From assembly GCA_964586135.1 (NCBI GenBank), contig CAZPGS010000003.1:5780-37887 (forward strand): a stretch of DNA of 32,108 nt, read 5' to 3'. Both the position numbers and the translations under genes were made by a program. This document shows positions 1 through 32,108 of the stretch, piece after piece. Source of the stretch: an uncultured Nitrososphaerota archaeon. GTDB taxonomy: Archaea; Thermoproteota; Methanomethylicia; Nezhaarchaeales; WYZ-LMO8. The notes under the pieces were generated by a model that saw nothing but the letters and a program-made list of their open reading frames with translations, searched no databases and was not told the origin of the DNA. Numbering within the stretch: the first letter of the stretch is position 1; every line of letters starts with the position of its first letter.

Positions 1-42
1 TGGGCGTAGGTCTAGTGTTGGTCTAGACCCAAGGTCGCTAAA

Positions 43-280
43 GGCGTTGCGGGTTACAACTGAAAGCCTCGCCCTTCAGGGCGGGGATGATGGGGGAAAG
101 CCTATGAAGCGCCCTGTTCCTAGTTAGTAGTTGATATAGCCCCGAGCCCTGAGAGGGGTAGGGTAATGGGCCGGAGGCCCGGCCCGGGATTAAATCTCCA
201 CCACGGGGAGATATAATCCCAAACCTCCCAGCCCTAGGGGGCGAGGAACCCCCGCCTCTTCAGGGCGGGGAGGAGGTCAG
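43..280 (+). mobile_element. Non-autonomous IS200/IS605-family remnant (both end hairpins, no intact tnpA/tnpB)
   Basis: Two near-identical subterminal hairpins: AAAG-CCTCGCCC-TTCA-GGGCGGGG (63-86) and GAAC-CCCCGCCTC-TTCA-GGGCGGGG-AGGAGG-TCAG (246-280). This is the layout of IS200/IS605 left and right ends. Internal hairpins at 168-185 and 186-220. Left boundary approximate. Confidence 0.7.
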
Positions 281-629
281 GGGTAATGCTAGCAGGCAAA
301 GGCCTCATCTAGGGAAAAAGCCTTAAACCCTTACGATATTTGACGCGGTCACGATTAATAAGATAAGTTGCTAGGTAAAGGCGGTACTCTTCCTCGCGTA
401 TCGTAAACTTAACGGTCACGGTCGTGAGTTGCGCATCAAGTTCGTCAGGTAGACCATGTAAGGCTTCGCGAGTTTGGAACTTGAGATGTGACAGGGGAGT
501 CGATGCACGGCCATCTCTAAAGATTCTCAGAGATGGGATCATCAGAACCCTCACCCAATTAGATTTGGCTCACTGGTTTTGACGGCATCCTTATCTACTA
601 CTCTTACTCACGCTACGCCTGGTGGTCTT

Positions 630-1409
630 GTGGAGGCATTTACCGTGGAGATAATAACCGTGGGCAACGAGCTCCTAAGCGGGCGAGTCGTCAATACCAA
701 CGCCTCTTGGATCGCTGACAACGTTACCAGGCTGGGGGGATTGGTCAAGAGGATTACAATGGTGGGCGACGACGTCGAGGAATGTAGTGCGGCGATAAGA
801 GAGGCCTTGGCCCGTAAGCCCAGGCTAATAATCACGACAGGTGGTCTGGGCCCGACGTTCGATGACAGGACCCTCGAGAGCATAGCCGTCGCCTTGGGCC
901 TCTCCATGGAGCTCAGCGAAGAAGCTTTGCGCATGATCGAAGAGAAGTATGGGAGGGAGGTAACACCCCCTAGGCTCAAGATGGCCAGGCTCCCGAGAGG
1001 AGGCAAACCCCTCTATAATCCCGTAGGGACGGCTCCCGGATGCTTGATCGAGGCTGGCGACGTGGTCATGGTGGCTCTTCCAGGCGTGCCATCGGAGATG
1101 AAGGCCATGTTTGAAACGCACGTGAAGCCAATGATATTGAAGCTCTCTCGCGCAGCGTACGCTTCAAAGCTGGTTAAAGTGGACATGATCGAGGAATCCT
1201 CCTTGGCGCCGATGATCGAAGAGGTCATGAGGAAGTGCAAGGCAGTGTACGTGAAGTCGCGCCCCAAGAGGGACGGCGAGGCGTACATAGAGGTCGAGGT
1301 GTCGTCTAGAGCGCCGACGATGAAGGAGGCTGAGGAGAACGTCGCAGAGGCCTGCGAATTACTCAAGGAGCTGATCGTAAGAGCTGGCGCCAAGGCCCAG
1401 GAGATTTAG
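630..1409 (+). CDS. CinA-like / molybdopterin-binding-domain protein
   Basis: Motifs IITVGNELLSGRVVNTN, VGDD, TTGGLGPTFDDRT, NPVGTAPG, LPGVPSEM. GTG start at 630 after GGTGGT is preferred over 579. Confidence 0.85.
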   Translation: MEAFTVEIITVGNELLSGRVVNTNASWIADNVTRLGGLVKRITMVGDDVEECSAAIREALARKPRLIITTGGLGPTFDDRTLESIAVALGLSMELSEEALRMIEEKYGREVTPPRLKMARLPRGGKPLYNPVGTAPGCLIEAGDVVMVALPGVPSEMKAMFETHVKPMILKLSRAAYASKLVKVDMIEESSLAPMIEEVMRKCKAVYVKSRPKRDGEAYIEVEVSSRAPTMKEAEENVAEACELLKELIVRAGAKAQEI

Positions 1410-1452
1410 AAAGCGCTCGCTGTTGCTCTTCTCGCACCACCGTATTGTTCGA

Positions 1453-2574
1453 TTACGTAGAGCGAGGCAATCTCGCGGCTAGGCTCGCCAACCTCCTCAA
1501 TGCCTCTCTCTTTTCCCTCCAATCAATGTTGGACTTGTCGATAGCCCCCTCCAAGAAGCCTATGACCTCGTCCATTCGATTTACATCGACTGGGTGCGGC
1601 ACACCATCCTTTCCGCCAAAGGCAAATGAATACTTAACCGGGTCCTTCCAGCTCAACTTTGCCCCAAATATCAGCTCCGCTATTAGCGCTAGGCTCCTTA
1701 TGGTCAGAGGCCCCATGCCCTCTATTAGTAGGAGCTCCTCAAAGCTCGAGGGGCTGAAGTGGTAGGCTTGCTCTAGCGCGAGCCAGTTGACAAAGCGTGG
1801 GAGCTTGTAGACCTCGATGTCCACAACGCCTTGCCTTTGGAGCCAAGCGTCCAACGGCCCCCGTACCTTCGCTGTAGCGGCTTTGATGAGCCGGCCGACC
1901 TTCTTGGGCCCCTCTTTGGCAATATCGACGCAAAGCCTTCTAGCCTCCGAGCTCTCTTTGTCAGTCAAGTTCAAGACGTGATCGTGGACCACGTCTCCCA
2001 CGATCCCTTTATGGGGCTCTTCCGTAAAGCTTTTGAGCTCAGTGGAAAGCCAATGAAATCTCCTAGCGAACCTCTCTACGGGCCTCATGCCCTGCTGTAT
2101 CACAGCCCAAGAGCCGTTCTCGGCTATGAAGAACGTGTGGTGGTAGAGCTGATAGCCAGCCTGTATGGCCGACGTATCTATTTTGGCTACGAGCCTGCTA
2201 ATCCTGACGAAGTTTGAGGCCTCGTCCTCCATTCCGTAGGACTTGCTCACGCATATTATCTCTTGAGGCGTGAGCCTCGAGGCCTTGCCTTTTCCTCCAC
2301 ATGCCCTCACTCCTAGCTCCTTTTCCATCAGCGCCCTCTTAATTGCTGAGCAAGTGACTGTCGTGGTACCGCTGCTATCCCAGTCATAGCCCAAGGCGCA
2401 CGCTAAGGCCTGAAACCATAGGGGATCTGCTATCTTTTCCAAGAGCCCTGAGGGGCCATATTCGTCGACGATTATAGCTAACACGCACTTTGCTAGCCTG
2501 GCCATCCTCTCGTAGAGCCATTTAGGTGCTTTGCCGTCGTGTAGCGGTAGGTCGAAGGCCTTTCTGTACACCAT
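1453..2574 (-). CDS. DUF763 family protein
   Basis: Motifs DLPLHxGKAPxWL, DPxWFQ, DWDSSGTTTVT, GGKG, YHHTFF, AFGGKDGVPHPVD. Confidence 0.85.
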   Translation of the reverse strand: MVYRKAFDLPLHDGKAPKWLYERMARLAKCVLAIIVDEYGPSGLLEKIADPLWFQALACALGYDWDSSGTTTVTCSAIKRALMEKELGVRACGGKGKASRLTPQEIICVSKSYGMEDEASNFVRISRLVAKIDTSAIQAGYQLYHHTFFIAENGSWAVIQQGMRPVERFARRFHWLSTELKSFTEEPHKGIVGDVVHDHVLNLTDKESSEARRLCVDIAKEGPKKVGRLIKAATAKVRGPLDAWLQRQGVVDIEVYKLPRFVNWLALEQAYHFSPSSFEELLLIEGMGPLTIRSLALIAELIFGAKLSWKDPVKYSFAFGGKDGVPHPVDVNRMDEVIGFLEGAIDKSNIDWREKREALRRLASLAARLPRST

Positions 2575-2697
2575 CGAGATAGCTTTAGCGGGCAGGGCTT
2601 TAAGCCTTTTAACTGGCCTTCACTTAAATCTTATATAACTAACAAAGTTCATAGTTATCTAAGAGAAAAGTCCTCAGGATTTAGGAGTTAAGGAGTC

Positions 2698-3147
2698 ATG
2701 GAGGAAATCGACGAGATAGACTTAAAGATCCTCAGGATGTTGCAAGAGAACGCTAGGACCCCGTTCTCGAAAATAGCTTCCAGCATTGGAGTCAGCGAGG
2801 CCACGGTCCACCTCAGGGTTCAGAAGCTTAAGAGGTTAGGAGTCATTAAGGGGTTCAGGGCGACGATAGATTCAGTAAAGGTCGGGAAGGGACTCACGGC
2901 TATAGTTCTGCTAAAGGCCGATCCCCTGAAGTTCAAGGAGGCCCTGAAGAAGGTTGCTTCGATAGACGACGTCTACGAGGTCTACGACGTCACTGGCGAG
3001 TACTACGCCGTCCTGAAAATAAGGACCGACTCTAGAGAGAGCTTGGCCAAGATAATAGACAAGATAGGAGAGATCGAAGGGGTGACGTCGACTCAGACCA
3101 TGGTAGTCCTGCGCACGATAAAGGAGGAGGACAAAATAAACTTCTAG
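2698..3147 (+). CDS. Lrp/AsnC family transcriptional regulator
   Basis: N-terminal HTH (DEIDLKILRMLQENARTPFSKIA..GVSEATV..RVQKL...GVIKGF) and RAM domain (VYDVTGEY). TATA-like TTATATAA at 2631. Confidence 0.95.
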   Translation: MEEIDEIDLKILRMLQENARTPFSKIASSIGVSEATVHLRVQKLKRLGVIKGFRATIDSVKVGKGLTAIVLLKADPLKFKEALKKVASIDDVYEVYDVTGEYYAVLKIRTDSRESLAKIIDKIGEIEGVTSTQTMVVLRTIKEEDKINF

Positions 3148-3915
3148 TCAAACACGGAAGAAGCTCTTCGAGCTTGTGTAGAGCACTTCGTAGGCCTCCT
3201 CTACGTCGATTTTCTTGATCTCAGCAATCTTAGTGGCCGAGACCACTACGTTCGAGGGCTCGTTCCTCTTTTCGGGCTCGAGGCCTAGTACTGGGGCGTC
3301 GCTCTCAACCATCAAGTGCTCTAGGGGGATGGACTTTACAAGCTTGACCTTCTGCTGAGACCTCATCACTGAGGGCGGTATTGAAAACATGAAGCCTCTA
3401 GAGACGCCCTTTAATGCCCACCCGCTGCTCCCGTCGAAGGCGTGCATCAAAACCTTATCATAGCCCTCTTCTATCAAGACCTCAATAGCGTACTTTCCAG
3501 CGCTCCTCGAGTGAACCACTAAAGGTAAATTTAGCTCCGAAGCCACCTTGACCCAGAATCTAAAGATCTTAACCTGCTTCTCCCGCTCTTCCCCTTTCAC
3601 GGAGAAGAAGTCTAGGCCAACTTCTCCTATGGCCACGATCTTGTCGCGAAGCCTCTTTATTTCGCTGGCAACCTCCTCGGCGTCAAGCGTCGAGAGGTTT
3701 AGCGGGTCGAATCCTGCCGACACTCTAACGCAGTCATACTTTCTGGCTATGTCTAGCGCCTTCCCGAGTTCCCTCAAGCTTAACGTGGACGTGATGATGG
3801 TTTCAACGCCGCTATCCAAAGACCTCCTTACGACCTCGTCTCTATCGTGATCAAAGACCTCATCGTGTAAGTGACAGTGGACGTCAATAAACCTTGGCCC
3901 TCCTCTCCTCGACAT
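3148..3915 (-). CDS. tatD: TatD family hydrolase/nuclease
   Basis: Motifs IDVHCHL, AIGEVGLDF, VVHSR, MHAF, VESDAP, RNEP. Confidence 0.93.
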   Translation of the reverse strand: MSRRGGPRFIDVHCHLHDEVFDHDRDEVVRRSLDSGVETIITSTLSLRELGKALDIARKYDCVRVSAGFDPLNLSTLDAEEVASEIKRLRDKIVAIGEVGLDFFSVKGEEREKQVKIFRFWVKVASELNLPLVVHSRSAGKYAIEVLIEEGYDKVLMHAFDGSSGWALKGVSRGFMFSIPPSVMRSQQKVKLVKSIPLEHLMVESDAPVLGLEPEKRNEPSNVVVSATKIAEIKKIDVEEAYEVLYTSSKSFFRV

Positions 3916-4519
3916 ACCTCCCCCTCCTCCTTATCTCCTGGACTTTCTTTAAGACGGCATCCGCCTTACCGCCCACGACTTCTCTATAGCCCCTCAAGAA
4001 CTCCTCGAAGAACTCCTTCACCTTGTTGTGATGAGTGCTCTCAAGGGCCCTTAACATTAAGTGCACATCAGTCCCTATGGCCTCCAGTTCTCCGGTCCTC
4101 TCTGCCAGGCCGAAGTCTATGAAGAACGGTTTCTCGACCTCGGGGACGACTATGTTTGCGGGGGTTAAGTCTCCATGGACTATGTTGTTGATGTGCATCT
4201 TGCCAACGTAAAGGCCGACTAGCCTGAAGAGGGGGGCGACCTCGTAGCCCTTCAAGGCAAGCTCCTTTAAAGTCGGCCCGAGTATGTACTCCATTATTAT
4301 AATGCCTTCTTCTGGATCCACATCGTATATAGCTGGGACCGGGACGCCACAGGTCCTGACGTGGAACATCATGGTGGCCTCGTGAGAAGTCCTAGCCCTC
4401 CTGATGTAGTCGTCTAGCTCCTTGGCTCTATACGGCTTTGGGACCCTTTTCTTTAATATTGCTGGCAAGCCAAAGAAGTCTATCAAGTACAGCTCTGCTT
4501 CAGCGCCCTTCTTTATCAT
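3884..4519 (-). CDS. bud32: KEOPS kinase/ATPase Bud32
   Basis: Motifs KKGAEA, KKRVPKPYR, HGDLTPAN, IDFGLA, RRGRY; adjacent to kae1. ATG at 4519 chosen as start. Confidence 0.93.
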   Translation of the reverse strand: MIKKGAEAELYLIDFFGLPAILKKRVPKPYRAKELDDYIRRARTSHEATMMFHVRTCGVPVPAIYDVDPEEGIIIMEYILGPTLKELALKGYEVAPLFRLVGLYVGKMHINNIVHGDLTPANIVVPEVEKPFFIDFGLAERTGELEAIGTDVHLMLRALESTHHNKVKEFFEEFLRGYREVVGGKADAVLKKVQEIRRRGRYVEERRAKVY

Positions 4520-5516
4520 CTGCCCCTTGAATCCAAGGTATATCGACTTCATCGAGCCTCCACCTGGGCCTCACGTAGCTCTTCTCCACCTCTATCGTGA
4601 CCCCATGCGTATAGGCGAGCACGCCGGTCCAAGCTGTCATAGCGCCGTTGTCTCCAGCAAGGGCTTTGGGCACCACCCCGAACTTAGCGTTGTGTTCTGC
4701 TGCAACGATTTTTAGCTTCCTCTGGAGCTCGCTATTGGCCGCTACTCCGCCGGTTAGCACGAGCTCTCCCTTTTCCGTATAGGCTAAAGCCCTCTCGACC
4801 ACTTCGGCCAACATCGAGAACGCGTACTCTTGCAGGCTATAGCATAGGTCCTCAATCCTATGGCCCTCCTTTAAGAGCTTAATGGCAGCAGTCAGGAGCC
4901 CCGAGTACGACACGTCTTGCCCTTTAACTATGTATGGTAGCTTGGATAACCTCTCTCCTCTTCTTGCTAGCTCCTCGACCCTAGGTCCGCCCGGGTGCGG
5001 TAAGCCAGCTTCTCTAGCAAACGCATCGAGGAGGTTGCCGAGCGCTATGTCGAGCGTCTCTCCAAACACCCTATACCTCCCATCTGAGTATGCCGCTATT
5101 ATGGTGTTACCCCCTGAGACGAAGACTATCAGGGGGTCTCTGAAGCCCGTCGTGAGCTTGGCTATCTCTATATGTGCGACTGCGTGGTTTACCGGGACCA
5201 GCGGCTTATTGTATGCAACGGCAAGTGCTCTGGCTATAGTAGCACCGACTCTGAGGCAAGGCCCCAACCCCGGCCCCAAGGAGATCGCTATGGCGTCTAT
5301 GCGCTCTAGATTAACCTCGGCCTCGACAAGGGCCCTCTTAATGACCTTAGGAGCTACGTCGGAGTGGTGCTGAGCGCCCTCCCTGGGATGTATGCCTCCC
5401 CTAACTGGGATGTATGTGTCGTTGACGTTTGCCAAAATATTACCATCGGAGTCGACGATTCCGCAGCCAAAGGTATGCGCCGTAGACTCTATGCCCAACA
5501 CGATGACCTTGCTCAA
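4500..5516 (-). CDS. kae1: KEOPS tRNA threonylcarbamoyltransferase Kae1
   Basis: Motifs LGIESTAHT, GGIHPRE, GPGLGPCL, VNHAVAHIE, VSGGNT, GETLDIA, GGVAAN, DNGAM. Confidence 0.97.
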   Translation of the reverse strand: MSKVIVLGIESTAHTFGCGIVDSDGNILANVNDTYIPVRGGIHPREGAQHHSDVAPKVIKRALVEAEVNLERIDAIAISLGPGLGPCLRVGATIARALAVAYNKPLVPVNHAVAHIEIAKLTTGFRDPLIVFVSGGNTIIAAYSDGRYRVFGETLDIALGNLLDAFAREAGLPHPGGPRVEELARRGERLSKLPYIVKGQDVSYSGLLTAAIKLLKEGHRIEDLCYSLQEYAFSMLAEVVERALAYTEKGELVLTGGVAANSELQRKLKIVAAEHNAKFGVVPKALAGDNGAMTAWTGVLAYTHGVTIEVEKSYVRPRWRLDEVDIPWIQGADDKEGR

Positions 5517-5530
5517 CGATTATCCTCCGC

Positions 5531-5854
5531 TCACTTCTTGCCCTTCTCCTCTTCTCCCTCCTTCTTCCCGAAGTTCCTGGTCTTTATGTGCCTTGGCTCG
5601 ACCTCTTGCAACGTCTTCTCGCCTCGATATACGTGGACATGGGCCTCAGTAACGTTGGTTCCGGTGATGGTCCTTAAGTTCTTGACTATCACGAGGTTTT
5701 GAGGAGCGCTGAACATCGAGGAGACGAGCTCCCTTACTTCGCCCCTCGTAGGCGTCCTAGCGCCAGCGTGGTGTATCAGTAGGACGAGCTCCCTTCTGTC
5801 TAGGACCTTGTTCTCTAGATCCCTCAATACCTTAACTTGGTATTGTAGCGTCAT
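5531..5854 (-). CDS. rps24e: 30S ribosomal protein S24e
   Basis: NKVLDRRE, HxGxxTPTRxEVR, AHVHVY, EPRHI; usual synteny. Confidence 0.92.
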   Translation of the reverse strand: MTLQYQVKVLRDLENKVLDRRELVLLIHHAGARTPTRGEVRELVSSMFSAPQNLVIVKNLRTITGTNVTEAHVHVYRGEKTLQEVEPRHIKTRNFGKKEGEEEKGKK

Positions 5855-6386
5855 CGAGCTCCACCTCCTTCATAGAGGTTAAGAGTTCTTTAGCCTTCTC
5901 CTTATTATCCTTGTCCACTTTTATCAACACCACCCCAACGCCTGGCTGACCATAAGCAACTACCGTTCCCTCGGGCGAAGCGAGTATCGAAGGTATGACG
6001 AGCAAGTCCTCCTCTCCTCTCACAACCACGAGCCCTCCTTCTTCAAGTGCCTTGCTTATCTCATCCACTAGCGTGGAGACTATGTGACCGGGAGGGTTAA
6101 CGACTTCGCGCACCACCTTCATGCGCTCCCTCAGATCGACTTGATATGCTTCCCTCAAGGTCTTCATGTCGACTATAGCAAGCCTTGGCATTAAACCCCT
6201 CTCAAGAAACGTGTGAGTAGTTACGTCGCCTATAGTCACGATGGTATCGGCCATCATGTTCTTTAATGCCTCTTTTAGCTTCCCGAACTTTATTTCATCG
6301 TTTGTGATAACTAGACCCCACGGCCTGCTAAGCTCTCTCCTGAGCTCTTCGCTCAACTTGAAGGCCTTGAGCTTCAATGCTCTCAC
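5832..6386 (-). CDS. GTP-dependent dephospho-CoA kinase (DUF359)
   Basis: Motifs TIGDVTT, VDMKTLR, VNPPG, VRGEEDLL, YGQPGVG; lies between spt4 and rps24e. Confidence 0.9.
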   Translation of the reverse strand: MRALKLKAFKLSEELRRELSRPWGLVITNDEIKFGKLKEALKNMMADTIVTIGDVTTHTFLERGLMPRLAIVDMKTLREAYQVDLRERMKVVREVVNPPGHIVSTLVDEISKALEEGGLVVVRGEEDLLVIPSILASPEGTVVAYGQPGVGVVLIKVDKDNKEKAKELLTSMKEVELDDATIPS

Positions 6387-6592
6387 CTACACCTAATGGC
6401 GTATCTGCCGGGCTTTGTCAAGTTCAAAGTCTTAGCGATGGCGGAGTTTTCGGGGTCGAAGACTATGACGATACCGCTCCAGTCCGTTGTAAATTCGCTC
6501 GACTTGCAGTTGGGGCATATGTTCGCTTGGTTTGGGAGAAGAGCTTTGCACTTCAAACAACACTTAAATCGAGCCGAGGTTCTCTTGCTCAC
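6383..6592 (-). CDS. spt4: Transcription elongation factor Spt4 (RpoE'')
   Basis: CxxC..CPxC zinc ribbon, WSGIVIVFDPENSAIAK, PGRYAI. GTG start at 6592 overlaps the rpoE1 stop. Confidence 0.93.
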   Translation of the reverse strand: MSKRTSARFKCCLKCKALLPNQANICPNCKSSEFTTDWSGIVIVFDPENSAIAKTLNLTKPGRYAIRCR

Positions 6593-7167
6593 TTTTCTTT
6601 CACCTTGGCAGGGGCCTTCTCCTTCTTCAGGCTTTCCGCGATCCATTCCAGTTTTCCTAGAAACGGTTGTCTCATAGTCAAGCCGACCTTGACGTCGCTC
6701 AACCTCATGCCGGTCATGCTAACAGTCACGATTCTTGCTCTCACGCTATCGCCTTTCGAGAGTTTTCTCCTAGTCTGCTTACACAGGAGCTCGCCCTTCT
6801 TCCTATCGTAAGATATGTAGTCGTCGGCTACTTGCGATACGTGAATCAGTCCATCTATCGGTCCTATCCTCACGAAGGCCCCGAAGTCTACAACCTCTAC
6901 AACCTCTCCTTCCACCACTTCCCCCTCTACAGGGGCGTAGACGAGGGCCTCGAACTTAACCTTGTGATAGCTCGCACCATCTCCGGGCATTATTTTGCCC
7001 ACGGGGGAGACCTTCACCCTCACTATTGCGACTATTATCCCAAGGCCCTCTATGACGACCCCTTCATACACAGACCTTAGGCTATCGAATGCGACGTCTT
7101 CGAGTTTTTCGTTAAACCTGCTGGGTGGAATCCGGACCTCATCGGAAATAGTGGCCAAGTGGTACAT
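6589..7167 (-). CDS. rpoE1: RNA polymerase subunit Rpo7 (RpoE')
   Basis: VRIPPSRF, GDGASY, S1 domain FGAFVRIGPIDGLIHVSQ, GLTMRQPFLGKLEW. Confidence 0.97.
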   Translation of the reverse strand: MYHLATISDEVRIPPSRFNEKLEDVAFDSLRSVYEGVVIEGLGIIVAIVRVKVSPVGKIMPGDGASYHKVKFEALVYAPVEGEVVEGEVVEVVDFGAFVRIGPIDGLIHVSQVADDYISYDRKKGELLCKQTRRKLSKGDSVRARIVTVSMTGMRLSDVKVGLTMRQPFLGKLEWIAESLKKEKAPAKVKEK

Positions 7168-7254
7168 GGATGCTCCACCATGAGGCTAAATGCGGAGTGC
7201 CGCGTGAGTTTAGAGACCTTGCTCCCTTTTGTATTAAACTTTTTTGTAAAGTAG

Positions 7255-7674
7255 CTAAGGCTGATAGCCTTCTAGCTCAAATTTGCCATCGCTTTTCATG
7301 TAGATGACGTTCACGCCGCTCCTTCTCAACCTTCGCCTTAGCTCTCGATCATTTGTGGCGACTATGTAGTCCTCTCTCCTAGAGGCCTCGACTATAGCGT
7401 CGTCGACAGCTCTCTCGCCGTTCTCGACGACCTCAAACTCCTTTTTCTTCACGTACTCTAAGGCGGCACGGGCTATTCGAGCGGCCTTTTGCCTTTCATG
7501 GGAGCTCGCTATTCTCTCGAGCTCTCGAAGCTGTGACTTCAAGATGATCGGCCTAACCTTAGCTTCAAGCAGCTCTTCAACCCTCTCAACGACGTCCACT
7601 GGCCCCTCGAAAGCGGCCATCAAGAAGTTCGTGTCGAAGAGCACTTTAATCGCGATTTTACCTCCGCTCCTCAC
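7255..7674 (-). CDS. PIN-domain protein (Fcf1/Utp24-like)
   Basis: DTNFLM, VDDAIV, VATNDRELRRRL; conserved position downstream of aIF2gamma. Confidence 0.85.
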   Translation of the reverse strand: MRSGGKIAIKVLFDTNFLMAAFEGPVDVVERVEELLEAKVRPIILKSQLRELERIASSHERQKAARIARAALEYVKKKEFEVVENGERAVDDAIVEASRREDYIVATNDRELRRRLRRSGVNVIYMKSDGKFELEGYQP

Positions 7675-8960
7675 CTGATAATCCCGTACCCTATAAGCCT
7701 AAACCTTCCAGATATCTGGCGGCTTATCGCTACTCTAGTCCTCGGCTCCGCGCACACCGGCCTACGTAGCCTCACCGAGACCACGTCTTTAGAGGCCTTA
7801 GCGACAGCCCCCAATGTCGTGGCAGTGCCAACGTTTATCATTAAGACCTCGCCGGTCCTTATGCTCTCGACCTTAACCATGTCCACGGTCCCTACGGCCC
7901 TTTCGAATAACACTACTTCTAAGTCGAGGTCAAAGAGCGTTGGGGGGAGCGTCCCAGGCTTGCCCACGACGCTGCCGGCTAGGGAGTCCGATTTTGTGAG
8001 CGAAGGATCGAGAAGCGTGCCGAAGCCTATCAACCCTCCAGGTCTCGCCTCTTCCACTTCCACGTCGCCCGCCTTCAAGCTTACAACTTGAGTGTACAGC
8101 GGCTCATACTCGACCTTTCCGCCTCCCTTCTCCAACCTAATGCCGGGTCTTATCTCGATCTCATCGCCCGTTCTAGCAACACCCTGAATTATAGAACCCC
8201 CTAAAACCCCGCCCTTCAATTCCTCGGGCGTCGTTCCAGGCTTATTGACGTCGAAGGACCTAGCTATTAATGCTCTCAAAGGCTTCGTCGGGTCTCTCTT
8301 CGGGGTCGGAATGACTTTCTCTATGGTCTCTATCAAGACGTCGAGATTTGCCTTATGGAGAGCCGATATCGGAATTATCGGCGCATCCCTATACATGGTG
8401 TCCTTCAAGAACTCTCTTATTTGACGATAGTTCTCAACGACTTTATCTTTAGGAGCGACTTCTATTTTATTCTGCACCACCACCACGTTCTTGATGCCCA
8501 ATATTTCGAGGGCCTTTAGGTGTTCTCGCGTTTGGGGTTGAGGACATGGAACCGTAGCATCAATTACCAATATGGCTCCGTCGAATAGAGTAGCCCCTGC
8601 GAGCATCGTAGCCATCAGCATGTCACGTTGCACGCCCGTTTACGGGCGTGCAATCTCGTGTCCGGGGCAGTCTACGAATGAGTACTTTCTCAAAAACTCG
8701 AGCCTAGACCCGCAGTACTTGCACGTGGTCCCCGATAGCACGTAAGTTGTGTAGCACCGCGGAGGCGGGCACTTGGGGCACTTTAATACCGCAGTGTCGG
8801 CGTAGCCCAGCCTAAGCGTTATCCCCCTCTTTAACTCTTCAGAGTGCCTCGAAGCCCACACGCCCGAGAGGGCCCACGTCAAGGTAGTCTTACCGTGATC
8901 CACGTGACCCGTCGTGCCTATGTTCAGCTCAGCTTGCCTCTTCATCTGCTCCTCGGCCAC
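7671..8960 (-). CDS. eif2g: Translation initiation factor aIF2 gamma, intron-split: join(8960..8655, 8621..7671), 418 aa after splicing
   Basis: Exon 1 has [22 protein letters not shown], a zinc knuckle and DCPGHE. Exon 2 has [22 protein letters not shown] and RSFDVNKPG. Removing 33 nt restores DCPGHEMLMATML. Confidence 0.95.
8622..8654 (-). other. Putative 33-nt BHB-type mRNA intron in aIF2gamma
   Basis: Minus strand: CACG-AG^A-[TTGCACGCCCG TAAA CGGGCGTGCAA]-CGTG-AC^A. 4-bp central helix CACG/CGTG, 3-nt bulges, perfect 11-bp stem, in-frame TAA in the loop. Outer exon helix is weak. Confidence 0.88.
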
Positions 8961-9321
8961 GTCCCACCGCCTTCTCCTCGTGCTTTATGACCATGTTTAT
9001 CTGGACTATGTCCTCGGATATGGTGTTTCCGCGAACGAGCTTCCTCTTCCTTAAACCTCTCTTCTTGGCTCTAAAGCCCGGCCCTTGGCTCAGCAACAGT
9101 CTCCGTTTGACGGGCCCCGGAAGGTCAGGCAACATAGGCGCTCCGCTTCTATCACTCCCACCTCTGATGACTAACTTAACCCCCGGTACTCCAAGTAGCG
9201 CACCGTCAACTTCATCTCCTATCCTGAGCCCTACGAGGGCGCTTGCTTGAGGTCCGCTGACGGTTACTTGTCTGGCCTTTCCAGTCGCTGGGTCGGATAT
9301 GACCACTTTAAACTCAGGCGT
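8929..9321 (-). CDS. rps6e: 30S ribosomal protein S6e
   Basis: [45 protein letters not shown]. Start uncertain (ACG at 9321 or GTG at 9306). Confidence 0.95.
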
Positions 9322-9388
9322 TGTCTTTCACCCCCTTAGCATGAACACACTTCGAGGGTCAGCTAAAAACTTTGAGGCCCTTCGATTA

Positions 9389-11206
9389 CTATCTGCCAGC
9401 AGCCCTCTTTATCTTGGCAATTTCGTCTATGAGTTCTAGTTCTTCCTTTGAGAGTTGGTCGAGGAACTTCTCCTTCAATATTCTTGCATGTTCTGTTGGC
9501 ACGTCGACGTATAGGTAATCGCCCTCGTCGATGTGCCTGCCGACGATCACGTTCCCCCTGATAGAGATCGCTACGGCCTGTCCCGCCACGGCCTCGCTCA
9601 AGCTCTTTTTCTGCTCTTGTATTTGCATTATCACTCCGAGCCTTCTGCCCTTGGCGCTCATCAACGGGTACCCAGGCCTTAGCCTTCCAGCCAGTATTTC
9701 GACCCCAACTATCGCTGGGTCGCTCCTCCTGAATACGTAGCCCTTTAGAATACGGGCCTTCCCGGGCAAGGTTAGAGAGGACAGCGTCTGCCTACGATCT
9801 TCTTCCATTTTCTTCTTGACCCAGTCCAAGTAGTCCTCCACCAACCTGTAAATGACGTTGTTCCTAAACATTGGTATGCCTCTACTCTCTATCTCCTGCT
9901 CCGCGTCGGGGTTTGCACCGACATTGAACGCCAAGATAACGCCGTGGTAGGGGTCCTTCTCTTTAGTTATCGCGGCTTCGACGACGTCTCTCTTCGATAC
10001 CTTCCCAACGTCGGCCAGCCTCACCGACACGCCCAGCCCCTGTAGCTTCGAAACTAAAGCCTCAAGGGAACCTAGGGTATCGGCTTTAACCACCACTCCT
10101 ACCGCGTCCGTCGTTATCCTGATCTTTGAGAGCTCCTCTGCAACCCTTCTTACTGCCTCCTCGATCTCAGCTTGGCTCCTCGCTGAGAAGAAGGGGCTAC
10201 CAGCCACGGCATCGTCTAGGCCCTGGGCGACTATTCTCACACCAGCAGCCGCGACGACCTCGTCCACGCTCTTGAACTTGTCCTCTGGATCCCTCATCTC
10301 ATCCATGGGCTTGGGCATCAGTATGCTCCTAATTTTGGTCACTATGGGGCCTTTAAGCCCGCCGAGCACTATCGTGTCGTCCTTTCCCAGCACGCCATCG
10401 TAAATTATCACGTCTGCGACGTTGCCTAGGCCTAGAACCTCTCTGCACTCCAGCACCACGCCTTTAGCCGCCGACTCCTCGACGTAGAGCCTCTTTAACA
10501 TGTACCTCTGAGAGAGACCGGCTAAGACAAGCAGGAGGTCAGGTATGCCCTCTCCCGTCTTAGCGCTCGTGGGTATCACGGCCACGGTTCTGGTGAAGTC
10601 CCTTATCCTGTCATACCTGTCGGCTTGAAATCCAAGCTCCTCAAACTTAGCCACGATGTTGTAGATGAGCTCGTCGAGCCTCCTCTGGACCTGAGGTTGT
10701 TGCGACTTTATCGTCTCGACGAACGGCTTAAACTCGTTCTTAACCCACCCGGGTATTTTGTCTATCTTGTTTGCGGCGACGACAAAGGGCGTCTTCCTAG
10801 CTTTTAAGATCTCTAAGCTCTCGTAGGTTATCTCTTCAAAACCTTCGAGGATGTCTATGACCAAGATGGCCACGTCGGCTATTGAGCCGCCTCTCTTCCT
10901 CAAGTTCACGAAGGCCTCGTGCCCTGGGGTGTCTATGACCAAAAAGCCGGGTATCTTAATCTCAACCTTTATGTTCTTGAGTAAGGGACCGCACATCCTC
11001 TCAAGAGCAGACCAAGGCAAGAAGGAAGCTCCAATGTGCTGGGTTTGCCACGTAGCGCCGAGCGGGCGCTACATCATGGCCCCGACTTCTCTAAACATGA
11101 TCGCAGTGCCCCTGATCTTGTCGAGGAGGAGGGTCTTCCCCACGTCTACGTGTCCCAATACACATAGGATGGGCGACCTGATTCTCTTGCCCTCACCGCC
11201 GTCCAC
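9389..11206 (-). CDS. infB: Translation initiation factor aIF5B (IF-2), intron-split: join(11206..11075, 11044..9389), about 595 aa after splicing
   Basis: Exon 1 has [29 protein letters not shown]. Exon 2 has [28 protein letters not shown] and [13 protein letters not shown] start at 11206 follows GGAGGTGA. Confidence 0.95.
11045..11074 (-). other. Putative 30-nt BHB mRNA intron in aIF5B
   Basis: Minus strand: GGG-GCCA-TG^A-[TGTAGCGCC CGCTC GGCGCTACG]-TGGC-AA^A-CCC. Complete BHB with outer helix GGG/CCC, central helix GCCA/TGGC and a 9-bp intron stem; in-frame TAG inside. Confidence 0.92.
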
Positions 11207-11284
11207 CTCACAATCACCTCCTCTAGTGGTCAGCTTGATGAAAAAGCTAAGGAGAGAAAGCTCTTTAACTTGTCGTTCCAAAGC

Positions 11285-11737
11285 TCAAAGCCAGGCCTCA
11301 TCGGCTCGTGAGTAATTGCAAAGCTCCCTCTCTTCGAAGAAGATCTTTATTTCCTTCTCGGCGCTTTCCTTGCTATCCGATGCATGGATTATGTTTTGCG
11401 TTATTGAGATCCCGAAGTCGCCCCTAATGGTCCCGGGTGGCGCTTCCTTGGGGTTCGTAGGGCCTATGACCTTTCTGACGACTTGGATGGCGCCGTCGCC
11501 CTCGATAACCCCGACGACTACCGGGGCTGAGGTGATGTAGTTGATCAGCTCCTCATAGAAGTGCTTGCCTTTGTGCACCGAATATAGCTCTTCAGCCTTT
11601 TCTCTCGACATTTTCAACATCTTCAAGCCCACTATCTTCAGGCCCTTCCTCTCAAGCCTCGATAAGACCTCCCCTACGAGGCCCCTTACGACGGCTCCGG
11701 GCTTGATTATTATCAACGTTCTCTCGACGGCCATCAC
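11285..11737 (-). CDS. ndk: Nucleoside diphosphate kinase
   Basis: [35 protein letters not shown]. Confidence 0.97.
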
Positions 11738-11922
11738 TTGTACACCTTCCTAGTCTTCGCGGACCACTTTAGCTTAGCCGGGTTCCTCCTGAGCTTTGTC
11801 ATGTTCTTCTTGCACTTACTTGAGCAGAAGTACAATATGGTCCCATCGTTTCTGACGAACATGAGCCCCGTCCCAGGCGGGACATCCTTCCCGCAGAACG
11901 CACACGAAACTGCCTTGAACAT
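11734..11922 (-). CDS. rpl24e: 50S ribosomal protein L24e
   Basis: [34 protein letters not shown]. Confidence 0.96.
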
Positions 11923-12100
11923 TTTGGCACCGCCTTTAGTGAGGCTTCACGTCCATCTTATAACCCTTACCTCGTCCAAGGCGAGTCAGGGCAGGGTAAG
12001 AAGGGTCGAGAGGGACACGCACGAAGAGCCCCTCGACGCTCTAAGCATGAGAGAGGTTTATCAGCTAGTTCCTCAGAGGCCTAGGTAATAGGTGCGCTCC

Positions 12101-12322
12101 ATGAGCTCTGGCCAAGCTCAAGACGCTACGCCTGCAGAGGTCGTCCAAATAATCGGTAGGACGGGAGTCACTGGAGAGGTCATACAGGTCAGGTGCAGGA
12201 TACTCGAGGGACCTGATAAGGGTAGGATCTTGACGAGAAACGTTAAAGGCCCTGTTAGGATCGGCGATATACTAATGCTCCGAGAGACAGAAAGAGAGGC
12301 TAGGAAACTTACTCCGCGGTGA
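12101..12322 (+). CDS. rps28e: 30S ribosomal protein S28e (inverted relative to neighbours)
   Basis: [46 protein letters not shown]. Confidence 0.97.
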
Positions 12323-12333
12323 TCTAGAAGAGC

Positions 12334-12804
12334 TCACTTCTTCCTCTCTTTCCTCTCTTTCTTGACCTCCTTCTTAGCTGGTGCCGCCTTTTCTTCAACA
12401 GGTGGCGCTACTAGCGCCGTCGGTAAGCCGGCTTTAGCCTTTATTTCGTTGATCTTAGCCACCAACTCTTCTACGAGCTCTTTGGCCTGTCCCGCTTCGA
12501 TTATCGCAGCCGACGCGGCCTTTACCTCAATTCCAGCCGCTTGTCCTAGCTTTTCTTTGCTCGGTACGTAGATGTACGGTATTTTCCTCTCTTCACATAA
12601 CAATGGCAAGTGCATAACTACTTCTGGAGGGTCGACGTCCTCGGCTATTAGCACGAGCTTCGCTAGCCCCCTCTCGACGGCCTTCGTTGACTCGTTGGTT
12701 CCCTTCTTTATCTTGCCCGTCTCTCTAGCTATCTTTAAGGCCTCGTAGGCCTTTTCAGCGAGCTCAGGCGGCGCCTCAAACCTAACGTAGCTTGGCTTTG
12801 GCAC
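12334..12804 (-). CDS. rpl7ae: 50S ribosomal protein L7Ae with charged C-terminal tail
   Basis: [47 protein letters not shown]. Confidence 0.97.
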
Positions 12805-12868
12805 GAATCCCTCACCCCTCCTACTTCATCGATTCATAGGTTAGGTGTGTCTTTATTTACTGGCACAG

Positions 12869-12882
12869 CTTATAAATTTTTT
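12869..12882 (-). promoter_or_regulatory. BRE/TATA promoter of rpl7ae
   Basis: Minus strand AAAAAA-TTTATAAG about 65 nt upstream of the GTG start, implying a leader of roughly 40 nt. Confidence 0.6.
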
Positions 12883-12898
12883 AACTTATAGCCTTTGG

Positions 12899-14650
12899 CT
12901 ACTCATGGGCAAAATAGAATACAAGCCTCCGTGTCTTCACATCCTTGTGGTCGAGCCTCGCGAACCCTATGCGCACTAGCTGGACTATGGATCCTTCGCC
13001 TAGCATTTCAAGCGCCCTCTCTCCGATCCCTATGGCTTTGCTGGCATCTGGCATCACAACCTCGACTTCAATGTTGTCATCGGCTGGGACCCATTGTATT
13101 ATCGGGGCTTTGAGGCGCGAAGCCTCTTCAACGCTCTCCCCTTTGTAAAATGCGTATGCCGTATCGCCCTCGACCCCCTCTAATTGAATATTAAATAGGG
13201 ACATTAACCGAACGAAGTGATTGCGCTTTAAGAGCTCAACGTCTCTCTTGGATATGTAGACCCTAGCCTCGCCCTCGACCAATTTCACCTCTATCTCTCT
13301 GTAACCTCTCTCAGGGAAGTCTGGATGGAGTTGGGGCCTAGCAATAAAGTTGGTCGGAACGCCCTTAATTACGAGCTTTACGGGCTCAAAAACACAAAAG
13401 TATCTATCAGCTCTCGGGTCCAAGTGCTTGCGGTTCACGGAGTATATGTTCTCCCAACTTAGCGATGCCTCTGAGCTCTTTACCCCCACGTGGAGTATTA
13501 TCTCCCTGAGGGTCTCTGGCAATATGCCCCTCTTCCTAGTGGCCATTATCGTGCCTAGGCGAGGGTCGTCCCACCACGAAAACTCTCGTTTCGCTATGCC
13601 CTTGCTTATTTGGGACTTGCTCAATATTATGCCCGTCAGCTTTAAGCGGCCGAAGTGGATCGTCTCTGGGAACTTCCACCCCATGTGGTCGAAGACATAC
13701 CTCTGCTTGATCGTGTTGGTTATGTGCTCTTTAGCCCTCAATATGTGGCTTATCTCGAGCTCGTGGTCATCAACGGCAGAGGCGAAGTTGTACGTGGGCC
13801 ACACGAAGTATTTGCTTCCAACTCTTGGATGAGGGTTCTTCTCAACATCTATTATCCTAAAGGCGACCCACTCTCTCACTGATACGTCGGGGTAATTTAG
13901 ATCGGTCTTTATCCTGACGACTGCCTCCTTTTCTCCGTACTTCAGGGACAACATGCCCTCGAACCTCTCAAGGTGTTCATTAGGGCTCAGCCCCCTGCAT
14001 GGACAAGGCTTGCCCATGTCGCGGAGCGACTTAAAGAGCTCTTGGTCGCAAGTGCATACATACGCCCCGCCCCTCCTCAAGAGCTCTTTGCAAACATCAT
14101 AATACACTTCTAGCCTATCGGATTGATACACGACTTGGCCAGGCTTTATCCCCAACCACTCCATGTCCTCTATTATCCACTTGTAAGCCTCTGGTAGCGG
14201 CCTCTTTGTCTTCGGATCAGTATCGTCGAACCTCAGTATGAACCTCCCCTTGTACATTTTGGCGTATTCATAGGACAAAATGAGCGGTCTAAGGCTACCT
14301 AAGTGAAGCGGGGCGTCGGGATTGGGAGCAAATCTTGTTACTATTACCTCATACTTGTCAACGTTGGGGAGAGGGGGCAAGGACTTCTCCTCCACCTCCT
14401 TCTTCTTCACTATGGCCCCCGGATACTTCTCCTCCACCTCCTTCCTGATCTCCTCCACGCTCATCCTGTTTACTTCGTTTATTATGCCTTCGACCAATTT
14501 AGCGAGGGCCTTAGCCTGGCTTCTCAGGTCAGGCCTCACAGCAATGACTTTGCCGAGTACAGGTCCCTGGACCGCCTTTCCGCCGTGCTCGTAGGCGTTT
14601 ATCAAGGCATACTTTCTTATTAGCTGAACTACGTCGTCTGAGAAGCTCAT
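12899..14650 (-). CDS. gltX: Glutamate--tRNA ligase
   Basis: ALINAYEHGGKA, TRFAPNP..LHLG, LRFDDTDP, ISHILRAKEH, LSKS, WDDPRLGT. Confidence 0.96.
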   Translation of the reverse strand: MSFSDDVVQLIRKYALINAYEHGGKAVQGPVLGKVIAVRPDLRSQAKALAKLVEGIINEVNRMSVEEIRKEVEEKYPGAIVKKKEVEEKSLPPLPNVDKYEVIVTRFAPNPDAPLHLGSLRPLILSYEYAKMYKGRFILRFDDTDPKTKRPLPEAYKWIIEDMEWLGIKPGQVVYQSDRLEVYYDVCKELLRRGGAYVCTCDQELFKSLRDMGKPCPCRGLSPNEHLERFEGMLSLKYGEKEAVVRIKTDLNYPDVSVREWVAFRIIDVEKNPHPRVGSKYFVWPTYNFASAVDDHELEISHILRAKEHITNTIKQRYVFDHMGWKFPETIHFGRLKLTGIILSKSQISKGIAKREFSWWDDPRLGTIMATRKRGILPETLREIILHVGVKSSEASLSWENIYSVNRKHLDPRADRYFCVFEPVKLVIKGVPTNFIARPQLHPDFPERGYREIEVKLVEGEARVYISKRDVELLKRNHFVRLMSLFNIQLEGVEGDTAYAFYKGESVEEASRLKAPIIQWVPADDNIEVEVVMPDASKAIGIGERALEMLGEGSIVQLVRIGFARLDHKDVKTRRLVFYFAHE

Positions 14651-15753
14651 AGAGTCTTCCTTCTCCTTAAATATTCGTCAATATTTATGCCCCTCATCTG
14701 AAGCCACTCTTTAACCCTTCCCGTTATGACGACCTCGGCCCTCTTCAGGTCTCTCAGGCTTCGAGAAGCCGTTAAAAACATGGCCCCTTGCAGTTGCTCT
14801 ATTAGGACATCTAGGTAAGCCCTTAAGGCATCGACGCCACGCCCTACGGCCCTCAAAGCTGGCAAGGCTATCCCAACGAGGTCGGCCCCCAACGCTATGG
14901 CTTTAGCACAATCGACCCCGCTCCTCACTCCTCCAGATGCTATCACGGGGACGTCGACCCCGCTCCTCACCTCTATAAGGCTCACAACGGTCGGTATGCC
15001 CCATTCAGCGAAGGCCTCAGCCACTTCGGTCTTAAAACTATCTCCGTGCCTCTTAGCCCTCAATGCCTCGACTTTGCACCAACTGGTCCCCCCAGCTCCA
15101 GCCACGTCTATAGCCTTCACAAGCCCCTCTTTGACGAGCCTTATAGCATCTTCACGTGAAATACCGCATCCAGTCTCCTTGACTATTACGGGGACTTCTA
15201 CAGCCTCCGAAATCCTCCTAATGGCCTGCAATACGCCTTTGAATTTAAGGTCTCCTCCCATTTGAGAGAACTCATGCGCTGGGTTTAAGTGTATGTTAAG
15301 CGCATTAGCCTCGATCATCTCGATCATCTTGCGCACATCGTTCACATCAAACTGGCTAACTAGTTGAGCCGCGCCGACGTTGGCGATCACGTAGGCCGTC
15401 GGGGCCTTCTTGCGCACCACGGCAAAGGTATCTACGAGGCTCTTGTCGAGCAGCGCGGCCCTCTGACTGCCTACGGCCATAGCCAAGCCCATTTCCTCGA
15501 CGACTTGGGCTACTGCACTGTTTATTTCTTTGGCCCTCGGATGCCCCCCAGTCATGGCCGAGATCAGGATTGGGGCCCTTAATTTGAAGCCGAGGAAATA
15601 GGTCTCTAGATTTATCTCGTCAATGTCCATTTCGGGTAAGCATCTATGGACGAGCCATACATCCTCAAACCCAGTGCTGTTGCGATGCATTTCGACATCC
15701 TCTCTCAAGCATATCTCTATGTGCTCAAACTTTCGATTGCTTATGTCGTCCAT
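14647..15753 (-). CDS. fni: Type 2 isopentenyl-diphosphate delta-isomerase
   Basis: RKFEHI, ISAMTGG, VGSQRAA, IHLNPAHE, VKETGCG, AGAGGTSW, WGIPT, SGGVRSG. Confidence 0.96.
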   Translation of the reverse strand: MDDISNRKFEHIEICLREDVEMHRNSTGFEDVWLVHRCLPEMDIDEINLETYFLGFKLRAPILISAMTGGHPRAKEINSAVAQVVEEMGLAMAVGSQRAALLDKSLVDTFAVVRKKAPTAYVIANVGAAQLVSQFDVNDVRKMIEMIEANALNIHLNPAHEFSQMGGDLKFKGVLQAIRRISEAVEVPVIVKETGCGISREDAIRLVKEGLVKAIDVAGAGGTSWCKVEALRAKRHGDSFKTEVAEAFAEWGIPTVVSLIEVRSGVDVPVIASGGVRSGVDCAKAIALGADLVGIALPALRAVGRGVDALRAYLDVLIEQLQGAMFLTASRSLRDLKRAEVVITGRVKEWLQMRGINIDEYLRRRKTL

Positions 15754-15758
15754 TTCGC

Positions 15759-16550
15759 TTAGTCCTCCTTTATTACGGTCCCTTTAAATTTCAGTCCATC
15801 AAGGGCTTTAAGCAGATTTTTTCTACGCCAACTTACGAAGCAAACAACTTTTACGCCACCACGAAAAGCGCTAAAGGCCTCATATATCTTCCTAACAAGA
15901 CCGCCTGTGGCGTCGGGGTCGGAAGACGCTATCTCTATTCTTTTTAGAACCTCTTCGTTTAAGAACTTTACGAGTTTAGCCCTTGGCTTCTTCCTGGGAT
16001 CTTCAAGGTATATGCCGTCAACGTCGAGCACGTAAATTAGCTTGTCGGCCTTAAGCTTCAAAGCCAGAAATGAAGCCACTGTGTCGCCAGACAAGATCGT
16101 TACGCCGCGCTCGCCTCTATTTAAGACGACGTCCCCGTATAGGACAGGAAGGAACCCCTTCTCTAACGCTGCCTCGACGCCTTTGATGAAGTATTCCTTG
16201 ACCTCGCCTCCTTCCAAGATGGACGAAGATGACGGCTCGAGGGCATAAGGCCTTCCCCCCAGCTTTATGAATTCCTTAACGACCTCTTCGTTAAGTCTCC
16301 TCATAGCCAACCTCGTGAGCACGACGCCCTTGTAACTCTCGTCACTAAGTAGCCCCGCGCTCAGCCTATATCTCATAGCCAATGGATGGCCAAAGGATCC
16401 ACCACCATGAACCACGACGACTTTGCCTCCTTTCTCGATGTGGTTGAGGACTTGAGAACACATGCTCCTCAAGGCCCCTTTCCTAATGGTGAATGGCTTG
16501 TCCTTCACAGTGATGGCACTGCCCCCGAACTTTACTATCGACAAGGTCAT
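15759..16550 (-). CDS. ipk: Isopentenyl phosphate kinase
   Basis: KFGGSAIT.K, VHGGGSFGH, PVLYGDV, ILSGD, DVDGIY, DATGG; next to fni. Confidence 0.92.
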   Translation of the reverse strand: MTLSIVKFGGSAITVKDKPFTIRKGALRSMCSQVLNHIEKGGKVVVVHGGGSFGHPLAMRYRLSAGLLSDESYKGVVLTRLAMRRLNEEVVKEFIKLGGRPYALEPSSSSILEGGEVKEYFIKGVEAALEKGFLPVLYGDVVLNRGERGVTILSGDTVASFLALKLKADKLIYVLDVDGIYLEDPRKKPRAKLVKFLNEEVLKRIEIASSDPDATGGLVRKIYEAFSAFRGGVKVVCFVSWRRKNLLKALDGLKFKGTVIKED

Positions 16551-16557
16551 AGCCTAC

Positions 16558-17400
16558 TCAACCTCTTAATGCAATGGCCTGGAAGCCCATCGAACTAATC
16601 GTCCTCAAACACTCGTCCAGCGAGTCACGGTCCTCACTGAAGAGTGCGAAGCCCCTAAAGTCCTCGTCGACTTTACATGCTAATCCCCTTATGTTGGAAA
16701 GCCTTTCATAGGCTTTGAGGATCGAAAGCGGGAGCTCTGATAGTGCGATGCATAACCTGCTGTACTTGACAAGAGCTCTGCGGAAGAGCTCGAAGTCCTC
16801 GTCGATCATCGAACGCGCTACAGTGATTATCATTCTGCCCAAGGCATGGAGGGCTATGCTAAACGCCTCTTCAAGTCCTTCGCCCTCGAAAATCTTAAAT
16901 CTCAATGGTACCTTGAGGCCTAAGCCCATTTTCCAAGGGAAATCTTTTCGAAGCTCCACCAAGCCCTCGCCCTCTCTATACGCCAGCAGCCCCTCGCCCC
17001 TCATGCTCTCTACAGCGCCTCTAACTCTCGTGCTGGAGATGGTCAATCTCCTTGAAATCTCATAGGTTGAAAAGCTCCTCAAACCCGCCTCTTTGAGCAA
17101 CGCTGAGGAAATCGCGATCAAGGAGTCCATAGGCGGTAAATTTTCGGAGCCTCTAACGAAGACGTCAATTCTCAGCGAACTTAGACAACGTGAGAGGACC
17201 CTCAAAAGCTTCCTTTCAAGGTACTCGGCGAGAGGGTTAGACCACTCAACCTTCAAAGACCCAGTACCCCGGTGTATTGACATCAAGAACCCTCTGTTCT
17301 TCGCGACGTAGCATAACGTGGGATAGTTATACTGGACGAGGGACTGGCCGATTATGCTTATTGGAACCCTCACGAATAAGTCCTTAGACATCGAGGTCAC
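16558..17400 (-). CDS. Highly diverged mevalonate-kinase-like (GHMP-fold) protein, catalytic motifs apparently lost
   Basis: Occupies the mvk position between MEMO1 and ipk. N-terminus PISIIGQSLVQYNYPTL resembles PGKxILFGEHAVVYGxPAI. No GLGSS or GAGGGG motif. Confidence 0.55.
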   Translation of the reverse strand: MTSMSKDLFVRVPISIIGQSLVQYNYPTLCYVAKNRGFLMSIHRGTGSLKVEWSNPLAEYLERKLLRVLSRCLSSLRIDVFVRGSENLPPMDSLIAISSALLKEAGLRSFSTYEISRRLTISSTRVRGAVESMRGEGLLAYREGEGLVELRKDFPWKMGLGLKVPLRFKIFEGEGLEEAFSIALHALGRMIITVARSMIDEDFELFRRALVKYSRLCIALSELPLSILKAYERLSNIRGLACKVDEDFRGFALFSEDRDSLDECLRTISSMGFQAIALRG

Positions 17401-18248
17401 TTTTCGACCTTCACAGAGCCGTATCCTACTACTGAGAACTTATCGCCAGTGACGTCACCTGAAGTCGCGTACTTCAATACCGTCGCCCTTCTGGCCCCTA
17501 ACTTCTTCACTGCGTAAAGCATCGAGGCCACAGGCCCGGGACCACACATCGACACTCGCAAGGAGTCAACGAATCTCAACATCGTGTCTGGGTCAAGAGC
17601 TTCTATGGATTTCAACACCTTAAGGTCCTTCTCGTAAGCCTTCTCTTGAGGCTCATAGTGGGTAAAGTCCGTTGAGGCTATTATCACGGCATCTTCGTTC
17701 TCGAGCGCTTTAGCTATGGCGTTGCCCACATCTACGCATACGTCTCTCAGCTGGAGCATCATGCAAATCGGGACGAAGCTAAGGCGATCGCCATATATGT
17801 ATTGCAAAAACGGTAGCTGAACTTCTATCGAGTGTTCCTGTAGGTGTGCAAGCTCGTCGACTGCTATTACCTCGCTGTTCTTAACTATCTTTTTCGCTAC
17901 TTCGCTATTGACCTCCACATTTCCGAGAGGCGTCCTCCAGTAACCGCCGTCGACTATTGAGATTCCGGACCCTAGGCCCGTGTGGTTTGGGCCCAATATT
18001 ACTACGACGCCCGGGACACCGTCTTTTGCGAGCTCAGCGTAAGAGTGTGCGGCTATCGGTCCTGAATACACGTAGCCCGCGTGAGGACACACCAAGCCCG
18101 CAATGCTCCTCTTGCCCTGTTCATTGACAGAGGGAATGGAGCCAGGGCCTAGCTTGTGCTTGAAGCACCACTCTATCCTCTTCTTGAGCGTCTCGCTGTC
18201 GCCTTCGTAGAACAAGCCCGCTACAGCTGGGTACCTGATCCTCCTCAA
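17397..18248 (-). CDS. MEMO1 family protein (AmmeMemoRadiSam protein B)
   Basis: R.PAVAG.FY, PHAGYVYSG, GPNHTG, EHSIEVQLPFLQ, ASTDFTHY, SMCGPGP, VVGY. Confidence 0.95.
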   Translation of the reverse strand: MRRIRYPAVAGLFYEGDSETLKKRIEWCFKHKLGPGSIPSVNEQGKRSIAGLVCPHAGYVYSGPIAAHSYAELAKDGVPGVVVILGPNHTGLGSGISIVDGGYWRTPLGNVEVNSEVAKKIVKNSEVIAVDELAHLQEHSIEVQLPFLQYIYGDRLSFVPICMMLQLRDVCVDVGNAIAKALENEDAVIIASTDFTHYEPQEKAYEKDLKVLKSIEALDPDTMLRFVDSLRVSMCGPGPVASMLYAVKKLGARRATVLKYATSGDVTGDKFSVVGYGSVKVEK

Positions 18249-18287
18249 ATTTCAACACCTGAAGAAAATTAGCCTAAATAAGGCTCT

Positions 18288-18929
18288 TTAACTTTCCTCA
18301 GAAGAAGAGGTTTCTTCGACGGGCAGTTTAGTCTCGAACTCTGCGACGGGCACCGGTAGATCGCCATCAGGTGGTATTACTCCTCTTTCTCTCAACGTTT
18401 GGCGCGTCAGGAGCCAGTAGACAAGCGCCAAGGACTTCCTACCTTTGTTGTTGACCGGTATTATGAGGTCAACGAAGACGGCGTCGTTGTCCGTATCGCA
18501 GAGTGCTATTATTGGCACGCCTATCTTCGCGGCCTCGTTTATTGCCTGCTCGTCCGCTCTTGTATCAGTGGCTATAAGGAGCTCGGGCTCCATGTAAAAG
18601 GGGAGCTTAGGGTTCGTGAAAGTACCTGGAATGAACCGTCCTGGAATCGCGACGGCGCCCGTCAACTCAGCAAACTTCTCAACGCATTTGAAGCCGTATT
18701 GCCTTGACGAAGTAGCCACGACCTTAGGGGGGTCATGCCTGGCTATCATCTTCGCAGCTATCCTTATCCTCTCATCGGTTTTCGCAAGGTCTATGACGCA
18801 GAGCCCATCGGGTCTTATCTTGTAGATAAACGGTCTAAGCGCTGTTGTCTTTATGTGAGTGCCTAAGTGAACCCCTGCCTTCAAGTACTCCTCTCTCGGT
18901 ATTAAGAGCTCTTTTTGTTGGAGGGCCAC
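18288..18929 (-). CDS. rps2: 30S ribosomal protein S2
   Basis: YLKAGVHLGT, R.DGL, GRFIPGTFTNP, CDTDN, VDLIIPVNNKGRKSLA. Confidence 0.97.
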   Translation of the reverse strand: MALQQKELLIPREEYLKAGVHLGTHIKTTALRPFIYKIRPDGLCVIDLAKTDERIRIAAKMIARHDPPKVVATSSRQYGFKCVEKFAELTGAVAIPGRFIPGTFTNPKLPFYMEPELLIATDTRADEQAINEAAKIGVPIIALCDTDNDAVFVDLIIPVNNKGRKSLALVYWLLTRQTLRERGVIPPDGDLPVPVAEFETKLPVEETSSSEES

Positions 18930-18938
18930 ACCACCACC

Positions 18939-20207
18939 TCAGCGGGTTACTTGTAGGGGAAGCTCAGCCATGCATTTAACGTTTTCCAACATCTCCTCAA
19001 TCCTGATGAGCTCGTTGTGCTTAACTATCCTCTCTCCGCCCAAAACCCCAGCCTTTATGACCGGACACCTAAACCCAACGGCTAAGTGGCTTATGAACGC
19101 GTCCTCCGTCTCCCCTGACCTGTGCGACATCACTGGCATCAACCCGCCAGCCCTCGCGACTCTCAAGGCTTTGTAGGCATCGGTGAGAGTCCCAACTTGG
19201 TTCGGCTTTATTATGATGGCGTTCGCGGCCTTAAGCTCAAGCCCTTGTTTTATCCTAACCACGTTGGTGGTGAAGAGATCGTCGCCGCATATAAGGGCCC
19301 TATGACCTATAGCCTTCATTAAGAGGCCAAAGCCCTCGAAGTCTTCTTCGTGAAGCGGGTCCTCAACGTACCTCAAATCGTATTCCTCAGTCACTTCGAT
19401 AACGTAGTTTATCTGTTCCTCTCGGGTGCGTCTTCTTCCCTCTCTTCTGAAGAAGTAAGCCTTCTCTTCGGGAATCCACATGCTCGAAGAGGCAAAGTCG
19501 ACCCCCAACACTACCTTGCGCCCGAGCTCGTCGCTCACGTTGTGGCATGCCTCACTTAGGGCTTGAAAGGCCTCCTCGTCTGAGATGTTTGCAACCCATG
19601 CGCCTTCATCGCCCCTGCCTCCGGCAAATGACTTGTCGAGCTTGCCGATTACCTTGCCGGCCTCTCTGTGGACTTTAAAGCAGAGCTCTATGGCCTCACT
19701 ATAACTTCTAGCTTCTACTGGAATTACGAGGAACTCCTGAATGTTCGGGGCTCTTTCTCCAGCGTGCTTTCCCCCGCCTATGACGTTGCCCAAGGGAAAC
19801 GGCATCTCCGTCGCAAACGCCCCTCCTAGGTACTGGAAAAGCGGTAGCCCGAGAGACGAGGCTGCTGCCTTCGCCACTGCTATGGACACCGCTAGCGCAG
19901 CGGCCCCTCCTAATCTTGAAAAGTTTTCAGTTCCATCGATCTCGTGCAATAAGTCGTCGACACCAATTTGGTCGGTAGAGTCCATGCCTATGAGCTTTTC
20001 CGCTACGACCTCGTTCACGAGTTTTACAGCCTCGTCAACTCCTCCTCTAGGAAATGGCACGACTTCGTGGATGCCAGTGCTCGCACCGGCTGGGGCCGAG
20101 GCCTTGCCGAAGCCGTCGACAGTCACGACCTCGACCTCTATCGTTGGCCTCCCACGACTGTCGTAAATCTTCCTAGCGTAGACGTCCTCGATAATCGTCT
20201 CAGCCAA
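18939..20207 (-). CDS. eno: Enolase
   Basis: DSRGRPTIEVEV, PAGASTG, GDEGA, EDPLHEED, GDDLFTTN, KPNQVGTLT, SHRSGETED. TTG start at 20207 follows GGGAGG. Confidence 0.96.
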   Translation of the reverse strand: MAETIIEDVYARKIYDSRGRPTIEVEVVTVDGFGKASAPAGASTGIHEVVPFPRGGVDEAVKLVNEVVAEKLIGMDSTDQIGVDDLLHEIDGTENFSRLGGAAALAVSIAVAKAAASSLGLPLFQYLGGAFATEMPFPLGNVIGGGKHAGERAPNIQEFLVIPVEARSYSEAIELCFKVHREAGKVIGKLDKSFAGGRGDEGAWVANISDEEAFQALSEACHNVSDELGRKVVLGVDFASSSMWIPEEKAYFFRREGRRRTREEQINYVIEVTEEYDLRYVEDPLHEEDFEGFGLLMKAIGHRALICGDDLFTTNVVRIKQGLELKAANAIIIKPNQVGTLTDAYKALRVARAGGLMPVMSHRSGETEDAFISHLAVGFRCPVIKAGVLGGERIVKHNELIRIEEMLENVKCMAELPLQVTR

Positions 20208-20223
20208 CGAGCGTCCTCCCACA

Positions 20224-20430
20224 TCAAGTCGATATCCTCTTGAACATGAGAAGCTCATCTATTAAGTCTATGTGGCTTAACAACATGCGCCTACAACAAT
20301 ACCTCTTGACGCTTAACTCGTCGAGGACCTTCTTGGGATCCTCGCCCTCGTCGACTCGCCTTTTGAACTCTTCATAGAGGTGACCTATTGGCTTGCCGCA
20401 CGTGAAGCATCTTACGGGTATTATGACCAT
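20224..20430 (-). CDS. rpoN: RNA polymerase subunit Rpo10 (RpoN)
   Basis: [21 protein letters not shown]. Confidence 0.97.
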
Positions 20431-20446
20431 GAGCGCTCACTTCGCG

Positions 20447-20860
20447 CTACCTATAGCTCTTCTGCCTCTTAGCCCTTGCTGATCTGCCGCGAGGTTTCTT
20501 TGGTTCTGCCTCTCGGGGGTCTCCCACCAACATGTGCCTGTCGTATTGAAGGAGTATTTGCTTGACCTCGGGCTTGTCTTTGAAAAACTCGACGAGCCCC
20601 CTAGCTATCGCTATCCTGGATGCGACGGCTTGACCCATGAACCCCCCGCCTTTGACGCTTACGTCTATGTCGACGAGGCTCTTCAAATCCCCTACGAGTA
20701 ATAGGGGCTCTATGATCTTCCAGCGTGCTATTTCAGGCTCTATGATCTCAAGGGGCTTGCCGTTGATGAAGACCATCCCCTTTCCGGGCTTTATGACAGC
20801 TCTTGCTATTGCCGCCTTCCTCTTACCGCTAGTCAAGACTATCCTCTGAGCAACGCTCAT
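20447..20860 (-). CDS. rps9: 30S ribosomal protein S9
   Basis: [42 protein letters not shown] overlaps the rpl13 stop. Confidence 0.97.
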
Positions 20861-21303
20861 GAGCTCCACCCGACCCCCTTGGCGAGCTCGCTTACCGTTA
20901 TATATCTCTTAGCGAGCCGAGACGCGTCGGCCTCAGGAAACTTTATCTTATGCCTGCTGAGGTACTCTTCAGGAACGCCAATATAAACCCTCAAGTTCTT
21001 GTAGGCCATCCTGCCCCTCCACTGCTTGTATGGGAGCATGCCCCTTATGGTCCGTTTAACGATCATGTCCGGCCTTCTGCACTTCTTGGGGCCCTTCTCG
21101 GGCATTTTCCACGTCTTCTTCGACAATACGTACTCCTTGTACTCTTCGATTATTGATTGCTTGTCCCCTGATATGACCGCCTTCTCTGCATTTACGATTA
21201 CAACTCTCTGACCCGTCAAGAGCATCTTGGCGACTAGGCTCGCCATCCTCCCGAGGATCTGCCCCTCAGCATCTACGACGACTTCTTGATCCATGATCAT
21301 CAC
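20857..21303 (-). CDS. rpl13: 50S ribosomal protein L13
   Basis: [32 protein letters not shown]. Confidence 0.97.
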
Positions 21304-21662
21304 CCTATGATCTTAATGCCAGAGCCAGTAGGCCTCTCGAGTATCAGTTGCTCTATGGTCAAAGCCCTTCCGCCCGATTTCTCGATCTTCTCCTCAGCGC
21401 TCTTGGAGAACCAGAGAGCAGCCACTACGACCGGGTGGTCGATGGACCCGGCACCAAGGACTTTGCCTGGCACGACCACCACGTCGTTGGCTCGAGTGTG
21501 CCTGTTGATCTTGCTGACGTTCACGGCAATCCTCTTCCTCTTTGGCCTATGGACCCTCTCCATGAGGTCTCTCCACAGCCTAGCGTGGTGTTCTCTATAG
21601 GCTCTCCTCAGTGCTATTACGACCCTCTTAATCATTGGGTTGGTAGCCCTTATTTCCTTCAC
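21300..21662 (-). CDS. rpl18e: 50S ribosomal protein L18e
   Basis: TNP, VNVSKINR, VVPGKVLGAG, FSKSAEEKI. Confidence 0.96.
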   Translation of the reverse strand: MKEIRATNPMIKRVVIALRRAYREHHARLWRDLMERVHRPKRKRIAVNVSKINRHTRANDVVVVPGKVLGAGSIDHPVVVAALWFSKSAEEKIEKSGGRALTIEQLILERPTGSGIKIIG

Positions 21663-22468
21663 AATGCTTCCTCCAAGGCATTCATGAAGCGCTTGGCCTT
21701 ATCAATGAGCACGTTGGCCGACTTAACCATTACGTCTTCGGGGGACATAGCCCCGGTAGACTCCAAGTAAAATATGAAGGATCCATCGACTTTACCAACA
21801 TTGATGGCGCCTTTAGGACAGGCCTCCACGCAATCACCGCACAACGTGCACTTTAAGACGTCAGCTACCTTGACCTTATCCTCATCTAGCTTTAGCACGG
21901 ACCTCGCACAGACCTCGATGCATTTTCCGCACCCATCGCATAAGTCTTCCACGACGTCCACTTTAGGGTAGTATTTATACGCGCACGCAGAGACTGGTTG
22001 CCACTTCGCATGGTCTTTGCCTATCCCGAGTTGGGCGTACGCCTCTAGCACCAGCGCTTGGCCTGCCTCAAGCTTGACTATCGGTATGTCGCTGTAGACG
22101 GGCCTCACGTTGGGGTCGTCGGAAAGCAGGTCTCTGGCGTACACTACCATCGGGTACTCGGCCTTAACATCTAAGTAGAGCCTCACTTGGCACTTTGGGC
22201 ATCCAGAGCCCTGGCACTCGCAGTCCTTGGGCATCACGTAGCCGTCCTTAGGAGCCGTCAAGGGTACTAAGCCGAGTCTGTGGGCTATGATCTCGTCGAA
22301 TAGTACTGAGGAGTTCGTCAGGATGACCACGTCCTCAATAGCCATCGTCGGGACTTCGGCTATAGCCGCTCTTCTTAGGGAGTTCACGAAAGCTGTGCTG
22401 ACGCCCCTAATCACGAAGCGCAACTCGTTGCCCTGCCTCTCTAGAAGCTCTACCTCCATGGCGGGCAA
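21659..22468 (-). CDS. rpoD: RNA polymerase subunit Rpo3 (RpoD) with ferredoxin-like Fe-S domain
   Basis: NSLRRA, N.SVLFDEIIAHRLGLVPL, G.GKDHAKWQP, two CxxCxxCxxxC motifs. Confidence 0.96.
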   Translation of the reverse strand: MPAMEVELLERQGNELRFVIRGVSTAFVNSLRRAAIAEVPTMAIEDVVILTNSSVLFDEIIAHRLGLVPLTAPKDGYVMPKDCECQGSGCPKCQVRLYLDVKAEYPMVVYARDLLSDDPNVRPVYSDIPIVKLEAGQALVLEAYAQLGIGKDHAKWQPVSACAYKYYPKVDVVEDLCDGCGKCIEVCARSVLKLDEDKVKVADVLKCTLCGDCVEACPKGAINVGKVDGSFIFYLESTGAMSPEDVMVKSANVLIDKAKRFMNALEEAL

Positions 22469-22474
22469 GCCCTC

Positions 22475-22924
22475 CTACACTCTCCTACCGCGCCTGCCAC
22501 CGGGCCTCCTTATGTGGTCATGCGGTATCGGGGTCACGTCTTCTATGCTTCCTATGATCATGCCAGCCCTTGCTAAGGCCCTTATAGCTGCCTGAGCCCC
22601 CGGGCCTGGGATCTTGGGGCCGCTGCCGCCGGGCGCCCTGACCCTGATGTGTATTGCGTTTATGCCCCTCTCCATGGCCATCTTGGCCGCTTTCGTGGCC
22701 GCGAGCATAGCGGCATAGGGTGAAGGCTTTTCCCTATCGGCCTTAACGACCACCCCGCCCGAGGCCCTCGCTACGGTCTCGGAGCCAGTTATGTCCGTTA
22801 TCAGTATTATCGTGTTATTGAAGCTAGCGTAAATCCATGCAATGCCCCAGTTGAGGGTCTTCGATGAGCTTTGAGCTGAGGGGCTCGGGACTTGAGACGT
22901 GGAAGCAGAGGGAGCGGAGGACAT
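22475..22924 (-). CDS. rps11: 30S ribosomal protein S11 (Ser/Pro-rich N-terminal extension)
   Basis: [52 protein letters not shown]. Confidence 0.97.
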
Positions 22925-23421
22925 CAGCCTTCACCTCCACCGCTTTGGAGGGAGATGGGCTGGCCGACTAAGTTTATGAGCCTCTCCTCGTCTATTGTCA
23001 CCAGCCTATTGGGAGTCCTCACCCTCATCCCGCCTATGGCCACATGGCCGTGGACTATTAGCTGGCGAGCATGGTGCATACTCTTGGCCAAGCCCTTCCT
23101 GTAGACTATGGTCTGAAGCCTTCTCTCTAAGACGTCTTCAACCCTCAGCGAGAGTACGTCGTCGAGCGTGGCGTTCGCTGGTAAGAGGCCGAGCCTATAT
23201 AGTCTGCCCAATAGCTCTTGGACTCGTCTCTCATCCCTCTGGGCCAAAAGCCTTCTAGCGTAGTGCCTAAACTTCCTCAAAATGGTCATAGCCTTCCAGA
23301 GCTCGCGCTTGTTTCTGAGGCCGTAAATCCCGAGGAGCTCCATCTCCCTCCTGAGCACGTCCCTCCTCCAGGGATGTCGTGGACCTTTCCAGGTCTTCTT
23401 AGGCTTCTTTGGATCCCCCAT
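22924..23421 (-). CDS. rps4: 30S ribosomal protein S4
   Basis: [35 protein letters not shown]. Confidence 0.97.
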
Positions 23422-23435
23422 AAGGCCACCTTCGC

Positions 23436-23888
23436 CTACCCTTTCGGCTTCTTCTTAACCCCAACGGTCATGCCGACCCTACCCGTGGTTCTAGTGCGTT
23501 GTCCCCTGACCTTTAAGCCGAGGGCGTGCCTTATGCCGCGCCAGCACTTAACCCTCTTGAGCCTCTCCACGTCCTCCTTGACGGTGAGCACTAAGTCCGG
23601 ACCTATCAAAAGTTTGTACTCTCCAGTCTTGTAGTCCTTCTGCCTATTGAGGGCCCAGCGGGGGATGCCATATCTCATAGGATTGGCTACGACGTCCTCT
23701 ATCTTCTTAACTATGACGTCTGACAAGTAGCCGATCCTCATGGTCCTGTCCAAGTCGAGTGCATTAACTATGGCCCTAGCGAGTGTTGGGCCTACGCCTC
23801 TAATCCTAGCTAGGCCTTCCTCTATGTTTAGGCCGCCGTCTATGTCTACTCCTGCTATTCTGATTATGTGCCTGAACTCTTGGGACAT
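23436..23888 (-). CDS. rps13: 30S ribosomal protein S13
   Basis: FRHIIRIAGVDIDG, NRQKD, WRGIRHALGLKVRGQRTRTTGR. Confidence 0.97.
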   Translation of the reverse strand: MSQEFRHIIRIAGVDIDGGLNIEEGLARIRGVGPTLARAIVNALDLDRTMRIGYLSDVIVKKIEDVVANPMRYGIPRWALNRQKDYKTGEYKLLIGPDLVLTVKEDVERLKRVKCWRGIRHALGLKVRGQRTRTTGRVGMTVGVKKKPKG

Positions 23889-24389
23889 TGCCGGCCCTCT
23901 CTTGCGGTAACATTTTGTGAGTTAGAGAGCCAGATGGCGGTAAATATACTTTACTAAAAAGGTCTAAAGATTTCCATCCTCGAGGCAATGACCGGCGTCG
24001 CGCTTACGCCGTAAGGACCTTTATTTGAACAGCTTCGCAAACGTCGTTGCGACCTCAGAAGGTAGCGCATGTGATTGGCATTATGACGGGCTCTGACATA
24101 AGCTATACCCCATCCATATAAAAGCGAACTTTTACGAACGCCGAAGCCGAAATCTTTGGCAAGCTCGCGTCGCTGGTTAACAACGCGTATACCGTCGCCA
24201 CACCTTAAGCCCCCTTATCTTGCGTCGTCTTGGCCTTTCAACGTGGTCCTCGCCGCCGAGAGCCCCTCGTCCCTCGAGGGCAAGCTCTAGATCACGCTTA
24301 TCACGCCTGCGCTCGTCCCTGCTCGTCGAGCAAGGCTCAGCGACCTCTCGAGTAAAGGATATCTTGTGAATATTTGAGTTAAGCTAAGG

Positions 24390-24800
24390 GTGACGCCCGT
24401 GATAAGTGAAGAGCAGGTCGAAGCCTTTCTAGATGAGCATAACGTCTTTGCGGTTGTGGGGGTCAGCCGCAACCCTCAAAAGTACGGCCATCAAGTGTAT
24501 AAAGACCTCAAGAGTGCTGGCTATAAAGTGTACCCGGTGAACCCCAACGCTCAGGAGGTTCTAGGCAATAAGTGCTATCCGTGTCTAGAGGAGCTCCCTG
24601 AGAGGCCCGATGTCGTCGTGACAGTGGTCCCTCCGCAAGTGACAGAGCAGGTCGTCAAGACATGCAAGGAGCTGGAGATAAAGAGGGTGTGGATGCAGCC
24701 AGGCTCCGAGTCAGAAGAAGCGATAAGGTTCTGCAAGGAGAACGGTCTAGAAGTGGTTTACGACAAGTGCATAATGGTCGAGAGGAAAAGGAGGAAATGA
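24390..24800 (+). CDS. CoA-binding domain protein (YccU-like)
   Basis: AVVGVSRNP.KYG, YPVNP, CYP.L.ELP, VWMQPG.ES, CIMV. Confidence 0.92.
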   Translation: MTPVISEEQVEAFLDEHNVFAVVGVSRNPQKYGHQVYKDLKSAGYKVYPVNPNAQEVLGNKCYPCLEELPERPDVVVTVVPPQVTEQVVKTCKELEIKRVWMQPGSESEEAIRFCKENGLEVVYDKCIMVERKRRK

Positions 24801-25235
24801 CTGCTCATAACGGCTAAAGATTAATGCGAACTACCCCATCCTTTAACGGAAATTTTGGCAAGCTAAAGCAGTCATTTAAGTGGTAGCTTAGCAATTTTTG
24901 TCCGTATAACTTCAGGTCCCCACCACGTCGACATAAATGTTCACATATGTGCAAGAAGTTTAAGACGTCTTCTGAGGCCATAGCTACTACTCTTGAGGCC
25001 TGTGAGTCATCTTTCGAAGCTTAAGAGGCTTAGAGACCTCAAGTGTGATCCTCGGATCGGCAAAGGGTCCTCGAAATTTGGACTTGGCAAGGACTCGAAT
25101 GGCACCTCAAAAGAAGGTCAAATATGTCTTAAAGGACTTGAGAAAAGCTCGGGCATCATAAGAGTAGAGATGCGCGCGCCTTTATGGTTGTGCTAAGAGA
25201 CGGCCGCTATTGGGAATAAGGATTGTAGAGAATGC

Positions 25236-26579
25236 TTAGAGCTTTGTAAACGCATCTAGAGCTGCTATAACGATTGGATTTGCTCCTGGAGATGCTGTTA
25301 ACTTCGGATGTGATGCGAACTCCATGGTGATGACCTCGTCGATCTTCATCTCGTTCTGGATAGCTATTGATAGCGCGTTGATGACCTCTGCAATTTCATG
25401 GCATGTGCTGGCGCCCTGCGCCCCTACGAGGGTTCCATCTTTTAAGAACACCAGCTTTAGCTCTATTTCGCATGCGCCTGAAAGCCATGTTGGGTGTCTG
25501 TTGACAACCTTTGACCTCCCAACCACATATGCAAGGTTCCTCCTCTTAGCGAAGCTCTCGGTAACACCAGCGCAGCCCAATACTAAGTCTCCAACTTTTG
25601 TCACAAATGTCCCGCACCACCCCTTCATCCTTTTGACCGTCCTCACGCCATAAAGGTTCGTGACAGCTATGTTTGCTTCTTGACAAGCAATTGATGCTAA
25701 CAGGAATGGCGCGGGTTCTCCGAGCAGGAAGTGTCTTTTCTCAGCGCAATCCCCAATAGCAAGTATATCTGGGTCGCTAGTCCTCATGTACTCATCGACG
25801 ATAATGCCACGATCTCCAACGTTTAAGTCGATCTTCTTGGCCAGCTCTACGCTTGGGCGATAACCGCTTGCGACGACGACCAGATCAGCTGGCAGGCTCT
25901 CTCCATCGTCGAGCTCTACGCCCTCTACCTCTTCCTTGCCGTAGATCCTTTTGACCGTTCTCTGCGTTATTATCTTCACGCCTTTTTGTTTCAATTGCTC
26001 TTCCGCCTTTATTGCGAATTCTTCATCGAAGTTCAGGATTAGGCAGTGCGGAAGCACTTCTACTATCGTTACGTCTTTCTTAAGGTTCGCCACATCATCA
26101 GCGATCTCTACTCCCACGAACCCACCGCCAATTATGACGATCTTGCTCGCTCCTCTAATCGCCTTTTGCAGTTCTACGACTTTTTCGTAGCCCTTGTAGA
26201 CTGCAACCACGTTCTTCAAATTGATACCGTCTATGGGTGGGACGGAAGGCCTCCCGCCAACGGCTAAAATTAGTTTGTCATACCCATAGGTCTTGCCGGA
26301 GGCGACTATGACCCTCTTGTTCTTCCTGTCAACGTCGACCACTTCGTCGACAACGATGCTTACCCCCCGTTTGGTAAGCGCATCATATGGTAATAGAGCA
26401 CTGTCACAGCTCTCTATCGAGTACGGCACGTAAGGTATTGCACACGGTATGACTGCCTTACGCTCCCTAGTTATGAGGAGAACCGATTTGTCCTCGTAAA
26501 GCCTCCTAGCCCTGAGCGCTGCTGGAACTCCGCTCGCACCTCCGCCGACTATTACTATATCATACTTATTCTCGTTCAT
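25236..26579 (-). CDS. FAD-dependent pyridine nucleotide-disulfide oxidoreductase (NADH oxidase / CoA-disulfide reductase family)
   Basis: IVGGGASG, single redox Cys in PCAIPY, YDKLILA.G, IIGGGFVGVE, TSDPDILAIGDC. Confidence 0.9.
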   Translation of the reverse strand: MNENKYDIVIVGGGASGVPAALRARRLYEDKSVLLITRERKAVIPCAIPYVPYSIESCDSALLPYDALTKRGVSIVVDEVVDVDRKNKRVIVASGKTYGYDKLILAVGGRPSVPPIDGINLKNVVAVYKGYEKVVELQKAIRGASKIVIIGGGFVGVEIADDVANLKKDVTIVEVLPHCLILNFDEEFAIKAEEQLKQKGVKIITQRTVKRIYGKEEVEGVELDDGESLPADLVVVASGYRPSVELAKKIDLNVGDRGIIVDEYMRTSDPDILAIGDCAEKRHFLLGEPAPFLLASIACQEANIAVTNLYGVRTVKRMKGWCGTFVTKVGDLVLGCAGVTESFAKRRNLAYVVGRSKVVNRHPTWLSGACEIELKLVFLKDGTLVGAQGASTCHEIAEVINALSIAIQNEMKIDEVITMEFASHPKLTASPGANPIVIAALDAFTKL

Positions 26580-26883
26580 AGCCTTTAACCCCGCTCGTAT
26601 GAGTTGCTGTTCTAGAAAAATATTACGCCGAGTCTAAGGACCGTAAGACGTCCAAAAAAGTTGCTCGCGATGTTAACCCAAATGTTCTAAGCCCTACACA
26701 AGTCGATAAGAGGTCAAGTCGCGCGCACCTCAAAGCGCGTCGTCTTTGATAAGTCATTGAAGCTTGCGAATAGAGCTTAACTTGCCTCGTAATTTCTGCG
26801 CAAAGCCATACACGCAGGAATGCGCACGAGAAACAAAAATTCTCTGCAAATATAACCGCAGGGCGTAGGGGGTTGTTTTAACG

Positions 26884-27452
26884 ATGGAATTATCCACAGA
26901 AGCGAAGGAATTAGTAAAGAGATTTCTAAAGACGGAAAAGCAAAAGAATTATCAAAAAGGATTATCAATTTGATTTTCTTGTCGATTATCAAAAGTGTAT
27001 AAAGTGGGAAGATGTAGAAATAGGAGTGGAAGAAGAGGTCAGCAAGGAGGAGTTTGTTGTAACGAAGAGTGATGTAGACGCTTATAATGAAGAAACCGAC
27101 GAGGTAAGTCTAGTCTTCACAAGTGAAGAATTTGCAAAGAAGACGGCGTGTGGAGGACCTATCACTCCGCCCATGTTTATCACGCCCATAGCTTTCTAGT
27201 TGGCTGGAGATAGTGAAATAGGTAATTGGATTGAGACTCCGAGCGCCATAAACCCTGGGCAGAAAAAAATTGAATTTTATGAGCCCATCAGGGTGGGCGA
27301 TGTCATCAAGGCAAGAATGGTAGCATACGACAAGTGCATCAAAAAGAGGAAAGCGTTACTTAACATACTACATAGAGTTTTTCAATCAGCGAGGCGAGAT
27401 AGTCACTATAGGAAAGGCCGAGGTATACTTATCTTCGTGCGCTAACAAGTGA
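26884..27452 (+). pseudogene. MaoC/hot-dog-fold dehydratase pseudogene
   Basis: Reconstructed ..KWEDVEIG..EEFAKKT..GGPITPP..(TAG 27197)..EFYEPIRVGDVI..[frameshift in A-run near 27341]..RGKRYLTYYIEFFNQRGEIV. Another frameshift follows the ATG at 26884. Confidence 0.7.
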
Positions 27453-27553
27453 TAGCAGGTAACTTGCGCAGTCATCGCTATGGACTTGGACGTAAAACAG
27501 AGAAAGGTGCTAAGGCCCAGCATGGCCTACGCATATACTTTTTCCGAGCAGAC

Positions 27554-27790
27554 ATACCTTTCAATACCACAATAATTACCCCTAAAATCTACGAGGCGTC
27601 GTCGAAGCTTAAGAAGCCCGGAAAGAGATTTTCAGGCGCTGTCCTCGGGCTGGTAAGGGGGATTTCCGGCATTTTGGAGCTGACGGGAGCTTGGAGCGAC
27701 GTCGGGGAGGAGAGGGGCCGAGGGCATCTTTAGGGAAATCAGAAAGACGCAAACCTTGTGGAGGCTCCGGCAAAAGCCTTGCTTGACATG
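27554..27790 (+). pseudogene. Degraded VapB-type antitoxin
   Basis: (ATA)PFNTTIITPKIYEASSKLKKPGKRFSGAV..ILELTGAWSDV resembles archaeal VapB (KTITIS.EVYE.L.KLK.PGESFS.VI..L..LAGAW). Start codon lost, frameshifted end; boundaries approximate. Confidence 0.5.
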
Positions 27791-27870
27791 GACGATGTCA
27801 TAGGCTTTTAGAGCATTGAGAGACGGCGTTGACTATGTTAAGGAGCGAGCAATTGCGATAGAGAACATGG
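27758..27870 (+). pseudogene. Degraded VapC/PIN toxin N-terminal fragment
   Basis: VEAPAKALLDMDDVIGFL then frameshifted LRDGVDYVKE; resembles the PIN start LLDTDVLI.FLRG..DAV; overlaps the vapB remnant. Confidence 0.4.
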
Positions 27871-27939
27871 GCTCCCCTTTAAGACCTCTAGGAAAGACAC
27901 ATGACCTTAAGACCTCAACGCCTTCGATCAGTGTTTTAG

Positions 27940-28014
27940 TGCGGCCGCCGGGATTTGAACCCGGGTCCGCAGCGTGGCAGGCTGCCGTCCTAGTCCAGGC
28001 TAGACTACGGCCGC
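27940..28014 (-). tRNA. tRNA-Gly(GCC), no intron, CCA not encoded
   Basis: GCGGCCG acceptor stem, anticodon arm GCAGC-CTGCCAC-GCTGC, T-arm CCGGG-TTCAAAT-CCCGG. Confidence 0.97.
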
Positions 28015-28039
28015 CTCTTTTCTACATTGAGAGGGTGGA

Positions 28040-28474
28040 TTATAGGTTTTTCTTCGCCGTCCTTAGTAGCTCCTCTATCTTTGACAAATGCCTCGAGAGG
28101 TAAACGGCTTGGCTCGAGGCCTCTATTAGCGCCCCCCTCTCTACTACTAAATGCTTCATCCTCACATCGGCTTGCGCTATCCTCTTCGCTTGCTCTGCCA
28201 CTACGTGTAGTTGCGTACAGTGGGGAGAGCCGTCCATCGTCACTACCGCTATCGAGGAGGGCCTCGCGTAGGCAATTATCGTGGCTATCTTGAAGCCGAC
28301 CTTGTCTAAGTGCTCCTCGCTCATGCACACACTGAGCGCCGTCTTCCCCTTGGCCTCCTCCTCAAAGACCTCTGGGTACTCCATCGGCAAGCACTTACTG
28401 TAGATGAGCAAGTCCTTGCCCTTCAGAAAGGGGCTTGTGACGCTTACGGCCATTAACTCCAAACTTCTCCACAT
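28040..28474 (-). CDS. Conserved archaeal Cys-containing protein (possible Fe-S/metal-binding domain)
   Basis: 144 aa from ATG at 28474, divergent from the MFS gene; spaced Cys in SKC, SVC and DGSPHC. Confidence 0.65.
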   Translation of the reverse strand: MWRSLELMAVSVTSPFLKGKDLLIYSKCLPMEYPEVFEEEAKGKTALSVCMSEEHLDKVGFKIATIIAYARPSSIAVVTMDGSPHCTQLHVVAEQAKRIAQADVRMKHLVVERGALIEASSQAVYLSRHLSKIEELLRTAKKNL

Positions 28475-28532
28475 GAAGTTATTTATGCCAGCTGGTTGAA
28501 TAAAACGTTCACCACAGTCTTGGGGCCTCACG

Positions 28533-29663
28533 ATGTCCAAGAGGAGCATTGCCGCCTTAGCGCTGTCCATGTTCTTTATAACCATGTCCATGGGTATAGC
28601 GAATCCCGTGGTCCCGTTGTACGCCAAGGACCTCGGGGCCACATATACCGATCTGGGCCTAATAGGCGTGGCTTGGTCGGCGCCCTACTGCTTCTTCCCC
28701 GTGCTCGCTGGGCTTTGGAGTGATAGGATCGGCAGGCTGAAGGTCCTCTTAATGGGGATATCGACGAGCATCGTAGTGCCTCTCCTGCTTTTAATCTCCA
28801 AGTCGCCCTTCGACATAGCGCTCGTCAGGTTCTTCCACGGCGTGGGCCTATCATTTCTATGGGTCGCGGGCGAGGCCTTGATATCTGACGTGACCAAGGA
28901 GGAGGAGAGGGCTAGGCACCTTGGCCTCTTCAACGCGTCGTGGGCCATGGGCTACTTCATCGGGCCCATGGTGAGTGCCCTCACGATCGAGCGCGTGGGC
29001 TATGCGGGCATTTTCTGGCTCTCCTTCTATGCTAGCCTGGCTTCGCCGTTAGTGCTGTTGTTGGCCGAGGGGGACGTCAAGCCAAGCCGGAGTGCGGAGG
29101 GTAAAATCGTGGACCGTGTGAGGGAGGCCCTCTCCAAGGCCTCGTCCTTCTACTTGGCAGTGATAGCGTCCAGCATAGTCATGTCGATAATCTACAGCGT
29201 CTACCCAGCTTACCTCCGCGAGCTTCGCTTCACAGACTCCGAAGTATCGTTCGTAGTGGGCGTGGTGGCCGCGGCGAGGGCTGCAGGCTTCTGGTCTGTG
29301 ACCATCGTCTCGGGCCTTGGTGAGAAGAAGGCCGTTTTCTTGGGCCTGTCGCTTCAAGTGATCGCCTCGCTCCTCATAGTCCTCGCCCACGGGCTCGTCT
29401 TCGCGGCTCTCGTAGCAGCCGTGGCCGGCTATGCCATCGGGGTGCTCGTGCCACCGTCAACTTCAGCCATCTCTAGGACGCTCGGCGGGGACTTCGGCCT
29501 GCTCCTCGGGATAATGGAGTCCATGTTCGGAGTCGGGTGGGTCGTGGGTCCCGGAGTCGGCGGCTTCTTGGCTGATTACACCTCGTGGAGCACTTCTCCG
29601 TACATATTCATGGCCCTCGTGAGCGCAGCCTCGCTGGCCTACTTCGTTGCGAGGTCTAGGTAG
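28533..29663 (+). CDS. MFS transporter
   Basis: Many hydrophobic segments; motif A GLWSDRIGRLK; RFFHGVG; GPGVGG. Confidence 0.93.
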   Translation: MSKRSIAALALSMFFITMSMGIANPVVPLYAKDLGATYTDLGLIGVAWSAPYCFFPVLAGLWSDRIGRLKVLLMGISTSIVVPLLLLISKSPFDIALVRFFHGVGLSFLWVAGEALISDVTKEEERARHLGLFNASWAMGYFIGPMVSALTIERVGYAGIFWLSFYASLASPLVLLLAEGDVKPSRSAEGKIVDRVREALSKASSFYLAVIASSIVMSIIYSVYPAYLRELRFTDSEVSFVVGVVAAARAAGFWSVTIVSGLGEKKAVFLGLSLQVIASLLIVLAHGLVFAALVAAVAGYAIGVLVPPSTSAISRTLGGDFGLLLGIMESMFGVGWVVGPGVGGFLADYTSWSTSPYIFMALVSAASLAYFVARSR

Positions 29664-29705
29664 CGAGTAGAAGTGTTGATATATTCCCCTGCATGGTGTT
29701 AAAGC

Positions 29706-30344
29706 GTGAGCTTGGCCAAGCGCATCGACTACACGAACGTGAGGCCGGACGCCACGCTTCGCGACATCGAGGAGCTCTGTAAGGAAGCCCTCGAGCTCGG
29801 CGTCAGGGCCGTGTGCGTCAACCCCTGCTACATCAGCTACGCTAAGAAGCTCGTCGGGAGCGAGATCTTAGTGTGCGCCGCGATAGACCTGCCCTTCGGC
29901 TCCTCCAAGATAGAGATCAAGAAGAGGGCCGTCGAGGAAGCTATAGCCGACGGGGCTGACGAGGTGGACTACGTGATAAACATAGGGATGTTGAAGAGCG
30001 GCTTCCTGGACTACGTCGTGCAGGAGGCGTACGAAGTGCTTAAAGGGGCTAGCGGTCGCGCCGTCAAGGCGATAATCGAGACGGGGTGCTTAACTGTTAA
30101 GGAGATGGAATCTGTGGCGGTGAAGCTAGCTGGAGCTGGCGTCCATTACGTGAAGACATGTACGGGTTATGGGCCTAGAGGAGTGACCGTAGAGGACATC
30201 TTAATATTGAAGAGGGCCTTAAAGGGGAGGGCTGGGGTTAAGGCGGCCGGGGGGATAAGGAATTTGCAAATGGCGCGGAGGCTCATCGACGCCGGAGCAG
30301 ACATAATAGGAACGAGCGCCGCTAGGCTCATCTTAAGACCCTAA
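29706..30344 (+). CDS. deoC: Deoxyribose-phosphate aldolase
   Basis: IDYT, AVCVNP, GADEVDYVIN, KAIIETG, Schiff-base Lys in VKTCTGY, VKAAGGIR, GTS. Confidence 0.93.
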   Translation: MSLAKRIDYTNVRPDATLRDIEELCKEALELGVRAVCVNPCYISYAKKLVGSEILVCAAIDLPFGSSKIEIKKRAVEEAIADGADEVDYVINIGMLKSGFLDYVVQEAYEVLKGASGRAVKAIIETGCLTVKEMESVAVKLAGAGVHYVKTCTGYGPRGVTVEDILILKRALKGRAGVKAAGGIRNLQMARRLIDAGADIIGTSAARLILRP

Positions 30345-30631
30345 AGAGCTCGGCGCTTGTGAGCAAAGGGTTGACGCATGTGCTCCTCGGCTAATTGTAT
30401 GCGATTGGACCCCCCACCATCGTAGTAGGGGTCCGCTCACCTCGAAAACTCTTCTCTAAATCCTCTTGATCGTGCGCGAACACGCTCCACAGCCCTCAAT
30501 CCCATTCTCCCGAGCTTACATTAGAGGGTAGCCCTCGAGGAGGGCTTCTGCATGGCCTTAAGTCGACGACTAGGGCTTAAAGTGGCCCTTAGCTCGTGCC
30601 GGCATCGAGGTCCTAGAATGCAAGGAGTTAG

Positions 30632-30742
30632 TGCGGGGGGTGGGATTCGAACCCACGAAGGCCTGCGCCACGGGATTTCCCATCCGGCCTCGAGCAAGAG
30701 AGATCTTAAGTCCCGCCCCTTTGTCCGCTCGGGAACCCCCGC
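30632..30742 (-). tRNA. tRNA-Leu(TAA) with 28-nt intron at position 37/38 (30677-30704)
   Basis: GCGGGGG/CCCCCGC acceptor stem, CGGGA-CTTAAG^intron^A-TCCCG, long variable arm, GTGGG-TTCGAAT-CCCAC. BHB: CTTA/TGGG helix with bulges AGA and AAA. Confidence 0.95.
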
Positions 30743-30831
30743 GCTCTTTTATGCAAATCCTCGAAGAGACTTAAAAAGCTTGATGTAAAGCGCGATCGCC
30801 TTTTATCGCCAACCACGATACCTGTGAGTGG

Positions 30832-31921
30832 GTGCGGCCTTTGAAGTTCTTCGAGGCTAGGAGCGTGGAATGGAGGGGTGGAGTTGTTAGGCTCATAGAC
30901 CAGAACGCCTTGCCCTGGGAGCTACGCTACGTGGAGTGCAGAAGCCCCGAAGAGGTCGCGAGGGCCGTGAAGGACATGACCGTGAGAGGGGCCCCGGCAA
31001 TAGGAGTCGCTGCAGCCATGGGGATAGCGCTCGCGGCCTACCACTCCAACGCTAGGGACTTAGAAGCGCTTCTGAGGGACGTAGAGAAGGCGGCTCAAGT
31101 GCTGTCCAAGGCTAGGCCGACGGCGAGGAACCTCTTTTGGGCCATTGAGAGGATGACGAGCACCATCAGGAGGGCTCCGAGCCTTGAGGAGGCCAAGAGG
31201 ATCGCCGTGGAGGAGGCCGTCAGGATGGCGGACGAGGACGTGGGGGTAAACAAGAGGATAGGCGAGATAGGCGCCTCCCTGATAGAGGACGGCGACACGA
31301 TACTGACCCACTGCAAACAGCTGGGCTGAGCAACCCGGCTGGCAGATCGCGGGAGCGCTGGCTACCGTAGGGTACGGCACAGCCCTAGGCGTAATTAGGA
31401 GCGCAGTGGCGCAAGGGAAGAGGATAAGGGTCATAGCGACTGAGACGAGGCCGAGGCTACAAGGGGCGAAGCTGACGGTGTACGAGCTCAAGAGGGACGG
31501 GATAGACGTGACGCTCATAACTGACAACATGGTCGGCTACGTCATGAGCCAAGGAATGGTGGACAAGGCCGTCGTGGGGGCCGATAGGGTATTGAGGGAC
31601 GGGCACGTGGTCAACAAGGTAGGGACGCTGACCATAGCCATCGTGGCCAGCAGGTACTCGGTGCCCTTCTACGTCGCGGCGCCCTCTTCTACCTTCGACT
31701 TGAGCTCGAGAGTCGAGGACGTGGTGATAGAGCAGAGGGACCCGAGAGAGGTGCTGGAGGTTAATGAGAGGCCGATAACGATAGACGTGGAGGTCCTCAA
31801 CCCCGCCTTCGACGTAACGCCGCCCGACTTGGTGACCGCGATAATAACGGAGAGGGGCATAATAAGGCCTCCGTACCACGAGAACATACCCAAGACGATG
31901 GCGAGGGCGACAAACGTTTAA
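30832..31921 (+). CDS. mtnA: Methylthioribose-1-phosphate isomerase (eIF2B-related family), intron-split: join(30832..31316, 31348..31921), 352 aa after splicing
   Basis: DQNALP, VRGAPAIG, RPTARNL, TILTHC|NAGALATVGYGTA, ETRPRLQGAKLT, VGADR, NKVGT, NPAFDVTP. Confidence 0.92.
31317..31347 (+). other. Putative 31-nt BHB-type mRNA intron in mtnA
   Basis: CTGC-AA^A-[CAGCTGGG CTGAGCAA CCCGGCTG]-GCAG-AT^C. Central helix CTGC/GCAG, 8-bp stem, TGA in the loop, frameshifting. Removal gives TGC AAC GCG (C-N-A). Confidence 0.88.
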
Positions 31922-31944
31922 CGGACCTCCGCTATCTATAACGC

Positions 31945-32002
31945 GGGCGATGAAAGGTCAGAGTTAAAATGAGCGGTGATTGAAAGGCATTAGGTTGAGC
32001 CC
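31945..32002 (+). ncRNA. Probable box C/D sRNA with two guides to 23S rRNA
   Basis: C-like GCGATGA (31947), D' ATGA (31969), C' GTGATTGA (31976), D TTGA (31995). Guides GGTCAGAGTTA and AAGGCATTAGG are complementary to recalled 23S segments UAACUCUGACC and CC(A/U)AAUGCCUU. Confidence 0.6.
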
Positions 32003-32054
32003 CAACGAATAAAAACGCGAATGCATAAAAGATAGGAGCGCGCAAGCGGAGAAG

Positions 32055-32108
32055 GCGGCCGTCGTCTAGCCTGGACTAGGACACCAGCCTTCCACGCTGG
32101 CGACCCGG
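32055..32108 (+). tRNA. tRNA-Gly(TCC), truncated by window end
   Basis: GCGGCCG TC GTCTAGCCTGGACTAGGAC, anticodon arm CCAGC-CTTCCAC-GCTGG; close paralogue of the tRNA-Gly(GCC) at 27940. Confidence 0.93.

Follow-up and report, generated by a model that had tools for sequence, protein, structure and literature searches.

On HAC1/XBP1 mRNA, the protein endonuclease IRE1 cuts at stem-loops independently of the spliceosome, RtcB-type ligation joins the ends, and the reading frame is changed. In archaea, a bulge-helix-bulge (BHB) intron in the cbf5 pre-mRNA of Crenarchaeota was reportedly described by Watanabe et al. in 2002. In passages of PMC2738675, Yokobori et al. (2009) predict that each bulge is cut between its 2nd and 3rd residues, and they set the cbf5 boundary inside the catalytic Asp codon, after the first letter. 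Schwarz et al. 2020 presented a BHB intron in the 5' UTR of HVO_1309 of Haloferax volcanii, and an excerpt of their paper names cbf5 as the only other mRNA case until then (PMC7714728). IRE1/RtcB splicing of HAC1/XBP1 is itself named in an excerpt of PMC13149111.

Here, we analysed a window of 32,108 nucleotides (the whole stretch of DNA under study) from a hot-spring archaeon whose genome is a fragmented metagenome bin, 85% complete. In this window aIF2gamma, aIF5B and mtnA, which are essential or housekeeping genes, each carry a tiny hairpin insert of 30-33 nt. It is highly likely that the three inserts are BHB introns in coding sequence, predicted substrates of the tRNA-splicing endonuclease EndA and the ligase RtcB. 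The kind is known, that of the cbf5-type BHB pre-mRNA introns, and what is new is at least five further host genes.

Two of the interrupted genes lie on the minus strand. Exon 1 of aIF2gamma (8655..8960) is an open frame that starts with the GTG at 8960 and ends at the 5' splice site, and it matches positions 3-97 of 412 in the NCBIfam profile NF003077, while exon 2 (7671..8621) runs to the stop, matches positions 96-411 and gives a 100% match at G000:C3:13453-14412. The predicted intron between them (8622..8654), delimited by sequence, descriptor and fold, is 33 nt long with an 11-bp hairpin, and the whole motif spans 8621-8660. In aIF5B, exon 1 (11075..11281) is an open frame with the start codon within it, whose residues 31-69 match positions 6-44 of 598 in NF003078; exon 2 (9389..11044) runs to the stop and matches positions 54-591. 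The 30-nt insert (11045..11074; motif 11044-11080) forms a 9-bp hairpin including one G-U pair, and a 3-bp outer helix completes a full helix-bulge-helix-bulge-helix. On the plus strand, mtnA (S-methyl-5-thioribose-1-phosphate isomerase family) has exon 1 at 30832..31316 (NF004326 positions 10-166 of 358), a 31-nt insert with an 8-bp hairpin at 31317..31347 (motif 31311-31348), which interrupts an Asn codon after its 2nd nt, and exon 2 at 31348..31921, which runs to the stop (positions 187-355). The exon pair of each gene covers consecutive profile positions of one NCBIfam family. The same span includes a gene for tRNA-Ser(UGA) that is predicted to contain an intron of 28 nt (30631..30742, minus strand; C3 c[36410,36521]), found by ARAGORN with introns allowed and not called by the default tRNA scan.

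All three inserts have a common layout: four exon nt, a 3-nt bulge, a hairpin, four nt that are the complement of those exon nt, and a second 3-nt bulge. An earlier note on this DNA had described this architecture, and both reading of the sequence and a descriptor scan gave exactly the ends it claimed. On re-reading, every insert starts with A and carries a stop in the upstream frame (TAA in aIF2gamma, TAG in aIF5B, TGA in mtnA), as it had also said. Folding to minimum energy gives the helix-bulge-hairpin arrangement each time, with z-scores of -5.07 (aIF2gamma), -2.67 (aIF5B) and -1.75 (mtnA); equally good folds were given by 0, 3 and 12 of 200 shuffles, respectively.

On other contigs, uS5, hypD and cbf5 carry coding-sequence introns that fit the same cut rule, which brings the total to at least six. 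The cbf5 intron (contig C11) splits the catalytic Asp codon after its 1st nt, which is the published crenarchaeal position. Two 3-nt bulges on opposite strands with a 4-bp helix between them were found in all six genes, and an in silico cut between the 2nd and 3rd bulge nt gave back the reading frame in 6/6, together with the junction that orthologues encode. A single rule of this kind, restoring the family motif, had been proposed for the three window genes, and the joined exons match the unbroken sequence of intron-free relatives. All six introns sit in highly conserved motifs, as had also been proposed for those three; this placement is subject to a finding bias, because verification demands homology at the junction.

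The motif is not rare in itself. A compact BHB descriptor matched the genome 752 times, against 599-655 matches in three dinucleotide shuffles, and a scan that further required a broken frame between two stretches with coding potential gave 46 matches, against 36 and 39 for mis-cut decoys. For the short introns, folding energy lends weak support, with z-scores near zero (cbf5, 0.02; hypD, -0.30). Motif counts by themselves are barely above chance, and the weight of evidence therefore falls on exact frame restoration, junction homology and conservation with covariation. As to the broader proposal that this lineage would splice many mRNAs, six coding-sequence introns were verified in the 85%-complete genome, and no new ones were found in 800 kb of a second genome.

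The distribution of the introns was then compared among relatives. The aIF2gamma intron occupies the same site in 10/10 family genomes and is absent from 20/20 loci outside the family, and the aIF2gamma frame is unbroken in 149/149 other genomes of a phylum sample. The aIF5B site is shared by 7/7 family loci and by none of five more distant ones; the mtnA intron (27-32 nt) is present in 9/9 family genomes and in 0/5 genomes of sister families. Intron-bearing loci of the other genes likewise use a single site (uS5, 14/14; cbf5, 21/21; hypD, 9/9) with lengths differing by a few nt, and 21 of 30 class loci have the cbf5 intron. At the predicted junction, intron-free orthologues are contiguous in aIF2gamma (20/20), aIF5B (5/5), mtnA (5/5, with a gap-free alignment over the junction in G016), uS5 (1/1), cbf5 (9/9) and hypD (1/1 placed). 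From this distribution, the aIF2gamma, aIF5B, mtnA and hypD introns appear to be family-specific and comparatively recent gains, the uS5 intron appears to belong to two families, and that of cbf5 appears to be old and class-wide.

Pairing of the central helix is preserved almost throughout: among orthologues of the six genes, the 4-bp helix is fully paired in 68 of 69 distinct instances. Covariation is strong in the uS5 alignment of 14 sequences: 97.3% of cells are paired, compared with 16-43% when the partners are slid, and 8 of the 16 pairs change on both sides, a number matched by 0/500 shuffles. One such change in the exon-intron central helix pairs a synonymous exon change with an intron change. 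Synonymous sites in the exon half of the motif are frozen only where the intron is present. The inner helix is present in every instance (3-11 bp), with one aIF5B instance mismatched at its base. An outer exon-exon helix is found in aIF5B (3-6 bp), uS5 (mostly 3 bp) and hypD (2-4 bp), and is nearly absent from aIF2gamma (0-1 bp, 10 instances) and mtnA (0 bp, 8 instances). The aIF2gamma and mtnA motifs are thus of a relaxed form, not canonical hBHBh', and are candidate substrates of the enzyme of this lineage. Relaxed BHB forms are ascribed to (alpha-beta)2 or epsilon2 enzymes in part of PMC5829648.

Shortly past the break each insert has a stop codon, and it folds into a stable hairpin; both features would also suit translational recoding, with the ribosome hopping the hairpin or shifting frame while the insert stays in the mRNA. 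A stop codon and a stable hairpin likewise occur at the bypass site of phage T4 gene 60. We regard recoding as very improbable, since the feature that is conserved and covaries is the 4-bp helix, with its 3-nt bulges, that exon nt form with the 3' end of the insert; this is the substrate of the endonuclease and not a take-off/landing codon pair. Furthermore, the inserts are 19 to 35 nt long, with frame offsets that differ among orthologues, and the cbf5 insert lies where crenarchaea are reported, in a passage of PMC2738675, to yield spliced cDNA.

Under the standard code every one of these genes appears as two ORFs, and the fragmented bin has true frameshifts elsewhere, as would be expected of broken genes (pseudogenes or split genes) or assembly artefacts. 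This explanation is hardly credible and already largely refuted. Up to 14 (uS5) or 21 (cbf5) genomes, each assembled independently, carry the same inserts at identical sites; the genes have no other lesions, and the changes are compensatory. The hosts are single-copy core genes, and the breaks lie inside motifs where a split protein could hardly be tolerated. Contigs of runs X1, X2 and X3, from three studies, run through the sites and show 0 differences; among the DNA contigs of these runs, no joint lacking the intron was found. A strain variant of the aIF5B intron in run X4 has one deletion and one insertion in the loop, leaving the length unchanged. No second copy of aIF2gamma, aIF5B, uS5, cbf5 or hypD was found in the assembly. 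Among the checks that the earlier note had named beforehand were assembly artefacts, intact second copies of aIF2gamma and aIF5B, and presence or absence with compensatory change in relatives: the inserts are unchanged in the DNA contigs of the three runs, the assembly has no intact copy elsewhere, the three window introns are found throughout the family members examined and not outside, and helix changes are compensatory.

Genes for the presumed splicing enzymes are present in relatives of the lineage. Two EndA genes were found in 10/10 class genomes examined (G003, G005, G006, G009, G010, G013, G015, G016, G019 and G023). EndA alpha of G005 is closest to 3p1z_B, the catalytic chain of the Aeropyrum pernix heterotetramer (E 2.5e-50), and aligns with Tyr, His and Lys, which we take to be the catalytic triad. 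By alignment, the EndA of the relatives appears to be the two-subunit crenarchaeal type, and RtcB is full length in 5/5 relatives. The only EndA subunit found in the host assembly is beta-like and has Gly at what is presumably the catalytic His position (triad of the M. jannaschii enzyme), and the RtcB gene lacks 92 residues in frame relative to a same-genus relative. The EndA alpha gene may be unassembled, because the assembly is 85% complete.

The incomplete look of both host genes, together with the two motifs lacking an outer helix and an EndA attribution that is a prediction for this lineage, would also suit removal at the RNA level by another structure-specific nuclease and ligase. We consider such a pair very improbable: geometry and cut rule are those of published EndA substrates (part of PMC2738675), and the relatives carry both EndA subunits and an intact RtcB. 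Moreover, the tRNA splicing machinery must be active, because 10 of the 26 tRNA genes found in the host genome carry predicted introns. By analogy with the experimentally spliced cbf5 intron, whose codon position is also occupied by an intron in the host genome, we infer that the inserts are cleaved and ligated, and that this is done by EndA and RtcB. This reading, put forward earlier from the EndA-type geometry, gains strong comparative support from common sites, contiguous orthologues and compensatory helix changes, and is further favoured by the published position of the cbf5 intron and by the predicted two-subunit EndA and RtcB of the relatives.

In the mechanism that we propose, each gene would be transcribed together with its insert, and in the pre-mRNA the four exon nt just upstream would pair with four nt near the 3' end of the insert, giving a 4-bp central helix between two 3-nt bulges. 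The hairpin of the insert would be the inner helix and, in some genes, a short exon-exon helix the outer one. A heterotetrameric (alpha-beta)2 tRNA-splicing endonuclease would cut each bulge between the 2nd and 3rd nt, RtcB would ligate the exons into a mature mRNA for full-length protein, and an intron of 20-35 nt, probably circular, would be released. Unspliced copies would all yield a truncated product, because the insert brings an in-frame stop or a frameshift.

Every intron takes the exon half of its motif from four nt within a highly conserved run of codons. As the earlier note had stated, the inserts are unrelated in sequence; no likeness was found among them or to any other locus of the genome, and recent transposition is therefore unsupported. 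Candidate routes may be EndA/RtcB reversal with copying back to DNA, or de novo growth of a hairpin beside suitable exon tetranucleotides. A 37-kb stretch of one near-complete relative contains four of the six genes with introns; this clustering might stem from a preference for highly expressed genes. It is possible, though on balance doubtful, that one family underwent a burst of BHB-intron gain into protein genes by an active creation route, leaving its translation apparatus dependent on tRNA splicing. If true, making two initiation GTPases and a ribosomal protein would need the tRNA-splicing system, which could couple both.

The five further host genes show that introns of tRNA type are not confined to cbf5, and that they can be gained repeatedly in protein genes and then stay under selection. 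Genes for a ribosomal protein and for two GTPases of translation initiation are among the new hosts, with gains at family level and clear covariation. This bears on the origin of introns in prokaryotic-type genomes and offers a natural set of relaxed candidate substrates for the (alpha-beta)2 endonuclease. There is also a practical cost, as standard annotation will treat these core genes as pseudogenes or as split, which will distort estimates of completeness and of metabolism for the lineage.

Among known systems, HAC1/XBP1 splicing resembles the predicted process in its short mRNA intron, spliceosome-independent endonuclease, RtcB-type ligation and altered reading frame, but it uses another endonuclease and motif and, in eukaryotes, acts as a regulated stress switch. 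Non-canonical BHB introns of tRNA and rRNA in Thermoproteales and other archaea have in common with ours the motif, presumably the enzymes, the small size and a site-specific exon half; here, however, the host is mRNA, removal must be nucleotide-exact to keep the frame, and the exon half consists of codons under protein constraint. The HVO_1309 intron, as far as the excerpt of PMC7714728 describes it, likewise makes an mRNA the substrate of the tRNA-splicing endonuclease (predicted here), but lies in an untranslated leader, whereas ours lie in coding sequence at catalytic or nucleotide-binding motifs. Closest is the crenarchaeal cbf5 intron, which in the passages of PMC2738675 is also a short BHB or relaxed-BHB intron in coding sequence with the same predicted cut and an association with hetero-oligomeric EndA. 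In contrast to that system, the host lineage is Nezhaarchaeales-like, not Sulfolobales or Desulfurococcales, and it adds aIF2gamma, aIF5B, uS5, mtnA and hypD, four of them family-confined. The Asp-codon location is a feature of cbf5 and has no counterpart in aIF2gamma, aIF5B and mtnA, which are new hosts.

The bin that carries the window comprises 1.03 Mb in 113 contigs and is 85% complete; its close relatives among public genomes are hot-spring MAGs of Candidatus Nezhaarchaeota/Nezhaarchaeales. Three genes of the window each appeared as two ORFs in the ORF list, namely aIF2gamma (8640-8960 and 7671-8633, minus strand), aIF5B (11069-11281 and 9389-11020, minus strand) and an mtnA-family isomerase (30832-31329 and 31406-31921, plus strand), and both pieces of each gene matched consecutive positions of a single NCBIfam profile. 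Direct reading of the DNA and a descriptor scan placed the inserts at 8622-8654 in aIF2gamma (minus strand, 33 nt, hairpin of 11 bp), 11045-11074 in aIF5B (minus strand, 30 nt, hairpin of 9 bp) and 31317-31347 in mtnA (plus strand, 31 nt, hairpin of 8 bp), which agreed to the base with the coordinates and architecture described in the earlier note. In every case, the 4 exon nt on the 5' side of the insert pair with 4 nt close to its 3' end; each strand of the resulting 4-bp helix is followed by a 3-nt bulge, with the hairpin between them. This bulge-helix-bulge (BHB) arrangement was the minimum-energy fold of all three. The same note had held that one rule, cleavage after the second nt of each bulge, restores all three genes. 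Results showed that this cut rule recovered the frame and the residues of intron-free orthologues exactly, the joined residues being contiguous in 20/20 aIF2gamma, 5/5 aIF5B and 5/5 mtnA loci.

The bare BHB motif was not beyond chance, with 752 places in the genome matching a compact descriptor compared with 599-655 in shuffles, but restoration of frame and junction by the cut rule was far beyond it. A tighter descriptor combined with coding potential gave 46 hits, against 36 and 39 for mis-cut decoys, and a relaxed scan (inner helix ≥3 bp, intron ≤150 nt, coding filter) carried no signal (1650 hits vs 1621 and 1645 for mis-cut decoys). A first scan for joinable ORFs was overwhelmed by open off-frames.

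Genome-wide, a strict motif and coding scan, together with a search for genes aligning in two pieces to ORFs of G016, an intron-poor member of the same class, revealed three more coding-sequence introns under the same cut rule. They are located in uS5 (C9:5876-5905, 30 nt; NCBIfam NF003125 positions 5-66 and 67-208), cbf5 (C11:3726-3746, 21 nt; NF003280 positions 5-66 and 68-321) and hypD (C39:4715-4735, 21 nt; exon 2 matching TIGR00075 positions 43-366, with the reference contiguous at the junction). It had been proposed from the window that many mRNAs are spliced in this way; the genome scan brings the host genes to six in total, and "many" is to be read as that number, a lower bound given the distance of the reference and the bin's incompleteness. 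The reference census relied on the single genome G016, at ~60% protein identity, and was insensitive at short or poorly conserved exons; it recovered 4/6 introns, the other two coming from the strict motif scan. A second census, over 800 kb of a relative of the same genus (G005), returned the same introns and none new. At least six BHB introns are recorded in one family, and four of these were gained inside it. Highly conserved motifs host all six, but such places are also the ones that the verification method favours. The six share no sequence likeness, so nothing points to recent copying between sites.

Four of the six hosts (uS5, mtnA, aIF5B and aIF2gamma) lie within ~37 kb of the 1.49-Mb genome of G005 (C1:395.5-433.2 kb), a grouping that may come from the way conserved or highly expressed genes cluster, or may have to do with how introns are gained. 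The 23S rRNA region of the same genome (C1:689525-689546) contains a 29-nt hairpin insert relative to G016, seen only via spurious ORF alignments, that may be an rRNA micro-intron.

Other candidates were rejected as introns. C11:422-442 (uL15/SecY), C25:7322-7345 (TldD/LeuRS), C29:7390-7411 (Orc1/Lrs14), C87:1730-1747 and C19:9617-9635 were gene junctions, and C64:3030-3052, in a ClC channel gene, as well as the in-frame candidates C1:21787-21846, C18:4210-4236 and C36:2281-2316, were ordinary coding sequence in G005 or the reference. HSP pairs of the reference ORFs r374 and r381, and the r2843 paralogues, had no BHB solution or involved a spurious reference ORF, and apparent introns found via r5531, r535, r3495 and r1529 were located in the rRNA operon. 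Plain frameshifts without a BHB solution occurred in the window's bin at C44:~3567 (in a beta-CASP ribonuclease-like gene), C5:12750-13060, C15:2140-2430 and C27:~2075, and in G005 at C1:~257750; one G005 frameshift stems from a 19-nt tandem duplication. Errors of assembly or true lesions are the likely source of these frameshifts, which are unrelated to the introns.

The inserts are real in the DNA. The aIF2gamma site was spanned without difference by contigs of three sequencing runs from three studies, one of which may be the source sample, and the aIF5B site by contigs of two of these runs; for run X3, only contig-covered parts were interpreted. In a fourth run, a strain carried an aIF5B intron with two loop differences, one deletion and one insertion. 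None of the contigs of the runs spanning the sites showed an intron-less joint. Intact second copies of aIF2gamma and aIF5B, a possibility raised in the earlier note, were not found in the assembly, nor were second copies of uS5, cbf5 and hypD; mtnA has a paralogue on contig C30 (38% identical).

Comparison with relatives showed that the three window inserts are kept in every family member examined and are missing at the same sites from the loci examined outside the family. Within the window's family, 10/10 genomes from 4 genera had the aIF2gamma insert at the same site (31-35 nt), compared with 0/20 genomes sampled across seven further families of the class. In all 149 additional genomes of the phylum, being those of a sample that gave a match, the frame through the site was open for at least 389 residues, vs 322 here. 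Likewise, 7/7 family loci carried the aIF5B insert (29-33 nt), as against 0/5 loci at greater distance, and the mtnA insert was present in 9/9 family genomes having the gene (27-32 nt) and in 0/5 genomes of the two sister families. Gene decay and assembly artefact are excluded by this conservation of the inserts across independent assemblies. The hypD intron was present in 9/9 family genomes and not in the sole sister-family locus that could be placed. The uS5 intron (22-34 nt) extends to 14/15 genomes of the order, covering both larger families and not the third family's single genome, and the cbf5 intron (19-29 nt) was carried by 21/30 loci across the class and not by the other nine.

The structure itself is conserved. 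The central 4-bp helix was fully paired in 68/69 distinct intron instances from the six genes. In the uS5 alignment (n = 14 sequences), 97.3% of cells were paired, vs 16-43% when partners were slid by 1-3 columns, and the compensatory stem changes that the earlier note had suggested looking for were found, with both sides changed in 8/16 pairs; 0/500 column shuffles reached the observed values. One of the pairs changed on both sides lies in the exon-intron helix, where the intron has altered in step with a synonymous change in a Thr codon. Because related sequences are not independent, the figures for conservation of the structure and of codon choice somewhat overstate significance, which leaves the slid controls unaffected. 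Translational bypass of the insert, by which ribosomes would pass over an unspliced sequence, does not explain these data, as it leaves both the conserved exon-intron helix with its bulges and the variable insert lengths unaccounted for.

Among aIF2gamma (L001-L030) and cbf5 (L189-L218) loci, those with the intron use one fixed codon choice in the 4 exon nt of the central helix, and intron-free orthologues use several synonymous codons there. The bulges are A-rich across the 69 instances (L001-L271): the 3' bulge begins with A in 65/69, all four exceptions being in cbf5, and the intron itself, whose opening nt is position 3 of the 5' bulge, does so in 67/69, the exceptions being one cbf5 and one hypD intron, both with G.

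In the most likely mechanism, the pre-mRNA would fold locally into a BHB, both bulges would be cut by an (alpha-beta)2 tRNA-splicing endonuclease (EndA), and the exons would be joined by the ligase RtcB. For this scheme, the data show the structure, its conservation, exact restoration of the genes and that the machinery exists in the lineage. Two EndA-type genes are present in 10/10 class genomes examined, and five relatives encode a full-length RtcB. Of the two EndA genes in G005, one has as its nearest match the catalytic chain of the Aeropyrum pernix heterotetramer (3p1z_B, E 2.5e-50); in the alignment, Tyr, His and Lys occupy the positions that we take to be catalytic. The alpha subunit was present in all relatives examined and was not found in the 85%-complete assembly of the window's bin. 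Both EndA genes also occur in intron-poor families of the class, so the enzyme type permits introns and does not explain them; cutting by a nuclease other than EndA is conceivable.

The sole EndA-type gene of the window's bin (C22:7334-7597; L137:1474-2061, minus strand) is beta-like, with Gly at what we take to be the position of the catalytic His of the M. jannaschii enzyme. The RtcB gene of this bin (C23:2176-3219; L138:1498-2718, minus strand) is without 92 residues in frame relative to G005 (residues 59-149 of the latter), and its Pfam match begins at profile position 86; the gap stems from a faulty assembly or else from a true deletion in the very ligase that the introns would need. With introns allowed, ARAGORN detected a gene for tRNA-Ser(UGA) in the window (30631-30742, minus strand), within the span of the three inserts; its intron is predicted at 28 nt, and the default scan missed it. 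Only 26 tRNA genes, 10 with predicted introns, were obtained genome-wide in this mode, which suggests that more are hidden by unusual introns or missing from the bin.

It is already known that tRNA and rRNA carry BHB introns, as does a single coding sequence, that of cbf5. A 2020 paper names cbf5 as the sole mRNA case known until it added one of its own in a 5' UTR (PMC7714728), and predicted cases in other genes are mentioned by Yokobori et al. (PMC2738675; its refs 39 and 50). Among open-access papers and preprints, we found no report of BHB introns in aIF2gamma, aIF5B, uS5, mtnA or hypD, none that describes BHB introns in coding sequences apart from cbf5, none that treats Nezhaarchaeota together with an intron, and none on coding-sequence BHB introns in this lineage. 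What would be new is the additional host genes, with the system-level point of one family with at least six. Yokobori et al. place cleavage between the second and third bulge residues and mention spliced cDNAs (PMC2738675). The cbf5 junction here separates the first letter of the catalytic Asp codon from its second, as in their crenarchaeal cbf5 intron, and chiefly from this identical rule and position, cutting and joining of the transcripts is the most likely fate of the introns in this family as well.

Follow-up and report, generated by a model that had tools for sequence, protein, structure and literature searches.

The window analysed here, a stretch of 32,108 nucleotides belonging to the 1.03-Mb metagenome-assembled genome of a hot-spring archaeon (G000), carries on its minus strand a gene for the translation-initiation GTPase aIF2-gamma that is split by a 33-nt insert (Table 1). 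When translated with X in place of the stop, the gene scores 610.3 bits against NF003077 (cut-off 315) and 597.6 bits against TIGR03680 (cut-off 514.5), the NCBIfam profiles for aIF2-gamma; its G-domain motifs occur in order, and it belongs to the profile family. The insert follows directly upon the G3/switch II motif, with which exon 1 terminates. Four further genes of the same genome, two of them within the window, are interrupted in a comparable manner.

Table 1. Positions of the aIF2-gamma gene, the elements of its predicted BHB motif, and the putative sister introns. Positions are those of the window unless a contig of G000 is named; profile positions on either side of a junction are separated by a slash.
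Feature	Position	Strand	Length and content	Profile junction	Remarks
aIF2-gamma gene	7671-8960	-			split by the 33-nt insert
aIF2-gamma exon 1	8655-8960	-	102 codons from GTG at 8960		last codons DCPGHE
aIF2-gamma exon 2	7671-8621	-	316 codons and stop		opens MLMATML
Predicted aIF2-gamma BHB mini-intron	8622-8654	-	33 nt	NF003077 96/97	minimum-energy fold, strict BHB scan, 11 distinct variants
Central helix H, exonic 5' strand	8657-8660	-	CACG		His codon and first base of Glu codon
Central helix H, insert strand (H')	8624-8627	-	CGUG
5' bulge	8654-8656	-	AGA
3' bulge	8621-8623	-	ACA
Inner stem, two arms	8643-8653 and 8628-8638	-	11 bp
Hairpin loop	8639-8642	-	UAAA
Predicted aIF5B (infB) intron	11045-11074	-	30 nt	NF003078 44/45; TIGR00491 37/38	in the G domain
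Predicted intron of MtnA / eIF-2B-related gene	31317-31347	+	31 nt, phase 2	NF004326 165/166/167
Predicted uS5 intron	G000:C9:5876-5905	+	30 nt	NF003125 66/67
Predicted cbf5 intron	G000:C11:3726-3746	+	21 nt, phase 1	NF003280 66/67/68

Read from 5' to 3', the insert runs from the last base of the 5' bulge through the hairpin and the CGUG tetranucleotide to the second base of the 3' bulge. The hairpin stem is perfectly paired, and the first three bases of its loop form an in-frame TAA. Below it, CGUG pairs with CACG of the exon to form a 4-bp central helix, beside which lie the two 3-nt bulges. For an 81-nt stretch, the minimum-energy fold computed with ViennaRNA is exactly this BHB structure, with a free energy of -32.8 kcal/mol (z = -3.5), a stability attained by one of 200 shuffled sequences; in this fold the 3' bulge is placed in a 2x3 internal loop. 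Two 3-nt bulges and a 4-bp helix were thus recovered both by the fold and by a strict motif scan, and the helix is retained in all 11 distinct variants of the insert compared below. The outer exon-exon helix consists of one A-U pair, followed by a G.G mismatch, and the A-U position is a standard pair in 10 of the 11 variants. The motif is for this reason of the 'relaxed' type, and its cleavage would depend on an enzyme of broad specificity. The hairpin is unlike a terminator, as it lacks a following U-run, and is not a repeat element, as the 101-nt region around the insert matches nothing in the genome apart from itself. Nor did the insert match any Rfam family at E values up to 1.

In each bulge, the archaeal splicing endonuclease cuts after the second of the three residues (PMC2738675), and this rule removes exactly positions 8622 to 8654. 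Both predicted cuts fall precisely on the junction defined by the protein profiles: exon 1 matches positions 3-96 of NF003077 and exon 2 positions 97-411, while for TIGR03680 the corresponding segments are 2-92 and 93-407. Removal of the insert yields an open frame of 418 amino acids with no other lesion. The predicted spliced RNA reads GGACACGAG up to the junction and AUGCUGAUG beyond it, and the joined sequence would be DCPGHEMLMATML, identical to that encoded by uninterrupted relatives of the same order. The two strands of the genome together contain eight strict BHB motifs whose inner stem reaches at least 11 bp and whose loop is no longer than 9 nt, and the aIF2-gamma motif exceeds chance expectation. 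These results bear out the initial annotation in its main points. Its reading of the minus strand (GAC TGC CCC GGA CAC GAG, the insert, then ATG CTG ATG GCT ACG ATG) agrees base for base with ours, the geometry it described (11-bp stem, in-frame TAA, CACG/CGTG between AGA and ACA) is reproduced by the fold, and the outer helix is as weak as it had said. It had also placed the junction after the GAG codon, where both profiles put it, predicted the 418-residue product, and named alignment with orthologues as a check; intronless relatives carry exactly the predicted spliced sequence.

To place the insert in a wider context, aIF2-gamma loci were retrieved with the TIGR03680 profile from G000 and 40 relatives, giving 41 genomes in eight families (f1 to f8), of which f1, the family of the window, comprises ten genomes in four genera. 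These genomes are kin rather than independent observations. The insert is present at about profile position 92/93 in all ten f1 genomes and absent from all 31 genomes of the other seven families, including five genomes from two other families of the same order. It always lies between GGN CAC GAR and ATG YTN ATG GCN, with lengths of 33, 35, 33, 32, 33, 32, 32, 32, 32 and 31 nt. Among 160 further aIF2-gamma loci from species genomes and metagenomes, 156 are uninterrupted, one is truncated, and three are interrupted; the latter all belong to close kin, and one is a new 32-nt variant. Contigs from two other hot-spring metagenomes span positions 8200-8931 of the window with 114 differing letters (about 84% alike) and no gaps. 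The four sequencing runs listed as containing the stretch are all recorded as DNA.

These data bear directly on the suggestion that the locus is a pseudogene or an assembly artefact, or that it holds an in-frame insertion whose stop codon is read through. In G000, taken by itself, the insert has a single TAA in frame, as readthrough would require. In seven of the ten f1 genomes, however, its length shifts the frame, which no readthrough could rescue, and this excludes both stop-codon readthrough and a tolerated in-frame insertion. An assembly artefact is likewise ruled out by the recurrence of the insert in ten separately assembled genomes and in two further contigs from other metagenomes. A pseudogene is at odds with the integrity of both exons, which match the profile end to end, and with the single-copy status of the gene: the four other matches in G000 have E values of 1e-22 or weaker. 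We consider this group of explanations barely credible.

The conservation of the structure was examined in an alignment of the 11 distinct variants. The proposed partners pair in 94.9% of cells, against 18-48% when they are slid by one to three columns, and the central helix is paired in every variant and invariant. Three inner-stem pairs are altered on both sides, two of them in G009 (U-A to C-G and C-G to U-A). Among 500 shuffles, 15 equalled the count of both-side changes, 65 the covariation score and 269 the paired percentage; the last is often matched because most columns are invariant. Covariation support is accordingly modest, since the insert is highly conserved, and the both-side changes stem from few lineages. 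The test also stayed small because metagenome contigs, which provided 80 loci, added only two close relatives with the insert. Within the 12 codons that flank the insert, every one of the eight third positions free to change synonymously is variable, as against nine of the 22 stem columns (four of 22 if G009 is set aside) and not one of the four CGUG columns. Moreover, the His codon that contributes to the central helix is CAC in all 11 intron-bearing sequences, compared with 10 of 29 intronless orthologues, the other 19 of which have CAT. The greater steadiness of the stem and helix columns relative to synonymous sites, together with the constant CAC, indicates that purifying selection maintains the insert as an RNA element coupled to the exon upstream of it.

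To find comparable introns, the genome was scanned for strict BHB motifs with a 4-bp helix, 3/3 bulges, an inner stem of at least 6 bp and a loop of at most 9 nt. The scan returned 703 motifs. Of these, 26 fuse open frames of at least 60 codons, where six decoy bulge geometries yield 13-20; for motifs whose stem reaches at least 8 bp, the corresponding numbers are six and two to three. Homology supports four of these six, and cbf5, which the strict scan missed because its inner stem has only 4 bp, is the fifth gene. The putative aIF5B intron has a GCCA/UGGC central helix, UGA and AAA bulges, a 9-bp inner stem and, as determined by hand, a 3-bp outer helix (GGG/CCC). That of the MtnA-like gene combines a CUGC/GCAG helix with AAA and AUC bulges and an 8-bp inner stem; its exons match NF004326 positions 10-165 and 167-355, and the split codon corresponds to position 166. 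The single cleavage rule restores exact profile continuity in aIF5B, the MtnA-like gene, uS5 and cbf5. Several candidates from the strict scan were rejected, namely C6:21108 and C33:4776, which on inspection by eye fuse adjacent genes, and C18, C28, C82 and C111, which fuse low-complexity non-coding frames. A relaxed scan (inner stem of at least 3 bp, with a codon-usage filter) gave 3840 frame-fusing motifs, 294 of them with coding-like flanks; it did not discriminate and was dropped because adjacent-gene junctions dominated it. A first permissive scan was as noisy.

The sister genes help to decide whether the two parts of aIF2-gamma might be translated separately, the N-terminal 102 residues with a short tail and the C-terminal 316 residues forming a two-piece factor. 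Exon 2 opens with ATG in all 11 variants, and in most of them a stop codon lies within the insert or shortly beyond it, as such a split gene would require. However, 29 intronless orthologues read EML (17) or ESL (12) at the junction, and EML is found in all four same-order loci (L025, L029-L031), so the ATG is an old internal Met codon rather than a new start. The break would fall within switch II of the G domain, and a split gene gives no account of a spacer that forms a helix with upstream coding bases, or of bulges placed exactly on the codon boundary. In the sister genes, moreover, exon 2 begins with ACC (aIF5B) or GCU (uS5), or in mid-codon (phase 2 in the MtnA-like gene, phase 1 in cbf5). 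Separate translation is impossible there, and in these four of the five genes only joining at the RNA level can restore the product. We therefore regard a two-piece aIF2-gamma as very improbable.

Another way of avoiding the insert would be for ribosomes to hop over the hairpin. In phage T4 gene 60, such translational bypass involves matching take-off and landing codons. At the aIF2-gamma locus, a stable hairpin does occupy a gap in the coding sequence, a stop codon closely follows the presumptive take-off site, and in four of the 11 variants (G007, G008, G009 and L142) the last codon of exon 1 is the same as the last codon of the insert. In the remaining seven the two codons differ, GAG or GAA facing GAC or GAU, so the codon match characteristic of gene 60 is not a general property of the locus. 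Hopping would account neither for the BHB geometry nor for sister introns that lie in different reading phases. We assign it next to no weight, and favor removal of the insert from the RNA.

The five putative introns are distributed differently across the 41 genomes, where interruptions outside f1 are taken from profile-search tables. The cbf5 gene is interrupted in six of the eight sampled families: f1 (9/9 found), f2, f3, f4, f7 and f8, with f5 (12 genomes) and f6 (2) uninterrupted. For aIF5B the number is five, comprising f1 (10/10), f2 (1/1), f3 (4/4), f4 (2/6) and f5 (8/11 found), with uninterrupted genes in f6 to f8; G016 and G019, two genomes outside f1 that each consist of a single contig, are among those with the aIF5B interruption. 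The uS5 interruption is confined to two families, f1 (10/10) and f3 (4/4), and those of the MtnA-like gene (9/9 found) and aIF2-gamma to f1 alone. This nested distribution might reflect a stepwise gain of introns.

As to the enzymes that such introns would need, every f1 genome with a completeness of at least 93% (four in all) has two EndA paralogues. One retains the Tyr, His and Lys of the catalytic domain, while its partner carries Gly in place of the His. The catalytic-type paralogue can be aligned gap-free with the solved chain 3p1z_B (E = 2.5e-50), including the loop lysine, and the catalytic His position is Ala in chain 3ajv_B. Both chains are, we assume, crenarchaeal alpha subunits, and the aligned loop is presumably the Crenarchaea-specific loop. 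The lysine-bearing loop is described as the basis of relaxed endonuclease specificity in the accessible part of a recent article (PMC12397907). At the level of the family, f1 thus possesses a two-subunit endonuclease with the loop lysine, of the type that acts on relaxed motifs, and the broad-specificity EndA invoked by the initial annotation finds its counterpart in this two-subunit, crenarchaeal-type enzyme. RtcB is full length (profile positions 1-426) in four of the five f1 genomes searched, the same four that have two EndA paralogues; the fifth is 67% complete. In G000 itself, which is 85% complete, only the non-catalytic, beta-like EndA paralogue was found, and the RtcB copy has an in-frame gap that leaves it 91 residues shorter than its relatives. 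ARAGORN detected 26 tRNA genes in this genome, nine of them intron-bearing. Since these tRNA introns need both EndA and RtcB, the gaps in G000 probably reflect incompleteness of the assembly.

Overall, we infer from sequence that the insert is a genuine archaeal BHB intron in the aIF2-gamma mRNA and that it is cut out and the exons joined, a reading to which we assign a probability of about 0.9. In the transcript, CACG of the exon would pair with CGUG of the insert, flanked by the two 3-nt bulges and capped by the 11-bp hairpin. EndA, here a two-subunit enzyme of crenarchaeal type, would cut between bases 2 and 3 of each bulge, and RtcB would join the exons, setting free a 33-nt piece. The mature mRNA would encode an uninterrupted 418-residue aIF2-gamma with switch II intact; translation of the unspliced RNA would end early and yield no more than an N-terminal fragment.

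The closest known parallel is the intron in the cbf5 pre-mRNA of Crenarchaeota, reportedly treated by Watanabe in 2002 and by Yoshinari in 2006. It is a BHB intron, and in the available portion of one account coding-sequence BHB introns of archaea are documented only for cbf5, where they are experimentally shown (Yokobori 2009, PMC2738675). Both introns are short, lie in a protein-coding gene within a (relaxed) BHB motif, are cut (here by prediction) between bulge residues 2 and 3, and are linked to a hetero-oligomeric splicing endonuclease; G000 itself has a cbf5 intron of 21 nt. They differ in the host gene, which here is a translation-initiation GTPase interrupted in switch II, and in the lineage, a Nezhaarchaeota-labelled family of the class Methanomethylicia. 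Moreover, the inner hairpin of the present intron, which is predicted from sequence, is long and perfect, and at least four other putative introns accompany it in the genome. The introns of archaeal pre-tRNAs and pre-rRNAs share the motif and presumably the enzymes, whereas the substrate considered here is a coding sequence, in which a cut misplaced by a single base would destroy the reading frame. Eukaryotic HAC1/XBP1 splicing is also non-spliceosomal, acts at structure-defined sites, is completed by a tRNA ligase and alters the translated product. It resembles the present case in removing a short mRNA intron at sites set by structure, and differs in its nuclease, which is IRE1 rather than EndA, and in belonging to a regulated stress response. 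Haloferax volcanii, another archaeon with a spliced mRNA, has an endonuclease of a different type. According to the accessible part of the report, the 5' UTR of its HVO_1309 mRNA contains a BHB intron (Schwarz 2020, PMC7714728), so that there too an mRNA is a substrate of the tRNA-splicing endonuclease, but the intron lies in the untranslated leader and interrupts no codons. In the portions of the two later papers available, the 2020 report names cbf5 as the only prior reported example besides its own 5'-UTR case (PMC7714728), and the 2025 article cites only the cbf5 work for archaeal pre-mRNA splicing (PMC12397907). Searches of open-access full texts turned up neither a published aIF2-gamma intron nor an archaeon described as having more than one BHB intron in its mRNAs. 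The mechanism is already known; the host genes, the number per genome and the lineage are new.

These putative introns place an interruption inside the GTPase switch II of an essential initiation factor, and the cleavage rule holds for no fewer than four other genes, which suggests that BHB introns in protein genes may be much commoner in uncultured Thermoproteota than has been thought. Gene callers would label such essential genes as truncated, split or pseudogenes, and such mis-annotation carries over into completeness estimates, marker-gene phylogenies and metabolic reconstructions for these genomes. As the hairpins are more conserved than synonymous sites, they may have a role beyond being tolerated. 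Speculatively, and with considerable doubt on our part, the lineage could be actively accumulating mini-introns in the mRNAs of core translation genes, with the introns acting as a checkpoint that couples the capacity for tRNA/rRNA maturation to initiation. If so, both initiation GTPases, a ribosomal protein and Cbf5 would have been made dependent on EndA and RtcB, which would give HAC1/XBP1 splicing a counterpart in archaea and provide a living model of spliceosome-free intron gain in protein genes. The nested distribution itself provides a concrete system in which to study the gain of non-spliceosomal introns in coding sequence.

Interruption of the aIF5B gene is common across the class in our 41-genome sample, where the single-contig genomes G016 and G019 are among the carriers, and the predicted mini-intron of the window's own copy contains an in-frame TAG. 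A second aIF5B split site, found in G033, a relative from family f4, may mark either a frameshift or an additional intron. Two further predicted introns divide single codons: that of the MtnA-like gene falls within the Asn codon of a conserved stretch (...THC/N/AGALAT...), and that of cbf5 within the Asp codon of ...GGTL/D/PKV.... The predicted uS5 intron has a perfect 9-bp stem. Across the eight families sampled, the MtnA-like gene is interrupted in all nine of the f1 genomes that have it (f1 being the window's own family) and in no other family. Interruption of uS5 was detected in f1 (10/10) and f3 (4/4). For cbf5, six families carry an interrupted gene, and in the remaining two, f5 and f6, it is uninterrupted.

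Predicted introns and associated features (G000, the window's own MAG; G033, a relative; C, contigs; L, fetched loci; NF, NCBIfam profiles)
Feature	Location	Strand	Details
aIF5B (infB), predicted BHB mini-intron	window 11045-11074	-	30 nt; G domain; exons abut at NF003078 44/45
aIF5B, other split site	G033:C1:13437-15175	-	profile position ~383/386
MtnA / eIF-2B-related gene, predicted BHB mini-intron	window 31317-31347	+	31 nt; phase 2
tRNA-Ser(UGA)	window 30631-30742	-	28-nt intron; ARAGORN; just upstream of interrupted MtnA-like gene
uS5, predicted BHB mini-intron	G000:C9:5876-5905 (L043:477-506)	+	30 nt; exons abut at NF003125 66/67
cbf5, predicted BHB intron	G000:C11:3726-3746 (L124)	+	21 nt; phase 1
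RtcB ORF	G000:C23, L042:1498-2712	-	
EndA paralogue	G000:C22:7334-7819 (L041)	-	non-catalytic (Gly for His)

Compared with RtcB of the relative G003, the RtcB of the window's MAG cleanly lacks 91 residues, in frame; the missing segment includes the GYDINCGVR stretch and is flanked by two similar ...LEDL... strings, and this may represent a deletion variant or an assembly collapse. Only the non-catalytic EndA paralogue was found in the MAG, and both paralogues are present in near-complete relatives. ARAGORN recovers only 26 tRNA genes genome-wide, which suggests that tRNAs with multiple or non-canonical introns escape detection in this MAG.

All five intron sites (aIF2-gamma, aIF5B, MtnA-like, uS5 and cbf5) lie within motifs that rank among the most highly conserved in the host proteins, including GTPase switch regions, the pseudouridine synthase Asp motif and the THCNAG stretch, and all five introns have A-rich bulges. 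This placement and bulge composition may reflect detection bias, or a preference in insertion or retention.

Follow-up and report, generated by a model that had tools for sequence, protein, structure and literature searches.

A probable BHB intron at the switch-I motif of aIF5B in an archaeon of the Nezhaarchaeales, and similar inserts elsewhere in its genome

How can a complete initiation factor be made from a gene whose frame is closed by a stop codon at a catalytic motif? The question is raised by the aIF5B gene on the minus strand of the stretch of archaeal DNA analysed here (the window; 32,108 nucleotides), in which a 30-nt insert at positions 11074–11045 contains an in-frame TAG. The original prediction was that the insert is a BHB intron, and our comparisons lead to the same reading: we consider it very probable (roughly 0.9) that the insert is an intron of this type, which would be removed from the aIF5B mRNA by the tRNA-splicing machinery.

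The interrupted gene, its solved homologues and its fold

The insert lies, exactly as predicted, between GGG GCC ATG and ACC CAG CAC ATT GGA, and its TAG (11071–11069) is its second in-frame codon. Upstream, exon 1 contains the P-loop (G1) and ends in the residues ..E-V-G-A-M (..GGG GCC ATG, with 11075 as the last base). The open frame of this exon reaches as far as 11281; reading from the sequence, we infer that translation starts at the GTG at 11206, before which there is a purine-rich stretch (11221–11213). Downstream, exon 2 opens with the switch-I/G2 motif T-Q-H-I-G-A, and its earliest in-frame ATG, GTG or TTG is a TTG at 11020, eight codons past the junction. Two separate minus-strand open reading frames thus flank the insert in the ORF list: 11069–11281 (70 aa) and 9389–11020 (543 aa). 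Pfam divides a single GTP_EFTU domain between the two exons (positions 4–27 in exon 1, 59–183 in exon 2), and also places GTP_EFTU_D2, IF-2 and GTP_EFTU_D4 in exon 2. The coordinates of all features are collected in Table 1. The source organism is a hot-spring archaeon with a 1-Mb genome, represented by a fragmented MAG (113 contigs, 85% complete).

Table 1. Coordinates of the aIF5B gene parts, of the proposed BHB, and of similar inserts in the same genome (positions in the window unless a contig is given).
Feature	Location	Strand	Details
aIF5B exon 1	11075–11206	-	44 codons from the probable GTG start at 11206–11204; basis: ORF list, Pfam, PDB alignment
Proposed 30-nt BHB intron	11045–11074	-	Basis: sequence, fold, PDB gap, comparison with relatives
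BHB, exon-1 side	11077–11083	-	Outer-helix strand 11083–11081; central-helix strand 11080–11077 (fold)
BHB, 3' side	11041–11050	-	Intron central-helix strand 11050–11047; exon-2 outer-helix strand 11043–11041
aIF5B exon 2	9389–11044	-	551 codons plus stop; starts ACC CAG CAC ATT GGA
aIF2gamma insert, 33 nt	8654–8622	-	Between ..PGHE and MLMATML..; exact 11-residue PDB gap
IF-2B-family gene insert, 31 nt, codon phase 2	31317–31347	+	Halves correspond to Pfam 2–114 and 117–280
uS5 insert, 30 nt	C9:5876–5905		10-residue PDB gap
cbf5 insert, 21 nt	C11:3726–3746		Inside ..GGTL/DP..
hypD insert, 21 nt, candidate only	C39:4715–4735		Exon 2 from Pfam position 29 of 351

The aIF5B stretch was read through as one protein, with the TAG entered as X, and compared with all PDB chains using phmmer. 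The top matches are archaeal aIF5B proteins: 5fg3, from Aeropyrum pernix (E 6e-212), and 7yyp (E 1e-186). From residue 27 of the read-through onwards, the alignments cover the protein from the P-loop as far as the C-terminus, and the one gap in each of them consists of exactly the ten insert residues. Removal of 11074–11045 gives ..E-V-G-A-M/T-Q-H-I-G-A.., and the solved proteins read ..E-A-G-G-I-T-Q-H-I-G-A.. across the same region. The original prediction that excision would restore the switch-I motif, and would join the P-loop frame to the 543-aa frame, therefore agrees with both the ORF list and the PDB alignments.

The minimum free energy (MFE) fold of positions 11095–11030 (-26.1 kcal/mol, z = -2.37; 1 of 200 shuffles was as good) is itself a BHB: the two outer-helix strands in Table 1 pair with one another, and beyond them lie a central helix flanked by 3-nt bulges, one per strand, and a hairpin. 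The 5' bulge comprises 11076–11074, with a predicted cut at 11075/11074, and the 3' bulge comprises 11046–11044, with a predicted cut at 11045/11044. Each of the bulges sits 3' of its central-helix strand, as is the case in the BHB of pre-tRNAs. The tRNA literature also provides the rule that EndA cuts two bases into each bulge; here, cuts placed in this way would take out precisely those 10 codons that the two solved aIF5B chains lack.

The full BHB geometry of the original prediction is thus borne out by the fold, and is further supported by pairing in relatives (see below). The MFE register gives the central helix 5 bp (one extra U-G), the stem 8 bp and the loop 5 nt; the predicted register, a 4-bp central helix and a 9-bp stem, is the one that is preserved in relatives. 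In the latter register, the intron consists of its first base, a 9-nt stem arm, a 5-nt loop, the second 9-nt stem arm, the 4-nt central-helix strand and two bulge bases. A z-score of -2.37 for a single sequence is modest support; the case draws its strength from the homologues and the comparison with relatives.

The insert is present in DNA from more than one source. Among contigs mapped to positions 8400–11400, seven listed pieces from four public runs bridge 11045–11074; some show 0 differences, and others come from strains that are ~10% diverged. In the contigs from these four runs, neither a deletion nor a joint is listed at this point; absence of the insert from DNA reads, named beforehand as one of the observations that would count against an intron, is not what these contigs show.

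The insert in relatives

Of 41 genomes of the class, 39 yielded aIF5B; in these we placed both exons by tblastn and read the sequence between them. An insert occurs at the identical codon junction in 23 of the 39 genomes: 20 of the 30 loci of a first set, and three of nine further genomes (inserts of 22, 22 and 25 nt, with none in the other six). By family, inserts are found in 10/10 genomes of the window's own family, in 5/5 of two other families of the order and in 8/11 of a fourth family; none was found in the 13 genomes of four other families of the class. Insert lengths are 22 nt (two genomes), 25 nt (one), 27 nt (five), 29 nt (three), 30 nt (eight), 31 nt (two) and 33 nt (two), such that 8/23 are not a multiple of three. 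None of the 20 inserts checked could be translated through, since 19 contain an in-frame stop codon and the remaining one, of 29 nt, shifts the frame.

The protein is conserved on either side of this variable sequence. Within the genus, identity is 88.6–100% for a 44-residue exon-1 query and 86.7–94.2% for the first 120 residues of exon 2, and the T-Q-H-I-G-A codons directly after the insert are conserved in all 23 intron-bearing genomes. Given an essential gene, a conserved protein on both sides and non-triplet insert lengths, the insert must be eliminated before or during decoding.

Two further explanations for a sequence that interrupts a conserved protein can be set aside here. The insert is not an intein: it measures just 22–33 nt, and the stop codons and the one frameshift described above preclude a translated product. 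It is also not a group I or group II self-splicing intron, the ribozyme core of which takes hundreds of nucleotides (compared with 30 nt here); an Rfam scan of the whole window returned one tRNA and nothing else.

Pairing was compared across 20 sequences. In the five 27-nt introns, MAFFT did not align the 3' stem arm correctly; pairs were therefore set by their distance from the cut sites, and six slid controls were generated by moving the 3' partner by 1–3 bases in either direction. Standard pairs fill 286 of 300 cells, compared with 95–118 of 300 in the slid controls, and the number of standard pair types, summed over positions, is 38 versus 17–25; these counts overstate independence, as the relatives are kin. 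All three outer pairs are formed in 20/20 sequences, the four pairs of the central helix in 20, 20, 20 and 19 of 20, and positions 1–7 of the inner helix in 18–20 of 20. The two types of helix differ in how they vary: the outer and central helices hardly vary, while the inner stems differ between families, with 3–5 standard pair types at each of positions 1–4, 7 and 8, and two at positions 5 and 6. Whole-stem replacements between families would be hard to explain if the structure were not being kept.

The exon side of the BHB carries a corresponding signature. The last nine bases of exon 1 before the cut are identical in 23/23 intron-bearing genes, while adjacent codons vary synonymously; synonymous sites in this part of the exon are frozen because protein and helix both constrain it. 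Among the 16 intron-less genomes, the same nine bases are kept in one, which belongs to the fourth family. In the two other intron-less members of that family they differ at third-codon positions only, and in the remaining 13 genomes they diverge more widely, in some cases encoding other residues. Such a pattern in the fourth family would be expected if the intron had been lost precisely and the constraint had then relaxed.

On a maximum-likelihood tree of exon 2 (39 rows, nine of them only ~20% filled), the intron label changes at least three times, and 0 of 500 shuffles gave a count as low. The intron is found on either side of the midpoint of this tree, the midpoint root serving for drawing only. 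An old origin of the intron with later losses is plausible.

A proposed splicing route, its rivals and its known counterparts

Reading from the insert, its structure, conservation and covariation, the homology gap and the enzymes of the lineage, we propose the following course of events, its cleavage and ligation steps, the identity of the enzymes and a circular product included. In the pre-mRNA, both the 3' end of the intron and the beginning of exon 2 would pair with seven bases at the end of exon 1. The resulting structure would have an outer helix and a 4-bp helix with a 3-nt bulge between them, a further 3-nt bulge on the opposite strand and, as its cap, a 9-bp hairpin. EndA, most likely of the two-subunit heterotetrameric type, would then cut two bases into each bulge, and RtcB would ligate the exons and probably circularise the 30-nt intron. 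The mature mRNA would encode a protein of ~595 residues in which the switch-I motif is intact (..EVGAM/TQHIGA..), while unspliced RNA would give only a peptide of ~46–70 residues, stopping at the intron TAG.

The enzymes that this route calls for are encoded in the lineage. The source MAG, which is 85% complete, has one match to the EndA family (PF01974); at 72 bits, it corresponds to the lower-scoring of two paralogues that are present in 5/5 more complete relatives (105–108 and 69–76 bits). Hetero-oligomeric, two-subunit endonucleases have been tied to mRNA introns and to introns with relaxed motifs, in the available portions of two papers (PMC2738675, PMC5829648). The two EndA paralogues of the relatives fit an enzyme of this kind. 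An RtcB frame is also present in the source MAG, with ~91 residues absent: when aligned with Pyrococcus RtcB, its residues 11–58 correspond to chain positions 19–65, and its residues 60–404 to 157–501. RtcB is whole in 5/5 relatives, and we regard the missing residues as peculiar to the source assembly or strain.

Other means of coping with the insert have to be weighed against splicing. In a programmed translational bypass, ribosomes would detach at the Met codon, pass across the hairpin without decoding it and resume ahead of ACC, the RNA itself remaining uncut. The locus has a superficial likeness to T4 gene 60, in that a stop codon lies one codon past the junction and is followed by a stable hairpin; the gene 60 gap combines such stop and hairpin features with matching take-off and landing codons. 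The take-off codon here would be ATG, but ATG is not found immediately ahead of exon 2 in any sequence (0/23). Moreover, what is conserved and covaries—two 3-nt bulges set four pairs apart, with pairing into both exons—is unneeded for a hop, and the same motif recurs in four other genes of the genome, where the codons around it are different. We therefore regard a bypass as very improbable. A split gene, in which the P-loop piece (~46–70 aa) and the 543-aa remainder are translated apart and assembled non-covalently, strikes us as equally far-fetched. Split proteins are known in archaea and the two open frames do exist, but no in-frame start codon precedes the TTG at 11020 in exon 2. A separately made product would consequently begin without T-Q-H-I-G-A, the codons of which are nevertheless conserved in 23/23 genomes, and neither the BHB geometry nor its covariation would be explained.

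Least probable of all, to the point that we give it next to no weight, is a broken gene or an assembly artefact: a sequencing error, the scar of a mobile element or a decaying pseudogene. The fragmentation of the MAG (113 contigs, 85% complete) and the odd internal gap in its RtcB gene would be in keeping with an artefact. Against this, the insert recurs in contigs from four runs, including ones from strains ~10% diverged, and in 23 genomes of four families; both exons are under protein-level conservation, and the insert is single-copy in the genome.

Splicing of the aIF5B mRNA would have few precedents in archaea. An intron in the cbf5 pre-mRNA of Crenarchaeota was reportedly described by Watanabe in 2002 and by Yoshinari in 2006. 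In the available text of Yokobori 2009, archaeal pre-mRNA splicing is confirmed for cbf5 only, with other genes predicted (PMC2738675); in that of Schwarz 2020, cbf5 is the sole other reported mRNA BHB intron besides an element in the 5' UTR of HVO_1309 (PMC7714728); and a 2025 paper cites, in its available part, the cbf5 work only (PMC12397907). Our literature searches, the scope of which excluded supplements and most subscription journals, returned no aIF5B intron and no mRNA introns in this lineage; when widened to BHB introns of protein-coding genes, they brought up the cbf5 and Haloferax work alone. The aIF5B intron is probably unreported so far.

The closest counterpart is the cbf5 intron which, as far as the available text of PMC2738675 goes, is likewise a short BHB-type intron in a coding gene of Thermoproteota that has been gained and lost along the lineage. 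The same text links it to a hetero-oligomeric endonuclease; the source genome's own cbf5 also carries an insert, of 21 nt. The two cases differ in several respects. The host gene here is aIF5B, a translational GTPase that is interrupted at switch-I; the lineage is Ca. Nezhaarchaeota/Nezhaarchaeales, Ca. Methanomethylicota; and splicing is deduced from sequence. The motif also differs: aIF5B has the full hBHBh' form with both flanking helices, while cbf5 introns are described in the same source as often relaxed (PMC2738675). With the BHB introns of tRNA and rRNA, the aIF5B intron shares two 3-nt bulges, the 4 bp between them, the flanking helices and, presumably, the enzymes; its size falls within the 11–175 nt range given for tRNA introns in that text (PMC2738675), but its substrate would be the reading frame of an mRNA. 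The BHB of Haloferax volcanii HVO_1309 is, like that proposed for aIF5B, an element of an mRNA on which the archaeal splicing endonuclease acts, although it lies in the 5' UTR of a euryarchaeal gene rather than in a coding frame (both points from the available part of PMC7714728).

A more distant likeness is to the splicing of HAC1 and XBP1, which brings together several of the elements proposed above. In those messages, IRE1 and an RtcB-type ligase remove a small coding-region intron at stem-loops, in a stress-regulated manner. Common to them and to the route proposed for aIF5B are a small coding intron, a protein endonuclease, joining by RtcB, and an unspliced RNA that leads to a different or truncated product; the nuclease and the recognition motif are different, and stress regulation is a feature of HAC1/XBP1. 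Splicing of this type is mentioned in the available portion of PMC8718801.

Confirmation of a BHB intron in an archaeal coding gene has been limited to cbf5 for over two decades. The gene considered here encodes an essential, universally conserved GTPase; it is interrupted at the catalytic switch-I, and four families have kept the insert. Should splicing be confirmed, mRNA splicing by the tRNA endonuclease would be a recurrent feature of some archaeal lineages, rather than a single-gene curiosity, and aIF5B would provide a tractable system for studying splicing in the face of coupled transcription and translation. There would also be practical consequences. Automatic gene calling would be truncating or splitting aIF5B, aIF2gamma and uS5 in these genomes; these are common marker genes, and both completeness estimates and phylogenomic alignments of the group may be distorted.

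Similar putative mini-introns in the same genome

At least four other genes of the 1-Mb genome carry similar introns (Table 1). The aIF2gamma insert (31–35 nt) is found in 10/10 genomes of the window's family and in 0/20 others. The IF-2B-family gene is interrupted in 9/9 family members matched and whole in 21/21 others, as judged by open-frame lengths only. The uS5 insert (22–34 nt) occurs at 14 of 30 loci, spread over two families. These three are joined by the cbf5 insert, and by the candidate in hypD, the exon 1 of which is too short for scoring. When the six introns, aIF5B's included, were compared with the genome together with their flanks (blastn-short), each returned only its self-match: all are single-copy, and they have no sequence in common. 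On this basis, a repeated mobile element is rejected.

Scans of the genome for BHB-like motifs that join two open frames showed no excess over frame-shifted controls (438 matches versus 447 and 434 in one scan, 363 versus 378 and 417 in another); nor was there an excess after a codon-usage filter (106 versus 90 and 99). Judged by eye, most matches are boundaries between neighbouring genes. One strong hairpin, at C13:13177–13201 (7-bp stem, 8-bp outer helix), was rejected because another frame reads through it as an intact Rossmann-type N-terminus. BHB shape alone is thus weak evidence, both because the scans are unenriched and because so strong a hairpin can lie inside an intact frame. Two further matches, in a TrpB-like gene (C27:1845–1867) and a crotonase-like gene (C1:100767–100786), give joins that seem too short for these families. 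The six introns kept by the homology check represent a minimum count, in which well-known conserved genes are favoured.

That several of these inserts fall in translation genes invites a broader, and in our view rather unlikely, proposal: mini-introns may have accumulated stepwise in such genes in dependence on EndA, and may tie the capacity for initiation to RNA processing as a control point, in the manner of HAC1/XBP1. If such a stepwise build-up were true, making the initiation machinery would depend on the tRNA-splicing endonuclease and RtcB. Read from the distributions above, the apparent order of gain would be aIF5B (four families), uS5 (two families), and then aIF2gamma and the IF-2B-family gene (one family).

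Additional inserts in the window and elsewhere in the genome

Besides the aIF5B intron, five further protein-coding genes of the source MAG (G000) carry an insert of similar kind, one of them a candidate only. Two of the five lie within the window, and the remainder on other contigs (see table).

Features located in the window and in the source MAG
Feature	Location	Strand	Basis or host gene
BHB-type insert, 33 nt, in aIF2gamma	window 8622-8654	minus	PDB alignment, fold shape
BHB-type insert, 31 nt, in IF-2B-family gene (MtnA/aIF2B-like)	window 31317-31347	plus	Pfam halves
BHB insert, 30 nt, in ribosomal protein uS5	C9:5876-5905 (L047 1077-1106)		PDB alignment
Insert, 21 nt, in cbf5	C11:3726-3746 (L070)		Pfam TruB_N
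Candidate BHB insert, 21 nt, close to hypD start	C39:4715-4735 (L069)		Pfam HypD
BHB-like hairpin, very good	C13:13177-13201	minus	FAD-dependent reductase-like gene
RtcB reading frame	C23:2176-3390 (L046 1498-2712)	minus	comparison with Pyrococcus RtcB
EndA paralogue, lower-scoring	C22:7334-7597 (L048 808-1395)	minus	

The aIF2gamma insert contains an in-frame TAA and interrupts the switch II region (..PGHE / MLMATML..), where it appears as an exact 11-residue gap in the alignment to a PDB chain. It folds with an 11 bp stem, a 4 nt loop and a weak outer helix. An insert of 31–35 nt is found in aIF2gamma in all ten genomes of the window's own family, and in none of the 20 others. Judged by open-frame length, the IF-2B-family gene is broken in 9/9 family genomes and whole in 21/21 others. 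Its insert, which falls in codon phase 2 between ..ILTHC and NAGALAT.. and is without an outer helix, separates two halves that match Pfam positions 2–114 and 117–280. In three relatives, the match to this gene carries a single internal stop codon: TGA in G005 and G006, and TAG in G012.

Outside the window, the uS5 insert holds three stop codons and corresponds to a 10-residue gap in the PDB alignment; of 30 loci compared, 14 have an insert of 22–34 nt at the same junction, and these 14 belong to two families. The cbf5 insert contains a TAA, lies in codon phase 1 and splits the ..GGTL|DP.. motif, with the TruB_N match picking up again at position 17 in exon 2. For hypD, exon 2 starts at position 29 of the 351 in the Pfam model; exon 1, with its 49 residues, is too short for a Pfam score.

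Position, host function and the limits of BHB shape

All six inserts lie within about the first 45–180 codons of their host genes, and five of the six genes have roles in translation or ribosome biogenesis. This may stem from detection bias, because only well-known conserved genes were recognised.

The hairpin in the FAD-dependent reductase-like gene was rejected as an intron: it combines a 7-bp stem with an 8-bp outer helix, yet the reading frame is intact. It cautions that BHB shape by itself is misleading.

Splicing enzymes of the source MAG

The reading frame of the ligase RtcB is open but lacks ~91 residues, equivalent to residues 66–156 of the Pyrococcus RtcB chain; RtcB is full-length in all five relatives. 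A collapsed assembly or a deletion in this strain might account for the gap, as might something stranger. Relatives have two paralogues of the tRNA-splicing endonuclease EndA, of which the source MAG yielded only the lower-scoring one. The higher-scoring paralogue is presumably catalytic and may be encoded in the 15% of the genome missing from the assembly.

What the first reader, a model, noticed from the sequence alone, without database searches (positions are those of the whole stretch)
31317..31347. 31-nt frameshifting BHB-type intron splitting the Asn codon of the THCN active-site motif of mtnA
Seen: ACC CAC TGC AA[ACAGCTGGGCTGAGCAACCCGGCTGGCAGAT]C GCG GGA GCG CTG GCT ACC. The two ORFs are in different frames. 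Removing exactly the BHB-predicted 31 nt yields THCNAGALATVGYGT. Because the length is not a multiple of 3, readthrough cannot rescue the gene, which is the strongest argument for RNA-level excision. Established: the Cys of THCN is catalytic in MtnA, and the family is homologous to eIF2B regulatory subunits. Inference: all three hosts belong to initiation-factor-related families, which may be chance because the motifs favour a metabolic MtnA. The outer exon helix is imperfect.
Basis: partly seen in the sequence, partly recalled or inferred. Interest (0 to 1): 0.88.

Follow-up and report, generated by a model that had tools for sequence, protein, structure and literature searches.

The report
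Tiny intron splits archaeal MtnA gene
A 31-base insert with the RNA fold that archaeal tRNA-splicing enzymes cut interrupts the active-site codons of a sugar-phosphate isomerase gene in an uncultured hot-environment archaeon and all its close relatives, adding a new case to the very few protein-coding introns known in archaea.

Summary
Window 31317..31347 is a 31-nt insert between AA and C of the Asn codon of the THCN motif. It splits an MtnA-like (Pfam IF-2B) gene into two frames.

- **Fold:** the RNA forms a 4-bp helix between exon CUGC and intron GCAG, an AAA bulge and an 8-bp inner stem. Cutting two bases 3' of that helix on each strand gives exactly the junction that homology demands.
- **Distribution:** all 9 genomes of the family that have the gene carry an insert at the same codon position. 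Lengths across 15 distinct sequences are 25-32 nt, covering all three residues mod 3. All 21 loci from other families have a plain AAY codon.
- **Selection:** both exons are under strong purifying selection, with median dN/dS 0.11 and 0.07.
- **Lineage:** Ca. Nezhaarchaeales. EndA is present, with two genes in the more complete relatives, and RtcB is present.
- **Other introns:** the same genome has similar introns in aIF2-gamma, aIF5B, uS5 and cbf5.

No RNA data could be obtained, so splicing itself is inferred. I read it as a relaxed BHB pre-mRNA intron: a new member of a known but very small class.

The parts
30832..31316 (+). Exon 1 of the MtnA-like (IF-2B family) gene. It ends with ...ACC CAC TGC AA, that is Thr-His-Cys plus the first two bases of the Asn codon. 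The start at GTG 30832 is only the first start codon in the open frame and is not verified.
   Evidence: ORF list. Pfam IF-2B positions 2-114. NF004326 positions 10-165. PDB 1t5o_A residues 3-154, and 5yfj_A up to residue 135.
31317..31347 (+). The 31-nt intron, of relaxed bulge-helix-bulge type.
   Evidence: Sequence. My own BHB scan picks exactly these ends. An insert at the same site is present in 9 of 9 family loci.
31311..31314 (+). 5' strand of the central 4-bp helix (exon, CUGC). It pairs with 31342..31345.
   Evidence: MFE folds. RNAalifold. Paired in 15 of 15 sequences, by Watson-Crick or G-U pairs.
31315..31317 (+). 5' bulge AAA. The predicted cut lies between 31316 and 31317.
   Evidence: Folds. 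Invariant in 15 of 15 sequences. The rule that the cut falls between the 2nd and 3rd bulge base is taken from a passage of PMC2738675.
31318..31325 (+). 5' strand of the inner intron stem (CAGCUGGG).
   Evidence: Anchored pair count.
31326..31333 (+). Hairpin loop CUGAGCAA. It contains the in-frame UGA (31327..31329) that ends the unspliced reading frame.
   Evidence: the ORF ends at 31329; an in-frame stop at codon 5 or 6 of the read-through in 15 of 15 variants.
31334..31341 (+). 3' strand of the inner intron stem (CCCGGCUG).
31342..31345 (+). 3' strand of the central helix (intron, GCAG).
31346..31348 (+). 3' 'bulge' AUC. The predicted cut lies between 31347 and 31348. C31348 is the third base of the Asn codon. 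No conserved outer helix closes this bulge.
   Evidence: The base at this position is C or U in 15 of 15 sequences, so the restored codon is always AAY.
31348..31921 (+). Exon 2: the last base of the Asn codon, then AGALATVGYGT..., the GADR motif, and the stop TAA at 31919..31921.
   Evidence: Pfam IF-2B positions 117-280. NF004326 positions 167-355. 1t5o_A residues 156-339. 190 open codons followed by a stop.

Best explanation
The 31 nt at 31317..31347 are an archaeal endonuclease-type (bulge-helix-bulge, relaxed form) intron in the pre-mRNA of an MtnA-like sugar-phosphate isomerase gene of a Ca. Nezhaarchaeales archaeon.

**Proposed mechanism (inferred).**
1. The last six exon bases before the cut (CUGC AA) pair with the intron's 3' end (GCAG) to form the 4-bp central helix.
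2. An 8-bp intron hairpin stacks on this helix, after a 3-nt bulge.
3. The tRNA splicing endonuclease EndA cuts two bases 3' of the central helix on each strand.
4. RtcB joins the exons, recreating the AAC Asn codon next to the catalytic Cys. This gives one roughly 350-residue enzyme.
5. Unspliced mRNA terminates at a UGA in the hairpin loop.

**Shown here:** the anatomy, its conservation, purifying selection on both exons, and the presence of the enzymes in the lineage.

**Inferred:** the cleavage and ligation themselves.
For: 1. **Junction geometry.** Cuts placed by the structural rule alone (two bases past the 4-bp helix on both strands) remove exactly the bases that homology says are extra. 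The two halves match contiguous positions of Pfam, NCBIfam and PDB relatives with one residue missing.

2. **Conservation.**
- Of the 10 family-f1 genomes (G000 included), the 9 that have the gene are all interrupted at the same codon position (open frames 188-225 aa). The tenth, G004 (75% complete), gave no match.
- All 30 genomes of seven other families with a match have open frames of 339-408 aa.
- In 21 of 21 of their loci the two halves are one codon apart.

3. **Length variation.** Fifteen distinct sequences from genomes and metagenomes have inserts of 25, 27, 29, 30, 31 or 32 nt. All three residues mod 3 occur, and the flanking peptide LTHC / AGALATVG is unchanged. No single frameshift can serve all of them.

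4. **Structure kept.**
- 99.5% of 183 pair cells are standard pairs, against 18-48% when the partner is slid by 1-3 columns.
- RNAalifold recovers the central helix, the bulge and the stem on its own.
- An anchored count shows stem position 6 as G-C/C-G, position 7 as G-C/A-U/U-A and position 8 as G-C/U-A.
- The core folds with z = -3.65, and 0 of 200 shuffles fold as well.

5. **Not decaying.** Median dN/dS is 0.109 for exon 1 (41 of 91 pairs with finite dS) and 0.073 for exon 2 (59 of 105 pairs). Synonymous sites are saturated between distant members.

6. **Machinery.**
- G000 has an EndA gene with both domains.
- Four relatives that are 93-96% complete have two EndA genes each, of about 105 and 75 bits. 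That fits the two-subunit type. The abstract of PMC5829648 states that the two-subunit type cleaves non-canonical introns (listing).
- RtcB is full length in 4 of 5 relatives searched.

7. **Precedent in the same genome.**
- cbf5 carries a 21-nt insert at the classical cbf5 intron site (PMC2738675 passages).
- aIF2-gamma, aIF5B and uS5 carry 30-33-nt inserts of the same geometry, conserved in relatives.

8. **No uninterrupted close allele found.** The best full-length protein (334 aa or more) in the 5.8-billion-protein library is 72% identical to exon 2. Family members are 79-95% identical by tblastn (80-95%), yet exist only as split frames.
Against: - No RNA evidence of any kind: no RNA run was listed, and no cDNA-like full-length protein was found.
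- The strict BHB is not met. There is no outer helix: A opposite G and C opposite C in 15 of 15 sequences.
- The shuffle control has little power. Shuffles reached the observed percentage paired in 84 of 500 and the covariation score in 47 of 500, because most stem columns are invariant.
- In the MAFFT alignment only 1 pair shows a change on both sides, and RNAalifold counts 0.
- The sequences are related, so their agreement is not independent.
- In G000 itself only one EndA gene was found. Its RtcB frame lacks Pfam positions 1-85. The assembly is 85% complete and made of 113 contigs.
- The 86-nt context fold is not unusual (z = -1.52).
Confidence: 0.88

Rival explanations
1. Split gene. The two halves are translated separately and assemble into an active enzyme without any RNA splicing.
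For: Both halves are conserved and under purifying selection. The unspliced frame ends cleanly at a stop in the loop.
Against: - Exon 2 has no start codon at its beginning. The first one listed is GTG at 31406, 19 codons downstream. Yet the peptide from the junction onward (AGALATVGYGT...) is conserved in all 15 sequences and in intron-less orthologues.
- The Asn of THCN would be lost and replaced by a KQLG tail beside the catalytic Cys.
- This rival does not explain the conserved helix between exon and intron, or the exact BHB register.
Confidence: 0.04
2. Translational recoding: a programmed frameshift, or ribosome bypassing ('hopping') over the insert.
For: The hairpin directly follows the break. 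Gene predictions for cbf5 introns were once confused with frameshifting (PMC2738675 passage).
Against: - Insert lengths of 25-32 nt give all three frame relations, so no fixed +1 or -1 shift works. An in-frame stop lies at codon 5-6 in 15 of 15 variants.
- I see no matching take-off and landing codons in the sequence.
- Read-through would insert about 8-10 residues next to the catalytic Cys and delete the conserved Asn.
Confidence: 0.03
3. Pseudogene or assembly artefact. The gene is broken, and the paralogue on contig C30 does the work.
For: A second MtnA-like gene is intact in G000: a 354-aa frame scoring 275.6 bits against an NF004326 cut-off of 271. All data come from metagenome-assembled genomes.
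Against: - The same interruption is present in independent assemblies: 9 genomes and 15 metagenome contigs in the right protein context.
- dN/dS is about 0.07-0.11 in both exons, and there are no other stops or frameshifts.
- The summed half scores (429.5 bits on NF004326) exceed those of the paralogue.
Confidence: 0.02

Closest known systems
The cbf5 pre-mRNA intron of Crenarchaeota (Watanabe 2002; Yoshinari 2006; Yokobori 2009, PMC2738675, passages read).
   Same: - A short intron: 16-44 bp there, 25-32 nt here.
- A relaxed or 'unconventional' BHB motif.
- Cuts between the 2nd and 3rd bulge bases.
- The intron sits inside or next to the codon of a catalytic residue, so the protein is inactive unless the RNA is spliced.
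- Lengths include both multiples and non-multiples of three.
- Associated with a hetero-oligomeric EndA.
- The same genome also carries a cbf5 insert at the classical site.
   Different: - The host gene is different: a metabolic isomerase of the IF-2B/MtnA family rather than the pseudouridine synthase.
- The lineage is different: Nezhaarchaeales rather than Sulfolobales or Desulfurococcales.
- Splicing of cbf5 was shown by cDNA and enzyme assays. Here nothing was shown at the RNA level.
The HVO_1309 mRNA of Haloferax volcanii, cut by the splicing endonuclease (PMC7714728, listing only; PMC10485636, passage).
   Same: An mRNA substrate of the archaeal tRNA splicing endonuclease. The passage counts it as one of only two archaeal genes spliced this way.
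   Different: It is a euryarchaeon with a homodimeric enzyme. I did not read the details of its motif or of its position relative to the coding frame.
Non-canonical archaeal tRNA introns with relaxed BHB motifs (the names HBh' and hBH are recalled from Marck and Grosjean 2003, which was not read here).
   Same: A central 4-bp helix, one 3-nt bulge and an inner helix, with the second cut site not closed by an outer helix. A two-subunit EndA is needed for such motifs (abstract of PMC5829648, listing).
   Different: The host is an mRNA. The exon half of the helix is made of His and Cys codons.
HAC1/XBP1 unconventional mRNA splicing in eukaryotes, by IRE1 plus the tRNA ligase or RtcB (PMC13149111, passage).
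   Same: Protein-enzyme splicing of a short, frame-changing intron from an mRNA, with exon joining by a tRNA-type ligase. The unspliced message gives a different, truncated product.
   Different: The endonuclease is different (IRE1, not EndA). Regulation by stress is established there and is only a speculation here.

Membership tests
Archaeal BHB intron (EndA/RtcB type) | A central 4-bp helix formed between the two splice-site regions. | tested here: met
   CUGC 31311-14 pairs with GCAG 31342-45. Paired in 15 of 15 sequences: positions 2, 3 and 4 vary only by G-U wobble and position 1 never varies. Predicted independently by RNAalifold.
Archaeal BHB intron (EndA/RtcB type) | A 3-nt bulge at the 5' splice site, followed by an inner helix (h'). 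| tested here: met
   The AAA bulge is invariant. The inner stem is 8 bp here, and its first 5 positions pair in all 15 sequences, with longer stems in most. Three stem positions show more than one Watson-Crick pair type.
Archaeal BHB intron (EndA/RtcB type), strict hBHBh' form | A 3-nt bulge at the 3' splice site closed by an outer exon-exon helix (h). | tested here: not met
   The bases that would close the bulge are A versus G and C versus C in 15 of 15 sequences. RNAalifold predicts no outer helix. This is therefore a relaxed motif, as described for cbf5 (PMC2738675).
Archaeal BHB intron (EndA/RtcB type) | Cuts between the 2nd and 3rd base after the central helix on both strands yield a functional product. 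| tested here: met
   These cuts remove 31317..31347 and restore AAC (AAY in 15 of 15 sequences). The halves then match Pfam, NCBIfam and PDB relatives with no gap.
Archaeal BHB intron (EndA/RtcB type) | A splicing endonuclease able to handle relaxed motifs is encoded in the genome. | tested here: inconclusive
   G000 has one EndA gene, scoring 72 bits on PF01974 and 47.8 bits on PF02778. Relatives G003, G005, G006 and G009 have two EndA genes each, which is consistent with an (alpha-beta)2 enzyme. The subunit type was not shown.
Archaeal BHB intron (EndA/RtcB type) | An RtcB-type RNA ligase is present. | tested here: inconclusive
   RtcB covers Pfam positions 1-426 in 4 of 5 relatives. No match was found in G008, which is 67% complete. 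The G000 copy lacks positions 1-85.
Archaeal BHB intron (EndA/RtcB type) | Spliced RNA (an exon-exon junction, or a free or circular intron) is observed. | not testable with these tools
   No RNA run was listed. No full-length near-identical protein is in the protein library.
MtnA / eIF-2B_rel isomerases (PF01008; NF004326, TIGR00512, TIGR00524) | A whole-protein match above the curated cut-off. | tested here: inconclusive
   - Pfam IF-2B: 79.7 and 215.1 bits against a cut-off of 22.4.
- NF004326: 163.8 and 265.7 bits against 271.
- TIGR00512: 141.6 and 236.2 bits against 279.
- TIGR00524: the C half alone scores 262.3 against 185.85.

The joined protein was not scored, and adding the half scores is only a rough sum.
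MtnA / eIF-2B_rel isomerases | The catalytic Cys (and Asp) of the isomerase branch, as opposed to the eIF2B regulatory subunits. | tested here: met
   The last residue of exon 1 (Cys) aligns with residue 135 of 5yfj_A. Cys135 and Asp204 are the catalytic residues, and eIF2B-alpha has Ala or Gly at the Cys position (PMC5789824 passages). A GADR motif is present in exon 2 and aligns with GADR of 1t5o_A. The Asp was not mapped residue by residue onto 5yfj.
Programmed frameshift / translational bypass | A constant frame relation, or matched take-off and landing codons. | tested here: not met
   Insert lengths of 25, 27, 29, 30, 31 and 32 nt. A stop at codon 5-6 in 15 of 15 variants.
Pseudogene | Relaxed selection and lineage-specific disabling mutations. 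| tested here: not met
   Median dN/dS is 0.109 and 0.073, and both exons are open in all 15 sequences.

The most novel reading that the evidence does not exclude
Nezhaarchaeales and their kin carry a whole set of endonuclease-type introns. These sit in the catalytic or switch-motif codons of core translation genes: aIF2-gamma at the G3 motif, aIF5B at switch I, uS5, and Cbf5 at the catalytic Asp. The MtnA-like eIF2B homologue, at its catalytic Cys, belongs to the same set. Each intron carries an early in-frame stop.

In the most novel reading this is a regulon. Output of active translation machinery, and of this isomerase, would be gated by EndA/RtcB activity. That would be an archaeal counterpart of regulated HAC1/XBP1 splicing, rather than a collection of neutral passengers.
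Probability: 0.12. Interest if true: 0.92.

Novelty: new member of a known kind. Interest (0 to 1): 0.77.

Why it matters
**How rare such introns are.** The passages I read describe protein-coding genes interrupted by tRNA-type introns as confirmed for cbf5 and one haloarchaeal mRNA. [quoted passage not shown] A 2009 paper states that there was no confirmation for genes other than cbf5 (PMC2738675).

**What this adds.** This is a well-supported new case in a different kind of gene, a metabolic isomerase, and in a different lineage. It belongs to a cluster of at least five such introns in one small genome. The aIF5B intron reaches across at least four families of the class.

**Practical consequences.**
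- Gene callers split or truncate these genes. In my search the full-length protein is absent from a 5.8-billion-protein library for every close relative. Metabolic reconstructions and marker-gene sets for these archaea will therefore be wrong.
- The repeated placement at active-site codons is a testable clue to how such introns are gained and kept.
- It gives experimenters natural mRNA substrates for a two-subunit EndA.

**Searches behind the claim that this is not in print.** Searches found no paper describing an intron in an MtnA/IF-2B gene or in Nezhaarchaeota. Supplements were closed, and subscription journals are not covered.

Tried and rejected
- **RNA evidence.** The look-up of sequencing runs (kind rna) listed no holder, so read laying could not be used.
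- **Looking for a cDNA-derived protein.** I searched the 'longer' length class of the protein library with exon 2. The best hit was 72% identical, so it is not from this family. Only the 8000 candidates sharing the most words were scored.
- **Energy in context.** The 86-nt fold was not significant (z = -1.52). Only the 38-nt core is.
- **Outer helix.** I looked for one and there is none.
- **Shuffle control.** In one search it did not separate the structure from chance: 84 of 500 shuffles reached the percentage paired and 47 of 500 the covariation score. I rely instead on the slid control and on the anchored count. MAFFT misplaced the 3' stem strand of the 25-nt variants, which hides one G-C to C-G flip.
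- **Genome-wide scan for BHB motifs that merge open frames.**
  - It does not discriminate for stems of 5-7 bp: 166 hits, against 156 and 154 with the 3' cut shifted by 1 or 2 nt.
  - Only stems of at least 8 bp with length at most 35 nt stand out: 5 hits against 1 and 1.
  - Of those five, the one on C28 has no protein-like flanks, so I dropped it.
  - Hits on C4, C6 and C44 look like hairpins between adjacent genes. Those on C2 and C66 have no protein-like flanks, like C28. I dropped all five.
  - The scan missed the cbf5 insert, which has a 4-bp stem, so it gives only a lower bound.
- **Pattern scans.** 6 of 11 genome hits and 8 of 23 metagenome hits were outside the IF-2B context (bacterial or other) and were dropped.
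- **Literature on MtnA catalytic residues.** The search for B. subtilis MtnA Cys160/Asp240 found nothing relevant. That numbering is recalled only. I used the R15P-isomerase paper instead.
- **Structure prediction and complex prediction** were not run.
- Two scripts had an off-by-one at the 3' end. This was corrected.
Full report
**1. The observation**

The window reads ...ACC CAC TGC AA, then 31 nt (31317..31347), then C GCG GGA GCG.... The upstream open frame (30832..31329) runs into a TGA inside the insert. The downstream part of the gene is in another frame.

Both halves belong to one protein family and abut exactly:
- Pfam IF-2B matches positions 2-114 and 117-280.
- NCBIfam NF004326 (S-methyl-5-thioribose-1-phosphate isomerase subfamily) matches positions 10-165 and 167-355.
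- PDB chain 1t5o_A is matched at residues 3-154 and 156-339, and 1t9k_A at 6-156 and 158-343.

One residue is missing between the halves. Taking out 31317..31347 recreates it as AAC = Asn, giving the Thr-His-Cys-Asn motif that intron-less orthologues have.

**2. The fold**

Folded alone, 31311..31348 forms three elements (-18.8 kcal/mol, z = -3.65, 0 of 200 shuffles as good):
- a 4-bp helix, with exon CUGC paired to intron GCAG;
- a 3-nt bulge, AAA;
- an 8-bp hairpin stem with an 8-nt loop.

The same core appears in an 86-nt context, although that longer fold is not unusual in energy (z = -1.52).

For cbf5 introns the cuts fall between the second and third bulge residues (PMC2738675 passage). 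Applying that rule here places the cuts at 31316/31317 and 31347/31348, the junction that homology requires. A scan I wrote for this geometry picks out these coordinates without using any protein information.

The outer exon-exon helix of a strict BHB is absent. The bases that would close the 3' bulge are A/G and C/C. The motif is therefore relaxed, as is reported for most cbf5 introns.

**3. Relatives**

A search of 41 genomes, the window's own plus 40 relatives, gave the decisive result.
- Of the 10 genomes of the window's family (f1, including G000), 9 have the gene. All 9 have an open frame of only 188-225 aa around exon 2. The tenth, G004, is 75% complete and gave no match.
- All 30 genomes of seven other families with a match have frames of 339-408 aa.
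- tblastn with the two halves shows 30-35 nt between them in the 9 family loci. It shows exactly one codon between them in 21 of 21 loci from other families. The junction sequences are printed.

Record titles place the lineage in Ca. Nezhaarchaeales / Nezhaarchaeota. Pattern scans of public genomes and metagenomes added more copies. After I dropped 6 of 11 and 8 of 23 hits that were not in the IF-2B context, there were 15 distinct sequences.

The inserts are 25, 27, 29, 30, 31 or 32 nt long, so every frame relation occurs. The flanking peptides stay ...LTHC and AGALATVG..., and the base after the 3' cut is always C or U, giving AAY = Asn.

**4. Conservation of the structure**
- On the MAFFT alignment A1, 99.5% of 183 pair cells are standard pairs, against 18-48% when the 3' partners are slid by 1-3 columns.
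- RNAalifold predicts the central helix, the bulge and the stem base on its own.
- Most columns are invariant, so the shuffle control has little power: 84 of 500 shuffles reach the percentage paired and 47 of 500 the covariation score. In that alignment only one pair changes on both sides.
- Anchoring the stem on its two conserved ends avoids a MAFFT misplacement of the 25-nt variants. It shows stem position 6 as G-C (10), C-G (3) and G-U (1). Position 7 is G-C (8), U-A (3), A-U (2) and G-U (1). Position 8 is G-C (11) and U-A (3).
- The central helix tolerates only wobble changes, U-A to U-G, G-C to G-U and C-G to U-G. That is expected, since one strand consists of His and Cys codons.

**5. 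Selection**

Nei-Gojobori estimates on codon alignments give a median dN/dS of 0.109 for exon 1 (41 of 91 pairs with finite dS above 0.05; maximum 0.39). For exon 2 the median is 0.073 (59 of 105 pairs; maximum 0.15). The remaining pairs are saturated at synonymous sites.

Both exons are open to a proper stop in every sequence that is not cut by a contig end. The gene has therefore stayed functional through long divergence while interrupted, which rules out decay.

The best full-length protein of 334 aa or more in the 5.8-billion-protein library is only 72% identical to exon 2. Family members are 79-95% identical by tblastn (80-95%), so no uninterrupted allele of a close relative turned up.

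A tree of the spliced products places the f1 sequences in one clade with 100/100 support. A divergent metagenome pair with the 25-nt intron (L044 and L064) sits beside them. The intron-less families f2 and f3 fall in the same order-level clade (98/98). One gain or loss suffices in 82% of bootstrap trees, but the branch that would unite the intron bearers is weak (77/45).

**6. Machinery**
- G000 encodes an EndA with both Pfam domains in a 197-aa frame. A second subunit was not found in G000, which is 85% complete.
- Four relatives at 93-96% completeness each have two EndA genes of 180-220 aa. That is the pattern of the two-subunit enzyme. Abstracts and passages I read link this enzyme type to relaxed motifs and to cbf5 splicing (PMC5829648 abstract; PMC2738675).
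- RtcB is full length in 4 of 5 relatives. The G000 copy oddly lacks Pfam positions 1-85.

**7. What the host gene is**

Both halves score best on MtnA models, and the closest solved structures are MtnA-like proteins. The Cys that ends exon 1 aligns with residue 135 of the P. horikoshii ribose-1,5-bisphosphate isomerase chain 5yfj_A. Cys135 is one of its two catalytic residues, whereas eIF2B-alpha has Ala or Gly at that position (PMC5789824 passages).

The protein is therefore an isomerase-type member of the family, not a regulatory-subunit type. G000 has a second, intact MtnA-like paralogue on contig C30.

**8. Context: this is not a lone case**

The window itself holds two more inserts of the same geometry.
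- **aIF2-gamma:** 33 nt at 8622..8654 (-), between the codons for DCPGHE and MLMATM. It is present in 10 of 10 f1 genomes (31-35 nt) and absent from 4 of 4 f3 loci.
- **aIF5B:** 30 nt at 11045..11074 (-), between EVGAM and TQHIGA. It is present in 10 of 10 f1 and 4 of 4 f3 loci, with a stem that differs almost completely in sequence yet stays paired. It is also present in f2 (G010) and in two complete f5 genomes, and absent from G023 of f7.

Elsewhere in G000 there are two more.
- **uS5:** a 30-nt insert. Open frames suggest it is shared by f1 and f3.
[quoted passage not shown] This is the classical cbf5 intron site (PMC2738675).

All five inserts sit in highly conserved motif codons, and all have an early in-frame stop. 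My scan required early termination, however, so the stop observation is partly built in for the four inserts that the scan found.

**9. Verdict**

The insert is best read as a relaxed BHB pre-mRNA intron, removed by EndA and RtcB. That reading rests on four lines of evidence:
- the agreement between the structural cut rule and the homology junction;
- site-specific conservation with free variation in length;
- strong purifying selection on both exons;
- the presence of the machinery and of sister introns in the same lineage.

It lacks any direct RNA observation. I searched the held literature six times. I found no description of an intron in an MtnA/IF-2B gene or in Nezhaarchaeota. The class itself is known from cbf5, so this is a new member of a known kind. 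It lies within a lineage that appears unusually rich in such introns.

Noticed in passing
window 8622..8654 (-): A 33-nt BHB-type insert in the aIF2-gamma gene. Its layout is CACG helix, AG|A bulge, 11-bp stem, CGUG, AC|A. It lies between the codons for DCPGHE and MLMATM. It is present at the same site in 10 of 10 family-f1 genomes (31-35 nt) and absent from 4 of 4 f3 loci. All other families have frames of at least 413 aa.
   Followed up: partly
window 11045..11074 (-): A 30-nt BHB-type insert in the aIF5B gene, between EVGAM and TQHIGA. It is present in 10 of 10 f1 and 4 of 4 f3 loci, with strongly covarying stems. It is also present in G010 (f2) and in G016 and G019 (f5, complete genomes, 27 nt), and absent from G023 (f7). 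It seems older and more widespread than the MtnA intron.
   Followed up: partly
G000:C9:5876-5905 (+) = L070 1077..1106: A 30-nt BHB-type insert in the ribosomal protein uS5 gene. Exon 2 starts at position 17 of the Pfam Ribosomal_S5 N domain. Open frames of 143-150 aa in f1 (10 of 10) and f3 (4 of 4), against 203-228 aa elsewhere, suggest it is shared by f1 and f3. I did not inspect the junctions in relatives.
   Followed up: partly
L087 1691..1711 (G000 contig C11): cbf5 carries a 21-nt in-frame insert, read as GLR*GRG, between GGTL and DPKV. That is between the 1st and 2nd letters of the catalytic Asp codon, the classical crenarchaeal cbf5 intron site. It has a CCCU/GGGG helix and a 4-bp inner stem.
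   Followed up: partly
window 30632..30742 (-): A tRNA gene with a long variable arm and an insert of about 30 nt in the anticodon loop. I read the anticodon as UAA (Leu). ARAGORN missed it and so did the Rfam gathering run. It was found at 41.9 bits in E-value mode.
   Followed up: partly
L067 1498..2712 (-) (G000 contig C23): The RtcB frame of G000 (404 aa) matches Pfam RtcB only from position 86. It seems to lack about 85 family positions in frame. Four relatives have the full 1-426. This could be an assembly collapse, a strain deletion or something stranger.
   Followed up: partly
window 31326..31333 and the loops of the other inserts: Every one of the 15 MtnA-intron variants has a stop at codon 5 or 6 of the read-through frame, although the loops differ. 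The four other inserts of G000 also have early in-frame stops. My scan selected for early termination, so only the MtnA series and cbf5 are free of that bias.
   Followed up: partly
window about 32055..32108 (+): The last roughly 50 bases look like the 5' part of a tRNA gene that runs off the window end. This is my reading. No tool called it.
   Followed up: no
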